Source of the DNA: Macrostomum hystrix
Lineage: Eukaryota; Animalia; Platyhelminthes
Direction of reading: 5' to 3'
Assembly (NCBI GenBank): GCA_950097015.1
Contig: CATNEN010000002.1
Coordinates: 1-64,000 of the forward strand
Length of the DNA stretch: 64,000 nucleotides
In this document: positions 1-64,000 of the stretch, piece by piece
How positions within the stretch are numbered: the first letter of the stretch is position 1
Layout: each line of letters starts with the position of its first letter
The notes under the pieces: model-generated
What the model saw: the letters and a program-made list of their open reading frames with translations, nothing else
Told to the model about the DNA's origin: nothing
Database searches by the model: none
Position numbers and translations under genes: made by a program

Positions 1-1085
1 TCCTTCCTTCCTCTTTCCTCACTCCTCCTCCTTCTCCTTCCTCCTTCCTCCTCCTTCCTCCTCCTTCCTCCTTCCTCCTTCCTCCTTCCTCCTTCCTCCT
101 TCCTCCTTCCTCCTTTCTCCTTCCTCCTTTCTCCTTCCTTCTTCCTCCTTCCTCCTTCCTCCTTCCTTCCTCCTTCCTTCTTCCTTCTTCCTGCTTCCTC
201 TTTTCTCCTTCCTCCTTCCTCCTCCTTCCTTCCTCCTCCTTCCTTCCTCCTCCTTCCTCCTTCCTCCCTCCTCCCTCCTCCTTCCTCCTTCCTCCTTCCT
301 CCTTCCTTCCTCTTTCCTCACTCCTCCTCCTTCTCCTTCCTCCTTCCTCCTCCTTCCTCCTCCTTCCTCCTTCCTCCTTCCTCCTTCCTCCTTCCTCCTT
401 CCTCCTTCCTCCTTCCTCCTTTCTCCTTCCTCCTTCCTCCTTCTTCCTTCCTCTTTCCTCCCTCCTCCTCCTTCTCCTTCCTCCTTCCTCCTCCTTCCTC
501 CTCCTTCCTCCTTCCTCCTTCCTCCTTCCTCCTTCTTTCCTTCTCCTTCCTCCTCCTTTCTCCTTCCTCCTCCTTCCTCCTCCTTCCTCTTTCCTCCTTC
601 CTCCTTTCTCCTTCCTGCTTCCCTCTTCCTTCTTCCTCCTCCTTCCCCCTTCCTACTTCCTCCTTCCTCCTTCCTCCTCCTTCCTCCTCCTTCCTCCTTC
701 CTCCTTCCTCCCCCTTCCTCCTTCCTCCTTCCTCCTTCCTCCTCCGTCCTCCTTCCTCCTTCCTCCTTCCTTCCACCTTCCTCCTTCCTCCTTCCTCCTT
801 CCTTCCTCCTCCTTCCTCCTCCTTCCTTCCTCCTCCCTCCTCCTTCCTCCTTCCTCCTTCCTTCCTCCTCCTTCCTCCTTCCTCCTTCTCCTTCCTCCTT
901 CCTCCTTCCTCCTTCCTCCTTCTTCCTTCCTTTCTTCTTCCTCCTTCCTCCTTCCTTCCTCCTCCTTCCTCCTTCCTCCTTCCTCCTTCCTCCTTCCTCC
1001 TTCCTCCTTCCTCCTTCCTCCTTCCTTCCTCCTCCTTCCTCCTTCCTCCTTCCTCCTTCCTCCTTCCTCGTTCCTTCTCCTTCCT
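1..1085. repeat. Polypyrimidine/polypurine microsatellite, (TTCCTCC)n-like
   Basis: Almost pure C/T tract of ttcctcc/ttcc units; runs off the window start. Confidence 0.97.
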
Positions 1086-1321
1086 CCATTGCAAAAAACA
1101 TTCCAAAAAAGAAATAACAAAAACAAATTATAACAATGGCACGCTATATTGATATATTTTATCATTTATATGCCTAATTACCACATACATCTTTTCACAT
1201 ATTCAATCAAATACTACTAATTGTTCCTCTCTTTAAAACTTCAAACGCATAAACAAAAGAGCCTATTCACCAAACCACTCCTGCAAAGTCTCTGCTTCAT
1301 CTACGCTCACTCACTGACGAC

Positions 1322-2938
1322 TCACTCCATATTCAGCACCACCAGTCGCTTGTTCTGCCAGTCAGCCACCACCAGCTGCTCGCGCGCGCCTCCCGTCACC
1401 ACCGCCAGACCGCTTGGAAATGTTAATCTGCCGGCACCGCTGCCGCTCTTGCCCGGCACCCCCAGAGTCCACAGCAGCGACCCGTCGTCTGCAGCCACCG
1501 CTCGCACTAAGTGACCTTCGAATTCACTCACGAACAGGCGGCCTCTCCTGTCCACGGCCACACCCATTGGATAACCAAACTCTTTGAGGCCGCAACGCTC
1601 AGTCGGGTGCGAGGCGACCACTTGCTGGGTGTCAATGCGCACTCTGTGCACCTGCTTGTGCTTACAGTCTGTCACCAGAATGCAGTTGTCGTGAACCGCC
1701 AGGTCGCCCAGTACAGCATCAGGAAACTCAGTCAGCGTGATGACCGTCTCCATCTCGCCAGTCGCTTTGCTGAATGCAACAATTTTGTTGCCACCAGACA
1801 CAAACACGGAGGCTGCGTTGCCACCGGATTCCTGAATGCCACGAAAGCCCTCGATTTGTGGTTTGATTCGACGCACCTTTCGACCGCTCAGGTCCGTCAC
1901 TGTCACTGCGTCAACTTGAGCAATGAACAGCAGCTGACGGTCGCAGTGAAGACCCCAGATGATCATCTTCCAGTCGATGTCGCAGTGGCACCGCAGCTTC
2001 TTTGAGCCGTCCACAGACACCACCTGAAGGTGGTCCTTGTCACTACTTAATGAAAATGATGCGAAGATGCAGGGCTCAGGCAGAGCCTCACCGCCGTCAC
2101 TCGCTGACTCGGCGGCCACCACACGGCCTGAGCGGTCACCAACGAATCCGCTGGTGTCGCTGCACACCGCCAGCCAATGAACGCAGCCATCCAGCTTCAC
2201 CTCGTGACTGAACACGATCGGATCGAACAATCCCTGTGTCGCCATCGCCATCGCCTTCATTGCGTCGTCGATCTCCTGGGGTGTCGCGCTGACCTCAGCG
2301 TCTCTCCAGCCCTCAGCGGTCCCGTTCACACGAGCCAACGCTCTGCCGAACTGCTCCGACACCTGCCCCAGTCGCTCCAGCTGCTGCTCCGCTCCCAAGC
2401 TCTCCTCCAGCGACTTCTGCAGCCGATCAAAGTCCGCCTTCAAGTCATCGAGCGACAACTCCATCGACATCGTCAGCTCGACAAGCTTCGACATCTCGCC
2501 TGCAGCTTCCGCCATCGACGTCTCCTGCCTGTAGCTTCTCACATCGTCCATGTCCCGCTGCCACACACGCGCTGTCTCAATCCGAGCTATCATCGGACCT
2601 GTCAGTCGATCTTCACTCGAATCCAGGTATCTCCGCATTGTCTCATACAGCTGCTTCGCCCGTCGCAGCTGCTCCTCCATCTCGTGAATCCAATCTCCTC
2701 CACCACCTCCAGCACTGCCGCCTGCAGCTTCGGCTTGTGGGAAGGCACGCAGCTTCTCAGCGACCTTCTCCTTCAGCTTGAGGGCATCCGCCACATCAAC
2801 ACTCAGGTGTTCCGAGCACAGGTAGTGCTCGGAAAACGGACCCAGGCCGACTGCAGCTTTTTGGCAGACGACGCAGATTGGGATCACTTCAGGAGGTCCT
2901 TCGGAACTCGAGCTGTCGCTGGAGTCTCCACGCTGCAT
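1322..2938 (-). CDS. Zn-finger (CxxC-x15-CxxH) / coiled-coil / NHL-repeat beta-propeller protein, TRIM-NHL-like, copy A1 (538 aa from MQRGD)
   Basis: Uninterrupted ORF. N-terminal CVVC...CSEH, then a helical coiled-coil-like region. C-terminal canonical NHL repeats [19 protein letters not shown] and LTFPSGLAV...LVVADWQNKRLVVL. ATG at 2938 follows a polypyrimidine-CAG acceptor at 2954. Confidence 0.88.
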   Translation of the reverse strand: MQRGDSSDSSSSEGPPEVIPICVVCQKAAVGLGPFSEHYLCSEHLSVDVADALKLKEKVAEKLRAFPQAEAAGGSAGGGGGDWIHEMEEQLRRAKQLYETMRRYLDSSEDRLTGPMIARIETARVWQRDMDDVRSYRQETSMAEAAGEMSKLVELTMSMELSLDDLKADFDRLQKSLEESLGAEQQLERLGQVSEQFGRALARVNGTAEGWRDAEVSATPQEIDDAMKAMAMATQGLFDPIVFSHEVKLDGCVHWLAVCSDTSGFVGDRSGRVVAAESASDGGEALPEPCIFASFSLSSDKDHLQVVSVDGSKKLRCHCDIDWKMIIWGLHCDRQLLFIAQVDAVTVTDLSGRKVRRIKPQIEGFRGIQESGGNAASVFVSGGNKIVAFSKATGEMETVITLTEFPDAVLGDLAVHDNCILVTDCKHKQVHRVRIDTQQVVASHPTERCGLKEFGYPMGVAVDRRGRLFVSEFEGHLVRAVAADDGSLLWTLGVPGKSGSGAGRLTFPSGLAVVTGGAREQLVVADWQNKRLVVLNME

Positions 2939-2953
2939 TTTCAGATTCGAGGT

Positions 2954-2975
2954 CTGCAAAGAGAGTCGGAAAGAG
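2954..2975 (-). other. Putative 3' splice (or trans-splice) acceptor just upstream of the NHL start codon
   Basis: Minus strand ctctttccgactctctttgcag|acctcgaatctgaaaATG; conserved before all five NHL copies (ttccag in B copies). Confidence 0.55.
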
Positions 2976-3702
2976 GCCGTGTGAGTTGAAGACTGCTGCT
3001 GGAATCTGCCAGAACTCTAATATTATCTCAGTGTCAAAAATTCTCAACTTCAACTCGCTACCTCAGAAAGCTGGGAAGCAGAAAAGTTGCAGAACTGCCG
3101 TAAGCAGGCCGATGCTGAGGCTCAGGTGAGAATGAGTTTCAATCAGACAGCAGTCGGAAGCTGTGCTCAAGAGTCTGAGATGACTCTCGTGTAAGCTAGG
3201 TGTCTCAGTTAAACTCTTCTCCGTTGCCATGGAAACAGTGAGAAGCCTGATTCTGGTTGACATATCAGAACAGAATGAAATCCTTGAGTCGCTCTGCTCC
3301 GGCAGCTCAGTTTGTCGCCAAAAGACAGTGAGAGTGAAATCAGTTTTTGTTTATTCTCGGTCGAACGCGAATTCAAAATGCTTTCTGTGGCTGCGTGCAT
3401 TTCTCTGCGGCTGGGACAGAGAGGGCCGGCTCTGAGCAGCATTAAGCACAGCTGAGCACCCACCTCTGCCTCCAACTGCTCACAATGGGAACGTAGATTG
3501 GGTGAGTGTACTCAAATGCATTGTTTGTGCACTTAGCTGTGCCATCTTGAGCCCAAAGTACGACATTGTGGCTTTGCTTGTCAGACACTTTCTGACAGAT
3601 CCGAGCTGTTAGAGATGCGATCGACCTGTTAGAGTAGGGAAAAACAACAGGCCAGCAGTTCAAGACGTTAGAAAAATCTCATATTTACTTTTTTGTCTGA
3701 TA

Positions 3703-3804
3703 TTAGCCTCATCAGCTCACCTACCATTAGCCTCATCAGCTCACATTAGCTTCATGAGCTCAAATTAGCTTCATCAGCTCACATTATCCTCATCAGCTCA
3801 CATT
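3703..3804. repeat. ~19-bp minisatellite (cattagcctcatcagctca), left part
   Basis: Tandem units; the array continues at 5886-6010 after the Crypton insertion; uninterrupted at 62673-62742. Confidence 0.85.
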
Positions 3805-4024
3805 GTCAAAATCAGTCTTTATGATAATGTAATCGTCTATGGTTAAAGCATGAGCACATTCCATTTATTTCTTCACTTAAACTTCAGGATAATGATTTCG
3901 AACTCGGGATAATGGATGCCTATTTTTAGAACAAAACAGCAAACACCAACAACAAAAGAGCGCTATGGAAAGTTAATAGTGCAGTATCAATATGGCGCAA
4001 TTGTCAATATAGTGCCCAAGACCA

Positions 4025-5575
4025 TTACAGATTGCAATTGTTGAAAGTGCAGTTGTTCATAATAAAGATACTCCGACCGTTCATCTGACGACCATCAGAC
4101 ACGCTCACTGCTTCTTGCACGATGGAGCTCTGGATGCTGATGTCAGCAGGCATTGTTACTTGACCGTGGATCGCGGCGCTTTGTCCCATGTTCAACGCAC
4201 GCGACACTGCATCGCTGCATTTTTGCAGGGACTTGTCCCGTTTAACTGCCAGGTAGCGCCGGACCGTGCTCTCGGACTTTTGACCCGTGATAGCCATGAT
4301 CTCGCTCATCGAATGCCCAGCCGATTCCAGGTCACACACTCTGGTAACTCTAGAACAATTGAGCGATTGAACTGTAAATTAGACTCAATCAGACACAAGT
4401 TGAAAACATCACATGCACTTCCCCGACCAACTGACTCACCGAATGCTGTGATTGGTGTATTCCTTAGACAGCTTCGCTTTTTTGCTCAGAGCTTTTATGA
4501 AAGTCCTCAGGTAATTTATTCCTCGTTTCTGCTTCGAGCAAAATCGTCTGGTGCCTCCTGCATTCTTCAGTGGCCTGGGAAACAGTGAGTCGTTCTTCGT
4601 CTCCGTTGGTAATATAGCCATGTAGTCGTCCACAATTCCAACATCGTAGATTCTCGCCTGCTTTACGTCGATGTCACGCTTGGCTCGATTGGGATCGGCA
4701 GACTTGTTTTTGGAATTCAGTACAGGCAATGCGTAGTACGGTCTTCCATCCGAGTCTTCGCGCTTCACCAACCACTTCTTGGATTCAATCGACTCCAGAT
4801 GTTCCCTTCCTCGTTCTCCTAGGCCGTACATAACGCGAAATAGAAACTCATCCTGAGTGGTCTCTGCACTTGATCTGTCGAAATACGTCCGTAGCTTCTC
4901 CATATCACCCTCCTCGATTGGCGGATATGATCGAACCTGACCGCCGGAGTTGTGCCATTCCCTGACTTTCATTCGGAGCATTCTATTCGCTAGGACGAAT
5001 TCCTCACCATCGATAATGTTGATCGTTAATCCAGCCACCATAGTCAGAAAGCGCTGTATCCCGGCGCGGATGCACACAAGACTTGCAGGCGAGTATGGAC
5101 CGCCATCATGGCGACGTAATTGGTAGTAGTAATACCTAAGAAACTCACACATCTCAACACGACTCAATTCATGAACAGCAGCTCCATGTTCCCGAAGGAA
5201 CTGCACAAAACTGTTACCATGAGCAATCATCTGCTCACGCGTCTTGGTTGGTAGGCTCACTATTTCATCTTTCGTCATTGCCTCTTGCATATCCAAAGGA
5301 ACTAGTTTCGGCTCAGTTTCATTCTCTCCATCCTTTTCAGCTGCAGCATCATCCTCGGCCGGTAGCAGAGGCAAATCATCAGATTGATCGGTATCAGTAT
5401 CACCGCTCTCAATAAAGTGCAAGAAGTTCAAGAAGTCTTCGTTATCCTTCATGTCCTTCTGAGATGTGGAAAGTCTTGAGATCCAATTGAGTTCGCTACT
5501 AGATACGTTGGCTAAACTTTCGACAGGCAGATTGCCCCAGTTAATCGGATATGACGTCCGGTTCTCCATGGTCAA
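4025..5575 (-). CDS. Crypton-type tyrosine recombinase (DUF3504/ZMYM-KCTD1-QRICH1-like), two exons 5575-4440 and 4349-4025, ~486 aa
   Basis: Motifs YSPASLVCIRAGIQRFL, GERGREHL (Arg), SKNK (Lys), YTNHSIR (HxxR), ITGQKSESTVRRY (Tyr) and C-terminal NNCTFNNC. A 90-bp GTGAGT...TTCTAG intron (4439-4350) joins the two ORFs in frame (1461 nt total). Confidence 0.82.
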
Positions 5576-5777
5576 GCGATTGTAGCTATTTACGTTTTAT
5601 TCTCTCCTTTCTCTCTCTTCCTTTCCACCCTCTTAAGCCCCGGCCTGTTTGCAACTTCGTTGTCTATGGCCCAAACTCCAGTAAACCACGTCAGTCTTTT
5701 TGTCTGTCTCTCCTCGGTAACCCCTCTCTCCTTTCGATGCCCTTTTTGTCTATGGCCCCACTGAAATTCGACAATGC

Positions 5778-5882
5778 GGTTATTCGTAAGTGAGACTTTA
5801 GGATAATAGTCCTATGCTCACTCGTGCGCTGCGCGCACTCATGAGCCGGACTATTATCCTAAAGTCTCACTTACGAATAACC
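5778..5882. repeat. Perfect 35-bp inverted repeat with structured 35-nt loop at the Crypton end
   Basis: ggttattcgtaagtgagactttaggataatagtcc (5778-5812) is the exact reverse complement of 5848-5882; the loop can also pair (gctca/tgagc, gtgcgc/gcgcac). Confidence 0.95.
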
Positions 5883-5885
5883 TTC

Positions 5886-6010
5886 CATTATCCTCATCAG
5901 CTCACATTAGCTTCATGAGCTCACATTAGCCTCTTCAGCTCACATTAGCTTCATGAGCTCACAGTAGCCTCTTCAGCTCACATTAGCTTCATGAGCTCAC
6001 AGTAGCTTCA
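5886..6010. repeat. ~19-bp minisatellite, right part
   Basis: Same unit as 3703-3804. Confidence 0.85.
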
Positions 6011-6263
6011 ACGCCACCTGCAGGCCAGAGAAGGACTTTGGCAGTGCCCAAGTGCCCTATTCTTAGTCAATAACCTTTTGTTATTCGCTTTTATGAATAA
6101 ACAATGTCATACAACATACAACAATGACAACAACAAAATGTTTGTTGTTAAACAACAATTTTGTTGGTAACTAAATTCTACCCGAGTACACCCGTGTCTA
6201 CCAGATACACGCAACGTTTTCTTTCTGACCCTTAAATGTTTCTTCCCCAACCATGATCCCGTA

Positions 6264-6572
6264 CCCAAATGTACATTCTATGCCTAAATATCTCGTCCAC
6301 AAATGTACATTCTACCCCAAAAGATCTCTTCCCCAAATGTACATTCTACCCCAAAAGATCTCTTCCCCAAATGTACATTGTACCCATGATGATCTCATCC
6401 CCAATATGCATTCTACCCACAAACATCTCTTCCCCAAATGTACATTCTACCCACAAATATCTCATCCCCACATGTACATTCAACCCCCAAAGATCTCTTC
6501 CCTAAATGTACATTACACCCACAAATATCTCATCCCCAAAAGTACATTCTACCCACAAATATCTCTTCCCCA
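6264..6572. repeat. ~34-bp minisatellite (cccaaatgtacattctaccccaaaagatctcttc)
   Basis: Degenerate tandem units; homolog at 62970-63278. Confidence 0.85.
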
Positions 6573-7116
6573 AGGTGCGGTTTAAGTATAAATCATCATT
6601 TTGCAACACTCTAATTTCAACAACAAATGTTGTGAATCTGCATTCTATACATATAAGCATGTTTATTAGGCCACAGTCACGTACAGCAGACAGCAGCAAT
6701 TCCATTGATTTCCTCCTCATCACCGGGGGTTACAGGACAAAGTCGGGAGATTCGGCCGAACGAGGTCGCCCTTGATTTCCCGACACCGAAGTGATTTATT
6801 ATCCGACTCCCAACCCAACCACCAAAAATATTCGAGTCCCAATGCGAAGGAGACATGAGACCATTTCTTTTTCCCTGTGGTCACGTTCCCAACGGGAGTT
6901 CTGTTAGGGATAAAATAGAAACACAGAGAGATCAATACAAACACATCCCCAACAGCGCAATCTGAAGCTTGATTTGGGATTTATTGCCCAAGCAATAAGG
7001 AGGCCACGATTTCAGCCAGTTCAGTGGACAGAATTTATTAGCCAGTTTTGCATTGGTACAGGACCCAAATAGTACGATAAATCGACTTCATTTTATAGGA
7101 ACCTACAGTCTTCCAT

Positions 7117-7633
7117 CAGTGTTCTACACCTCCCTGATCCTTCAGTGTTCTACTCCACCCTGATCCTTCAGTGTTCTACTCCCCCTGATCCTTCAGTGTT
7201 CTACTTCCCCCTGATCCTTCAGTATTCTACTCCCCCCTGATCCTTCAGTGTTCTACTCCCCCTGATCCTTCAGTGTTCTACTCCCCCTGATCCTTCAGTG
7301 TTCTACTCCCCCTGATCCTTCAGTGTTCTACTTCCCCGGATCCTTCAGTGTTTTACTGCCCCTGATCCCTGATCCTTCAGTGTTCTACTCCCCCGGATCC
7401 TTCAGTGTTCTACTCCCCCGGATCCTTCAGTGTTCTACTCCCCCTGATCCTTCAGTGTTCTACTCCCCCGGATCCTTCAGTGTTCTACTGCCCCTGATCC
7501 CTGATCCTTCAGTGCTCTACTCCCCCTGATCCTTCAGTGTTCTTCTCCCCCCTGATCCTTCAGTGTTCTACTCCCCCGGATCCTTCAGTGTTTTACTCCC
7601 CCTGATCCTTCAGTGTTCTACTCCCCCTGATCC
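7117..7633. repeat. ~25-bp minisatellite (gatccttcagtgttctactccccct)
   Basis: About 20 tandem units; homologs at 35277-35524 and 63784-64000. Confidence 0.92.
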
Positions 7634-8137
7634 ATCAATATTCTATTGCCCCCCCTGATGCATGTCTCATCCTAGAAATTGTGTGCAATTTAAAGTAAGA
7701 CATGCCATTATTAGTTTGTTTACAAAACGTGATAAATTTGTAATAAATCAATCCCACTGGCCAGCTGAGTCCTGCTCAAGATGCTCAAGTGCAAAGACTC
7801 GGGCAAGAATCTGTCTTCCCGCGGATCAGCTAAGAATGTCTCTCGCTGAAACAGCAGCTGCAAAATTTGGGGATAATTAGGCCTACGCATCTGAAATTTC
7901 CTTCCAGCTCTCCGGATTGCCACCTGGAGTAAGACGTAGCTTCAGAGATTCGTCGAACGTGCCGTCATCGACTTGTTTCAAGCCCTCCTGTCTGATCGTG
8001 TTTTTGGTTGACTAGGCATCTGTAATTCAGCTTTTAAGCCGAACTCGAAAATATATTTTCCCAGTTGATTGAGGCAAAGTAGAACTATGTGAATCTGAAT
8101 GAGGTCAAAAGTTGGATGGATAATATTTATTTCTTCT

Positions 8138-9186
8138 CATTCTCAGAACTTACAAATTGTATTAACATTCTCAGAACTTACAAATTGTATTAACATTCTC
8201 AGAACTTACAAATTGTATTAACATTCTCAGAACTTACAAATTGTATTAACATTCTCAGAACTTACAAATTGTATTAACATTCTCAGAACTTACAAATTGT
8301 ATTAACATTCTCAGAACTTACAAATTGTATTAACATTCTCAGAACTTACAAATTGTATTATCATTCTCAGAACTTACAAATTGTATTAACATTCTCAGAA
8401 CTTACAAATTGTATTAACATTCTCAGAACTTACAAATAGTATTAACATTCTCAGAACTTACAAATAGTATTAACATTCTCAGAACTTACAAATTGTATTA
8501 ACATTCTCAGAACTTACAAATTGTATTAACATTCTCAGAACTTACAAATTGTATTAACATTCTCAGAACTTACAAATTGTATTAACATTCTCAGAACTTA
8601 CAAATTGTATTAACATTCTCAGAACTTACAAATTGTATTAACATTCTCAGAACTTACAAATTGTATTAACATTCTCAGAACTTACAAATTGTATTAACAT
8701 TCTCAGAACTTACAAATTGTATTAACATTCTCAGAACTTACAAATTGTATTATCATTCTCAGAACTTACAAATTGTATTAACATTCTCAGAACTTACAAA
8801 TTGTATTAACATTCTCAGAACTTACAAATTGTATTAACATTCTCAGAACTTACAAATTGTATTATCATTCTCAGAACTTACAAATTGTATTAACATTCTC
8901 AGAACTTACAAATTGTATTAACATTCTCAGAACTTACAAATTGTATTAACATTCTCAGAACTTACAAATTGTATTAACATTCTCAGAACTTACAAATTGT
9001 ATTATCATTCTCAGAACTTACAAATTGTATTAACATTCTCAGAACTTACAAATTGTATTAACATTCTCAGAACTTACAAATTGTATTAATATTCTCAGAA
9101 CTTACAAATTGTATTAACATTCTCAGAACTTACAAATTGTATTAACATTCTCAGAACTTACAAATTGTATTAACATTCTCAGAACT
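8138..9186. repeat. 28-bp minisatellite (cattctcagaacttacaaattgtattaa), ~37 copies
   Basis: Near-perfect head-to-tail units without spacers; only ~1.5 units at the homologous site 36024-36066. Confidence 0.97.
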
Positions 9187-9342
9187 TCTTATCCTACCAG
9201 ACTGGACATTGACTTTTAAAAATACCATCCGACGAGATGTACATTGATAGTCTAGATTCTCGTCTCCTCAGATGTACATTGATAGTCTAGATTCTCGTCT
9301 CCTCAGATGTACATCGAGAGTTTTAATCTCCTCCCTCTAGAT

Positions 9343-9882
9343 GAGGGGTCGGCACACTTATGAGCAAGCGGGCCAAAGAGAGAACCTAAAATACGACAGC
9401 AGGCCAAATTGACTGTAAAAATATGATATAGGGGAGAGATGAGACACGGGAGAGATGAGACACTGGAGAGATGAGACACGGGAGAGATGAGACAGGGGAG
9501 AGATGAGACACGGGAGAGACGACACAGGGAATAGATGAGACAGGGGAGAGATGAGACAGGGGAGAGACGAGGCAGGGAAGAGATGAGACAGGGGAGAGAT
9601 GAGACAGGGGAGAGATGAGACACGGGAGAGATGAAACACGGGAGTGACGAGACAGGGAAGAGATGAGACAGCGGGAGAGATGAGACACGGGAGAGATGAG
9701 ACAGGGGAGAGATGAGACACGAGAGAGATGAGACACGGGAGAGATGAGACACGGGAGAGATGAGACACGGGCGCGATGAGACAGGGGAAAGATGAAACAG
9801 GATAGTCGGAAGGGGCAACGGGCCGGATTTGGGAGCTACGAGGGCCGCAACTGGCCCGCGGGTCGGTGTGTGCCGACCCCTG
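9343..9882. mobile_element. Non-autonomous hAT (Buster/Charlie-type) MITE with internal 17-bp minisatellite
   Basis: 15-bp TIRs gaggggtcggcacac / gtgtgccgacccctg (1 mismatch). 8-bp TSD ctctagat at 9335-9342 and 9883-9890 (nnnTAnnn, typical of Buster hATs). Subterminal gcgggcc/ggcccgc motifs. Confidence 0.88.
9431..9790. repeat. 17-bp minisatellite (gagagatgagacacggg) inside the MITE
   Basis: Tandem units. Confidence 0.9.
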
Positions 9883-11245
9883 CTCTAGATGTACATTTGA
9901 ACAGTCTTAAACCTCGTTTTCTCATATGTACATCAAATTATTTTATCTCGTCCCTCGGATGTACATTGGCCTGCACGAATATAAATTGTTTTTCAGTTTT
10001 ATCTTAATTTCAAATAAACCAGCAAAATTTACTCCACACGCCAGCCATTGAAAAGTTCGAATGGACTGCTCAAATAAATAAAAGCAAATTATTCTGCTAC
10101 AATCTAGAAATAGGCTTGACTAGTCCGCATATAAAATTTTCTTCTCTACCCACTGACTCCCAGGAGAGTCACTCGGCCTCATCAAATAAGGAAGAAATGT
10201 CAGCGATCAAAGGCGAGTAGATTGCTAATAACCTTGATCAAAGACTCATCGCTAGGGAAATTTCCACTTTGAAAGTAAGCAGGCATTGAATTAGCATTAG
10301 GCTGATAATTACACAGCGAGTTAGATACCCACGTTTCATTTTGAATAGGTTACGGTAATATTACGGTTATGCAGTAATATTACCATAGTACGGTTATAAC
10401 GGTAACATTTATTTTAACCAATCATGCGCTAACTACTCTACTCACCCGCTTAGTAGTGAGATGTAGCCATTTCTACCATACGCGTTTTAGTGCAACTTCA
10501 CCTATGCACTACTCCCCATTTTGCCGATTCGCTAAACGCAGGCTACCAATGACAGCTTAACAACACGCTATATATATATATAACATACGAAAGTGCGAAG
10601 CAGTCAACCTACCTTTTCCCACTCGGACTCCTGATCTCACTAGCAAACCAATCCAGAGCTATAACAGCCTATAGATACGATTATTGGACAACAGACATTA
10701 GTCTTGAACCACAGCACATCGGACAAACCGGATAAGTATTTCAACCTTGACTGCTTCTAACTTAGCATACCGATTGCTTAGCATCATTGTGATTGCCTGA
10801 ATACTATCAGTAATACGATTAGAAATATAACACCTAAGAGAAGGTTAACACCGCTGGAAACTTGAGTTGAACTTGCCGCTCATTGACTTAACAAAGGATA
10901 TCCGTATTCAGAACCGAGAGCCAGAGAGAGAGCATCATAGACCAGAGATAGGTAAAGTATATCAGTAGTATTTTTAGAAAATGCGAACCAAAACCATACA
11001 GTACAGCATGTGGTTCATTTCACCAAAAAAAGATAAACGAATCAAAAGTGTCTACTATTAATAGAACGAGGATTCCTCGTATCAAATCAATTTTTATGTC
11101 ATAGACAATTCCTCCTTCCTCCCTCCTCCTGCCTCCTCCTTCCTCCTTCCTCCTTCCTCCTCCTTCGATCTCCTTCCTTCCTCCTTCCTCTTCCTTCCTC
11201 TTTCCTTCCTCCTTCCTCCTTCTCCTTCCTCCTTCCTCCTGCTTC

Positions 11246-13150
11246 ACTCGATGCCTTCTCGTGTAACGGCTTTTTCGCACTCAAAGCAGGGTCCTTTTCC
11301 TTGCTCTCCTCTCGTGTCGGTCTTCTCTGTCACCGTCTTTCTCGTTCCTCCCCTTTGGCCTGGGATTCTTACGTTTCTACCGTGCGTCTGGTGATCTCCC
11401 TCTCTCTCCTCCCGGGCCTCGCTTCGCGCTCTTCTTGTTGTTTGTTTCGCTGGTTGCGAAACACAAAGTCGCATTCTCTTTGCTTCCATTGTCTCCGTCG
11501 TTCTTTTTCCTTTGCTTTCGTCTCACCTTTGCCATACTTTTAGGTGTTTGCTGATATTGCTGGTGCTGAAGACTTTTAGGCAGTATGTGCACTGGCCTGG
11601 TTGGGGTGCTCCTCGGCACGCCTTCCTGTGGTTCGTCAGGTTGCTTTGTTGTTTAAAGCTTCTCTTACACCTTTCGCATTCGAATCTCGATTCCATCCTC
11701 CTGTGTGCTAGTCTCTGGTGTTGCACTAGTCCGACCTTCGTTCGGAATCGTCTCCCACAGCCTGGCCAGTCGCATTCCTCCATTGCCTTCTGGCCGCTCC
11801 CGTCTTGTTTGTCTTTCCTTTTCTTGTCTTCTCGTTCTCCTGTCGCTGTTTTCGCTTTGCCTTTTCCTCTTCCATCATCCGCTTCGTCTCCTTCCTGCAC
11901 ACCTCTTTCCACTTCTTCCTATCCATAGCCGTCTGTTCAATCTTGTCCGCGTCCATGCCCGCACGTCGCAGCAGTCCTCTCCAGTACGTCAGAGTGGTGG
12001 CCCGCCGACTCTTCCTTTTCCTCGCTCCACTAGGGCGCTTCGGCCATCCTAGGATCACTTTCTTCGTTATCCTGTTCTCGTCCATTCGGATTACGTGTCC
12101 AATTCTCTCCAGCGTTCTTCTCGTGATCTTGACTTCCACCGGTTCTACCTCCAACATTCCTCTCACATCATGCATGTTCACGCCCTTTGCTTCCATCTGC
12201 CGCAGTCCTGGGCCACCTTTCTTGTCCATCCACACATACCTGTAGCACCTATCCATCTGTTGCTGCATTCTCTTGATTTCCGTCTTCCACCATGGTCTCG
12301 CCGCTGTTCTGTTCCTCCATCTCCGTTCTGTACTCATCGAGTGCTATTTCACCATAGCCCCACAAGGGTTGATAGCCGCATATCAGACGGTAGTGGTTCA
12401 CTTTTATTGCTGCTGTCCTTTCGCCTAACCATCGTTGGCTTCCTTGTTCGATCCAGTCTTGCGCCCACTCTCCGATTAAGAGGATTGCTGCTCGTTTGCC
12501 ATGCATTACTACTGCTTTCTCCTCGCCTTCGCCTAGCCAGAAGAAACCTTGGTCTGCGCTGGTTATCTCTGTCAGCAGCACAGCGTTCCAGTTCATCCTC
12601 GTGCTGTATGTCACTATCTCCCGAATTCTTCTCCGATTGTTCTCCCGCATAGATGCTTTCTGCACGTTCCATGTTGCTATTTTGGGGCTTCTCTTCTTTT
12701 TCTCCTCTAGTTTCTCATTTTCTTTCTTCGCTTCTGCTTCCCTCTTCTCCTCTTCCTTACGTCTTCGTCTCCGTTCTCTCCTCTGTCGTCTCACGTCATT
12801 CCGGTATTCGCGTTGCTTCTCTATGTTCCTTTTTCCGCGTTTGCTAGGTCCCGGGTTCTTCTTAACTGTCTCCAGTTTCTCTTCGATCTCTTCTTCTAGT
12901 CTTCTTACGTCCTCCACGACCTTCCTTCCTCGCTGCAGATTAGGGCGGCAGGCTTTTAAGTGTCGACTGGGGGTGCCCTGTCTCCCAGCTCCACTGTCGC
13001 AGGCCGGTCGTCCCCGCGTGCAGTGGCTGTTGCCTTCCGCCGCGGCTCCTCCCGGTCCACCTCCGGATCTTTTTGCCATTGCTGGAGTGGGGCTCAGTCC
13101 ACTCCGCGTAGCGCGCTCTCCGCTTCAAGAAAGCAGATCCTTGGGATAGC
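11246..13150 (-). mobile_element. Internally deleted RTE-like (APE-type) non-LTR retrotransposon, copy 1
   Basis: APE endonuclease N-terminus (KIATWNVQK...VLLTEI...GYQP) joined at ~12310 to the post-RT region (LERIGHVIRMDENRITKKVILG). C2H2 fingers follow (CDWPGCGRRF...HQRLAH, CERCKRSF...H). No RT domain. Confidence 0.82.
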
Positions 13151-14280
13151 CACCTCCTCCTCCTTCCTCCTCCTTCCTCCTCCTTCTCCTTCCTCCTCCT
13201 TCCTCCTTCCTCCTCCTCCCTCCCTCCTCCTTCCTCCTTCCTTCCTTCTCCTCCCTCCTTCCTCCTTCCTCCTTCCTCCTTCGTCTTCCCCCCTTCTCCA
13301 TCCTCCTCCCTCCTTCCTCCTTCGTCTTCCCCCCTTCTCCATCCTCCTCCCTCCTTCCTCCTCCTCCTCCTCCTCCCTCCCTTCCTCCTTCCTCCTTCCT
13401 CCTTCGTCCTCCTCTCCCCCTTCTCCTTCCTCCTTCCTCCTTCCTTCCTCCTTCCTCCTCCTTCCTCCTTCTCCTTCCTCCTTCCTTCCTTCTTATTCCT
13501 TCCTTCTCCTCACTCCTTCCTCCTTCCTCCTTCGTCCTCCTTCCCCCCTTCTCCTTCCTCCTCCCTCCTTCCTCCTCCTCCTCCTCCCTCCCTTCCTCCT
13601 TCGTCCTCCTTTCCCCCTTCTCCTTCCTACTTCCTCCTTCCTTCCTCCATCCTCCTCCTTCCTCCTTCTCCTTCCTCCTTCCTTCTTTCTTATTCCTTCC
13701 TTCTTTCTTATTCCTTCCTTCTCCTCACTCCTTCCTCCTCCTCCCTCCCTTCCTCCTTCCTCCTTCCTCCTTCGTCCTCCTTTCCCCCTTCTCCTTCCTC
13801 CTTCCTCCTTCCTTCCTCCTTCCTCCTCCTTCTCCTTCCTCCTTCCTTCCTTCTTATTCCTTCCTTCTCCTCACTCCTTCCTCCTTCCCCCCTCCTCCTT
13901 TCTCCTCCTTCCTTCTGCCTCCTCCTTCCTCCTCCTTTCTCCTCCTTTCTCCTCCTTTCTCCTCCTTCCTCCTTCCTTCCTCCTCCTTTCTCCTCCTTTC
14001 TCCTCCTTCCTCCTTCCTTCCTCCTTCCTTTCTCCTCTTTCCTCCTTCCTCCTTCCTCTTCCTTCCTCCTCCTTTCTCCTCCTGTCTCCCCCTTCCTCCT
14101 TCCTTCCTCCTCCTTTCTCCTCCTTTCTCCTCCTTCCTCCTTCCTTCCTCCTTCCTTTCTCCTCTTTCCTCCTTCCTTCTTCCTCCTTCCTCCTTCCTCC
14201 TTCCTTCCTCCTTCTCCCTCTTCATTTCTCCTCCTTCCTCCTTCCTTCTCCTCCTCCTCTTTCCTCCTCCTTCGTCTTTC
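13151..14280. repeat. (TTCCTCC)n-like polypyrimidine tract
   Basis: C/T-only low complexity. Confidence 0.95.
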
Positions 14281-14474
14281 CTCTTATAACATTCTAAAAA
14301 ACAAAACAAAAACAAATTGCAACAATGATACACTATATTGTCATATTTTATCATACCTATGCTTAATTACCATACATTTATTGACATCTTCAATACAATA
14401 GAACAAATTCTTCCTCTCTTTAAAACTTCACACACATAAACAAAAGAGCCTATTGACTGAACCACTCCTGCAAA

Positions 14475-14636
14475 GAAGGAGGAAGGAGGAGGAAGGAGGA
14501 AGGAGGAAGGGAGGGAGGAGGAGGAATGAGAAGGAGGAGGAAGGAGAAGGAGGAGGAAGGAGGAGGAGGCAGAAGGAAGGAGGAGAAAGGAGGAAGGAGG
14601 AAGGAGGAAGGGAGGGAGGAGGAGAAAAGAGGAGAA
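14475..14636. repeat. Same microsatellite in opposite (GA-rich) orientation, inserted in the NHL-B 3' flank
   Basis: aaggagg units interrupt the 3' flank at ctgcaaag|; absent from A copies; also at 41260-41385. Confidence 0.85.
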
Positions 14637-14663
14637 ACGAACTACTCTACTCTCACTGTCGAC

Positions 14664-16283
14664 TCACTTCACATTCAGCACCACCAGTCGCTTGTTCCTA
14701 TAGTCAGCCACCACCAGCTGCTCGCGCGCACCTCCAGTCACCACCGCCAGACCACATGGACAACAGAGTCTCCCGTCACCGCTGCCACTCTCGCCCGGCA
14801 CCCCCAGAGTCCACAGCAGCGACCCGTCGTCTGCAGCCACCGCTCGCACTGAGTGACCTTGCCATTCACTCACGAACAGGCGGCCTCTCCTGTCCACGGC
14901 CACACCCACTGGCTCAGTAAACTTTTTGAGGCCGCAGCGCTTAGTCGGGTGGGATGCGACCACCTGCTGGGTGTCAATGCGCACTCTGTGCACCTGATTC
15001 TGCTTCCAGTCTGTCACCAGAATGCAGTTGCCGTGAACCACCAGGTTGCCCAGTGTAGCAGCAGGAAACTCAGTCAACGTGATGACCGTCTCCATCTCGC
15101 CAGTCGCTTCGCTGAATGCAACAATTTTGTTGCCACCAGACACAAACACGGAGGCTGCGTTGCCGCCGATTCCCTCAATGGCACGAAAGCCCTTGATTTG
15201 TGGTTCGATTCGACGCACCTTTCGACCGCTCAGGTCCGTCACTGTCACTGCGTCAACTTGAGCAATGAACAGCAGCTGACGGTCGCAGTGAAGACCGCAG
15301 GTGTACTTCTTCCGGTCGATGTCGCAGTGGCACCGCAGATTCTTCGAGCCATCAACAGACACCACCTGAAGGTGGTACTTGAAATCGAATGATGAAAATG
15401 ATGCGAAGATGCAGGGCTGAGGCAGAGCCTCACCGCCGTCACTCGCTGACTCGGCGGCCACCACACGGCCCGAACGGTCACCAACGAATCCGCTGGTGTC
15501 GCTGCACACCGCCAGCCACTTAACCCAGCCATCCAGATTCACCTCGTGACTGAACACGATCGGATCGAGCAATGCCTGTCTCGCCATCGCCATCGCCTTC
15601 ATTGCGTCGTCGATCTCCTTGGGTGTCGCGCTGACCTCAGCGTCTCTCCAGCCCTCACCAGTCCACACGTTCACACGAGCCAACGCTCTGCCGAACTGCT
15701 CCGACACCTGCCCCAGTCGCTCCAGCTGCTGCTCCGCTCCCAAGCTCTCCTCCAGCGACTTCTGCAGCCGATCAAAGTCTGCCTTCAAGTCATCGAGCGA
15801 CAACTCCATCGACATCGTCAGCTCGACAAGCTTCGACATCTCGCCTGCAGCTTCCGCCATCGACGTCTCCTGCCTGTAGCTTCTCACATCGTCCATGTCC
15901 CGCTGCCACACACGCGCTGTCTCAATCCGAGCTATCATCGGACCTGTCAGTCGATCTTCACTCGAATCCAGGTATCTCCGCATTGTCTCATACAGCTGCT
16001 TCGCCCGTCGCAGCTGCTCCTCCATCTCGTGAATCCAATCTCCTCCACCACCTCCAGCACTGCCGCCTGCAGCTTCGGCTTGTGGGAAGGCACGCAGCTT
16101 CTCAGCGACCTTCTCCTTCAGCTTGAGGGCATCCGCCACATCAACACTCAGGTGTTCCGAGCACAGGTAGTGCTCGGAGAACGGACCCCGGCCGACTGCA
16201 GCTTTTTGGCAGACGACGCAGATTGGGATCACTTCAGGAGGTCCTTCGGAACTCGAGCTGTCGCTGGAGTCCCCACGCTGCAT
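14664..16283 (-). CDS. Zn-finger / coiled-coil / NHL propeller protein, copy B2 (539 aa)
   Basis: Intact ORF, near-identical to A1 in the N-terminal half; NHL repeats [19 protein letters not shown] and LCCPCGLAV...ADYRNKRL. Confidence 0.88.
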   Translation of the reverse strand: MQRGDSSDSSSSEGPPEVIPICVVCQKAAVGRGPFSEHYLCSEHLSVDVADALKLKEKVAEKLRAFPQAEAAGGSAGGGGGDWIHEMEEQLRRAKQLYETMRRYLDSSEDRLTGPMIARIETARVWQRDMDDVRSYRQETSMAEAAGEMSKLVELTMSMELSLDDLKADFDRLQKSLEESLGAEQQLERLGQVSEQFGRALARVNVWTGEGWRDAEVSATPKEIDDAMKAMAMARQALLDPIVFSHEVNLDGWVKWLAVCSDTSGFVGDRSGRVVAAESASDGGEALPQPCIFASFSSFDFKYHLQVVSVDGSKNLRCHCDIDRKKYTCGLHCDRQLLFIAQVDAVTVTDLSGRKVRRIEPQIKGFRAIEGIGGNAASVFVSGGNKIVAFSEATGEMETVITLTEFPAATLGNLVVHGNCILVTDWKQNQVHRVRIDTQQVVASHPTKRCGLKKFTEPVGVAVDRRGRLFVSEWQGHSVRAVAADDGSLLWTLGVPGESGSGDGRLCCPCGLAVVTGGAREQLVVADYRNKRLVVLNVK

Positions 16284-17027
16284 TTTCAGATTCGAGGTCT
16301 GGAAAGAGAGTCGGAAAGAGGCCGTGTGAGTTGAAGACTGCTGCTGGAATCTGCCAGAACTCTAATGTTATCTCAGTGTCAAAAATTCTCAACTTCAACT
16401 CGCTACCTCAGAAAGCTGGGAAGCAGAAAAGTTGCAGAGCTGCCGTAAGCAGGCCGATGCTGAGGCTCAGGTGAGAATGAGTTTCAATCAGACAGCAATC
16501 GGAAGCTGTGCTCAGGATTTTGAGATGACTCCTATGTCAGGTATCTCAGTTAAACTCTACTCTGTTGCTAAGCAACAGTGAGAAGCCTGAGTCTGGTCGA
16601 TATTGGAGAACAGAATGAAATCATTGAGCTGCTATTGCTGGAGTGACAGGAGGAGAGGAGACGGGAAGGAGAAGGAGGAAAGAGTACCTGATACAAAGGA
16701 CGCGCAGGTAGAACATCAGTTAATGTAGTGCGTGGGGTGTGCAGTGCCTGAGTGTACAGTTCCAATTGCATTGCTCCCGCCTCTACATGCATTGTAATTT
16801 TTTCTCCTTGACGCATACTTGGACTCAGTGGAGATGTCAGTGCGTGTCAGGTGAAGCAGTGGGTGTCAGGTGAATCAGCGGGTGTCAGGTAAAGCAGTGG
16901 ATGTCAGGTGAATCGGTGGGTGTCAGGTAAAGCAGTGGGTGTCAGGTGAAGCCGCGGGTGTCAGGATATTTACCTTCTAGACTGGAGATTCACCATTTAG
17001 GGAGATTTACCTGTGAGACTGAATATT

Positions 17028-17205
17028 CACCTGTTAGATATGGCTGTCACCTGTTAGATATGGCTGTCACCTGTTAGATATGGCTGTCACCTGTTAGATA
17101 TGGCTGTCACCTGTTAGATATGGCTGTCACCTGTTAGATATGGCTGTCACCTGTTAGATATGGCTGTCACCTGTTAGATATGGCTGTCACCTGTTAGATA
17201 TGGCT
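17028..17205. repeat. 20-bp minisatellite (cacctgttagatatggctgt), ~9 copies
   Basis: Tandem units; ~4 copies at 43824-43899. Confidence 0.92.
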
Positions 17206-17326
17206 CTAAATAAAAAAATCGAATGCAGCAGAACCAGTGACACCTACTTGCTGAATTCCAGCTGCATCAAAATAAGAATTTTAGCAGCTCAGACTTAGGT
17301 TCAGAGACAAATCAGAAACCAGTTCT

Positions 17327-17952
17327 TGTGCCGTCTGTGAAAAAGCCACAGTCGGCCGGGATCTGTTCTCCGAGGGCTACCTGTGCTCGGAACACCTGAG
17401 TGTTGATGTGGCGGATGCCATCAAGCTGAAGAACCATGTTGATGAGGAGCTGAGTGCCTACTCTCAAGCCGAAGCTACAGGTGTGCCGGATGTCAGGCAG
17501 AATCTGCTTCAAAGAATGCTCAAGCGAAATGCCGTTGTGGATAAGGCCTTCAATAAAATTCAGCAAAGCCTTCATTCGCACCGCTCTCTCCTGACAGACT
17601 TCATGAATGCTCGAGTTGAGACAGTCAATGCATGGCAGCGGGACCTCGAAGACATCGAAAGTTACAAAGAGGAGGTCGCGGAGGCTGGCCTTGTCCATTG
17701 ACTTGTCGCTTCCGGAGCTAAAGGCGGACTTTGATCGGGCGCAGAAGTTGGTTGACAATCGGAAGTCGAGCAGCAGCTGGAGCGACTGCCCGACTCGAGA
17801 ATCTCGTGGACCGAGTTGCGGCTGCTGAAGTCGGGACTGTGGCATCCAGAGACGCTGCGGTCACCGCGAGACCGAAGGTGGTTGATTGCGCAACAACTGC
17901 CGACGGCTCCGTCTTCGATCGGAGTGAAACTGGACGGTCACGTGTACGGTCA
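17327..17952 (+). pseudogene. Diverged, inverted, 3'-truncated paralog of the NHL gene (Zn finger + coiled coil only)
   Basis: Manual translation gives [35 protein letters not shown]...ARVETVNAWQRDLEDIESY, then after a frameshift LSLPELKADFDRAQK, ending at VKLDGHVY. Colinear with the NHL protein up to the first propeller residues. Confidence 0.82.
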
Positions 17953-17955
17953 ACA

Positions 17956-18142
17956 GCTGTAAGAGAAACCTGCTGAGCTGTAAGAGAAACCTGCTGGGCT
18001 GTAAGAGAAACCTGCTGAGCTGTAAGAGAAACCTGCTGAGCTGTAAGAGAAACCTGCTGAGCTGTAAGAGAAACCTGCTGAGCTGTAAGAGAAACCTGCT
18101 GAGCTGTAAGAGAAACCTGCTGAGCTGTAAGAGAAACCTGCT
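17956..18142. repeat. 21-bp minisatellite (ctgtaagagaaacctgctgag), ~9 copies
   Basis: Tandem units; essentially absent at the homologous site ~44640. Confidence 0.93.
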
Positions 18143-18617
18143 CTATACATTTAGCCTAGGAAATCATCAGTTGGTCTGTGAGACCCTAAGAATGGCAAGT
18201 ACTAAATAACCCTATGAGAACAGACTCTGCCCCAAGTGCCGGTAGAAGTAGCGAATGATATATCACTTGCTGTTTAAGTCTTAGCAAGATTTTCAGGTAT
18301 CGGGAAGAGACACGAAGACAATAAGCAATATAATTCCCAATCTTCCCAATTATCAGACGCGGATAAGGCATTCTACTTGATGACCAAAGAAGATAAATTT
18401 GTGAAATCAATTGTTGGTCAGTACATTGTGAAAATAGACAAGATTATGGTTGGCTAAACCACTGCTCTAGCCAACACTTGCCAACATTAAAAGCGCAGTC
18501 GATTTTTAAGATACTTTGCAGATTTCCAATTTGTGGGATTAAAACTAGTAAGCTGCTGAAACTTACCGGCCTATAGTAATCTGGCCTCATGGTCTCAGGA
18601 AAACTCAAATAAATAAA

Positions 18618-19527
18618 GGAGTGAATCGCAGAGTGAATCGCAGAGTGAATCGCAGAGTGTCAATCGCAGAGTGAATCGCAGAGTGACTCGCAGAGTGAAT
18701 CGCAGAGTGAATCGCAGAGTGACTCGCAGAGTGAATCGCAGAGTGAATCGCAGAGTGAATCGCAGAGTGAATCGCAGAGTGAATCGCAGAGTGTCAATCG
18801 CAGAGTGAATCGCAGAGTGAATCGCAGAGTGTCAATCGCAGAGTGAATCGCAGAGTGACTCGCAGAGTGAATCGCAGAGTGACTCGCAGAGTGAATCGCA
18901 GAGTGAATCGCATAGTTAATCGCAGAGTGAATCGCAGAGTGAATCGCAGAGTGAATCGCAGAGTGAATCGCAGAGTGAATCGCAGAGTGAATCGCAGAGT
19001 GTCAATCGCAGAGTGAATCGCAGAGTGAATCGCAGAGTGTCAATCGCAGAGTGAATCGCAGAGTGACTCGCAGAGTGAATCGCAGAGTGAATCGCAGAGT
19101 GACTCGCAGAGTGAATCGCAGAGTGAATCGCAGAGTGAATCGCAGAGTGTCAATCGCAGAGTGAATCGCAGAGTGTCAATCGCAGAGTGAATCGCAGAGT
19201 GAATCGCAGAGTGTCAATCGCAGAGTGAATCGCAGAGTGAATCGCAGAGTGAATCGCAGAGTGTCAATCGCAGAGTGTCAATCGCAGAGTGAATCGCAGA
19301 GTGACTCGCAGAGTGAATCGCAGAGTGAATCGCAGAGTGAATCGCAGAGTGTCAATCGCAGAGTGAATCGCAGAGTGAATCGCAGAGTGAATCGCAGAGT
19401 GACTCGCAGAGTGAATCGCAGAGTGACTCGCAGAGTGAATCGCAGAGTGAATCGCAGAGTGAATCGCAGAGTGTCAATCGCAGAGTGATTCGCAGAGTGA
19501 ATCGCAGAGTGAATCGCAGAGTGAATC
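18618..19527. repeat. 12-bp minisatellite (gagtgaatcgca) with 14-bp variant
   Basis: ~900 bp of tandem units; only ~150 bp at 45126-45277. Confidence 0.95.
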
Positions 19528-19689
19528 ATTAGCGATTGTGAACGCAGAGTAACAAAAAGGGAGCAGAAGACGAAAGTCAGGAATCGCATTGAGAGCCCGA
19601 TGTCTAAAGTGAGGTTGTCAGATAACATATTAGGGTGTCAGGGAAGGCATCAGGGTGTCAGGGAAGGCATCAGGGTGTCAGGGTGTCAG

Positions 19690-21828
19690 GCTGCAGCACC
19701 GAGTCACCATCAACCTCAAGAAGTTTCTTTTTAAGGTTCCGGAGATCAAGTTCGTCGGACATCGGATCAGCGCCGCCGGCATCCAGCCGCTTCAGTCCCA
19801 CGCTGAGTCAGTAGAGCAACTCAAGTCACCGACGAACGAGTCGGAGCTCGCTTCCTTCCTCGGCTTTGCAAAGTTCTTCCAGTTCTACATCAAGAACCTG
19901 TCGCATGTCGCCGAGCCGCTGACAGCACTCCTGCGCAAGGATGTGCCATGGAACTGGGACAAGAAGTGCGAGGCAGCCTTCAGCGAGTTCAAGCGGCTCA
20001 TCTCATCCGCGCCGTGCCTAAAATTCTTCTATCAGAGCAACGAAACAGTCGTCTCGTGTGACAGCAGCGACGTCGCCCTGGGCGATACTCTGGGCCAAAT
20101 TGACGAGCGTGGACAACTTCGCCTTCCAGTCGCCTTCGCCTCGCGCGCTCTGTCTGACACGGAGCGCCGTTACTCCACGACGCAGAAGGGGGCCTTGGCC
20201 TGCGTCTGGAGCTGCGAGCACTGGCACCTTCTGCTGTACGGCCAGAAGTTCAAGCTGCTGACCGACCACCAGGCTCTGACCAGCCTGCTATCAGCTCGCG
20301 GAGTCGGCCAGCGGCCTCTTCGACTTCAACGCTGGTGTGAGAGACTCTTCGTCTACGATTTCGACATCGAGTATGTTCCTGGTAAGCTAAACGTCTAACC
20401 AGACTTTCTGTCCCGCTACGGCTAGGATCGTAAAAAGATCGGCCAAGAGTCGATTGATCAACGTCAAACTGAGTCAGACATCAACCTAGTGCTTGACAGG
20501 AACTCCGAGCTTATTTCAGTTGCTCAGCTCGCCGAAGCCACAGCTAGCGATGACCAACTGCAGCGAGTCGTTCAGATCGTGCTCAACGGATGGCCCACCG
20601 AGACTCCTAGCGACCTGAAGGGTTTCCATCAGGTGCAGCACGAGCTCTGCCTGTGGAACGACGGGCGCTCTCTGGCGAGAGGCAGCCGAGCGGTCATTCC
20701 AGCCTCACTCCGCGACCTGGTGTTGACGGAGGCGCATCAAGGGCATCTCGGCGTGGCGAAGGTCAAGGCGCGATGCCGCGAAACTGTCTGGTGGCCGCGC
20801 ATTAACAGCGACGTGGAGACATTTGTGAGGAACTGCACCGCCTGCATTCTGTCGGAGAAGGCGTTCAAGTCGATCAAGGTGCCCTGGTCAACCACGGAAC
20901 TACAAGCCGGCCCGTGGAGACAGTTTCAAGTCGACATCGTCGGAGAGCTCCCGGCAACCGAAGCGCCAAATTCGCACAGATTCCTCGTCGTTCACGACCT
21001 CTACTCCAAGTGGCCCGAGATCATCGCGTCTTCATCGGTAACCTCTACTGCCTGCGTCGAGGCCCTTCGCAGCCTGTTCGTCCGCTGGGGCCTGCCAGAC
21101 GAGATCACAACTGACAACGGGCCACAGTTCGTGTCGAGCGAGTTAACGGACTTCCTCAGCTCACTTGGCATCAAGCATCGCCGGACTCCATTCTATTGTC
21201 TGCAGCAGAACGGCGGAGTCGAAAGGTTCAACGGCTTCATCAAGTCTTCTCTATGAGCCCTGCTGGCCGACAGCGTGCCCATGAAGCAAGCCGTGCAGGA
21301 ACTCCTGCTAGCGTATCGCTCGGCCGAACACGCGCTGACCAAGAAGACCCCAGCTAAGCTGATGCTAGGGCGGAGGCTCCGCCTGCATCTTGACCGGCTT
21401 CAACCGGCCGAGCCTGAGTCCGCGCCCTCAGGCGCCTGGCTGCGGCGCACCGTCCAGGAGCAGCAGCAGCGAGACGAAAGTCGCCGGAAACCTTTCAAGC
21501 AGAATCAGCAACCGCATTGACCGTCGGCAGTCGTGTCCGCGTACGCCGACCGAAGAAAAGCAAACTCGGCAGCGGCGTCTCCGAGCCGATGACGGTCGTC
21601 AGTCGCAATGGCAACACACTGACGCTAACCGATGGCAGTCGCTGGCACGTCAGCCGCTGCATCCCAGACGAGCTCCATGGCTGGTGCGACGATGACGGTG
21701 ACGGTGAGCTGTCACCACAGCCAGCGGGTGCGCCGACAAACCCAGCGCCACCAACGCCACCGCTGCGTCGTTCTGAGAGGCATCGTGCACCGCCTCAATG
21801 GTTCGGCAGCGTTGTGACCCACAATTGA
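19690..21828 (+). mobile_element. Degenerate Ty3/Gypsy LTR retrotransposon pol fragment (RT C-terminus, RNase H, integrase), copy 1
   Basis: IKFVGHRISAAGIQP (RT), CDSSDVALG...PVAFASRALSDTERRYS...TDHQAL (RNase H), HQGHLG...WWP...CTAC (integrase Zn finger), DIVG...DNGPQF...NGGVERFN (rve). Stops and frameshifts; 5' truncated. Confidence 0.93.
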
Positions 21829-22459
21829 GTGTGGACCGACAAGTGACTCATAAATCAATCATTAAATCATTCATTTATTTAGTAAATAAATCATTCCTTT
21901 TAGACCTGTAGTTAGTTTGAAATAGCAGATTTACCGTTTCCGAATTAAAGAACGACTTAGAATTGCAGATTTTAAGTAAAACTCTGATTTTTAACTATAG
22001 GATAATAACACCAATCAGGCTATTTTCAGCAGGTGATGAAAAAATAATGATAAATTTATTATTAATAGCAGATATTAAGTAAAACTCAGGTTCATACCAG
22101 GTAACATTAAGTTAGAGCTCTGAGGTAAGCTAGCTGAAAAAGTGTGAGTTGTGGACTCAGTTGCTAAGGCTCGCTGACCTGAGGCCATAAAAGCGCCCGT
22201 GCGTGAACTCCTGTTAGGATTTTCTGGTTAAAAGTGAGATGGAGAGAAAACGAAAATGGATTTCAACGGCTAACCGCCACTCACTTTGATACGCAAGCTC
22301 AGTTTTATTTGCGACTCACTGAGGCAACTGAGGACTAAATAGATGCCTTTTAGGGAAAGTGTGAGCAGCTGGCTTTTGCATCGCGAGCAACTGATTGGAA
22401 TTGCTAAGCTTAAAATACAATTTCTAGCCACACTAGAGAATGTGTAATAAGCAGGAAAG

Positions 22460-23480
22460 GGAGATGGAGAGATGGAGATGAGGAGAGGAAGATAAGGAGA
22501 GGGAGATAAAGGGAGGGAGATAAGGGGAGGGAGATAAGGAGACGGAGATAAGGAGAGAGAGATAAGGAGAGGAAGATAAAGAGACGGAGATAAGGAGAGG
22601 GAGATAAGGGGAGGGAGATAAGGGGAGGAAGATAAGGAGAGGGAGATAAGGAGAGAGAGATAAGGAGAGGAAGATAAAGAGAGAGAGATAAGGAAAGGAG
22701 ATAAGGGAGGGAGATAAGGGGAGGGAGATAAGGGGAGGAAGATAAGGGGAGGGAGATAAGGGGGGAGATAAGGAGAGGGAGATAAGGAGAGGGAGATAAA
22801 GATCGAGATATAAGGGGAGGGAGATAAGGAGTAGGATATAAGGAGAAAGAGAAAAGGAGAGGGAGATAAGGGAAGGGAGATAAGGGGAGGGAGATAAGGG
22901 GAGGAAGATAAGAAGAGGGAGATAAGGAGAGAGAGATAAGGAGAGGAAGATAAAGAGAGAGAGATAAGGAAAGGAGATAAGGGAGGGAGATAAGGGGAGG
23001 GAGATAAGGGGAGGAAGATAAGGGGAGGGAGATAAGGGGGGAGATAAGGAGAGGGAGATAAGGAGAGGGAGATAAAGATCGAGATATAAGGGGAGGGAGA
23101 TAAGGAGTAGGATATAAGGAGAAAGAGAAAAGGAGAGGGAGATAAGGGAAGGGAGATAAGGGGATGGAGATAAGGGGAGGGAGATAAGGAAAGGAGATAA
23201 GTAGAGGGAGATAAGGGGAGGGAGACAAGGGGAGGGAGACAAGGGGAGGAAGATAAGGGGAGGAAGATAAGGGGAGGAAGATAAGGGGAGGGAGATAAGG
23301 GGAGGAAGATAAGGGGAGGGAGATTAGGGGAGGGAGATAAGGGGAGGGAGATAAGGAGAGGGAGTTTGGGGGGGGGGATAAGGAGTAGGAAATAGTTAAG
23401 GGATTTAGGGAGAGGGAGATAGGGAGAATGAGATAAGGAGAGAGAGATGCTAAAAGGGAGATGGGGAGAGGGAGATGGAA
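22460..23480. repeat. ~14-bp purine-rich minisatellite (ggagagggagataa)
   Basis: Tandem units with an internal ~280-bp higher-order duplication; ~290 bp at 48700-48990. Confidence 0.9.
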
Positions 23481-24019
23481 TTGGGTAGATAGGGCGATGG
23501 ATGGACAACAATGATTAAAACATGAACTACTTTGAAGTGGATTCCGAACGCTTGTAAAAGTGGGAATGTACAATTAATAACATTGTGAATATATATCATT
23601 TTGATAAACAAGCAGTAGTTAGGGTGTCTTCTTGAGCAGGTTCAGCAGTTGCTCACGCCAGTTGTCAATCAAATTGCATTTCCGCATAATCCCTTAATCT
23701 GTCTAGACACATAAGCTCGATTTGAATTGCGGTCGAATTGGCATTCGGAAATGCTTGAGGAAGGAATTCTCAGCAGATGCACTTATATCAGGGTCTCTGA
23801 TTAGTGTTCAAGTGGTCAGCACTGGAGATTTATTTTCACAATCAGTTCCCACACCGGAAGTGCTATCAAGACGGCTATCAAACAAGGCCGCTACTTCCTG
23901 TCAACAAAATATCTAATCAAATTTTTGTGTGAGTCCACTTTAGGAACTAAAAAAATAACATTGAGGAGGTTGGCCCTCAAGGACGTAAATCACACGACAT
24001 GTCGCCATGCTTTCTCTAC

Positions 24020-24095
24020 GCGGCTGGACTCGTGGTGGAATCGAACTCAGGGACCTCGGCGCGAGACGCGAACGCGTTAACCGCTCTGCCACCGA
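24020..24095 (-). mobile_element. tRNA-derived SINE head
   Basis: Minus strand ggtggcagagcggttaacgcg...gagttcgattcc carries A-box and B-box; related copies at 27493 and 30149. Confidence 0.7.
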
Positions 24096-24464
24096 GCTGG
24101 TTGGCTGGGTAGATGCAGTTGCTAAGCAAACCAACCTGATAAAAGTTGCTCCCAGCGCTGCAAACAAAGATTTGGCTGCCACACAAAAATTCTCCCCCGC
24201 GTACTTCCGGCCCAGCAACAGAGCCGAGCCAAGCCGAGCAAATCAAACGACAGATAATTGACGAGTTCGCCATTGTCAGTCGGCGTCGACAGGTAAGGCC
24301 AAGCAGACTTGTGGAATTAACGACGGATAGGGCAAAAACACTGGGCCAACATGCTGGGAGGAAAGTTTTGGAAAGTACTTTAGGGAAAGGAGAATTAAGA
24401 GGGGATGGATTAGAAAGGAATAAAGAGAAGTGAGAGTAAGAAGATGTCAAATAAGTGGAAGAAA

Positions 24465-24890
24465 TGAGAGAATAGGAGAGGGGAGAATAGGAGAGGGGAG
24501 AATAGGAGAGGGGAGAATGGGAGAGGGAAGAATAGTAGAGCAGAGGATGGAAGAGGGGAGAATTGGAAAGGGGAGAATATGAGAATGGAAAATGGGAGAG
24601 GGGAGAATGGGAGAGGGGAGAATTGGAGAGCTTGAGAATAGTAGAGGCGAGAATAGGAGAGGGAAGAATGGGAGAGGGGAGAATAGGAGAGGGGAGAATA
24701 GGAGAGGGGAGAATAGGAGAGGGGAGAATGGGAGAGGGGAGAATGGGAGAGGGGAGAATGGGAGAGGGGAGAATGGGAGAGGGGAGAATGGGAGAGGGGA
24801 GAATGGGAGAGGGGAGAATAGTAGAGCAGAGGATGGAAGAGGGGAGAATGTGAGAGGGGAAAATTGGAAAGGGGAGAATGAAAGAGGAAG
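24465..24890. repeat. 15-bp purine-rich minisatellite (ggagaggggagaatg)
   Basis: Tandem units; homolog 50005-50390. Confidence 0.9.
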
Positions 24891-26359
24891 AATGAGAATG
24901 GGAGACGGAAGAAATATGATGGGAGAAAATTGGAAGATAGGAGGAGATGATGAATTGGAAAAAGAGGAGAGAAGAGAGGATAGAATGGTTATAAATGAGA
25001 GGTTAGTCAAAGGAGCAAATGATTATGCCGGTAGAAATTTTGCCTTGCCGGAAGCAAGACCCAGTAATAGTAGAGCTTGTTGCTCTGTTCCAAAGAAGAT
25101 TATAGGCTTAGTAGGCCTGGCAATATCGAAACAAAAAAATCAACAGCAATTTTTCGCCCGACTTTCATTCTAAATCAAGATTAAAAGATAAAGAAAAGAC
25201 ACGAACATTGCTCATTAAATAATATTATTCTATAGTTTCGTGTCCTCCATTTTGGGTCAACAGCCTTCTGTGTGCCTGTTCTATGCGCCTGTATGCCTGT
25301 CTGTCTGTTCTAATCATTAAATAATTATTACGAACTAAGAACCGAAAATACGGATAGAATTATATTTTAATGCAATCTAAAATAGGAACAGCAATGTAAT
25401 ATTAGCTCCGCTATTTCTTAATATTTAATGCCAGAATTATTCGTGTTTCTTAGAAACATCATTCATGATCGATCAGATTCGATCAGTTCAATACTGCGTC
25501 CGCAATTTTCTCACGCAGTGAATTTGTCTCTACCTAATTTAGTAACTATCAGGCCGTGTCTCACTCCCGACTCCGGTGAATCAAATGTTCTCTCACGATA
25601 CGTGCTCACGATCCGATAAAGATAACAAAATAGAAACAAAAGTATACATATCGACTGAGCAGGAATTTGTTAGAAAGAAAGCCAAATTTTTGCCAGCCAA
25701 GTTTACTGCTGATTCGATCGTATTTTCCAAGCGATAGAAGAACATAGGACAACAGATATGGAGAGGGGACAGGAGATAAGTACTGGGGACAGGAGATAAG
25801 GACTGGGGACAAGAGATAAGGAGAGGGGACAGGAGATGAGGAGTGGGGGGGCATGGGATAAGGAGAAGGGAGACAGGGAGAGGGAGGTAGTGAGAGAGAT
25901 TCGGAGAGTGAGACAGGGAGGGAGAGATAAAGAATGGGAGATAAAGAGAAGGAGAGAGGGATAGGGAGATAGGGAAGAGGAGATATGCCCAGTTTTTCTG
26001 TCAAATGCGCGACTCCAGAAAATGATTTTCTTCAAATCTTCTTTTTCGAATTTTCCCGGTAATGAAGCCTCAGAATGCCCATACATTAGAACCTCGTCTC
26101 AACTAACATTCGAAACATCGCCTAGCCATTTTTTATGGACGAAGACACGAAGACCCAAAACCAAACTGACTGACGTTCGCATTCTCATCGATTGGAAGCC
26201 CAGCTGTCGAGTGATTCCGAAATGGAAAAGTACATTGATTGTCAATACTGGGTCATGCTGTTGCGTTTTCAATTAGAACTCGGTGGGAAATCATAGGACG
26301 ACAAGCAGGGTAGAAATTACAGAATCAAGGGGGTAGATACGTAGCTGTAGGATCAGGGG

Positions 26360-26800
26360 GTAGTCAGATGAAGGATCAGGGGTACACAGATGAAGGACCA
26401 GAGGGTACACAGATGAAGGACCAGGGGATAGTCAGATGAAGGACCAGGGGATAGTCAGATGAAGGATCAGGGGGTAGACAGATGAAGGACCAGAGGTAAC
26501 ACAGATGAAGGACCCGGGAGTAGACAGATGAAGGACCAGAGGTAACACAGATTAAGGACCAGAGGGTACACAGATGAAGGACCAGAGGGTACACAGATGA
26601 AGGACCAGAGGGTACACAGATGAAGGACCAGAGGGTACACAGATGAAGGACCAGAGGGTACACAGATGAAGTACCAGAGGGTACACAGATGAAGGATCAG
26701 AGGGTACACAGATGAAGGACCAGAGGGTACACAGATGAAGGACCAGAGGGTACACAGATGAAGTACCAGAGGGTACACAGATGAAGGATCAGAGGTAGAC
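26360..26800. repeat. 23-bp minisatellite (cagatgaaggaccagagggtaca)
   Basis: Tandem units; shorter homolog 51880-52090. Confidence 0.92.
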
Positions 26801-27492
26801 AGCTGAAGAATCTGGGGTTGAACAGTCGGTAAACAGTGACTTAACAGTCTTACAGACATAATTGCATCGTCCAATCACTAAAATGTTTTGACTGACAGCT
26901 AAAATCGATGCTTGGCAGTTAGCTGTTGCACATTCTGACAATACACCGTAGTCACTATTATATATGAAGATGCTAAATTCGTGTCTTCGCCCAGTTGAAT
27001 GTGGTCTAGTTCCAGAATGCACCTCCAATTAAGTCTTTGTCCTGAAAGACTTACCTGATAAAAACCTATTGTGTTCTATTCAGAGCAGGTTCATTGTGCC
27101 AGGCTATAGCTTTGTTCCAACTTAGAAACAGGTTCTAAAAGTACTTTAGCAGATTCCGTCTAGCTAGCAGCGGACAGCAGAACTTAGCTATTAGTGTGTG
27201 TATCCACCTGTATCCACCGATAATCACTATCTGCATTGCATTGATTGCAGATAGATATGCGTTTGTACTTTTCTCATGGGACGCAGGCTCATGTTATAGG
27301 ACACTGGATCCGTCCACTACTTACTGGCAGCAACGGAGATTGTAGTACATTTCGGCATGAGTTTCAGACTTCAGAATGACCAAGAGGTCGGGAGTTCGAT
27401 TCTCAGCCAAATGAGAACTATTTGCGTCCTTCATAAGTATACCAAACTGCCTAATGAAATCAGTAGAGCACGTAGGTAGGGGGTTAGTCAGG

Positions 27493-27575
27493 TGGGTGGT
27501 GAATGGCAGAGAACGGTCTAACGCGTTTGCCCCTCGCAGCAAGGTCCCTGAGCTCGATTCCGCGGCGAGGCCACA
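27493..27575 (+). mobile_element. tRNA-derived SINE head
   Basis: tggcagagaacgg (A-box-like) ... gagctcgattcc (B-box-like); same family as 24020 and 30149. Confidence 0.65.
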
Positions 27576-27882
27576 TTTTTTTTGTGGTGCAGCCGGCGGA
27601 GAGAAGGCTTGGGGGCTTGTCATGCAGCTACGCCCTTGAGTGCCAACCACCAAGTGACCTGTTTCAGCGAGTGCCTGCGTACAGTCTCCAAGTTCGTGTG
27701 TGCTCAGGAGTCAGCGAACTGGGGCAGAATGCATAGTGTCACCAAATTATGTGCCAGCAGCCCTCTTGCAGTTATTATTATCATTATTTTATTATTATTA
27801 TTATGGTTCAGGCGTACAATTCTATCTATCTAGCTGTTACCGCTACCATTACTGCTCTCTTGCAGACCATAGTGTAGAGTCA

Positions 27883-29541
27883 ATGGACACGCCGCGATTC
27901 AAGGATCTCTCCGATGTGCTGCAGCTGCGCAAGCAGGGCCAGAGCATGTCCACCTCCGTACAGGCCACAACCACCCTGTGGCTGACTACAGTCTCCGTGT
28001 TGGGCATCGTTGGCAACGCCCTGGTGATCATGTTCTTTTCCAGAAGCCTGAAAGATCTGCCCCAGAATGTCTACGTGATCGCTCTGGCAGCCCTGGACTT
28101 GGTCGTCTGCGCGGTGGTTATTCCGTCGACAATCTATCAGGACGTCTGGCTGGCTTCTAGCAGCGACCTGGGCTGCAAGCTGTTCAACATTCTCCGCTAC
28201 TCTCTGGTTCCATCGTCTGCATTTTTGCTGTGCCTCATCGCCGTTGATCGCTTCGTCATCATCTGCTTCGTGCCGGGCATCCAGTCGACAAGGAAGAACT
28301 CGCTGCTGTACATCGGCCTGGTTCTGGTGCTGGGCTTCGCTCTCGGTGTTCCTGGCGGACTGACAACCGGAGCCAGCGTGCGCATCACCATGGATGCCGC
28401 AGTCAGCAAGTTCAATGGCGACTTCAGCGTCTCTCACTGTACCTCGGATTTCAGCATAATCTCAGAGTCGGTCTACAAGGTCTATCGCACAATGCTCACC
28501 GCAATTTTCTCCGTCATGCTGCTCCTCCTGGTGTTTTTCTACGCCAACATTTTCTGCTTTGTCCGCAAGCGCCAGCAACGCTGGGCAAAGTCGCGCAGCT
28601 ACTTGGCCTCCAAGATGGAGCGAAGCGGCGGCAACACTGCCGAGCTCGGCGGCACCAAGGGTCGACGGTGGCTGCTGAACCGCCGCTGGAGCGCAGGCTA
28701 TGGCGTCGGCGGCGTCGGCGGGCGCAACACGCGGCGTCTCCTGTCTGTGGGCCGTCTGGACGAGGTGACGGAAGTGACGAGCTGCATTGAGGCCAGGCGA
28801 GCGTCAGTGAACTTGCCACGCTTCGACCAGCCTGGCCAGTCATCATCCGAATGCCTTGAGACCGACATAGACGAAGCCCTGGCCGCCTCCTCACCGGTGA
28901 AAAATGCTTTCCAGAAGCGAATTTCGGAGGTTACAGAACAGACCAGCTCAGCTGGCCAGGCTGCTGAGATCGAGGGTGCTGACGCCATCGAGCTCAGCGT
29001 GATGCTCACTCCCAGCATGACGGACTGCGATTCGCAGTCGCGTCCCAACCGCATCAACTCGCTGGCCAGTGAGCACCTGACTCAGGCCCGACAGGACTTG
29101 GCCGAGCGCACGCGGAAGCGGCCCCACATCAAGACCGCCAAGGTGCTCGGCGTCATCACCTTTTTCTACGTGTTGTCCTACCTGCCATTCTTTCTAGTTT
29201 ACAACTTTAACAAATCGGTGAGCGAAGGCGTCACGGGCCGTTGGATGGTAGAGACGGGCAACTTCTCGGCAGGCAAGTCCATCGACGCCTGGCCAGAGAG
29301 GCACAACAGCAGCGCGTGGGCATTCAGCTTCGACTCAGCTGTCGCCGGCGATGATGCGAGCGGTGGCGTCGGTGGCGGCAGTGACAGTGAAGCGTCGGTC
29401 TATCACCAGGCGGTGAAGGTGATGTTCTATTTTTACTTCATCAATCATGGAGCCAATCCGCTGATCTATGGCTGCATGAACACCTATTTCAAGCAGCAGG
29501 TGTGCGCCCTCATTGGCTCGCTGAGGTGTCGAAGGAGGTGA
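27883..29541 (+). CDS. Class A (rhodopsin-like) GPCR, single coding exon, 552 aa from MDTPRF, copy 1
   Basis: TM1 GN, TM2 LAALD, TM3 Cys...DRF, TM6 SYLPF, TM7 NPLIY. Long ICL3. ATG preceded by a ctctcttgcag acceptor at 27865. Confidence 0.92.
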   Translation: MDTPRFKDLSDVLQLRKQGQSMSTSVQATTTLWLTTVSVLGIVGNALVIMFFSRSLKDLPQNVYVIALAALDLVVCAVVIPSTIYQDVWLASSSDLGCKLFNILRYSLVPSSAFLLCLIAVDRFVIICFVPGIQSTRKNSLLYIGLVLVLGFALGVPGGLTTGASVRITMDAAVSKFNGDFSVSHCTSDFSIISESVYKVYRTMLTAIFSVMLLLLVFFYANIFCFVRKRQQRWAKSRSYLASKMERSGGNTAELGGTKGRRWLLNRRWSAGYGVGGVGGRNTRRLLSVGRLDEVTEVTSCIEARRASVNLPRFDQPGQSSSECLETDIDEALAASSPVKNAFQKRISEVTEQTSSAGQAAEIEGADAIELSVMLTPSMTDCDSQSRPNRINSLASEHLTQARQDLAERTRKRPHIKTAKVLGVITFFYVLSYLPFFLVYNFNKSVSEGVTGRWMVETGNFSAGKSIDAWPERHNSSAWAFSFDSAVAGDDASGGVGGGSDSEASVYHQAVKVMFYFYFINHGANPLIYGCMNTYFKQQVCALIGSLRCRRR

Positions 29542-30148
29542 AAAAATAAGGAACTCGAAATTAGCTTTCATTCCTGTGAATCTTTGCTTGAAACACTTTT
29601 CTTTTTTCCAACTCTAGTTGAATATTTTATAAGTCTTGCTTCATGCTAAAATCGTCTTTTTGTCGAGCTGAAGCGAAATACGAGTAAATACGAGTAAATA
29701 CGAGTAAATACGAGTTTGATAAAAATAGTCTTCATAAAGTTATTCGTATTTTGAGACTAGGGGTGAAGAGATTTCTGTGAATATTTATTTTTTCATTTAA
29801 ACAAAGCCATTTTTGTAGTGCACGAGCGCTATTGTCTAGGCCATGGAGGTAGCAAACTAAATTTCAGAGTCAATTGTTTTGGCTGGCTCAATTGTCGTGT
29901 TTTTCTATTCTAGAAATCCTGTTTTGTTACTGTTTGAAGCAAACGCGGAAAACAAAAAAGTCGACAAGTAAAACTAAAGAAACCGGACCTCACAAATTCA
30001 AAAAGAAGTGATAATTTATATTTTTTGTTTTGTTACTACATTGTCTTTGTTTTACTGCATAGTTGCGATATAAATGCAGCTTTTCATCGGTTTAAATGAC
30101 TAACAGTTTTTTGATTGCTTGTCAGCGAAACCGTCTCTCTCAATTAAT

Positions 30149-30231
30149 GTGGCCTCGCTGCGGGCGGATTCGAACTCAGGAACCTTGGTGCGAGAGGCAG
30201 ACGCGTTAACCATCGCGCCACTCACTCCGCC
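30149..30231 (-). mobile_element. tRNA-derived SINE head
   Basis: Minus strand tggcgcgatggttaacgcg...gagttcgaatcc. Confidence 0.7.
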
Positions 30232-30420
30232 TAAAATTAGATTAAAAACATTGGGAATCAGATTTTTAACTATAGGATAATAACACCAATTAGGGTATTT
30301 CAGCTGGTAATTAGAAAATTAATGATTTAATTAGACCTTCTCATAGTCTCATTAAGGTGTAAAAACTGCCGATGAATGAAATATCACAGTTACACTGTGA
30401 ATGAAATATCACAGTTACAC

Positions 30421-31402
30421 CTTCCTCTTTCCTCCTTCCTCCTCCCTCCTTCCTCCTTCCTTCTCCTCCCTCCTTCCTCCTTCCTTCCTTCTCCTTCCTC
30501 CTTCCTCCCCTTCCTCCTTCCTTCCTCCTCCTTCCTCCTTTCTTCCTCCTTCCTCCTCCTTCCTCCTTCCTCCTTCCTCCTCCTTCCTCCTTCCTCCTTC
30601 TTTCCTTCTCCTTCCTCCTCCTTCCTCCTTCCTTCCTCCTCCCTCCTTCCTCCTTCCTTCCTTCTCCTTCCTCCTTCCTTCCTCCTCCTTCCTCCTTTCT
30701 TCCGCCTTCCTCCTCCTTCCTCCTTCCACCTTCCTTCTCCTTCCTCCTTCCTCCTTCCTCCTTCCTTCCTCCTCCTTCCTCCTTTCTTCCGCCTTCCTAC
30801 TCCTTCCTCCTTCCACCTTCCTTCTCCTTCCTCCTTCCTCCTTCCTCCTTCCTCCTTCCTCCTTCCTTCTTCCTCCTTCCTCCTTCCTTCTCCTTTCTTT
30901 CTCCTCCTTCCTTCTTCCTCCTTCTACTTCCTCCTTCCTTCCTCCACCTTCCTCCTTTCTTCCGCCTTCCTCCTCCTTCCTCCTTCCACCTTCCTTCTCC
31001 TTCCTCCTTCCTCCTTCCTCCTTCCTCCTTCCTCCTTCCTCCTTCCTTCTCCTTTCTTCCTCCTCCTTCCTTCTTCCTCCTTCCTCCTTCCTTCTCCTTT
31101 CTTCCTCCTCCTTCCTTCTTCCTCCTTCCTCCTTCCTTCTCCTTTCTTTCTTCTCCTTCCTTCTTCCTCCTTCTACTTCCTCCTTCCTTCCTCCACCTTC
31201 CTCCTTTCTTCCGCCTTCCTCCTCCTTCCTCCTTCCTCCTTCCTTCTCCTTTCTTCCTCCTCCTTCCTCCTTCCTCCTTCCTCCTTCCTTCTCCTTTCTT
31301 CCTCCTCCTTCCTTCTTCCTCCTTCCTCCTTCCTTCTCCTTTCTTCCTCCTCCTTCCTTCTTCCTCCTTCCTCCTTCCTTCCTTCTCCTTCCTCCTTCCT
31401 CC
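30421..31402. repeat. (TTCCTCC)n-like tract
   Basis: C/T-only low complexity. Confidence 0.95.
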
Positions 31403-31491
31403 ATAAACATAAACAAACATAAACAAAAGACCCTATTCACCGAAACACTCCTGCAAAGTCTCTGCTTCATCTACGCTCACTCACTGACGAC

Positions 31492-33117
31492 TCACTCCAT
31501 ATTCAGCACCACCAGTCGACTGTTCAATCTGTCAGCCACCACCAGCTGCTCGCGCGCGCCTCCCGTCAGCACCGCCAGACCGCATGGACGCTTGAATCTG
31601 CCGACACCGCTGCCGCTCTCGCCCGGCACCCCCAGAGTCCACAGCAGCGACCCGTCGTCGGCAGCCACCGCTCGCACTGAGTGACCATTCAACTCACTCA
31701 CGAACAGGCGGCCTCTCCTGTCCACGGCCACACCCACTGGCTCAGTAAACTTTTTGAGGCCGCAACGCTCAGTCGGGTGCGAGGCGACCACCTGCTGGGT
31801 GTCAATGCGCACTCTGTGCACCTGATTCTGCTTACAGTCTGTCACCAGAATGCAGTTGCTGTGAACCACCAGGTTGTCCAGTCTAGCAGAAGGAAACTCA
31901 GTCAGCGTGATGACCGTCTCCATCTCGCCAGTCGCTTTGCTGAATGCAACAATTTTGTTGCCACCAGACACAAACACGGAGGCTGCGTTGCCGCCGATTC
32001 CAAAGATGACAAGAAAGCCCTCGATTCGTGGTTCGATTCGACGCACCTTTCGACCGCTCAGGTCCGTCACTGTCACTGCGTCAACTTGAGCAATGAACAG
32101 CAGCTGACGGTCGCAGTGAAGACCAAAGATCCACTTCTTCCAGTCGATGTCGCAGTGGCACCGCAGCTTCTTCGAGCCGTCCACAGACACCACCTGAAGG
32201 TGGTCCTTGTCACTAATTGATGAAAATGATGCGAAGATGCAGGGCTGAGGCAGAGCCTCACCGCCGTCACTCGCTGACTCGGCGGCCACCACACGGCCTG
32301 AGCGGTCACCAACGAATCCGCTGGTGTCGCTGCACACCGCCAGCCACTCAACCCAGCCATCCAGCTTCACTTCATGACTGAACACGATCGGATCGAACAA
32401 TGCCTGTCTCGCCATCGCCTTAAGGCGATTCTTCACTGCGTCGTCGATCTCCTCGGGTGTCGCGCTGACCTCAGCGTCTCTCCAGCCCTCACCAGTCCAC
32501 ACGTTCACACGAGCCAACGCTCTGCCGAACTGCTCCGACACCTGCCCCAGTCGATCCAGCTGCTGCTCCGCTCCCAAACTCTCCTCCAGCGACTTCTGCA
32601 GCCGATCAAAGTCCGCCTTCAAGTCATCGAGCGACAACTCCATCGACATCGTCAGCTCGACAAGCTTCGACATCTCGCCTGCAGCCTCCGCCATCGACGT
32701 CTCCTGCCTGTAGCTTCTCACATCGTCCATGTCCCGCTGCCACACACGCGCTGTCTCAATCCGAGCTATCATCGGACCTGTCAGTCGATCTTCACTCGAA
32801 TCCAGGTATCTCCGCATTGTCTCATATAGCTGCTTCGCCCGTCGCAGCTGCTCCTCCATCTCGTGAATCCAATCTCCTCCACCACCTGCTGCACTGCCGC
32901 CTGCAGCTTCGGCTTGTGGGAAGGCACGCAGCTTCTCAGCGACCTTCTCCTTCAGCTTGAGGGCATCCGCCACATCAACACTCAGGTGTTCCGAGCACAG
33001 GTAGTGCTCGGAAAACGGACCCAGGCCGACTGCAGCTTTTTGGCAGACGACGCAGATTGGAATCACTTCAGGAGGTCCTTCGGAACTCGAGCTGTCGCTG
33101 GAGTCTCCACGCTGCAT
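31492..33117 (-). CDS. Zn-finger / coiled-coil / NHL propeller protein, copy A3 (541 aa)
   Basis: Intact ORF; flanks match copies A1 and A5. Confidence 0.88.
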
Positions 33118-33984
33118 TTTCAGATTCGAGGTCTGCAAAGAGAGTCGGAAAGAGGCCGTGTGAGTTGACGACTGCTGTTGGAATCTGCCAGAACTCTAAT
33201 ATTATCTCAGTGTCAAAAATGCTCAACTTCAACTCGCTACCTCAGAAAGCTGGGAAGCAGAAAAGTTGCAGAGCTGCCGTAAGCAGGCCGATGCTGAGGC
33301 TCAGGTGAGAATGAGTTTCAATCAGACAGCAGTCGGAAGCTGTGCTCAAGAGTCTGAGATGACTCTCATGTAAGCTAGGTGTCTCAGTTAAACTCTTCTC
33401 CGTTGCCATGGAAACAGTGAGAAGCCTGAGTCTGGTCGATATAGAGAACAGAATGAAATCCTTGAGTCGCTCTGCTCCGGCAGCTCAGTTTGTCGGCAAA
33501 AGACAGTGAGAGTGAAATCTGTTTTTGTTTATTCTCGGTCGAACGCGAATTCAAAATGCTTTCTGTGGCTGCGTGCATTTCTCTGCGGCTGGGACAGAGA
33601 GGGCCGGCTCTGAGCAGCATTAAGCACAGCTGAGCACCCACCTCTGCCTCCAACTGCTCACAATGGGAGCGTAGATTGGGTGAGTGTACTCAAATGCATT
33701 GTTTGTGCACTTAGCTGTGCCATCTTGAGCCCAAAGTACGACCCGAGACATTGTGGCTCTGCTTGTCAGACACTTTCTGACAGATCCGAGCGGTTAGAGA
33801 GGCGATCGACCTGTTAGAGTAGGGAAAAACAACAGGCCAGCAGTTCAAGACGTTGGAAAAATCTCATATTTACTTTTTTGTCTGATATTAGCCTCATCAG
33901 CTCACCTACCATTAGCCTCATCAGCTCACATTAGCTTCATGAGCTCAAATTAGCCTCATCAGCTCACATTAGCTTCATGAGCTT

Positions 33985-35250
33985 GAAATGGTTAGGTGTT
34001 TTGCAAGCCGATGACCGCCCTCGTGAAAGATAGGAGTGTGGAAAACGACGGTAGAGTCGGAGGTCGATCGCGCTGCTGCCGCGAGTTGTCGCGGAGAGGA
34101 ATGAGACGAAGGGAGGGATGAAGGGAGAGATGAAGGGAGAGATGAGGCGGTACAAAGGATGCAGGGAGTGGTCCTATTGGCCTTAGGCTGGCCAGTCCCA
34201 CTCGTCCCATAGGCCACAGGCATGACTGCCGTGCCTACCCCTAGCAATGCTCGAACCCGGCTAAAAGTCTAAAGTGAGGTGTAGGACTATCCGTAAACAG
34301 ATAGGACAGGGCTAGAGAGCCTACTGTCGTCAGTAGCATGTAAATAACCGACTCCTAACCTTGGTAGCGGTGGTCGAAACGGCCCAGGCTCTTGTCACAG
34401 AAATGCGGAAAGGCTATTGGCAAAGCGGAAAAAGATCTCGGGTAGCGCCACCACCCAATGCGCCTACGTTGCCACCGCAGACATTTGGGAACTTGGGTCC
34501 CCGGAGTACACAGCTCCCAGTTCATCACACAGATCTAGACAAGCCGAAAAAAAGGGCATTCTGCAACTTCCGTTTTAGACTGGGGTGAGAACCCCAGAAT
34601 GGATCGAGACACGCCTCAACAGGGGATTCCTGAATTCGCGCTACAGGGGTCTAGAGAGGTGGTACTAAGAACTCGAATGAAAATCCATAGCCAGAATCCT
34701 ACTCATGAAACATCAGGCACATTCCGTACATTAGATTGCAGCCTACACATTAGGTAACTAACAAATCCAAATCTGTGTGAGATGAGGAAATCAGAGGCAG
34801 GAGAGATTAGGCAGAACACTGGCTGAGTGATTACGCAAGCGAAAGACTATTTAGACCTCGCTCCCGCCCCTGTGGCGGTAGTTGCGAGAGGAGGGGGGAA
34901 GAAGGGGAACTCCATTGGCAAGGGAGTTTGACACGTACCCCTTTGATCTGCCGGGGAGAGAGAGAAGCCCGCCAAGGAATTCCCCACCCCTAGCAGAGAA
35001 ACACATGCTACACTCCGCATTTTGCTCACAAATCCCTAGCTCCATATTACTCTTGTGCGCGCTCACAGTTGTCTTCCTGCCGCAGCCTTCGGCTCGGCAT
35101 CACCAGAGCCCACCCCCTAGGAGATTAGCCACTCATCTCTGAGGGCCGTCTAATAGATAAAATAAACATAGAGAATAAAGCAGAGAGGATTTAAATTGTT
35201 ATTAAAGATTTGCCTATGGTTAAAGATTTGGCGATAGTAGTGCTAATTTA
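33985..35250. other. Unique ~1.27 kb block replacing the ~1.1 kb segment found at this position in the other two units
   Basis: Homology to 62730+ stops inside the 19-bp minisatellite (~33984) and resumes at ~35254 (matching ~7093); no recognisable ORF. Confidence 0.6.
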
Positions 35251-35276
35251 TTCTATAGGAACCAACAGTCTTCCAT

Positions 35277-35524
35277 CAGTGTTCTACACGCCCTAATCAT
35301 TCAGTGTTCTACTCCCCCGGATCCTTCAGTGTTCTACTCCCCCGGATCCTTCAGTGTTCTACTCCCCCTGATCCTTCAGTGTTCTACTCCCCCCTGATCC
35401 TTCAGTGTTCTACTCCCCCTGATCCTTCAGTGTTCTACTCCCCCTGATCCTTCAGTGTTCTACTCCCCCTGATCCTTCAGTGTTCTACTCCCCCGGAACC
35501 TTCAGTGTTCTACTCCCCCTGATC
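35277..35524. repeat. ~25-bp minisatellite
   Basis: Same unit as 7117-7633. Confidence 0.9.
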
Positions 35525-36254
35525 CATCAATATTCTATTGCCCCCCTGATGCATGTCTCATCCTAGAAATTGTGTGCAATTTAAAGTAAGACATGTCATT
35601 ATTAGTTTGTTTACAAAACGTGATAAATTTGTAATAAATCAATCCCACTGGCCACCTGAGTCCTGCTCAAGATGCTCAAGTGCAAAGACTCGGGCAAGAA
35701 TCTGTCTTCCCGCGGATCAGCTAAGAATGTCTCTCGCTGAAACAGCAGCTGCAAAATTTGGGGATAATTACGCTTCTGAAATTTCCTTCCAGCTCTCCGG
35801 ATTGCCACCTGGAGTAAGACGTAGCTTCAGAGATTCGTCGAACGTGCCGTCATCGACTTGTTTCAAGCCCTCCTGTCTGATCGTGATTTTGGTTGACTAG
35901 GCATCTGTAATTCAGCTTTTAAGCCGAACTCGAAAATATATTTTCCCAGTTGATTGAGGCAAAGTAGAACTATGTGAATCTGAATGAGGTCGAAAGTTGG
36001 ATGGATAATATTTATTTCTTCTCATTCTCAGAACTTACAAATTGTATTAACATTCTCAGAACTTCTTATCCTACCAGACTTGACATTGACTTTTAAAAAT
36101 ACCATCCGACGAGATGTACATTGATAGTCTAGATTCTCGTCTCCTCAGGTGTACATTGATAGTCTAGATTCTCGTCTCCTCAGGTGTACATTGATAGTCT
36201 AGATTCTCGTCTCCCCAGATGTACATCGAGAGTTTTAATCTCCTCCCTCTAGAT

Positions 36255-36938
36255 GAGGGGTCGGCACACTTATGAGCAAGCGGGCCAAAGAGAGAACCTA
36301 AAATACGACAGCAGGCCGAATTGACTGTAAAAATATGATATAGGGGAGAGATGAGACACAGGAGAGACGAGACAGCGGAGAGATGAGACACGGGAGAGAT
36401 GAGACAGGGGAGAGATGAGACTGGGGAGAGACGAGGCAGGGAAGAGATGAGACAGGGGAGAGATGAGACAGGGGAGAGACGAGACAGCGGAGAGATGAGA
36501 CACGGGAGAGATGAGACAGGGGAGAGATGAGACACGGGAGAGACGACACAGGGAATAGATGAGACAGGGGAGAGATGAGACTGGGGAGAGACGAGGCAGG
36601 GAAGAGATGAGACAGGGGAGAGATGAGACAGGGGAGAGATGAGACACGGGAGAGATGAGACAGGGGAGAGATGAGACACGGGAGAGATGAAACACGGGAG
36701 TGACGAGACAGGGAAGAGATGAGACAGCGGGAGAGATGAGACACGGGAGAGATGAGACAGGGGAGAGATGAGACACGAGAGAGATGAGACACGGGAGAGA
36801 TGAGACACGGGAGAGATGAGACACGGGCGCGATGAGACAGGGGAAAGATGAAACAGGATAGTCGGAAGGGGCAACGGGCCGGATTTGGGAGCTACGAGGG
36901 CCGCAACTGGCCCGCGGGTCGGTGTGTGCCGACCCCTG
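36255..36938. mobile_element. hAT MITE, copy 2 (684 bp; longer internal minisatellite)
   Basis: Same TIRs; TSD ctctagat at 36247-36254 and 36939-36946. Confidence 0.88.
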
Positions 36939-38339
36939 CTCTAGATGTACATTTGAACAGTCTTAAACCTCGTTTTCTCATATGTACATCAAATTATTTT
37001 ATCTCGTCCCTCGGATGTACATTGGCCTGCACGAATATAAATTGTTTTTCAGTTTTATCTTAATTTCAAATAAACCAGCAAAATTTACTCCACACGCCAG
37101 CCATTGAAAAGTTCGAATGGACTGCTCAAATAAATAAAAGCAAATTATTCTGCTACAATCTAGAAATAGGCTTGACTAGTCCGCATATAAAATTTTCTTC
37201 TCTACCCACTGACTCCCAGGAGAGTCACTCGGCCTCATCAAATAAGGAAGAAATGTCAGCGATCAAAGGCGAGTAGATTGCTAATAACCTTGATCAAAGA
37301 CTCATCGCTAGGGAAATTTCCACTTTGAAAGTAAGCAGGCATTGAATTAGCATTAGGCTGATAATTACACAGCGAGTTAGATACCCACGTTTCATTTTGA
37401 ATAGGTTACGGTAATATTACGGTTATGCAGTAATATTACCATAGTACGGTTATAACGGTAACATTTATTTTAACCAATCATGCGCTAACTACTCTACTCA
37501 CCCGCTTAGTAGTGAGATGTAGCCATTTCTACCATACGCGTTTTAGTGCAACTTCACCTATGCACTACTCCCCATTTTGCCGATTCGCTAAACGCAGGCT
37601 ACCAATGACAGCTTAACAACACGCTATATATATATATAACATACGAAAGTGCGAAGCAGTCAACCTACCTTTTCCCACTCGGACTCCTGATCTCACTAGC
37701 AAACCAATCCAGAGCTATAACAGCCTATAGATACGATTATTGGACAACAGACATTAGTCTTGAACCACAGCACATCGGACAAACCGGATAAGTATTTCAA
37801 CCTTGACTGCTTCTAACTTAGCATACCGATTGCTTAGCATCATTGTGATTGCCTGAATACTATCAGTAATACGATTAGAAATATAACACCTAAGAGAAGG
37901 TTAACACCGCTGGAAACTTGAGTTGAACTTGCCGCTCATTGACTTAACAAAGGATATCCGTATTCAGAACCGAGAGCCAGAGAGAGAGCATCATAGACCA
38001 GAGACGGGTAAAGTATATCAGTAGTATTTTTAGAAAATGCGAACCAAAAAACATACAAGTACAGCATGTGGTTCATGTCACCAAAAAAGATAAACGAATC
38101 AAAAGTGTCTACTATTAATAGAACGAGGATTCCTCGTATCAAATCAATTTTTATGTCATAGACAATTCCTCCTTCCTCCCTCCTCCTGCCTCCTCCTTCC
38201 TCCTTCCTCCTCCTTCGATCTCCTTCCTTCCTCCTTCCTCTTCCTTCCTCTTTCCTTCCTCCTTCCTCCTTCTCCTTCCTTCTTCCTCCTGCTTCGTCCT
38301 CCTTCCTCCTTCCTCTTCTTCTTCTTCTTCTTCGTCTTC

Positions 38340-40412
38340 CGCCTCCTTACGGGGCCTGCCGCTGCAGAGGATCGTCTGGTCTTCTCCTTCTTCTTCCGCT
38401 ATGTCTTGGGCACTCCCATCTCTTTCTCCCTTCCTCACTCCACTTTGCCCTCCAGCTGGCCGTTACGCCGACGCATCGGAGGTGGCACCATTTTCCCGAA
38501 ACGGCACACTCGATGCCTTCTCGTGTAACCGGCTTTTTCGCACTCAAAGCAGGGTCCTTTTCCTTGCTCTCCTCTCGTGTCGGTCTTCTCTGTCACCGTC
38601 TTTCTCGTTCCTCCCCTTTGGCCTGGGATTCTTACGTTTCTACCGTGCGTCTGGTGATCTCCCTCTCTCTCCTCCCGGGCCTCGCTTCGCGCTCTTCTTG
38701 TTGTTTGCTTCGCTGGTTGCGAAACACAAAGTCGCATTCTCTTTGCTTCCATTGTCTCCGTCGTTCTTTTTCCTTTGCTTTCGTCTCACCTTTGGCATAC
38801 TTTCAGGTGTTTGCTGATATTGCTGGTGCTGAAGACTTTTAGGCAGTATGTGCACTGGCCTGGTTGGGGTGCTCCTCGGCACGCCTTCCTGTGGTTCGTC
38901 AGGTTGCTTTGTTGTTTAAAGCTTCTCTTACACCTTTCGCATTCGAATCTCGATTCCATCCTCCTGTGTGCTAGTCTCTGGTGTTGCACTAGTCCGACCT
39001 TCGTTCGGAATCGTCTCCCACAGCCTGGCCAGTCGCATTCCTCCATTGCCTTCTGGCCGCTCCCGTCTTGTTTGTCCTTCCTTTTCTTGTCTTCTCGTTC
39101 TCCTGTCGCTGTTTTCGCTTTGCCTTTTCCTCTTCCATCATCCGCTTCGTCTCCTTCCTGCACACTTCTTTCCACTTCTTCCTATCCATAGCCGTCTGTT
39201 CAATCTTGTCCGCGTCCATGCCCGCACGTCGCAGCAGTCCTCTCCAGTACGTCAGAGTGGTGGCCCGCCGACTCTTCCTTTTCCTCGCTCCACTAGGGCG
39301 CTTCGGCCATCCTAGGATCACTTCTTCGTTATCCTGTTCTCGTCCATTCGGATTACGTGTCCAATTCTCTCCAGCGTTCTTCTCGTGATCTTGACTTCCA
39401 CCGGTTCTACCTCCAACATTCCTCTCACATCATGCATGTTCACGCCCTTTGCTTCCATCTGCCGCAGTCCTGGGCCACCTTTCTTGTCCATCCACACATA
39501 CCTGTAGCACCTATCCATCTGTTGCTGCATTCTCTTGATTTCCGTCTTCCACCATGGTCTCGCCGCTGTTCTGTTCCTCCATCTCCGTTCTGTACTCATC
39601 GAGTGCTATTTCACCATAGCCCCACAAGGGTTGATAGCCGCATATCAGACGGTAGTGGTTCACTTTTATTGCTGCTGTCCTTTCGCCTAACCATCGTTGG
39701 CTTCCTTGTTCGATCCAGTCTTGCGCCCACTCTCCGATTAAGAGGATTGCTGCTCGTTTGCCATGCATTACTACTGCTTTCTCCTCGCCTTCGCCTAGCC
39801 AGAAGAAACCTTGGTCTGCGCTGGTTATCTCTGTCAGCAGCACAGCGTTCCAGTTCATCCTCGTGCTGTATGTCACTATCTCCCGAATTCTTCTCCGATT
39901 GTTCTCCCGCATAGATGCTTTCTGCACGTTCCATGTTGCTATTTTGGGGCTTCTCTTCTTTTTCTCCTCTAGTTTCTCATTTTCCTTCTTCGCTTCTGCT
40001 TCCCTCTTCTCCTCTTCCTTACGTCTTCGTCTCCGTTCTCTCCTCTGTCGTCTCACGTCATTCCGGTATTCGCGTTGCTTCTCTATGTTCCTTTTTCCGC
40101 GTTTGCTAGGTCCCGGGTTCTTCTTAACTGTCTCCAGTTTCTCTTCGATCTCTTCTTCTAGTCTATTTACGTCCTCCACGACCTTCCTTCCTCTCTGCAG
40201 ATTAGGGCGGCAGGTTTTTAAGTGTCGACTGGGGGTGCCCTGTCTCCCAGCTCCACTGTCGCAGGCCGGTCGTCCCCGCGTGCAGTGGCTGTTGCCTTCC
40301 GCCGCGGCTCCTCCCGGTCCACCTCCGGATCTTTTTGCCATTGCTGGAGTGGGGCTCAGTCCACTCCGCGTAGCGCGCTCTCCGCTTCAAGCAAGCAGAT
40401 CCGTCGGATAGC
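38340..40412 (-). mobile_element. Internally deleted RTE-like non-LTR retrotransposon, copy 2 (retains PHD-like 3' end)
   Basis: Same APE N-terminus, post-RT region and C2H2 fingers as copy 1, plus ECAVSGKWCHLRC...WECPRH. Confidence 0.82.
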
Positions 40413-41065
40413 CTCCTCCTCCTCCTTCCTCCTCCTTCCTCCTCCTTCCTCCTCCTCCTCCTCCTTCCTCCTCCTTCCTCCTCCTTCCTCCTTCCTTCCT
40501 TCTCCTCCCTCCTTCCTCCTTCCTCCTTCCTCCTCCCTCCCTCCTCCTTCCTCCTTCCTTCCTTCTCCTCCCTCCTTCCTCCTTCCTCCTCCCTCCTTCT
40601 GCCTTCTCCTCCTCCTCCCTCCCTTCCTCCTTCCTCCTTCCTCCTTCCTCCTTCGTCCTCCTTCCCCCCTTCTCCTTCCTCCTCCCTCCTTCCTCCTCCT
40701 CCTCCTCCCTCCCTTCCTCCTTCCTCCTTCCTCCTTCGTCCTCCTTTCCCCCTTCTCCTTCCTCCTTCCTTCCTCCATCCTCCTCCTTCCTCCTTCTCCT
40801 TCCTCCTCCTCCTTCCTTCTTTTTTATTCCTTCCTTCTCCTCACTCCTTCCTCCTTCCTCCTTCCTCCTTCCTCCTCCTTCCTCTTCCTTCCTCCTCCTT
40901 TCTCCTCCTTTCTCCTCCTTCCTCCTTCCTTCCTCCTTCCTTTCTCCTCCTTCCTCCTTCCTCCTTCCTCCCTCCTCCTTCCTCCTTCCTTCCTCCTTCT
41001 CCCCCTTCATTTCTCTTCCTTCCTCCTTCCTTCTCCTCCTCCTCTTTCCTCCTCCTTCGTCTTTC
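40413..41065. repeat. (TTCCTCC)n-like tract
   Basis: C/T-only low complexity. Confidence 0.95.
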
Positions 41066-41413
41066 CTCCAATAACATTCCAAAAAACAAAACAAAAACAA
41101 ATTGCAACAATGATACGCTATATTGTCATATTTTATCATACCTATGCTTAATTACCATACATTTATTGACATCTTCAATACAATAGAACAAATTGTTCCT
41201 CTCTTAGAACTTCACACACATAAACAAAAGAGCCTATTGACCGAACCACTCCTGCAAAGAAGGAGGAAGGAGGAAGGAGGAAGGAGGAAGGAGGAAAGAG
41301 GAGAAAGGAAGGAGGAAGGAAGAGGAAGGAGGAGGAAGGAGGAGGAAGGAGGAGGAAGGAGGAGGAAGGAGGAGAAAAGAGGAGAAACGAACTACTCTAC
41401 TCTCACTGACGAC

Positions 41414-43026
41414 TCACTTCACATTCAGCACCACCAGTCGCTTGTTCCTATAGTCAGCAACCACCAGCTGCTCGCGCGCACCTCCAGTCACCACCGCCAG
41501 ACCACATGGACAACAGAGTCTCCCGTCACCGCTGCCGCTCTCGCTTGGCACCCCCAGAGTCCACAGCAGCGACCCGTCGTCTGCAGCCACCGCTCGCACT
41601 GAGTGACCATCGAATTCACTCACGAACAGGCGGCCTCTCCTGTCCACGGCCACACCCGCTGGCCGAGCAAACTCTTTGAGGCCGCAACGCTCAGTCGGGT
41701 GCGAGGCGACCACCTGCTGGGTGTCAATGCGCACTCTGTGCACCTAATTCTGCTTCCAGTCTGTCACCAGAATGCTGTTGTCGTGAACCACCAGGTTGCC
41801 CAGTGTAGCAGCAGGAAACTCAGTCAACGTGATGACCGTCTCCATCTCGCCAGTCGCTTTGCTGAATGCAACAATTTTGTTGCCACCAGACACAAACACG
41901 GAGGCTGCGTTGCCGCCGATTCCCTCAATGGCACGAAAGCCCTTGATTTGTGGTTCGATTCGACGCACCTTTCGACCGCTCAGGTCCGTCACTGTCACTG
42001 CGTCCTCTTGAGCAATAAACAGCAGCTGACGGTCGCAGTGAAGACCGCAGGTGTACTTCTTCCGGTCGATGTCGCAGTAGCACCGAAGATTCTTCGAGCC
42101 ATCAACAGACACCACCTGAAGGTGGTACTTGAAATCGAATGATTAAATGATGCGAAGATGCAGGGCTGAGGCAGAGCCTCACCGCCGTCACTCGCTGACT
42201 CGGCGGCCACCACACGGCCTGAGCGGTCACCAACGAATCCGCTGGTGTCGCTGCACACCGCCAGCCACTTAACCCAGCCATCCAGTTTCACTTCATGACT
42301 GAACACGATCGGATCGAGCAATGCCTGTCTAGCCATCGCCTTCATTGCATCGTCGATCTCCTCGGGTGTCGCGTTGAGCTCAGCGTCTCTCCAGCCCTCA
42401 CCAGTCCACACGTTCACACGAGTCAACGCTCTGCCGAACTGCTCCGACACCTGCCCCAGTCGCTCCAGCTGCTGCTCCGCTCCCAAGCTCTCCTCCAGCG
42501 ACTTCTGCAGCCGATCAAAGTCCGCCTTCAAGTCATCGAGCGACAACTCCATCGACATCGTCAGCTCGACAAGCTTCGAAATCTCGCCTGCAGCTTCCGC
42601 CATCGACGTCTCCTGCCTGTAGCTTCTCACATCGTCCATGTCCCGCTGCCACACACGCGCTGTCTCAATCCGAGCTATCATCGGACCTGTCAGTCGATCT
42701 TCACTCGAATCCAGGTATCTCCGCATTGTCTCATACAGCTGCTTCGCCCGTCGCAGCTGCTCCTCCATCTCGTGAATCCAATCTCCTCCACCACCTGCTG
42801 CACTGCCGCCTGCAGCTTCGGCTTGTGGGAAGGCACGCAGCTTCTCAGCGACCTTCTCCTTCAGCTTGAGGGCATCTGCCACATCAACACTCAGGTGTTC
42901 CGAGCACAGGTAGTGCTCGGAGAACGGACCCCGGCCGACTGCAGCTTTTTGGCAGACGACGCAGATTGGGTTGGCTTCAGGAGGTCCTTCGGAGCTCGAG
43001 CTGTCGCTGGGGTCTCCACGCTGCAT
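41414..43026 (-). pseudogene. NHL gene copy B4, pseudogene
   Basis: 1-bp deletion at ~42144 relative to B2 (gattaaatga vs gatgaaaatga) and CAG>TAG nonsense at 41744-41746; otherwise colinear with B2. Confidence 0.88.
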
Positions 43027-44010
43027 TTTCAGATTCGAGGTCTGGAAAGAGAGTCGGAAAGAGGCCGTGTGAGTTGAAGACGGCTGCTGGAATCTGCCAG
43101 AACTCTAATATTATCTCAGTGTCAAAAATTCTCAACTTCAACTCGCTACCTCAGAAAGCTGTGAAGCAGAAAATTTGCAGAACTGCCGTAAGCAGGCCGA
43201 TGCTGAGGCTCAGGTGAGAATGAGTTTCAATCAGACAGCAATCGGAAGCTGTGCTCAGGATTTTGAGATGACTCCTATGTCAGGTATCTCAGTTAAACTC
43301 TACTCTGTTGCTAAGCAACAGTGAGAAGCCTGAGTCTGGTCGATATTGGAGAACAGAATGAAATCATTGAGCTGCTATTGCTGGAGTGACAGGAGGAGAG
43401 GAGACGGGAAGGAGAAGGAGGAAAGAGTACCTGATACAAAGGACGCGCAGGTAGAACATCAGTTAATGTAGTGCGTGGGGTGTGCAGTGCCTGAGTGTAC
43501 AGTTCCAATTGCATTGCTCCCGCCTCTACATGCATTGTAATTTTTTCTCCTTGACGCATACTTGGACTCAGTGGAGATGTCAGTGCGTGTCAGGTGAAGC
43601 AGTGGGTGTCAGGTGAATCAGCGGGTGTCAGGTAAAGCAGTGGATGTCAGGTGAATCGGTGGGTGTCAGGTGTAGCAGTGAGTGTCAGGGTAAGCAGTGG
43701 GTATCAGATGAATCAGTCAGAGGAAGCAGTGAGTGTCAGGTGAAGCCGCGGGTGTCAGGATATTTACCTTCTAGACTGGAGATTCCCCATTTAGGGAGAT
43801 TTTCCTGTGAGACTGAATATTCACATGTTAGATATGGCTGTCACCTGTTAGATATGGCTGTCACCTGTTAGATATGGCTGTCACCTGTTAGATATGGCTC
43901 TAAATCAAAACATCGAATGCAGCAGAACCAGTTACACCTACTTGCTGAATTCCAGCTGCATCAAAATAAGCTCAGACTCAGGTTCAGAGACAAATCAGAA
44001 AACCAATTTT

Positions 44011-44637
44011 TGTGCCGTCTGCGAAAAAGCCGCAGTCGGCCGGGATCCGTTCTCCGAGTGCTAGCTGTGCTCGGAACACCTGAGTGTTGAGGTGGCGGAT
44101 GCCATCAAGCTGAAGAACCATGTTGATGAGGAGCTGAGTGCCTACTCTCAAGCCGAAGCTGCAGGTGTGCCGGATGTCAGGCGGAATCTGCTTCAAAGAA
44201 TGCTCAAGCGAAATGCCGTTGTGGTTAAGGCCTTCAATAACATTCACCAAAGCCTTCATTCGCACCGCTCTCTTCTGACAGACTTCATGAATGCTCGAGT
44301 TGAGACAGCCAATGCTTGGCAGCGGGAGCTCGAAGACATCGAAAGTTACAAAGAGGAGGTCGCGGAGGCTGGCCTTGTCCATGGACTTGTCGCTTCCGGA
44401 GCTAAAGGCGGACTTTGATCGGGCGCAGAAGTTGGTTGACAATCGGAAGTCGAGCAGCAGCTGGAGCGACTGCCCGACTCGAGAATCTCGTGGACCGAGT
44501 TGCGGCTGCTGAAGTCGGGACTGTGGCATCCAGAGACGCTGCAGTCACCGCGAGACCGAAGGTGGTTGATTGCGCAACAAGTGACGACGGCTCCGTCTTC
44601 GATCGGAGTGAAACTGGACGGTCACGTGTACGGTCAA
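44011..44637 (+). pseudogene. Inverted truncated NHL paralog, copy 2
   Basis: [34 protein letters not shown]...VKLDGHVY with an in-frame TAG. Confidence 0.82.
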
Positions 44638-45382
44638 CAGAAACCTGCTCTATACATTTAGCCTAGGAAATCATCAGTTGGTCTGTGAGACCCTAAGAAT
44701 GGCGAGTACTAAATAACCCTATGAGAACAGACTCTGTCCCAAGTGCCGGTAGAAGTAGCGAATGATATAACACTTGCTGTTTAAGTCTTAGCAAGATTTT
44801 CAGGTATCGGGAAGAGACACGGAGACAATAAGCAATATAATTCCCAATCTTCCCAATTATCAGACGCGGATAAGGCATTCTACTTGATGACCAAAGAAGA
44901 TAAATTTGTGAAATCAATTGTTGTTCAGTACATTGTGAAAATAGACAAGATTATGGTTGGCTAAACGGCTGCTCTAGCCAACACTTGCCAACATTAAAAG
45001 CGCATTCGATTTATAAGATACTTTGCAGATTTCCAATTTGTGAAATTGAAACTAGTAAGCTGCTGAAACTTACCGGCCTATGGTAATCTGGCCTCATGGT
45101 CTCAGGAAAACTCAAATAAATAAAGGAGTGAATCGAATAGTAAGTCACAGAGTGAATCGCAGAGTGAATCGAATAGTAAGTCACAGAGTGAATCGCAGAG
45201 TGAATCGCAGAGTGAATCGCAGAGTGAATCGCAGAGTGAATCGCAGAGTGAATCGCAGAGTGAATCGCAGAGTGAATCATTACCGATTGTGAACGCAGAG
45301 TAACAAAAAGAGAGCAGAAGACGAAAGTCAGGAATCGCATTGAGAGCCCGATGTCTAAAGTGAGGTTGTCAGATAACATATT

Positions 45383-45760
45383 AGGGTGTCAGAGAAGGCA
45401 TCAGGGTGTCAGGGAAGGCATCAGGGTGTCAAAGAAGGCATCAGGGTGTCAGAGAAGGCATCAGGGTGTCAGGGAAGGCATCAGGGTGTCAGGGAAGGCA
45501 TCAGGGTGTCAGGGAAGGCATCAGGGTGTCAGGGAAGGCATCAGGGTGTCAGGGAAGGCATCAGGGTGTCAGGGAAGGCATCAGGGTGTCAGGGAAGGCA
45601 TCAGGGTGTCAGGGAAGGCATCAGGGTGTCAGGGAAGGCATCAGGGTGTCAGGGAAGGCATCAGGGTGTCAGGGAAGGCATCAGGGTGTCAGGGAAGGCA
45701 TCAGGGTGTCAGGGAAGGCATCAGGGTGTCAGGGAAGGCATCAGGGTGTCAGGGTGTCAG
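45383..45760. repeat. 20-bp minisatellite (tcagggtgtcagggaaggca), ~18 copies
   Basis: Tandem units; only ~2.5 units at 19635-19690. Confidence 0.93.
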
Positions 45761-48130
45761 GCTGCAGCACCGAGTCACCATCAACCTCAAGAAGTTTCTT
45801 TTTAAGGTTCCGGAGATCAAGTTCGTCGGACATCGGATCAGCGCCGCCGGCATCTAGCCGCTTCAGTCCCACGCTGAGTCAGTAGAGCAACTCAAGTCAC
45901 CGACGAACGAGTCGGAGCTCGCTTCCTTCCTCGGCTTTGCAAAGTTCTTCCAGTTCTACATCAAGAGCCTATCGCATGTCGCCGAGCCGCTAACAGCACT
46001 CCTGCGCAAGGATGTGCCATGGAACTGGGACAAGAAGTGCGAGGCAGCCTTCAGCGAGTTCAAGCGGCTCATCTCATCCGCGCCGTGCCTAAAATTCTTC
46101 TATCAGAGCCACGAAACAGTTGTCTCGTGTGACAGCAGCGACGTCGCCCTGGGCGCTACTCTGGGCCAAATTGACGAGCGTGGACAACTTCGCCTTCCAG
46201 TCGCCTTCGCCTCGCGCGCTCTGTCTGACACCGAGCGCCGTTACTCCACGACGCAGAAGGGGGCCTTGGCCTGCGTCTGGAGCTGCGAGCACTGGCACCT
46301 TCTGCTGTACGGCCAGAAGTTCAAGCTGCTGAGCGACCACCAGGCTCTGACCAGCCTGCTATCAGCTCGCGGAGGCGGCCAGCGGCCTCTTCGACTTCAA
46401 CACTGGTGTGAGAGACTCTTCGTCTACGATTTCGACATCGAGTATGTTCCTGGTAAGCTAAACGTCTAACCAGACTTTCTGTCCCGCTACGGCTAGGATC
46501 GTAAAAAGATCGGCCAAGAGTCGATTGATCAACGTCAAACTGAGTCAGACATCAACCTAGTGCTTGACAGGAACTCCGAGCTTATTTCAGTTGCTCAGCT
46601 CGCCGAAGCCACAGCTAGCGATGACCAACTGCAGCGAGTCGTTCAGATCGTGCTCAACGGATGACCCACCGAGACTCCTAGCGACCTGAAGGGTTTCCAT
46701 CAGGTGCAGCACGAGCTCTGCCTGTGGAACGACGGGCGCTCTCTGGCGAGAGGCAGCCGAGGGGTCATTCCAGCCTCACTCCGCGACCTGGTGTTGACGG
46801 AGGCGCATCAAGGGCATCTCGGCGTGGCGAAGGTCAAGGCGCGATGCCGCGAAACTGTCTGGTGGCCGCGCATTGACAGCGACGTGGAGACATTCGTGAG
46901 GAACTGCACCGCCTGCATTCTGTCGGAGAAGGCGTTCAAGTCGATCAAGGTGCCCTAGTCAACCACGGAACTACAAGCCGGCCCGTGGAGACAGCTTCAA
47001 GTCGACATCGTCGGAGAGCTCCCGGCAACCGAAGCGCCAAATTCGCACAGATTCCTCGTCGTTCACGACCTCTACTCCAAGTGGCCCGAGATCATCGCGT
47101 CTTCATCGGTAACCTCTACTGCCTGCGTCGAGGCCCTTCGCAGCCTGTTCGTCCGCTGGGGCCTGCCAGACGAGATCACAACTGACAACGGGCCACAGTT
47201 CGTGTCGAGCGAGTTAACGGACTTCCTCAGCTCACTTGGCATCAAGCATCGCCGGACTCCATTCTATTGTCTGCAGCAGAACGGCGGAGTCGAAAGGTTC
47301 AACAGCTTCATCAAGTCTTCTCTACGAGCCCTGCTGGCCGACAGCGTGCCCATGAAGCAAGCCGTGCAGGAACTCCTGCTAGCGTATCGCTCGGCCGAAC
47401 ACGCGCTGACCAAGAAGACCCCAGCTAAGCTGATGCTAGGGCGGAGGCTTCAACCGGCCGAGCCTGAGTCCGCGCCCTCAGGCGTCTGGCTGCGGCGCAC
47501 CGTCCAGGAGCAGCAGCAGCGAGACGAAAGTCGCCGGAAACCTTTCAAGCAGAATCAGCAATCGCATTGACCGTCGGCAGTCGTGTCCGCGTACGCCGAC
47601 CGAAGAAAAGCAAACTCGGCAGCGGCGTCTCCGAGCCGATGACGATCGTCAGTCGCAATGGCAACACACTGACGCTAACCGATGGCAGTCGCTGGCACGT
47701 CAGCCGCTGCATCCCAGACGAGCGCCATGGCTGGTGCGACGATGACGGTGACGGTGAGCTGTCACCACAGCCAGCGGGTGCGCCGACAAACCCAGCGCCA
47801 CCAACGCCACCGCTGCGTCGTTCTGAGAGGCATCGTGCACCGCCTCAATGGTTCGGCAGCGTTGTGACCCACAATTGAGTGTGGACCGACAAGTGACTCA
47901 AGTGACTGTTGATGAGAGAGCAATCACGTGCGTTGCGAACTGATTAAATGCATGTGCTCAAATTATTGCTCATGTGCCCGTTGCCTGTCACCTCTTTGGA
48001 GGGGGGATGATGTTGTGAATGGCCTATGTGCACATCTGCTCATAGTGTACCCATGTAATCGATGTACATGTAATTTTATTAGGCAGCAAATCAAAGAATC
48101 GAAAAATAACTGTTATTAAATTCGTGAATA
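45760..48130 (+). mobile_element. Degenerate Ty3/Gypsy pol fragment, copy 2, with PPT and 3' LTR remnant
   Basis: Same RT/RNase H/integrase motifs with extra stops; polypurine tract ggaggggggatga (47998-48010) followed by TGTTG at 48011. Confidence 0.9.
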
Positions 48131-49451
48131 AATCATTCCTTTTAGACCTGTAGTTAGTTTGAAATAGCAGATTTACCATTTCCGAATTAAAGAACGACTT
48201 AGAATTGCAGATTTTAAGTAAAACTCTGATTTTTAACTATAGGATAATAACACCAATTAGGCTATTTTCAGCAGGTAATTAAAAAAAAAGATTAATTTAT
48301 TATTAATAGCAGATGTTAAGTAAAACTCAGGTTCATACCAGGTAACATTAAGTTAGAGCTCTGAGGTAAGCTAGCTGAAAAAGTGTGAGCTGTGGACTCA
48401 GTTGCTAAGGCTCGCTGACCTGAGGCCATAAAAGCGCCCGTGCGAGAACTCCTGTTAGGATTTTCTGGTTAAAAGTGAGATGGAGAGAAAACGAAAATGG
48501 ATTTCAACGGCTAACCGCCACTCACTTTGATACGCAAGCTCAGTTTCATTTGCGACTCACTGAGGCAACTGGGGACTAAATAGATGCCTTTTAGGGAAAG
48601 TGTGAGCAGCTGGCTTTTGCATCGCGAGCAACTGATTGGAATTGCTAAGCTTAAACTACAATTTCTAGCCACACTAGAGATTGTGTAATATGCAGGAAAG
48701 GGATATAGAGATAAGGAGATAAGGAGAGGGAGATAAGGAGAGGGAGATAAGGAGAGGAAGATAAGGAGAGGGAGATAAGGAGAGGGAGATAAGGAGAGGG
48801 AGATAAGGAGAGGAAGATAAGGAGAGGAAGATAAAGAGAGGGAGATAGGGAAAGGGAGATTAGGGGAGGGAGATAAGGGGAAGGAGATAAGGAGTAGGAG
48901 TAGGACATAGGTAAGGGATTTAGGGAGAGGGAGATAGTGAGAATGAGATAAGGAGAGAGAGATGCTAAAAGGGAGATGGAAAGAGGGAGATGGAATCGGG
49001 TAGATAAGGCGATGGATGGACAACAACGATTAAAACATGAACTACTTTGAAGTGGATTCAGAACGCTTGTAAAAGTGGGAATGTGCAATTAATAACATTG
49101 TGAATATATGACATTTTGATAAACAAGCAGTAGTTAGGGTGTGTCTTCTTGAGCAGGTTCAGCAGTTGCTCACGCCAGCTGTCAATCAAATTGCATTTCC
49201 GCATAATCCCTTAATCTGTCTAGACACATAAGCTCGATTTGAATTGCGGTCGAATTGGCATTCGGAAATGCTTGAGGAATGAATTCTCAGCAGATGCACT
49301 TATATCAGGGTCTCTAATATCTAATATCTCTAATAACATAATATCTAATCAATTTTTTGTGTGAGTCCACTTTAGGAACTAAAAAAATAACATTGAGGAG
49401 GTTGGCCCTCAAGGACGTAAATCACACGACATGTCGCCATGCTTTCTCTAA

Positions 49452-49526
49452 GCGGCTGGACTCGTGGTGGAATCGAACTCAGGGACCTCGGCGCGAGACG
49501 CGAACGCGTTAACCGCTCTGCCACCG
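49452..49526 (-). mobile_element. tRNA-derived SINE head (duplicate of 24020)
   Basis: A-box and B-box as in the first unit. Confidence 0.68.
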
Positions 49527-52500
49527 ACCCAAACGTTCTTAGAATTCAAGTAGAAGTTGGTCATTCGTGTGGGCTACTCAAATTGGATAGTTCCCATTCG
49601 TCATTTATCCCCAGACCAGAACCGCCGCCATTGGTTGGCTGGGTAGATGCAGTTGCTAAGCAAACCAACCTGATAAAAGTTGCTCCCAGCGCTGCAAACA
49701 AAGATTTGGCTGCCACACAAAAATTCTCCCCCGCGTACTTCCGGCCCAGCAACAGAGCCGAGCCAAGCCGAGCAAATCAAACGACAGATAATTGACGAGT
49801 TCGCCATTGTCAGTCGGCGTCGACAGGTAAGGCCAAGCAGACTTGTGGAATTAACGATGGATAGGGCAAAAACACTGGGCCAACATGCTGGGAGGAAAAG
49901 TTTTGGAAAGTACTTTAGGGAAAGGAGAATTAAGAGGGGATGGATTAGAAAGGAATAAAGAGAAGTGAGAGTAAGAAGATGTGAAATGAGTGGAAGAAAT
50001 GAGAGAATAGGAGAGGGGAGAATGGAAGAGGGGAGAATGGGAGAGGGGAGAATGGGAGAGGGGAGAATGGGAGAGGGGAGAAAAGTAGAGCAGAGGATGG
50101 AAGAGGGGATAATTGGAAAGGGGAGAATAGGAGAGGGGAGAATGGGATGGGAGAGGGGAGAATGGGATGGGAGAGGGGAGAATGGGAAAGGGGGAGAATG
50201 GAAGAGGGGAGAATGGGAGAGGGAAGAATGGGAGAGGGAAGAATGGGAGAGGGGAGAATTGGAGAGGGGAGAATAGGAGAGGGGAGAATAGGAGAGTGGA
50301 AAATGGGAGAGTGGAGAACGGGAGAGGGGAGAATGGGATGGAAGATGGGAGAATTGGAGAGGGGAGAATGTGAGAGGGAAAATTGGAAAGGGGAGAATGA
50401 AAGAGGAAGAATGAGAATGGGAGACGGAAGAAATATGATGGGATAAAATTGGAAGATAGGAGGAGATGATGAATTGGAAAAAGAGGAGAGAAGAGAGGAT
50501 TGAATGGTTATAAATGAGAGGTTAGTCAAAGGAGCAAATGATTATGCCGGTAGAAATTTTGCCTTGCCGGAAGCAAGACCCAGTAATAGTAGAGCTTGTT
50601 GCTCTGTTCCAAAGAAGATTATAGGCTTAGTAGGCCTGGCAATATCGAAACAAAAAAATCAACGGCAATTTTTCGCCCGAATTTCATTCTGAATCAAGAT
50701 TAAAAGATAAAGGAAAGACACGAACATTGCTCATTAAATAATATTATTCTATAGTTTCGTGTCCTCCATTTTGGGTCAACAGCCTTCTGTGTGCCTGTTC
50801 TATGTGCCTGTATGCCTGTCTGTCTGTTCTAATCATTAAATAATTATTACGAACTAAGAACCGAAAATACGGATAGAATTATATTTTAATGCAATCTAAA
50901 ATAGGAAAAGCAATGTAATATTAGCTCCGCTATTTCTTAATATTTAATGCCAGAATTATTCGTGTTTCTTAGAAACATCATTCATGATCGATCAGATTCG
51001 ATCAGTTCAATACTGCGTCCGCAATTTTCTCACGCAGTGAATTTGTCTCTACCTAATTTAGTAACTATCAGGCCGTGTCTCACTCCCGACTCCGGTGAAT
51101 CAAATGTTCTCTCACGATACGTGCTCACGATCCGATAAAGATAACAAAATAGAAACAAAAGTATACATATCGACTGAGCAGGAATTTGTTAGAAAGAAAG
51201 CCAAATTTTTGCCAGCCAAGTTTACTGCTGATTCGATCGTATTTTCCAAGCGATAGAAGAACATAGGACAACAGATATGGAGAGGGGACAGGAGATAAGT
51301 ACTGGGGACAGGAGATAAGGACTGGGGACAAGAGATAAGGAGAGGGGACAGGAGATGAGGAGTGGGGGGGCATGGGATAAGGAGAAGGGAGACAGGGAGA
51401 GGGAGGTAGTGAGAGAGATTCGGAGAGTGAGACAGGGAGGGAGAGATAAAGAATGGGAGATAAAGAGAAGGAGAGAGGGATAGGGAGATAGGGAAGAGGA
51501 GATATGCCCAGTTTTTCTGTCAAATGCGCGACTCCAGAAAATGATTTTCTTCAAATCTTCTTTTTCGAATTTTCCCGGTAATGAAGCCTCAGAATGCCCA
51601 TACATTAGAACCTCGTCTCAACTAACATTCGAAACATCGCCTAGCCATTTTTTATGGACGAAGACACGAAGACCCAAAACCAAACTGACTGACGTTCGCA
51701 TTCTCATCGATTGGAAGCCCAGCTGTCGAGTGATTCCGAAATGGAAAAGTACATTGATTGTCAATACTGGGTCATGCTGTTGCGTTTTCAATTAGAACTC
51801 GGTGGGAAATCATAGGACGACAAGCAGGGTAGAAATTACAGAATCAAGGGGGTAGATACGTAGCTGTAGGATCAGGGGGTAGTCAGATGAAGGATCAGGG
51901 GTACACAGATGAAGGACCAGAGGGTACACAGATGAAGGACCAGGGGATAGTCAGATGAAGGACCAGAGGGTACACAGATGAAGGACCAGAGGGTACACAG
52001 ATGAAGGACCAGAGGGTACACAGATGAAGGACCAGAGGGTACACAGATGAAGTACCAGAGGGTACACAGATGAAGGATCAGAGGTAGACAGCTGAAGAAT
52101 CTGGGGTTGAACAGTCGGTAAACAGTGACTTAACAGTCTTACAGACATAATTGCATCGTCCAATCACTAAAATGTTTTGACTGACAGCTAAAATCGATGC
52201 TTGGCAGTTAGCTGTTGCACATTCTGACAATACACCGTAGTCACTATTATATATGAAGATGCTAAATTCGTGTCTTCGCCCAGTTGAATGTGGTCTAGTT
52301 CCAGAATGCACCTCCAATTAAGTCTTTGTCCTGAAAGACTTACCTGATAAAAACCTATTGTGTTCTATTCAGAGCAGGTTCATTGTGCCAGGCTATAGCT
52401 TTGTTCCAACTTAGAAACAGGTTTTAAAAGTACTTTAGCAGATTCCGTCTAGCTAGCAGCGGACAGCAGAACTTAGCTATTAGTGTGTGTATCCACCTGT

Positions 52501-52777
52501 ATCCACCGATAATCACTATCTGCATTGCATTGATTGCAGATAAGCGTTTGTACTTTTCTCATGGGACGCAGGCTCATGTTATAGGACACTGGATCCGTCC
52601 ACTACTTACTAGCAGCAACGGAGATTGTAGTACATTTCGGCATGAGTTTCAGACTTCAGAATGACCAAGAGGTCGGGAGTTCGATTCTCAGCCAAATGAG
52701 AACTATTTGCGTCCTTCATAAGTATACCAAACTGCCTAATGAAATCAGTAGAGCACGTAGGTAGGGGGTTAGTCAGG

Positions 52778-52860
52778 TGGGTGGTGAATGGCAGAGAACG
52801 GTCTAACGCGTTTGCCTCTCGCAGCAAGGTCCCTGAGCTCGATTCCGCGGCGAGGCCACA
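52778..52860 (+). mobile_element. tRNA-derived SINE head (duplicate of 27493)
   Basis: A-box and B-box as in the first unit. Confidence 0.65.
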
Positions 52861-53167
52861 TTTTATTTGTGGTGCAGCCGGCGGAGAGAAGGCTTGGGGG
52901 CTTGTCATGCAACTACGCCCTTGAGTGCCAACCACCAAGTGACCTGTTTCAGCGAGTGCCTGCGTACAGTCTCCAAGTTCGTGTGTGCTCAGGAGTCAGC
53001 GAACTGGGGCAGAATGCATAGTGTCACCAAATTATGTGCCAGCAGCCCTCTTGCAGTTATTATTATCATTATTTTATTATTATTATTATGGTTCAGGCGT
53101 ACAATTCTATCTATCTAGCTGTTACCGCTACCATTACTGCTCTCTTGCAGACCATAGTGTAGAGTCA

Positions 53168-54826
53168 ATGGACACGCCGCGATTCAAGGATCTCTCCGAT
53201 GTGCTGCAGCTGCGCAAGCAGGGCCAGAGCATGTCCACCTCCGTACAGGCCACAACCACCCTGTGGCTGACTACAGTCTCCGTGTTGGGCATCGTTGGCA
53301 ACGCCCTGGTGATCATGTTCTTTTCCAGAAGCCTGAAAGATCTGCCCCAGAATGTCTACGTGATCGCTCTGGCAGCCCTTGACTTGGTCGTCTGCGCGGT
53401 GGTTATTCCGTCGACAATCTATCAGGACGTCTGGCTGGCTTCTAGCAGCGACCTGGGCTGCAAGCTGTTCAACATTCTCCGCTACTCTCTGGTTCCATCG
53501 TCTGCATTTTTGCTGTGCCTCATCGCCGTTGATCGCTTCGTCATCATCTGCTTCGTGCCGGGCATCCAGTCGACAAGGAAGAACTCGCTGCTGTACATCG
53601 GCCTGGTTCTGGTGCTGGGCTTCGCTCTCGGTGTTCCTGGCGGACTGACAACCGGAGCCAGCGTGCGCATCACCGTGGATGCCGCAGTCAGCAAGTTCAA
53701 TGGCGACTTCAGCGTCTCTCACTGTACCTCGGATTTCAGCATAATCTCAGAGTCGGTCTACAAGGTCTATCGCACAATGCTCACCGCAATTTTCTCCGTC
53801 ATGCTGCTCCTCCTGGTGTTTTTCTACGCCAACATTTTCTGCTTTGTCCGCAAGCGCCAGCAACGCTGGGCAAAGTCGCGCAGCTACTTGGCCTCCAAGA
53901 TGGAGCGAAGCGGCGGCAACACTGCCGAGCTCGGCGGCACCAAGGGTCGACGGTGGCTGCTGAACCGCCGCTGGAGCGCAGGCTATGGCGTCGGCGGCGT
54001 CGGCGGGCGCAACACGCGGCGTCTCCTGTCTGTGGGCCGTCTGGACGAGGTGACGGAAGTGACGAGCTGCACTGAGGCCAGGCGAGCGTCAGTGAACTTG
54101 CCACGCTTCGACCAGCCTGGCCAGTCATCATCCGAATGCCTTGAGACCGACATAGACGAAGCCCTGGCCGCCTCCTCACCGGTGAAAAATGCTTTCCAGA
54201 AGCGAATTTCGGAGGTTTCAGAACAGACCAGCTCAGCTGGCCAGGCTGCTGAGATCGAGGGTGCTGACGCCATCGAGCTCAGCGTGATGCTCAGTCCCAG
54301 CATGACGGACTGCGATTCGCAGTCGCGTCCCAACCGCATCAACTCGCTGGCCAGTGAGCACCTGACTCAGGCCCGACAGGACTTGGCCGAGCGCACGCGG
54401 AAGCGGCCCCACATCAAGACCGCCAAGGTGCTCGGCGTCATCACCTTCTTCTACGTGTTGTCCTACCTGCCATTCTTTCTAGTTTACAACTTTAACAAAT
54501 CGGTGAGCGAAGGCGTCACGGGCCGTTGGATGGTAGAGACGGGCAACTTCTCGGCAGGCAAGTCCATCGACGCCTGGCCAGAGAGGCACAACAGCAGCGC
54601 GTGGGCATTCAGCTTCGACTCAGCTGTCGCCGGCGATGATGTGAGCGGTGGCGTCGGTGGCGGCAGTGACAGTGAAGCGTCGGTCTATCACCAGGCGGTG
54701 AAGGTGATGTTCTATTTTTACTTCATCAATCATGGAGCCAATCCGCTGATCTATGGCTGCATGAACACCTATTTCAAGCAGCAGGTGTGCGCCCTCATTG
54801 GCTCGCTGAGGTGTCGAAGGAGGTGA
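53168..54826 (+). CDS. Class A GPCR, copy 2 (552 aa)
   Basis: Same 7TM motifs; 5 visible amino-acid differences from copy 1. Confidence 0.92.
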   Translation: MDTPRFKDLSDVLQLRKQGQSMSTSVQATTTLWLTTVSVLGIVGNALVIMFFSRSLKDLPQNVYVIALAALDLVVCAVVIPSTIYQDVWLASSSDLGCKLFNILRYSLVPSSAFLLCLIAVDRFVIICFVPGIQSTRKNSLLYIGLVLVLGFALGVPGGLTTGASVRITVDAAVSKFNGDFSVSHCTSDFSIISESVYKVYRTMLTAIFSVMLLLLVFFYANIFCFVRKRQQRWAKSRSYLASKMERSGGNTAELGGTKGRRWLLNRRWSAGYGVGGVGGRNTRRLLSVGRLDEVTEVTSCTEARRASVNLPRFDQPGQSSSECLETDIDEALAASSPVKNAFQKRISEVSEQTSSAGQAAEIEGADAIELSVMLSPSMTDCDSQSRPNRINSLASEHLTQARQDLAERTRKRPHIKTAKVLGVITFFYVLSYLPFFLVYNFNKSVSEGVTGRWMVETGNFSAGKSIDAWPERHNSSAWAFSFDSAVAGDDVSGGVGGGSDSEASVYHQAVKVMFYFYFINHGANPLIYGCMNTYFKQQVCALIGSLRCRRR

Positions 54827-55129
54827 AAAATAAGGAACTCGGAATTAGCTTTCATTCCTGTGAATCTTTGCTTGAAACACTTTTCTTTTCAAACTGTAGT
54901 TGAATATTTTATAAGTCTTGCATCATGCTAAAATCGTCTTTTTGTCGAGCTGAAGCGAAATACGAGTAAATACGAGTAAATACGAGTTTGATAAAAAAAT
55001 CTTCATAAAGTTATTCGTATTTTGAGACTAGGGGTCAAGAGATTTCTGTGAATATTTATTTTTTCATTTAAACAAAGCCATTTTTGTAGTGTACGAGCGC
55101 TATTGTCTAGGCCATGGAGGTAGCAAACT

Positions 55130-58100
55130 ATCCTTCCTATCCTATCCTATCCTTCCTTCCTCCTTCCTCCGTCTTCCTTCCTTCTCCTCACTCCTTCCTC
55201 CTTCCTCCGTCTTCCTTCCTTCTCCTCACTCCTTCCTCCTTCTCCCTCCTCCTTCCTCCTCCTTCCTCCTTGCTTCCTTCTCCTTCCTCCTCTTTCCTAC
55301 TCCTTCCTCCTTCTTCCTTCCTTCCTCCTTCCTCCTCCTTCCTCCTTCCCCCTTCCTCCATCCTCCCTCCTCCTTCCTCCTCCTTCTCCTTCCTCCTTTC
55401 TTCCTCATTCCTTCCTCCTCCTTCCTTCCTCCTCCTTCCTCCTTCCTTCCTCTTTCCTCCTTCCTTCCTCCTTCCTCCTTCCTTTCTCCTTCCCCCTTCC
55501 TCCTTCCTTCTCCTTCCTCCTCCTTCCTCCTTCCTTTCTCCTTCCCCCTTCCTCCTTCCTCCCTCCTCCTCCTTCCTCCTTCCTTTCTCCTTCCACCTTC
55601 CTCCTTCCTCCCTCCTCCTCCTTCCTCCCTCCTTCTTCCTCCTTCCTTCCTCCTTCCCCCTTCCTCCTCCTTCCTCCTTCCTCCTCCTTCCTCCCTCCTT
55701 CCTCCTTCCTCCTTCCTTCCTCCTTCCCCCTTCCACCTTCCTTCCTCCTTCCTCCTTCCTCCTTCCTCCTCCTTCCTTCCTTTCTCCTTCCTTCCTCCTT
55801 CTTCCTCCTTCCTCCTTCCTCCTTCCTCCTTCCTTCCTCCTTCCTCCTCCTTCCTCCTTCCTCCTTCCTCCTTCTTCCTCCTACTTCCTCCTCCTTCCTC
55901 CTTCCTCCTTCCTCCTTCCTCCTTCCTCCTCCTTCCTCCTTCCTCCTTCCTTCCTCCTTCCTTCCTCCTCCTTCCTCCTTCCTCCTTCCTCCTCCCTCCT
56001 TCTTCCTTCCTTTCTCCTTCCCCCTTCCTCCTTCCTCCTCCTTCCTCCTCCTTCCTCCTTCCTCCTTCCTCCTTCCTCCTTCCTCCTCCTTCCTCCTTCC
56101 TCCTTCCTCCTTCCTCCTCCTTCCTCCTTCCTCCTTCCTCCTTCCTCCTTTCTTCCTTCTCCTTCCTCCTCCTTCCTCCTTCCTCCTTCCTTCCTCCTTC
56201 CTCCTTCTTTCCTCCTCCTTCCTCCTCCTTCCTTCCTCCTCCTTCCTCCTCCTTCCTCCTTCCTCCTTCCTCCTTCCTTCCTCCTCCTTCCTCCTCCTTC
56301 CTCCTCCTTCCTCCTTCCTCCTTCCTCCTCCTTCCTCCTTCCTCCTTCCTCCTTCCTCCTTCCTCCTTCCTTCCTCCTCCTTCCTCCTCCTTCTTCCTCC
56401 TTTCTCCTTCCTCCTTTCTCCTTCCTCCTTCCTCCTCCTTCCTCCTTCCTCCTTCCTTCCTCCTTCCTCCTTCCTCCTTCCTCCTTCTTCTTTCCTCCCT
56501 CCTCCTCCTTCTCCTCCCTCCTTCCTCCTTCTTCTTTCCTCCCTCCTCCTCCTTCTCCTCCCTCCTTCCTCCTTCCTCCTTCCTCCTCCTTCCTCCTTCC
56601 TCCTTCCTCCTTCCTCCTTCCTTCCTCCTCCTTCCTCCTTCCTCCTTCCTCCATTCTTCCTCCTCCTTCCTCCTTCCTCCTTCCTCCTCCTTCCTCCTTC
56701 CTCCTTCCTCCTTCCTTCCTCCTTCCTCCTTCCTCCTTCCTCCTTCTTTCCTTCTCCTTCCTCCTCCTTCCTCCTCCTTCTTCCTCCTTTCTCCTTCCTC
56801 CTTTCTCCTTCCTCCTTCCTCCTTCTTCCTCCTTCCTCCTTCCTTCCTCCTTCCTCCTTCCTCCTTCCTCCTTCCTCCTTTCTTCCTCCTCCTTCCTCCT
56901 CCTTCCTCCTTCCTCCTTCCTTCCTCCTTCCTTCCTCCTCCTTCCTCCTCCTTCCTCCTTCCTTCCTCCTTCCTTCCTCCTCCTTCCTCCTCCTTCCTCC
57001 TTCCTCCTTCCTCCTCCTTCCTCCTTCCTCCTTCCTCCTCCTTCCTCCTTCCTCCTTCCTCCTTCCTCCTCCTTCCTCCTTCCTCCTTCCTCCTTCCTCC
57101 TTCCTTCCTCTTTCCCCTTCATCCATCCTCCCTCCTCCTTCCTCCTCCTTCTCCTTCCTCCTTCCTCCTTCCTCCTCCTTCCTCCTTCCTCCTTCCTCCT
57201 TCCTCCTCCTTCCTCCTTCCTCCTTCCTCCTTCCTCCTTCCTCCTTCCTCCTTCCTCCTTCCTCCTCCCTCCTTCCTCCTTCCTCCTCCTTCCTTCTCCT
57301 TCCTTCCTCCTTCCTCCTTCCTCCTTTCCCCTTCCTCCTTCCTCCTTCCTCCTCCTTTCTCCTTCCTCCTTCCTCCTCCTTCCTACTCCCTCCTCCTTCC
57401 TCCTTCCTCCTTCCTCCTCCTTCCTCCTTCCTCCTTCCTCCTTCCTTCTTCCTTCCTTCCTCCTTCCTCCTTCCTTCCTCCTCCTTCCTCCTTCCTCCTT
57501 CCTCCTCCTTCCTCCTTCCTCCTTCCTCCTTCCTTCCTCCTTCCTCCTTCCTCCTTCCTCCTTCCTCCATCCTTCCTCCTCCTTCCTCCTCCTTCTTCCT
57601 CCTTTCCCCTTCCTCCTTCCTCCTTCCTCCTCCTTCCTCCTTCCTCCTCCTTCCTCCTTCCTCCTTCCTCCTCCCTCCTTCCTCCTCCTTCCTCCTTCCT
57701 CCTTCCTCCTTCCTCCTTCCTCCTCCCTCCTTCCTCCTTCCTCCTTCCTTCCTCCTTCCTTCCTCCGCCTTCCTCCTCCTTCCTCCTTCCTCCTTTCCCC
57801 TTCCTCCTTCCTCCTTCCTCCTCCTTTCTCCTTCCTCCTTCCTTAATTCTCTTTCTTCCTTCCTCCTCCTTTCTCCTTCCTCCTTCCTTCCTTCTCTTTC
57901 CTCCTCCTTCCTCCATCCTCCTCCATCCTCCTTCCTCCTTCCTCCTTCCTCCTCCTTCCTCCTTCCTCCTTCCTCCTTCCTCCTTCCTTCCTCCTTCCCC
58001 CTTCATCCATCCTCCCCCCTCCTTCCTCCTCCTTCTCCTTCCTCCTTCCTCCTTCCTCCTCCTTCCTCCTTCCTCCTTCCTTCCTCCTCCTTCCTCCTTC

Positions 58101-59975
58101 CTCATTCCTCCTCCTTCCTCCTTCCTTCCTCCTCCTTCCTCCTCCTTCCTCCTACCTCCTTCCTTCCTCCTTCCTTCCTCCTCCTTCCTCCTCCTTCCTC
58201 CTTCCTCCTTCCTCCTCCTTCCTCCTTCCTCCTCCTTCCTCCTTCCTCCTTCCTCCTTCCTCCTTCCTCCTTCCTCCTCCTTCCTCCTTCCTCCTTCCTC
58301 CTTCCTCCTTCCTCCTCCCTCCTTCCTCCTTCCTCCTTCCTCCTTCCTCCTCCCTCCTTCCTCCTTCCTCCTCCTTCCTCCTTCCTCCTTCCTTCCTTCT
58401 CCTTCCTCCTCCTTCCTCCTTCCTCCTTCCTTCCTCCTTCCTACTTCTTTCCTCCTCCTTCCTCCTCCTTCCTTCCTCCTCCTTCCTCCTCCTTCCTCCT
58501 TCCTCCTTCCTTCCTTCTCTTTCCTCCTTCCTCCTCCTTCCTCCTTCCTCCTCCTTCCTCCTTCCTCCTTCCTCCTTCCTCCTTCCTTCCTCCTCCTTTC
58601 TCCTTCCTCCTTCCTTCCTTCTCCTTCCTCCTCCTTCCTTCCTCCTCCTTCCTCCTTCCTCCTTCCTCCTTCCTCCTTCTTCCTCATTCCTCCTTCCTCC
58701 TTCCTCCTTCCTTTCTCCTTCCTTCCTCCTCCTTCCTCCTCCTTTCTCCTTCCTCCTCCTCCTTCCTCCTTCCTCCTTCCCCCTTCCTCCTTCCTCCTTC
58801 CTCCTCCTTCCTCCTTCCTCCTTCCTTCCTTCTCCTTCCTCCTCCTTTCTCCTTCCTCCTTCCTTCCTTCTCTTTCCTCCTTCCTTCCCTCTTTCCTCCT
58901 CCTTTCTCCTTCCTCCTTCCTCCTTCCTCCTTCCTCCTTCCACCTTCCTCCTTCCTCCTTCCTCCTTCCTCCTTCCTCCTACCTCCTTCCTCCTTCCTCC
59001 TCCCTCCTTCCTCCTTCCTCCTTCCTTCCTCCTCCTTCCTCCTCCTTCTTCCTCCTTTCTCCTTCCTCCTTTCTCCTTCCTCCTTCCTCCTCCTTCCTCC
59101 TTCCTCCTTCCTTCCTCCTTCCTCCTTCCTCCTTCCTCCTTCCTCCTTCCTTCCTCCTCCTTCCTCCTCCTTCCTCCTTCCTCCTTCCTTCCTCCTTCCT
59201 TCCTCCTCCTTCCTCCTCCTTCCTCCTCCTTCCTCCTCCTTCCTCCTTCCTCCTTCCTCCTCCTTCCTCCTTCCTCCTTCCTCCTTCCTCCTTCCTCCTC
59301 CTTCCTCCTTCCTCCATCCTCCTTCCTCCTTCCTCCTCCCTCCTTCCTCCTTCCTCCTTCCTTCCTCCTTCCTTCCTCCTCCTTCCTCCTCCTTCCTCCT
59401 TCCTCCTTCCCCCTTCCTCCTTCCTCCTTCCTCCTCCTTCCTCCTTCCTCCTTCCTTCCTTCTCCTTCCTCCTCCTTTCTCCTTCCTCCTTCCTTCCTTC
59501 TCTTTCCTCCTTCCTCCTCCTTTCTCCTTCCTCCTTCCTCCTCATTCCTTCCTTCTCCTCCCTCCTTCCTCCTTCCTCGTCCTTCCTTCTTCCTCCTTCC
59601 TCCTTCCTCCTTCCTCCTTCCTCCTTCCTCCTTCCTCCTCCTTCCTTCCTTTCTCCTTCCTTCCTCCTTCTTCCTCCTTCCTCCTTCCTCCTTCCTCCTT
59701 CCTTCCTCCTTCCTTCCTCCTCCTTCCTCCTTCCTCCTTCCTCCTTCCTCCTTCTTCCTCCTACTTCCTCCTCCTTCCTCCTTCCTCCTTCCTCCTTCCT
59801 CCTTCCTCCTCCTTCCTCCTTCCCCCTTCCTTCCTCCTTCCTTCCTCCTCCTTCCTCCTTCCTCCTTCCTCCTCCCTCCTTCCTCCTCCTTCCTCCTTCC
59901 TCCTTCCTCCTCCTTCCTACTCCCTCCTCCTTCCTACTCCCTCCTCCTTCCTACTTCCTCTTCCTCCTTCCTCCA
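55130..59975. repeat. ~4.85 kb (TTCCTCC)n-like tract
   Basis: Pure C/T tract; replaces the ~550 bp unique segment plus ~1 kb tract of the first unit. Confidence 0.97.
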
Positions 59976-60292
59976 TTCGAAAAAACATTCCAAAAAACAA
60001 ATAACAAATGGCAAAATGTAACAATGACACTTTTCTTTCCTTCTTCCTCTTTTCTCGAAAAACATTCCAAAAAACAAATAACAAAAACAAATAACAAAAG
60101 GCTACAATGATACGCTATATTGTCATATTATATCATACCCATGCCTAATTACCACATACGTCTATTGACATATTCAATCAAATACTACTAATTGTTCCTC
60201 TCGTTAAAACTTCAAACGCATAAATAAAAGACCCTATTCACCGAAACACTCCTGCAAAGTCTCTGCTTCATCTACGCTCACTCACTGACGAC

Positions 60293-61912
60293 TCACTCCA
60301 TATTCAGCACCACCAGTCGCTTGTTCACATAGTCAGCCACCACCAGCTGCTCGCGCGCGCCTCCCGTCACCACCGCCAGACCGCATGGACCATTGAATAT
60401 GCCGTCACCGCTGCCGCTCTCGCCCGGCACCCCCAGAGTCCACAGCAGCGACCCGTCGTCGGCAGCCACCGCTCGCACTGAGTCACCACTCCACTCACTC
60501 ACGAACAGGCGGCCTCTCCTGTCCACGGCCACACCCATTGGCCCAGCAAACTCTTTGAGGCCGCAACGCTCAGTCGGGTGCGAGGCGACCACCTGCTGGG
60601 TGTCAATGCGCACTCTGTGCACCTGCTTCTGCTTCCAGTCTGTCACCAGAATGCAGTTGTCGTGAATCGCCAGGTTGCGCAGATCAGCATCAGGAAACTC
60701 ATTCAGCGTGATGACCGTCTCCATCTCGCCAGTCGCTTTGCTGAATGCAACAATTTTGTTGCCACCAGACACAAACACGGAGGCTGCGTTGCCGCCGATT
60801 CCCTCAATGGCACGAAAGCCCTTGATTTGTGGTTTGATTCGACGCATCTTTCGACCGCTCAGGTCCGTCACTGTCACTGCGTCAACTTGAGCAATGAACA
60901 GCAGCTGACGGTCGCCGTGAAGACCCCAGATGTCCCTCTTCCAGTCGATGTCGCAGTGGCACCGCAGCTTCTTCGAGCCGTCCACAGACACCACCTGAAG
61001 GTGATTCTTGCCATCGAATGATGAAAATGATGCGAAGATGCAGGGCTGAGGCAGAGCCTCACCGCCGTCACTCGCTGACTCGGCGGCCACCACACGGCCT
61101 GAGCGGTCCCCAACGAATCCGCTGGTGTCGCTGCACACCGCCAGCCACTTAACAAGACCATCCAGCTTCACCTCGTGACTGAACACAATCGGATCGAACA
61201 ATGCCTGTCTCGCCATCGCCATCGCCTTAAATGCGTCGTCGATCTCCTTGGGTGTCGCGCTGACCTCAGCGTCTCTCCAGCCCTCACCAGTCCACACGTT
61301 CACACGAGCCAACGCTCTGCCGAACTGCTCCGACACCTGCCCCAGTCGCTCCAGCTGCTGCTCCGCTCCCAAGCTCTCCTCCAGCGACTTCTGCAGCCGA
61401 TCAAAGTCCGCCTTCAAGTCATCGAGCGACAACTCCATCGCCATCGTCAGCTCGACAAGCTTCGACATCTCGCCTGCAGCTTCCGCCATCGACGTCTCCT
61501 GCCTGTAGCTTCTCACATCGTCCATGTCCCGCTGCCACACACGCGCTGTCTCAATCCGAGCTATCATCGGACCTGTCAGTCGATCTTCACTCGAATCCAG
61601 GTATCTCCGCATTGTCTCATACAGCTGCTTCGCCCGTCGCAGCTGCTCCTCCATCTCGTGAATCCAATCTCCTCCACCACCTCCTGCACTGCCACCTGCA
61701 GCTTCGGCTTGAGGAAAGGCACGCAGCTTCTCAGCGACCTTCTCCTTCAGCTTGAGGGCATCCGCCACATCAACACTCAGGTGTTCCGAGCACAGGTAGC
61801 GCTCGGAGAACGGACCCAGGCCGACTGCAGCTTTTTGGCAGACGACGCAGATTGGAATCACTTCAGGAGGTCCTTCGGAACTCGAGCTGTCGCTGGAGTC
61901 TCCACGCTGCAT
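60293..61912 (-). CDS. Zn-finger / coiled-coil / NHL propeller protein, copy A5 (539 aa)
   Basis: Intact ORF; NHL repeats [19 protein letters not shown] and IFNGPCGLAV...ADYVNKRL. Confidence 0.88.
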   Translation of the reverse strand: MQRGDSSDSSSSEGPPEVIPICVVCQKAAVGLGPFSERYLCSEHLSVDVADALKLKEKVAEKLRAFPQAEAAGGSAGGGGGDWIHEMEEQLRRAKQLYETMRRYLDSSEDRLTGPMIARIETARVWQRDMDDVRSYRQETSMAEAAGEMSKLVELTMAMELSLDDLKADFDRLQKSLEESLGAEQQLERLGQVSEQFGRALARVNVWTGEGWRDAEVSATPKEIDDAFKAMAMARQALFDPIVFSHEVKLDGLVKWLAVCSDTSGFVGDRSGRVVAAESASDGGEALPQPCIFASFSSFDGKNHLQVVSVDGSKKLRCHCDIDWKRDIWGLHGDRQLLFIAQVDAVTVTDLSGRKMRRIKPQIKGFRAIEGIGGNAASVFVSGGNKIVAFSKATGEMETVITLNEFPDADLRNLAIHDNCILVTDWKQKQVHRVRIDTQQVVASHPTERCGLKEFAGPMGVAVDRRGRLFVSEWSGDSVRAVAADDGSLLWTLGVPGESGSGDGIFNGPCGLAVVTGGAREQLVVADYVNKRLVVLNME

Positions 61913-62969
61913 TTTCAGATTCAAGGTCTGCAAAGAGAGTCGGAAAGAGGCCGTGTGAGTTGAAGACTGCTGCTGGAATCTGCCAGAACTCTAATATTAT
62001 CTCAGTGTCAAAAATTCTCAACTTCAACTCGCTACCTCAGAAAGCTGTGAAGCAGAAAAGTTGCAGAACTGCCGTAAGCAGGCCGATGCTGAGGCTCAGG
62101 TGAGAATGAGTTTCAATCAGACAGCAGTCAAAAGCTGTGCTCAGGTTTTTGAGATGACTCTCTCGTAAGCTAGGTGTCTCACTTAAACTCTACTCTGTTG
62201 CTTAGCAACAGTGAGAAGCCTGAGTCTGGTCGATATAGAGAACAGAATGAAATCCTTGAGTCGCTCTGCTCCGGCAGCTCAGTTTGTCGGCAAAAGACAG
62301 TGAGAGTGAAATCTGTTTTTGTTTATTCTCGGTCGAACGCGAATTCAAAATGCTTCCTGCGGCTGCGTGCATTTCTCTGCGGCTGGGACAGAGAGGGCCG
62401 GCTCTGAGCAGCATTAAGCACAGCTGAGCACCCACCTCTGCCTCCAACTGCTCACAATGGGAGCGTAGATTTGGTGAGTGTACTCAAATGTATTGTTTGT
62501 GCACTTAGCTGTGCCATCTTGAGCCCAAAGTACGACATTGTGGCTCTGCTTGTCAGACACTTTCTGACAGATCCGAGCTGTTAGAGATGCGATCGACCTG
62601 TTAGAGTAGGGAAAAACAACAGGCCAGCAGTTCAAGACGTTGGAAAAATCTCATATTTACTTTTTTGTCTGATATTAGCCTCATCAGCTCACCTACCATT
62701 AGCCTCATCAGCTCACATTAGCTTCATGAGCTTACAGTAGCTTCAACGCCACCTGCAGGCCAGAGAAGGACTTAGGCAGTGCCCTAAGTGCCCTATTCTT
62801 AGTCAATAACCTTTTTTATTCGCTTTTATGACTGTTTAACAAAATGTTTGTTGTTTAACAGCAATTTTGTTGGTAACAAAATTCTACCCGAGTACACCCG
62901 AGTCCACCAGATACACTCAACGTTTTCTTTCTGACCCTTCAATGTTTCTTCCCCAACCATGATCTCGTA

Positions 62970-63278
62970 CCCAAATGTACATTCTATGCCTAAATATCTC
63001 GTCCACAAATGTACATTCTCCCCCAAAATGTCTCGTCCCTAAAAATATATTCAACCCCTCAAGATCTCCTCCCCAAATGTACATTCTACCCACAAATATC
63101 TCTTCCCCAAATGTACATTCTACCCCAAAAGATCTCTTCCCCAAATGTACATTCTACCCCAAAAGATCTCTTCCCCAAATGTACATTGTACCTATGAAGA
63201 TCTCATCCCCAATATGCATTCTACCCACAAATATCTCTTCCCCAAATGTACATTCTACCCCCAAAGATCTTTTCCCCA
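62970..63278. repeat. ~34-bp minisatellite
   Basis: Homolog of 6264-6572. Confidence 0.85.
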
Positions 63279-63783
63279 AGGTGCGGTTTAAGTATAAATC
63301 ATTATCATTTTGCAACACTCTAATTTCAACAACAAATGTTGTGAATCTGCATTCTATACATATAAGCATGTTTATTAGGCCACAGTCACGTACAGCAGGC
63401 AGCAGCAATTCCATTGATTTCCTCTTCATCAGTGGATTAGTGCACCGGGGGTTACAGGGCAAAGTCGGGAGATTCGGCCGAACGAGGTCGCCCTTGATTT
63501 CCCGACACCGAAGTGATTTATTATCCGACTCCCAACGCAACCACCAAAAATATTCGAGTCCCAATGCGAAGGAGACATGAGACCATTTCTTTTTCCCTGT
63601 GGTCACGTTCTCAACGGGAGTTCTCTTAGGGATAAAATAGAAACACAGAGAGATCAATACAAACACATCCCCAACAGCGCAATCTGAAGCTTGATTTGGG
63701 ATTTATTGCCCAAGCAATAAGGAGGCCGCGATTTCAGCCAGTTCAGTAAGAAGAATTTATTAGTCAGTTTTGGACTGGCACTG

Positions 63784-64000
63784 GACCCAAATAGTACGAT
63801 AAATGTTCTACTCCCCCTGATCCTTCAGTGTTCTACTCCCCCTGATCCTTCAGTGTTCTACTCCCCCTGATCCTTCAGTGTTCTACTCCCCCTGATCCCT
63901 GATCCTTCAGTGTTCTACTCCCCCTGATATTTCAGTGTTCTACTCCCCCCTGATCCTTCAGTGTTCTACTCCCCCTGATCCTTCAGTGTTCTACTCCCCC
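63784..64000. repeat. ~25-bp minisatellite
   Basis: Homolog of 7117-7633; runs off the window end. Confidence 0.9.

Follow-up and report, generated by a model that had tools for sequence, protein, structure and literature searches.

A tandem array of NHL-propeller genes in Macrostomum with hypervariable loops on one putative propeller face

Described systems with selected recognition surfaces

The closest analogue of the locus described here is the WD40 repertoire of the Podospora anserina HNWD/NWD genes (het-d, het-e, het-r), which encode the WD40 propellers of fungal NLRs (Paoletti et al. 2007, PMC1805685; Chevanne et al. 2010, PMC2873952). Similar to HNWD, the Macrostomum family appears to be a set of related genes whose beta-propeller scaffold is homogenised by concerted evolution and sequence exchange, while positive diversifying selection targets a few positions in each blade that group together on the interaction surface, and in both cases a germline-encoded repertoire of intracellular proteins (predicted, for the flatworm) results. 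The HNWD-like behaviour seen in Macrostomum consists of omega above 1 on clustered loop sites together with exchange among copies, the latter also inflating the likelihood ratio tests (LRTs). However, HNWD proteins carry WD40 instead of NHL repeats with NACHT and death-effector domains attached, and they show whole-repeat exchange within and between genes, repeat-number instability and RIP. They are also fungal proteins with demonstrated allorecognition, whereas the Macrostomum family is known from sequence and comes without an effector domain.

Like the Macrostomum proteins, with their constant and putatively oligomerising N-terminal half, TRIM5alpha and the fish finTRIM/btr proteins join an unvarying module (B-box/coiled coil in their case) to a C-terminal recognition domain whose surface loops are under strong positive selection, and they too have expanded in tandem. 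They differ in their RING E3, bona fide B-box and B30.2 (PRY-SPRY) recognition domain, whereas the Macrostomum proteins, if they recognise anything at all, would do so with an NHL domain. The canonical TRIM-NHL proteins (Brat, LIN-41/TRIM71, TRIM2/3, Thin/TRIM32, Mei-P26) share the six-bladed NHL fold and the order of zinc module, coiled coil (predicted in the flatworm) and NHL. It is with the top face that they bind RNA or other ligands and, to our knowledge, this face is conserved in all TRIM-NHL proteins studied. In contrast to this conservation among orthologs, what appears to be the same face is the least conserved part of the Macrostomum family, and while canonical TRIM-NHL proteins are single-copy developmental regulators, the Macrostomum genes are arrayed and lack RING and filamin domains and a recognisable B-box. 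Finally, the RING-less B-box-NHL expansions of molluscs and echinoderms are alike in length, architecture and lineage-specific expansion within Lophotrochozoa, but have no detectable homology to the Macrostomum family beyond the generic NHL repeat. A B-box orthogroup expansion has been described in bivalves (PMC8382680), and no report of face-restricted hypervariability in mollusc or echinoderm B-box-NHL families was found. No paper pairs Macrostomum with NHL, searches on TRIM/B-box and on selection in NHL domains yielded nothing on the family, and M. lignano gene IDs are absent from the accessible part of the PMC5730564 supplements; in the literature searched, the family is undescribed.

Locus layout and protein architecture

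The window, i.e. the whole 64-kb stretch of Macrostomum hystrix DNA analysed, contains five minus-strand copies of an intronless gene, four intact and one a pseudogene, as judged by ORFs and alignments. B2 served as the reference copy for residue numbering and the structure model.

1322..2938, minus strand: A1, intact and intronless, 538 aa, with CxxC...CxxH zinc knuckle, predicted coiled coil and NHL propeller (ORF, alignments)
2939-3288, 33118-33466, 43027-43371 and 61913-62260: equivalents of the upstream block at 16284..16628
7373..29859, strand not given: body of tandem unit 1, a B-type NHL gene plus a 7tm_1 GPCR (self-BLAST)
14664..16283, minus strand: B2, intact, 539 aa (ORF, alignments, Pfam, AF2 model, Foldseek)
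14667..15560, minus strand: propeller-coding part of B2, residues 242-539, containing all hypervariable patches
16284..16628, minus strand: upstream block of B2, ~345 nt, common to A-type and B-type copies (self-BLAST limits, upstream identities)
17327..17747, plus strand: diverged N-terminal fragment of a family member, head-to-head with B2, 45% identity to residues 22-175 (tblastn)
31492..33117, minus strand: A3, intact, 541 aa (ORF, alignments)
41414..43026, minus strand: P4, pseudogene, duplicate of B2 (alignments, tblastn)
60293..61912, minus strand: A5, intact, 539 aa (ORF, alignments)

The body of tandem unit 1 was found duplicated at 35272-55130 by self-BLAST, with a tandem period, including the A-type gene, of about 29-30 kb. 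The A and B copies are alike only in the CDS and the 345 nt upstream of it, their flanks further out being unrelated (self-BLAST), and the upstream block at 16284..16628 contains an acceptor-like 'tttccag' 16 nt before the ATG. The ORFs of the A copies had originally been started at TTG, which needed correction as the true ATG sits 7 codons further in. P4 has lost 1 bp near 42147 and reads an in-frame TAG at aligned codon 432, and a second copy of the diverged N-terminal fragment lies at 43969-44431 (tblastn). Homopurine arrays occur downstream of every window copy; they are absent in M. lignano and were rejected as a conserved feature. The M. lignano arrays also include broken copies.

The encoded protein of ~540 aa comprises a four-ligand zinc knuckle, a predicted coiled coil and a six-bladed NHL propeller. 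About 20 Ser-rich residues are all that precedes the single CxxC...CxxH motif (CxxC-x15-CxxH), which has only four conserved ligands (C22, C25, C41 and H44 in B2 numbering), and the predicted coiled coil spans ~160 residues. AF2 modelled B2 with long helices at 42-64, 81-146 and 149-205 (pLDDT 30-65) and a propeller at residues 241-539 (pLDDT 80-96). The NHL repeat signature was present (Pfam PF01436, 31 and 24.5 bits at a cut-off of 20; A1 scored 31 bits against the same cut-off), and the best PDB matches in Foldseek were the NHL domains of Thin, TRIM71, TRIM2, LIN-41 and Mei-P26 (E 1e-15 to 1e-13, TMt 0.73-0.78), with 6fq3 and 8j72 among the matches of the B2 model. By contrast with this half of the original label "TRIM-NHL-like", which Pfam and Foldseek uphold, TRIM membership was not borne out. 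The HMM search of the N-terminus against B-box and RING families gave zero matches at E ≤ 10, with no Pfam family for a RING at E ≤ 1 or E ≤ 10 and no Pfam zf-B_box match at E ≤ 10. Judged by domain content, the family is TRIM-NHL-like but not TRIM, because it has no RING and no recognisable B-box. In database sources the M. lignano homologs are named 'B box-type domain-containing', and the ESM-Atlas clusters closest by language-model features consist of B-box+NHL proteins of molluscs and echinoderms, which carry PF00643 (score 0.92-0.93, 186-191 shared features). The predicted proteins contain no Pfam NACHT/NB-ARC domain and no signal peptide, and they are predicted to be cytoplasmic. No effector domain other than a RING was found either, so that with both lacking the output mechanism is missing.

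Hypervariable loops, selection and exchange among copies

As originally noted, a near-identical N-terminal half is joined to a variable propeller, with 5 variable residues in the N-terminal 200 codons versus 59 in the ~298-codon propeller. All ten propeller patches previously listed were found letter for letter, examples in the order A1/B2/A3/A5 being FP[DAVLGD/AATLGN/SARLDN/DADLRN], F[GYPM/TEPV/TEPV/AGPM]G and AD[WQNK/YRNK/RLNS/YVNK]. The multi-nucleotide codon swaps were also confirmed as clustered changes within near-identical DNA, since differences of 2-3 bases made up 76 of the 238 differing codon pairs in amino acid-variable codons compared to 0 of 15 in the N-terminal half. The N-terminal half, the beta-strands and the a-b and c-d loops are near-identical among copies, while the even (alternate) loops hold 37 variable residues out of 89 versus 3 out of 59 in the other (odd) loops (Fisher p = 3.6e-7). 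In the model, the hypervariable sites are confined to the d-a and b-c loops, as had been claimed, and by strand order they do not appear to spread over both faces or into the core. By strand topology these loops should share one face, which in propeller convention is the 'top' where ligands bind; the assignment uses strand order and this convention, not 3-D coordinates. Tyr (20x), Trp (3.4x) and Lys (3.1x) are over-represented in the selected columns, and hypervariable columns contain 20% K+R versus 11% D+E, a balance that would suit RNA binding but does not diagnose it.

Across the N-terminal 200 codons dN/dS (NG86) was ~0.1, compared to 0.7-2.2 for the whole propeller. M2a outperformed M1a both in the window (8.8% of propeller codons at omega 20.6, LRT 109), in keeping with the expectation of dN/dS above 1 at the variable sites, and in M. 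lignano (10.7% of codons at omega 10, LRT 250); both models were run in our own implementation with relative branch lengths fixed, and recombination, clearly present in the array, inflates such site-model LRTs. All 13 selected codons of the window fall in even (d-a, b-c) loops. At the 27 codons that are hypervariable in M. lignano, the window copies showed a dN of 0.53 versus a dS of 0.23, compared to 0.04 versus 0.06 at the remaining codons, and the ORFs and the propeller core are still under purifying selection. Overall, amino-acid replacement at ~25-30 codons of the d-a and b-c loops runs 10-20 times faster than silent change. Silent divergence of the propeller is not correspondingly raised, again as predicted (pS at amino acid-invariant codons 0.045 in the N-terminal half versus 0.063 in the propeller), and an age difference between the gene halves was rejected on these values.

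The pattern recurs independently outside the window: the positions that vary are the same in nine M. lignano paralogs and in three JGI contigs of a third relative. The M. lignano homologs include BOX15_Mlig016838g1, 028814g1 and 004830g1. In M. lignano 17 of 24 selected codons lie in even loops, and ten selected sites are common to the window and M. lignano (10 of 11 comparable; OR 190, p = 2e-11). Non-synonymous differences among the three JGI contigs numbered 44 in even and 0 in odd loops, and variants in public-run contigs hit the same patches. Transcription of the copies is only indirectly supported; as regards an upstream exon, the loose 20-nt 5' end of an RNA-flagged contig had no match in the window. 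For other M. lignano subfamilies the pattern is neither shown nor excluded, since their close pairs are at least 99% identical, save for one at 94% whose differences are distributed uniformly. A profile search of 1.8 billion representatives returned no full-length relatives outside M. lignano and the three JGI contigs, all other matches being generic NHL repeats of giant proteins, and we propose the family to be Macrostomum-lineage.

The copies are mosaics in which whole patch alleles are common to non-orthologous copies. At patch codons 456-461, for example, B2 equals A3 over 18 nt, yet it differs there from P4, its own duplicate. The four-gamete condition is violated between sites 9 nt apart, a PHI-type permutation gave p = 0.0002, and Rm was 16 among the five copies. 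The shared patch alleles and the Rm value point to short-tract gene conversion alongside diversifying selection, and because the copies read as recombinant mosaics, gene conversion is, on the alignments, a large part of the mechanism, which the original reading had not recognised.

Preferred explanation, rival readings and meaning

We consider it probable, and hold with good confidence, that the locus is a tandem array of Macrostomum-lineage NHL-propeller genes diversified by selection and gene conversion into a germline repertoire of binding surfaces. Duplication and short-tract gene conversion would keep the scaffold uniform and redistribute loop patches between members of the array, while diversifying selection would generate new patch variants and shield them from homogenisation. 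The outcome would be a germline-encoded repertoire of differing binding surfaces on one oligomerising scaffold. Function is the least certain part; the proteins may recognise ligands inside the cell that evolve quickly, such as RNA or proteins of viruses or transposons, the ligands originally proposed (pathogen, viral RNA, self/non-self) being candidates, and their output would be RING-independent, through sequestration, translational repression or recruitment of partners via the constant N-terminal half. A more specific reading, which we put forward tentatively, is a hitherto unrecognised intracellular repertoire of dozens of RING-less NHL proteins whose top-face loop patches selection would keep renewing and micro-gene-conversion would recombine among array members, and which would act as virus or transposon sensors or restrictors or as allorecognition determinants.

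The same evolutionary mechanism could instead serve allorecognition, or else reproduction or sexual conflict, e.g. through regulation specific to the germline or gametes in a hermaphrodite whose sperm compete intensely. Pathogens and transposons would then not be what the family defends against, and we regard such a non-defensive role as unlikely but deserving of some weight. Mei-P26, NHL-2 and LIN-41 function in the germline and in stem cells, and the structural neighbours of the propeller are the NHL domains of such canonical TRIM-NHL proteins. The window likewise gives no sign of immunity, its neighbourhood holding the GPCR, a Crypton and repeats. However, lacking a signal peptide, the proteins are unlikely to meet a mating partner's molecules directly, and large tandem repertoires with Tyr/Trp/Lys-rich hypervariable surfaces are more typical of the recognition of diverse non-self ligands.

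An alternative explanation, in our view distinctly improbable, is that the patches are old and escaped conversion, its tracts stopping at mismatches, while the rest was homogenised; dN/dS would then be an artefact of a reset silent clock, with little or no ongoing positive selection. Gene conversion is indeed demonstrable, and the co-duplicated GPCR pair is 99.6% identical (dS 0.0045), against a 7% difference between A1 and A3 in propeller bases. Silent differences are raised inside the hypervariable codons too (pS ~0.2 versus 0.06 elsewhere), so part of the patch diversity may be old or imported and not newly selected. However, escape without selection would not leave differences of non-synonymous kind only, restricted to one face and to matching residues in three species, the amino acid-invariant codons adjoining the patches show no silent excess from hitch-hiking (p = 0.43), and purifying selection persists on the ORFs and the propeller core.

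A mutator dedicated to the loop codons, or templated diversification of them (of cassette type or in the soma), would fit the sharp edges of the multi-nucleotide patches but is very unlikely. No donor cassettes were found in the window by tblastn, which matched the five copies and the two N-terminal fragments only, patch alleles are fixed germline differences common to several assembly copies, and neither a reverse transcriptase nor a deaminase was seen as a partner. Relaxed constraint, by which the loops would be the unconstrained surface of redundant duplicates drifting towards pseudogenes, is hardly credible and already largely refuted: one of the five window copies is a pseudogene and broken copies occur in the M. 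lignano arrays, but neutral drift yields an omega of at most 1 while M2a was favoured over M1a (LRT 109 and 250) at an omega of 10-20, the opposite-face loops are nearly invariant (3/59), and patch codons have diverged about 10 times more than the neutral flanks.

Innate recognition in flatworms is poorly understood, and the literature searched describes no animal family that uses an NHL propeller as a hypervariable recognition module. If the more specific, tentative reading of a sensor or allorecognition repertoire is true, the family would be the first NHL-based animal counterpart of TRIM5/finTRIM or of the fungal HNWD receptors. The signal is unusually clean, with sites on what is modelled as one face, the same in three species, at an omega around 10-20 beside a nearly frozen scaffold. 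The locus would be a small natural case of a combinatorial repertoire built by diversifying selection together with gene conversion and, as M. lignano is a model with transgenesis and RNAi, ligand and function are directly testable.

Layout of the array and architecture of its proteins

Five homologous genes, all without introns, lie on the minus strand of the window, and their closest proteins are M. lignano entries named 'hypothetical / B box-type domain-containing' (53-61% identity). By self-BLAST, they belong to a tandem unit of ~29-30 kb, which comprises an A-type gene, a B-type gene and a 7tm_1 GPCR gene and is repeated ~2.2 times, the unit copies being 95-98% identical in their non-coding parts. 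A-type and B-type genes have only the CDS and ~345 nt upstream in common, their flanks further out being unrelated.

Features of the window
1322-2938, minus: A1, intact intronless gene
14664-16283, minus: B2, intact intronless gene
31492-33117, minus: A3, intact intronless gene
41414-43026, minus: P4, pseudogene and duplicate of B2 (1-bp deletion and in-frame TAG)
60293-61912, minus: A5, intact intronless gene
27700-29541, plus: 7tm_1 GPCR gene, copy 1 (rhodopsin-type, single exon, long third loop)
52985-54826, plus: 7tm_1 GPCR gene, copy 2, duplicated along with the tandem unit
4436-5575, minus: 379-aa ORF with a weak QRICH1-domain match, inside the insertion at 3798-6132
19-1300, 12960-14300, 30376-31470, 40222-41150 and 55089-60110: homopurine/homopyrimidine arrays
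8138-9187: tandem array of a 28-bp unit, copies 98-99% identical
~17040-17215: tandem array of a 20-bp unit in nine copies, ~760-930 nt 5' of the B2 ATG
18619-19550: tandem array of a ~12/24-bp unit

The insertion at 3798-6132 is Crypton-like and limited to unit 1, the first tandem unit. Fragments of family members were also observed on the plus strand, head-to-head with B2 (17327-17747) and with P4 (43969-44431); they cover the zinc-knuckle and coiled-coil half only, at 45% identity, and are frameshifted. The homopurine/homopyrimidine arrays are nearly pure, measure 1-5 kb and lie 3' of every NHL copy, past the poly(A) signal; they reach a GC skew of -0.997 at 56-60 kb and account for the spurious long ORFs listed for the window. 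Such tracts are potentially recombinogenic, and none were found 3' of the M. lignano homologs. M. lignano arrays are similar, with ~8 copies or fragments in 54 kb, pseudogenes among them. One annotated gene model there (P0005 at NIVC01000200.1, 280-334 kb) spans 34 kb and merges parts of different array members; no single ORF at the locus yields its translation, and the annotation is probably chimeric, running across the tandem array.

NHL repeats were the sole significant Pfam match (above threshold) in the family proteins, while the Pfam check of the N-terminal domain returned neither a RING nor, even at E <= 10, a B-box; the N-terminus has a single conserved CxxC-x15-CxxH motif. AlphaFold2, run for B2 (539 aa, used for residue numbering) with 14 aligned family members, placed a confident propeller at residues 241-539 (pLDDT 80-96) and long, low-confidence helices at 42-205. 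The top PDB matches were the NHL domains of Thin, TRIM71, TRIM2/3, LIN-41 and Mei-P26 (TMt 0.73-0.78), and the nearest clusters by language-model features were mollusc and echinoderm RING-less B-box+NHL proteins. The layout of the proteins is thus TRIM-NHL-like, as in the original prediction, but for TRIM membership they lack the RING.

A constant N-terminus and a propeller variable on one face

All originally listed patches, short hypervariable segments of the propeller, were found in the window copies exactly as described. Among the four intact copies, 5 of the first 200 codons vary compared to 59 of the ~298 propeller codons, in agreement with the near-identical N-terminus and variable propeller that had been proposed, and the DNA differences form tight clusters amid otherwise identical sequence, as claimed for multi-nucleotide swaps. 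Nei-Gojobori dN/dS was ~0.1 over the N-terminal 200 codons and 0.7-2.2 over the whole propeller. Silent divergence at amino-acid-invariant codons was similar in both halves (0.063 in the propeller, 0.045 in the N-terminal half), which rules out that the halves differ in age, the explanation that an equally elevated synonymous divergence of the propeller would have indicated.

Hypervariable columns were defined in nine M. lignano paralogs and then measured in the window copies, which avoids a circular choice of sites. At these 27 columns (at least 1.5 bits), dN was 0.53 and dS 0.23, compared to 0.04 and 0.06 at the remaining 265 codons. The predicted dN/dS above 1 at variable sites was also recovered by likelihood models (M0/M1a/M2a in our own implementation, with F3x4 frequencies, FastTree topology, relative branch lengths fixed and scale free): M1a versus M2a gave an LRT of 109 (p ~ 2e-24; omega ~ 20 at 8.8% of codons) for the window copies and of 250 (omega ~ 10 at 10.7% of codons) for the M. 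lignano copies, values that are inflated by recombination and serve as supporting evidence only.

Successive propeller loops alternate between both faces. Loops were numbered along the strands that DSSP assigned in the model. In the window copies, 37/89 residues vary in even loops as opposed to 3/59 in odd loops (Fisher p = 3.6e-7), and 18/149 vary in strands; in M. lignano the counts are 49/87 for even and 15/59 for odd loops. The 13 window codons whose posterior exceeds 0.95 all fell in even loops, and 10 of 11 comparable window sites were selected in M. lignano too (OR 190, p = 2e-11). The Pfam NHL match and the small residues of the inner strands (GVAVD type) set the register, in which the even loops are the d-a and b-c loops. 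Propeller convention assigns these loops to the top face, where ligands bind. The variable sites are concentrated in these loops, and strand topology, rather than coordinates, suggests that they lie on the top face itself. The selected columns are rich in Tyr, Trp, Lys, Asn, Cys and Arg, a composition that would be that of a binding surface.

Three ~2-kb environmental contigs (L007, L008 and L009; JGI samples 3300040775, 3300040776 and 3300040779) carry a 533-aa family member from a third relative, of which gene callers annotated the last 418 aa only; their length is that of a full mRNA. They show the same pattern: even loops hold 44 non-synonymous differences, odd loops none and the N-terminal half 4, while 7 of 10 shared selected sites also vary among these contigs. 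Public runs were available as assembler contigs. From the best DNA-flagged run came 196 short pieces that cover 2 kb at very high depth; such fragmentation is expected when a family has many copies and its assembly graph branches at the patches. Of the variant places, the 39 with the best support included 23 in even loops and 2 in odd loops; a further 9 were in strands, and 8 of these sit in codons also variable among the window copies.

Contigs of the DNA-flagged run extend upstream of the gene, RNA-flagged contigs from related organisms end 2-16 nt upstream of the ATG at a 'tttccag' acceptor-like site, and those of an unclassified 2020 run from the same organism end ~170 nt upstream. Such a pattern is consistent with mature mRNAs, though it falls short of proving transcription. 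Expression of the homologs is suggested by the M. lignano gene models, which derive from a genome-guided transcriptome (PMC5730564).

Mosaic gene copies and the origin of patch diversity

The gene copies are mosaics. B2 has the same 18-nt allele at codons 456-461 as A3, and P4, its own duplicate, differs; codons 428 and 431, 9 nt apart, show all four allele combinations, and the grouping of copies changes from patch to patch across many patches. Overall, no single tree accommodates 44% of informative site pairs, with less incompatibility between nearby than between distant sites (permutation p = 0.0002 in the window and p = 0.007 in M. lignano), and Hudson-Kaplan Rm was 16 for the five copies. 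With differences at 7 of 1842 bases, the GPCR copies seem much more recent than the NHL genes with which they share a tandem unit. The dS of the co-duplicated GPCR is 0.0045, yet 7% of propeller bases differ between A1 and A3; in-situ point mutation since the duplication cannot account for this, and other family members must have contributed by exchange. The main rival explanation is that old patch diversity merely escaped homogenisation. This is weakened by the confinement of the changes to non-synonymous sites, to one face and to the same residues in three species, without linked silent divergence beside the patches.

Implications and known systems

Overall, the array is part of a lineage-specific tandem family in which the scaffold is frozen and one face of the propeller is hypervariable. 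The hypervariable positions are shared across species, the rates far exceed the neutral one and the sequences are mosaic. Among described systems, the Podospora HNWD WD40 family (PMC1805685, PMC2873952) comes closest, and the SPRY loops of TRIM5/finTRIM are the animal analogue. Canonical TRIM-NHL proteins have the fold in common, but their top face is conserved, unlike that of the window family. Our literature search returned no publication that describes this family or hypervariability in NHL domains. Gene conversion together with diversifying selection probably generates a repertoire of binding specificities. Its ligands could, speculatively, be viral or transposon RNA or protein, or allogeneic or reproductive factors, and any output of the family, given that no RING was found, is likewise speculative. 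M. lignano permits direct tests of the family.

Follow-up and report, generated by a model that had tools for sequence, protein, structure and literature searches.

Hypervariable WD40 propellers have been described in the HNWD family of Podospora anserina, the NLR genes that include het-d and het-e (Paoletti et al. 2007, PMC1805685; Chevanne et al. 2010, PMC2873952). The genes analyzed here, which we call A genes, resemble the HNWD genes in forming a beta-propeller multigene family in which positive diversifying selection acts on a few positions of the interaction surface, and in the continual exchange of sequence within and between loci, pseudogenes included. They differ in having an NHL rather than a WD40 propeller, in lacking a NACHT/NLR part and RIP, and in their animal host. 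Moreover, the A family trades tracts of whole-gene paralogs, whereas HNWD genes trade single near-identical repeats.

The closest propeller fold is that of the TRIM-NHL proteins (Brat, Mei-P26, LIN-41/TRIM71, TRIM2/3, and Thin/TRIM32), in which, as in the A proteins, a zinc motif is followed by a helical region and a C-terminal NHL domain. In contrast to them, the A proteins have neither a RING nor a Pfam-detectable B-box, and while TRIM-NHL proteins are conserved single-copy regulators, the A family is lineage-specific, tandemly amplified, and hypervariable on one face. The TRIM expansions of vertebrates in which the B30.2/SPRY loops vary, namely TRIM5alpha and the fish finTRIM genes (PMC3137616), share with the A family clustered young duplicates, a cytoplasmic protein with a zinc motif and a coiled coil that is putative in the A proteins, and a C-terminal recognition domain with diversifying surface loops, but that domain is SPRY and not NHL, and the A proteins lack the RING. 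An antiviral function is established for TRIM5 and is putative at most for the A family.

The A genes are also like the MHC: binding-site codons are far more diverged than nearby silent or intron-like sequence, motifs are shared as a patchwork, dN exceeds dS at contact codons only, and old binding-site variants appear together with homogenised flanks and short-tract conversion. Unlike the MHC, the variation lies among paralogs of one inbred genome and not among alleles, and fold and cellular compartment are different. Hypervariability of one surface, an excess of nonsynonymous over silent change, and exchange between paralogs, which characterize HNWD- and MHC-like diversifying families, were all found in the A family.

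The gene array and the NHL-propeller family

The window analyzed is a 64-kb stretch of Macrostomum hystrix DNA (contig C2:1-64000), in which all five A copies share a homologous duplicon of about 2.0 kb (self-BLAST). Repeat structure was determined by masked BLAST with satellite filters; an unmasked self-comparison was swamped by CT-rich satellites. The features are as follows.

1322-2959, minus strand: A1, intact; third copy at the module position of A3 and A5, adjoining the satellite that opens the contig
14664-16283, minus strand: A2, intact A gene within unit 1
31492-33138, minus strand: A3, intact gene with the shared MQRGD start codon at 33117 (ORF list, Pfam NHL)
32503-33117, minus strand: N-terminal part of A3 with zinc knuckle and putative coiled coil
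31495-32502, minus strand: NHL propeller of A3 (Pfam NHL, AF2, Foldseek)
31471-33466, minus strand: A duplicon at A3, about 2.0 kb, with its A5 counterpart at 60272-62260 (self-BLAST blocks)
33139-33466, minus strand: non-coding upstream part of the A3 duplicon
41392-43047, minus strand: A4, pseudogene twin of A2 within unit 2
60293-61933, minus strand: A5, intact, at A3's position in the next module; MQRGD start at 61912
60296-61297, minus strand: propeller of A5
27883-29541, plus strand: GPCR copy 1, rhodopsin family, 552 aa from the first Met (Pfam 7tm_1, E = 2e-29)
53168-54826: GPCR copy 2
30420-31402: (CCTTCCT)n satellite by A3, beginning about 90 bp 3' of the A3 stop codon
1-1100 (A1), about 13150-14300 (A2), 40412-41069 (A4), and 55131-59978 (A5): counterparts of this satellite
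12249-13079, minus strand: truncated LINE-like ORF, the neutral control of the first-pass annotation, with a twin at 39511-40341
19655-21256, plus strand: LTR-retrotransposon pol fragment (RNase H and integrase), a neutral clock block, with a twin at about 45700-47900

The module order is the same at A3 and A5: GPCR, (CCTTCCT)n satellite, A gene, right flank. The satellite is homopurine, (GGAAGGA)n, on the A-gene strand and adjoins 12 of 18 paralogs. Of the A copies in the window, all but A4 are intact ORFs of 539-548 codons with orderly hypervariable loops; A4 has lost one nucleotide near 42148 and has a premature TAG near 41744. On the right-hand side of the A genes, the modules are unlike each other in the structure of their DNA (3798-7087, 33983-35247, and 62745-62838). 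The LINE-like ORF at 12249-13079 had no Pfam match and resembles a piece of a truncated LINE endonuclease. Two divergent stretches (22.4-23.5 and 24.3-24.9 kb), considered as further hypervariable genes, proved to be dispersed purine-rich satellites with periods of 14-15 nt.

The A genes form a family specific to Macrostomum, of which at least 14 close copies are intact; pseudogenes and fragments also occur. The proteins lack a signal peptide; in them, a short Cys2-Cys-His knuckle is followed by a long stretch that is helical and coiled-coil-like, and then by an NHL propeller of six blades. Pfam NHL scored above the gathering cut-off in A1, A2, and A3 (E 2e-7 to 1.6e-4), and the propeller of the A3 AF2 model has a pLDDT of about 90. 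Its best Foldseek matches in the PDB were the NHL domains of Thin, TRIM2, TRIM3, TRIM71, and Mei-P26 (6xg7, 7b2r, 7qrw, and 8j72; target TM 0.75-0.79), and like the TRIM-NHL proteins, it forms a six-bladed C-terminal NHL beta-propeller. A RING finger was absent from the Pfam results for A1, A2, A3, and A5, also when the N-terminal 230 residues were searched with E relaxed to 10, and just 21 residues precede the first Cys pair; the B-box model PF00643 was likewise not matched in these 230 residues at E up to 10. Conservation of the zinc motif C22-x2-C25 ... C41-x2-H44 between two Macrostomum species is 90% or more, and the M. lignano homologs bear the database name 'B box-type domain-containing protein'. 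Between zinc motif and propeller, AF2 predicts long helices at 42-72, 82-146, and 149-208 with a pLDDT of just 30-65. A literature search for Macrostomum together with NHL, and for hypervariable NHL propellers, returned nothing relevant.

Divergence of A3 and A5 and of their co-duplicated neighbors

The first-pass annotation had placed A3 and A5 at the same position of the tandem unit, had counted about 4 of 220 N-terminal and about 41 of 300 propeller differences between them, and had concluded that their propellers diverged beyond the age of the duplication. Our results agree on each point. Both genes lie in the GPCR-satellite-A order, and they differ at 4 of 206 N-terminal residues (counted from the MQRGD start) and at 45 of about 336 propeller residues plus one 2-residue indel. 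The counts it gave for the co-duplicated controls were exact: the GPCR copies differ at 5 of 552 residues (7 nt, of which 2 are synonymous and 5 nonsynonymous; dS 0.0045), and the LINE-like ORF and its twin at 2 of 276, within a block that is 0.87% diverged. We determined divergence from pairwise global alignments of defined blocks; a multiple alignment containing the satellites was unreliable at its ends. Nucleotide divergence between A3 and A5 was 6.6-7.2% in the propeller, 1.8% in the N-terminal half, and 6.4% (21 differences) in the 328 non-coding bp upstream of the ATG, against a background of 0-1.1% between units 1 and 2 (GPCR block, 0.66%; LTR-element block, 1.09%; 9680-10930, 0 differences in 1250 bp).

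What did not hold was the claim that the propeller alone had outrun the clock. The N-terminal half had an A3-A5 dS of 0.050 and the propeller one of 0.046, both some ten times that of the GPCR (Fisher p = 5e-5). Since the silent sites of both halves and the upstream DNA are equally diverged, the whole 2-kb A duplicon has a deeper history than the surrounding unit, and the N-terminus looks young because purifying selection (omega 0.17, compared with 1.84 for the propeller overall) strips it of amino-acid changes. Windowed divergence was raised only across the duplicon of about 2.0 kb and dropped at about 33412-33466, where homology with A2/A4-type copies ends, from 6.4% to 1.2-2%. An A locus older than the unit together with its flanks, which the annotation had named as evidence against its own reading, is thus nearly what we found: the duplicon has the deeper history, and the flank past 33466 is 1.2-2% diverged.

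The same relation was observed in all 15 pairs among the six GPCR-A modules, where the GPCR diverged by 0.3-0.96% and the silent sites of the A genes by 3.4-6.3%. For comparison of the binding surfaces, we used 48 hypervariable codons out of 342, defined from nine other paralogs. A3 and A5 differ at 33 of these 48, A1 and A3 at 31, and A1 and A5 at 29; the family mean is 31, and intact copies differ at 20-43. The sole similar pair is A2 and the pseudogene A4, which differ at 8 of 48 and show patchy clusters of shared variants; having been duplicated in the same units, this pair is an internal control for simple co-duplication. The framework dS of A3-A5 was 0.033 versus 0.073 for random paralogs, and otherwise the two are no closer than random paralogs. 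Because they are hardly closer than that, there is no proof that they were ever identical.

Shared variants, mosaic tracts and selection on one propeller face

At 86 of the 107 nucleotide differences between A3 and A5 (80%), both states were found in other paralogs, while chance would give 7-16%. The excess over random mutation holds upstream of the gene (16 of 20 against 15% expected; p = 3e-10), in the N-terminal half (8 of 11 against 7%; p = 8e-8), and in the propeller (60 of 72 against 16%; p = 5e-36). At highly variable hypervariable sites, some sharing can be due to chance or convergence, so that these sites are less informative. The shared variants sit in exact mosaic tracts of 40-250 bp. 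The first-pass annotation had proposed a search of the rest of the genome for donors, and this search matched exact tracts to copies on C2 and to A4.

60630-60701, minus strand: A5 tract identical to c2_83k (C2:82967-84613); 12 differences from A3
60707-60823, minus strand: A5 tract identical to pseudogene A4 (exact match of 117 bp) and largely to A2; 7 differences from A3 (p = 0.0015)
60917-61012, minus strand: A5 tract identical to C2:735532-737157; 9 differences from A3 (p = 0.006)
62069-62181, minus strand: A5 non-coding upstream tract identical to C2:951549-953189; 8 differences from A3
32321-32419, minus strand: A3 tract identical to C2:951549-953189; 8 differences from A5

The single-tract p-values are modest once multiple testing is considered. 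In the region 33139-33466, A5 has the haplotype of c2_951k and c2_945k, and the other haplotype is common to A1 and A3. A2 shares its backbone with A4 and contains patches identical to A1, A5, A3, and c2_83k. A GENECONV-like test gave p < 0.05 in 23 of 120 pairs compared with 6 expected, and PHI was significant (p < 0.001), but not when it was restricted to the N-terminal half (p = 0.32) or to third positions (p = 0.15). Incompatibility was high everywhere, and we therefore relied on four-gamete counts and the shared-variant tests in place of PHI on subsets. Rmin was 18 at third positions outside the hypervariable codons and 7 in a 327-bp upstream non-coding stretch. An origin of A3 as a simple NAHR chimera of A1 (5' part) and A5 (3' part) was rejected: the trend was weak, and the 3' 330 nt are still 5.5% from A5.

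Private changes amounted to 0.3-1.1% per copy, about 0.5%, which matches the age of the unit (12 nucleotides in 2164 for A5, 9 for A2, 24 for A1, and about 7 plus one 8-nt indel for A3). The 17-mers around private sites were almost never found in 35 loci, propeller-only fragments included. Of the 33 hypervariable codons at which A5 differs from A3, 31 are present in other copies, and A3 has 12 hypervariable codons that are absent from the 12 other intact paralogs compared. Since 80% of the variants pre-exist and private changes are about 0.5%, the excess of A3/A5 divergence is attributed to exchange among paralogs and not to new mutation.

The differences that remain visible in the protein are concentrated on one surface. 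The hypervariable codons hold 33 of the 45 propeller differences between A3 and A5 (binomial p = 4e-19); 46 of the 48 lie in the propeller, and 42 of these 46 are in alternate, odd-to-even strand loops, which form one face of the AF2 model. Judged from strand order rather than from coordinates, the variable face would be the top face by the usual propeller convention. TRIM-NHL proteins use the top face of the propeller for ligands, and several bind RNA there. By pairwise Nei-Gojobori estimates, A3-A5 showed a dN of 0.59, a dS of 0.16, and an omega of 3.7 at the hypervariable codons, and six disjoint pairs gave 0.372 nonsynonymous changes per site versus 0.054 silent ones (omega about 9; p = 3e-89). 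In a set of six M. lignano paralogs, hypervariability falls in the same columns (p = 6e-15). Diversifying selection at the family level, on one propeller face, is real.

Origin and possible role of the diversity

We hypothesize that most of the A3/A5 gap probably arose through short-tract swapping among copies and selection for differing binding faces, and not through fast mutation. The setting is a young tandem array of GPCR-satellite-A modules, the other parts of which are at most 1% diverged. Ectopic homologous recombination, namely gene conversion and possibly unequal crossing-over, would pass short tracts of tens to a few hundred bp between the 2-kb A duplicon and other family members, with partners that would include the pseudogene A4 and copies 0.7-0.95 Mb away. 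Such exchange would bring in variants that already existed, whether the site is coding, silent, or non-coding. Purifying selection holds the N-terminal half constant, and diversifying selection, probably acting on which shuffled variants persist, would keep copies unlike each other at the putative binding face. The germline would thereby hold a repertoire of propellers with different tips. When and in which direction the exchanges took place, and that selection acts on converted tracts, is what we infer from this pattern. A single genome cannot polarise the exchanges: genes that were duplicated and then overwritten look like old A genes with recently homogenised surroundings.

The latter history seems to us rather unlikely. 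Here, old A paralogs with a silent divergence of about 5% would stand amid GPCR genes, transposon fragments, and even-numbered A copies recently homogenised by unequal crossing-over or long conversion, with exchange points in or beside the A genes or satellites, and arrays in which A copies had grown alike would be removed by selection. It agrees with the family-level A divergence beside little-diverged GPCRs in all 15 module pairs, with the lack of excess similarity of A3 and A5 at hypervariable codons, with the differing right flanks, and with the leaning of the 5' part of A3 to A1 and, slightly, of its 3' end to A5. However, repeated events would have to end at the edges of a 2-kb gene, the chimera that it predicts fails at the last 330 nt of A3, and the short mosaic tracts and the Rmin of 18 at neutral sites need paralog exchange anyway; A2/A4, moreover, is an A gene inside the unit that was co-duplicated and then patched. 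The first-pass annotation had posed a choice between positive selection and replacement from other paralogs. Its second half stood, whereas new point mutations since the duplication, driven by strong positive selection on the propeller, are largely refuted and carry hardly any probability: omega exceeds 1 in the propeller and at its hypervariable codons, and 12 hypervariable codons of A3 were seen in none of the 12 other intact paralogs compared, but silent and non-coding sites are equally diverged, most differences and nearly all of A5's differing hypervariable codons pre-exist in paralogs, and private nucleotides are few.

The assembly was made with canu from PacBio CLR reads and polished with Arrow and then with Pilon using bwa-mapped short reads (PMC10468722), and the array is broken at the satellite between the end of contig C11 and the start of C2. 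Given this assembly, its polishing, and the position at a contig end, some of the mosaicism could be artefactual. That reads of different A copies were mixed within 99%-identical modules to give a chimeric consensus accounting for the whole pattern is nevertheless very improbable: mixing would raise the likeness of copies and not lower it, four of five copies keep intact frames and orderly loops, the published assembly QV is 42.8 (PMC10468722), and the pattern is seen in M. lignano proteins and in copies distant from contig ends as well.

The function of these genes may be the intracellular recognition of variable ligands. Tentatively, the family could comprise germline-encoded, combinatorially shuffled intracellular NHL-propeller receptors for variable targets, for example RNA or protein of viruses or transposons or, in this hypodermic inseminator, molecules that come from the partner. 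The (GGAAGGA)n tract about 90 bp behind most copies could be a recombination-prone promoter of cassette exchange, a role comparable to that of the flanking repeats of other cassette-exchange gene families. To our knowledge, non-vertebrate animals are usually said to have no diversified receptor repertoires, and we know of almost nothing on how flatworms recognize pathogens or parasitic DNA. Here, the NHL propeller, a fold of conserved RNA-binding regulators, serves as a hypervariable scaffold.

The tandem array provides a built-in control, since its neighbors are at most 1% diverged, and points to diversity kept by patchwork exchange and selection for difference. It also calls for caution with 'internal clock' arguments, as the amino-acid identity of a constrained domain hid the deeper history of the whole gene relative to its flanks. 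The variable face stays variable across two Macrostomum species, and because the loops offer well-defined positions for mutation and natural variants are numerous, a hunt for ligands is directly feasible.

Array layout and the age of the A genes

A masked self-comparison of the window, C2:1-64000, revealed a tandem array in the order A1, unit 1, A3, unit 2, A5, where A1-A5 are minus-strand gene copies encoding an NHL propeller and each unit holds an inner A gene, transposon fragments, and a rhodopsin-type GPCR. Past the window the array goes on, with another A copy at C2:82967-84613.

Genes and reference blocks of the array (window positions unless a contig is named)
1322-2959, minus strand: A1, tandem array, before unit 1
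31492-33138, minus strand: A3, between unit 1 and unit 2
60293-61933, minus strand: A5, after unit 2
14664-16283, minus strand: A2, inner A gene of one unit
about 41392-43047, minus strand: A4, inner A gene of the other unit, a pseudogene (1-nt deletion near 42148, TAG near 41744)
27883-29541, 53168-54826, C2:74146, C2:748504, C11:6613816, C11:6637049: rhodopsin-type GPCR copies, five full and one partial, 0.3-0.96% apart
19655-21256, twin about 45700-47900: LTR-retrotransposon pol fragment, spread over two adjacent ORFs with RNase H and integrase domains, used as neutral clock block

Backward, the array almost certainly continues at the end of contig C11, since C11 ends in the satellite of this array right after a GPCR copy and carries one more GPCR-A module. 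The terminal (CCTTCCT)n satellite lies at C11:6638707-6639087, directly after a 99%-identical GPCR copy, and contig C2 opens with the same satellite (window 1-1100). Probably both contig ends belong side by side in a single array that the assembler split at the satellite.

The first-pass annotation had reported that A3 and A5 are nearly identical in the N-terminal half and strongly different in the propeller; its counts are right, our own from the shared start being 4 of 206 and 45 of about 336 residues, respectively. They are right for its controls as well, with 5 of 552 residues different in the GPCR twins and 2 of 276 in those of the LINE-like ORF. Wherever the two units could be aligned outside satellites, they differed by 0-1.1% in substitutions. 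In a windowed nucleotide comparison of A3 and A5, the propeller was 6.6-7.2% diverged and the N-terminal half 1.8%; the 328 bp preceding the ATG stood at 6.4%, and past 33466 the divergence fell back to 1.2-2%. The contrast between GPCR and A gene is not peculiar to this pair: divergence is 0.3-0.96% among the six GPCR copies, while their six adjoining A genes differ by 3.4-6.3% at silent sites and by 6.7-8.8% in the propeller.

The same annotation had taken the N-terminal amino acid identity as the sign of a young gene, a use that the silent sites contradict. For A3/A5, the N-terminal half gave a dS of 0.050 and the propeller one of 0.046, compared with 0.0045 for the GPCR (Fisher p = 5e-5 over the complete ORF and 0.001 when the N-terminal half is taken by itself). 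The young appearance of the N-terminal half is due solely to its omega of 0.17, and the raised dS in both halves indicates that the entire 2-kb duplicon, with its non-coding leader, goes back further than the DNA around it. Thus the propeller divergence does exceed that of the neighbours, as first proposed, but the excess is not confined to the propeller. The GPCR pair in the window carries five nonsynonymous versus two synonymous changes, showing little sign of constraint since duplication.

Diversification of one propeller face

We defined 48 hypervariable codons, mostly in the propeller, from nine paralogs, leaving out A1, A3, and A5. Between A3 and A5, 33 of the 48 are different, versus 12 of 294 framework codons. 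With dN and dS taken separately, dN exceeded dS at the hypervariable codons (0.59 and 0.16), and framework omega was 0.62. A3's twin must be either A1 or A5, depending on the phase of the last duplication, and A3 differs from A1 at 31 of the 48. Across six disjoint pairs, nonsynonymous change at hypervariable codons was 0.372 per site versus 0.054 at silent sites elsewhere in the gene (omega about 9). Among intact close paralogs, every one of the 78 pairs differed at 20-43 of the 48 codons; the sole pair alike at these codons includes a pseudogene. The same columns of the alignment vary strongly among six paralogs of M. lignano.

An AlphaFold model gave a propeller pLDDT of about 90, and the propeller best matched the NHL domains of Thin, TRIM2, TRIM3, TRIM71, and Mei-P26. 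In the model, 42 of 46 hypervariable residues occupy alternate loops of the strand meander, placing them on a single propeller face. Judged by strand order and general knowledge of the fold rather than by coordinates, and with the Pfam NHL motif taken as starting at strand a, these would be the d-a and b-c loops of the conventional top face. Several TRIM-NHL proteins bind RNA through their top face. The TRIM-NHL proteins are nearest to the A family in fold; however, RING is absent from the A proteins and Pfam detected no B-box, so that membership in TRIM-NHL is not supported. The closest database proteins, at 58% identity, are M. lignano "B box-type domain-containing" proteins. Literature searches found nothing linking Macrostomum with NHL, or on hypervariable NHL propellers. 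In logic, the nearest analogue is the fungal HNWD family, in which WD40 propellers are hypervariable, loci exchange sequence, and surface positions are under positive selection (PMC1805685).

Exchange of variants among A copies

In an alignment of 18 family members from the genome, both states were present in other paralogs for 86 of the 107 nucleotide differences between A3 and A5. These shared variants made up 16/20 differences in the upstream non-coding sequence, 8/11 in the N-terminal half, and 60/72 in the propeller, where random new mutation predicts 7-16% (p 3e-10 to 5e-36). Few nucleotides were private to one copy: A5 had 12, A2 had 9, A1 had 24, and A3 had about 7 together with one 8-nt indel; at about 0.3-1.1% per copy, this is roughly what the age of the unit predicts. 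A5 could be reconstructed from 34 segments that match other copies exactly, with 10 bases private to it, and exact tracts of both A3 and A5 were matched in other copies.

Exact tracts of A5 and A3 matched in other copies
60630-60701, A5: copy at C2:82967-84613, 12 differences from A3
60707-60823, A5: pseudogene A4, 7 differences from A3
60917-61012, A5: copy at C2:735532-737157, 9 differences from A3
62069-62181, A5, non-coding: copy at C2:951549-953189, 8 differences from A3
32321-32419, A3: copy at C2:951549-953189, 8 differences from A5

The PHI test was significant for both ORF and propeller (p < 0.001), and 23 of 120 pairs had an unusually long identical run (6 expected). By the four-gamete test, third positions outside hypervariable codons require a minimum of 18 exchanges, and the non-coding leader of 327 bp requires 7. 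A2 and A4 show the picture of simple co-duplication: a common backbone, 8 of 48 hypervariable codons different, and 31 patchy shared-variant plus 23 private differences.

On balance, we favour a combination in which ectopic recombination confined to the A duplicon would let the copies trade pre-existing variants, with the N-terminal half under purifying selection and one face of the propeller under diversifying selection. Of the two options first proposed, replacement from paralogs is supported by the shared variants and exact tracts, and selection on new mutations alone is largely excluded. The main rival has the same ingredients in reverse order, the A genes being old and their surroundings recently homogenised; the two are not separable within one genome. 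An assembly or polishing artefact is an unlikely source of the extra divergence and could contribute to the mosaicism, the window lying at a contig end in an assembly built with CLR reads, Arrow, and Pilon (PMC10468722). New here are a correction of the clock, evidence that the exchange is patchwork, a control spanning the whole array, and a variable face conserved across species.

Satellites, flanks, and fragments

Satellites and propeller-only fragments
30420-31402, 55131-59978, 1-1100, about 13150-14300, 40412-41069: (GGAAGGA)n satellite, nearly pure homopurine on the gene strand
22453-23476, 24468-24905, 26349-26808, 8134-9187, 18619-19527, 45363-45754: other tandem satellites, periods 14, 15, 23, 28, about 12, and 20 nt
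C2:732491-734807, C11:5964458-5964801, C7:9939559-9940168: propeller-only family fragments, 82-90% identical, adjoining intact copies

The (CCTTCCT)n satellite, which reads (GGAAGGA)n on the gene strand, stops about 90 bp short of the stop codon of the A gene that follows. Across the family, 12 of 18 members have such a tract, 0.4 kb to about 5 kb long, setting in about 90-400 bp past the stop codon; it is missing from the C39 copy and from the subgroup at C11:5.26-5.33 Mb. The tract could be a triplex-prone promoter of recombination. The other tandem satellites account for apparent pockets of 7-14% divergence between units, and those of 14-15 nt, which are purine-rich, belong to families dispersed on many contigs. 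The propeller-only fragments may have been left behind by partial duplication, or they may be silent donor cassettes.

Beyond the right flank of the A gene at this module position, the structure differs in every module (3798-7087, 33983-35247, and 62745-62838); these segments of 3.3, 1.3, and 0.1 kb are unrelated or deleted sequence between modules, which suggests repeated breakage or insertion there. Inverted fragments at 17332-17481 and 17721-17788, with twins at 44016-44165 and 44368-44472, match the N-terminal coding region of A at 79-85% identity. They are located upstream of A2 and A4, with others near the C2:945-955 kb copies; the 0.8 kb around them is 3.2-3.4% diverged between units, above background.
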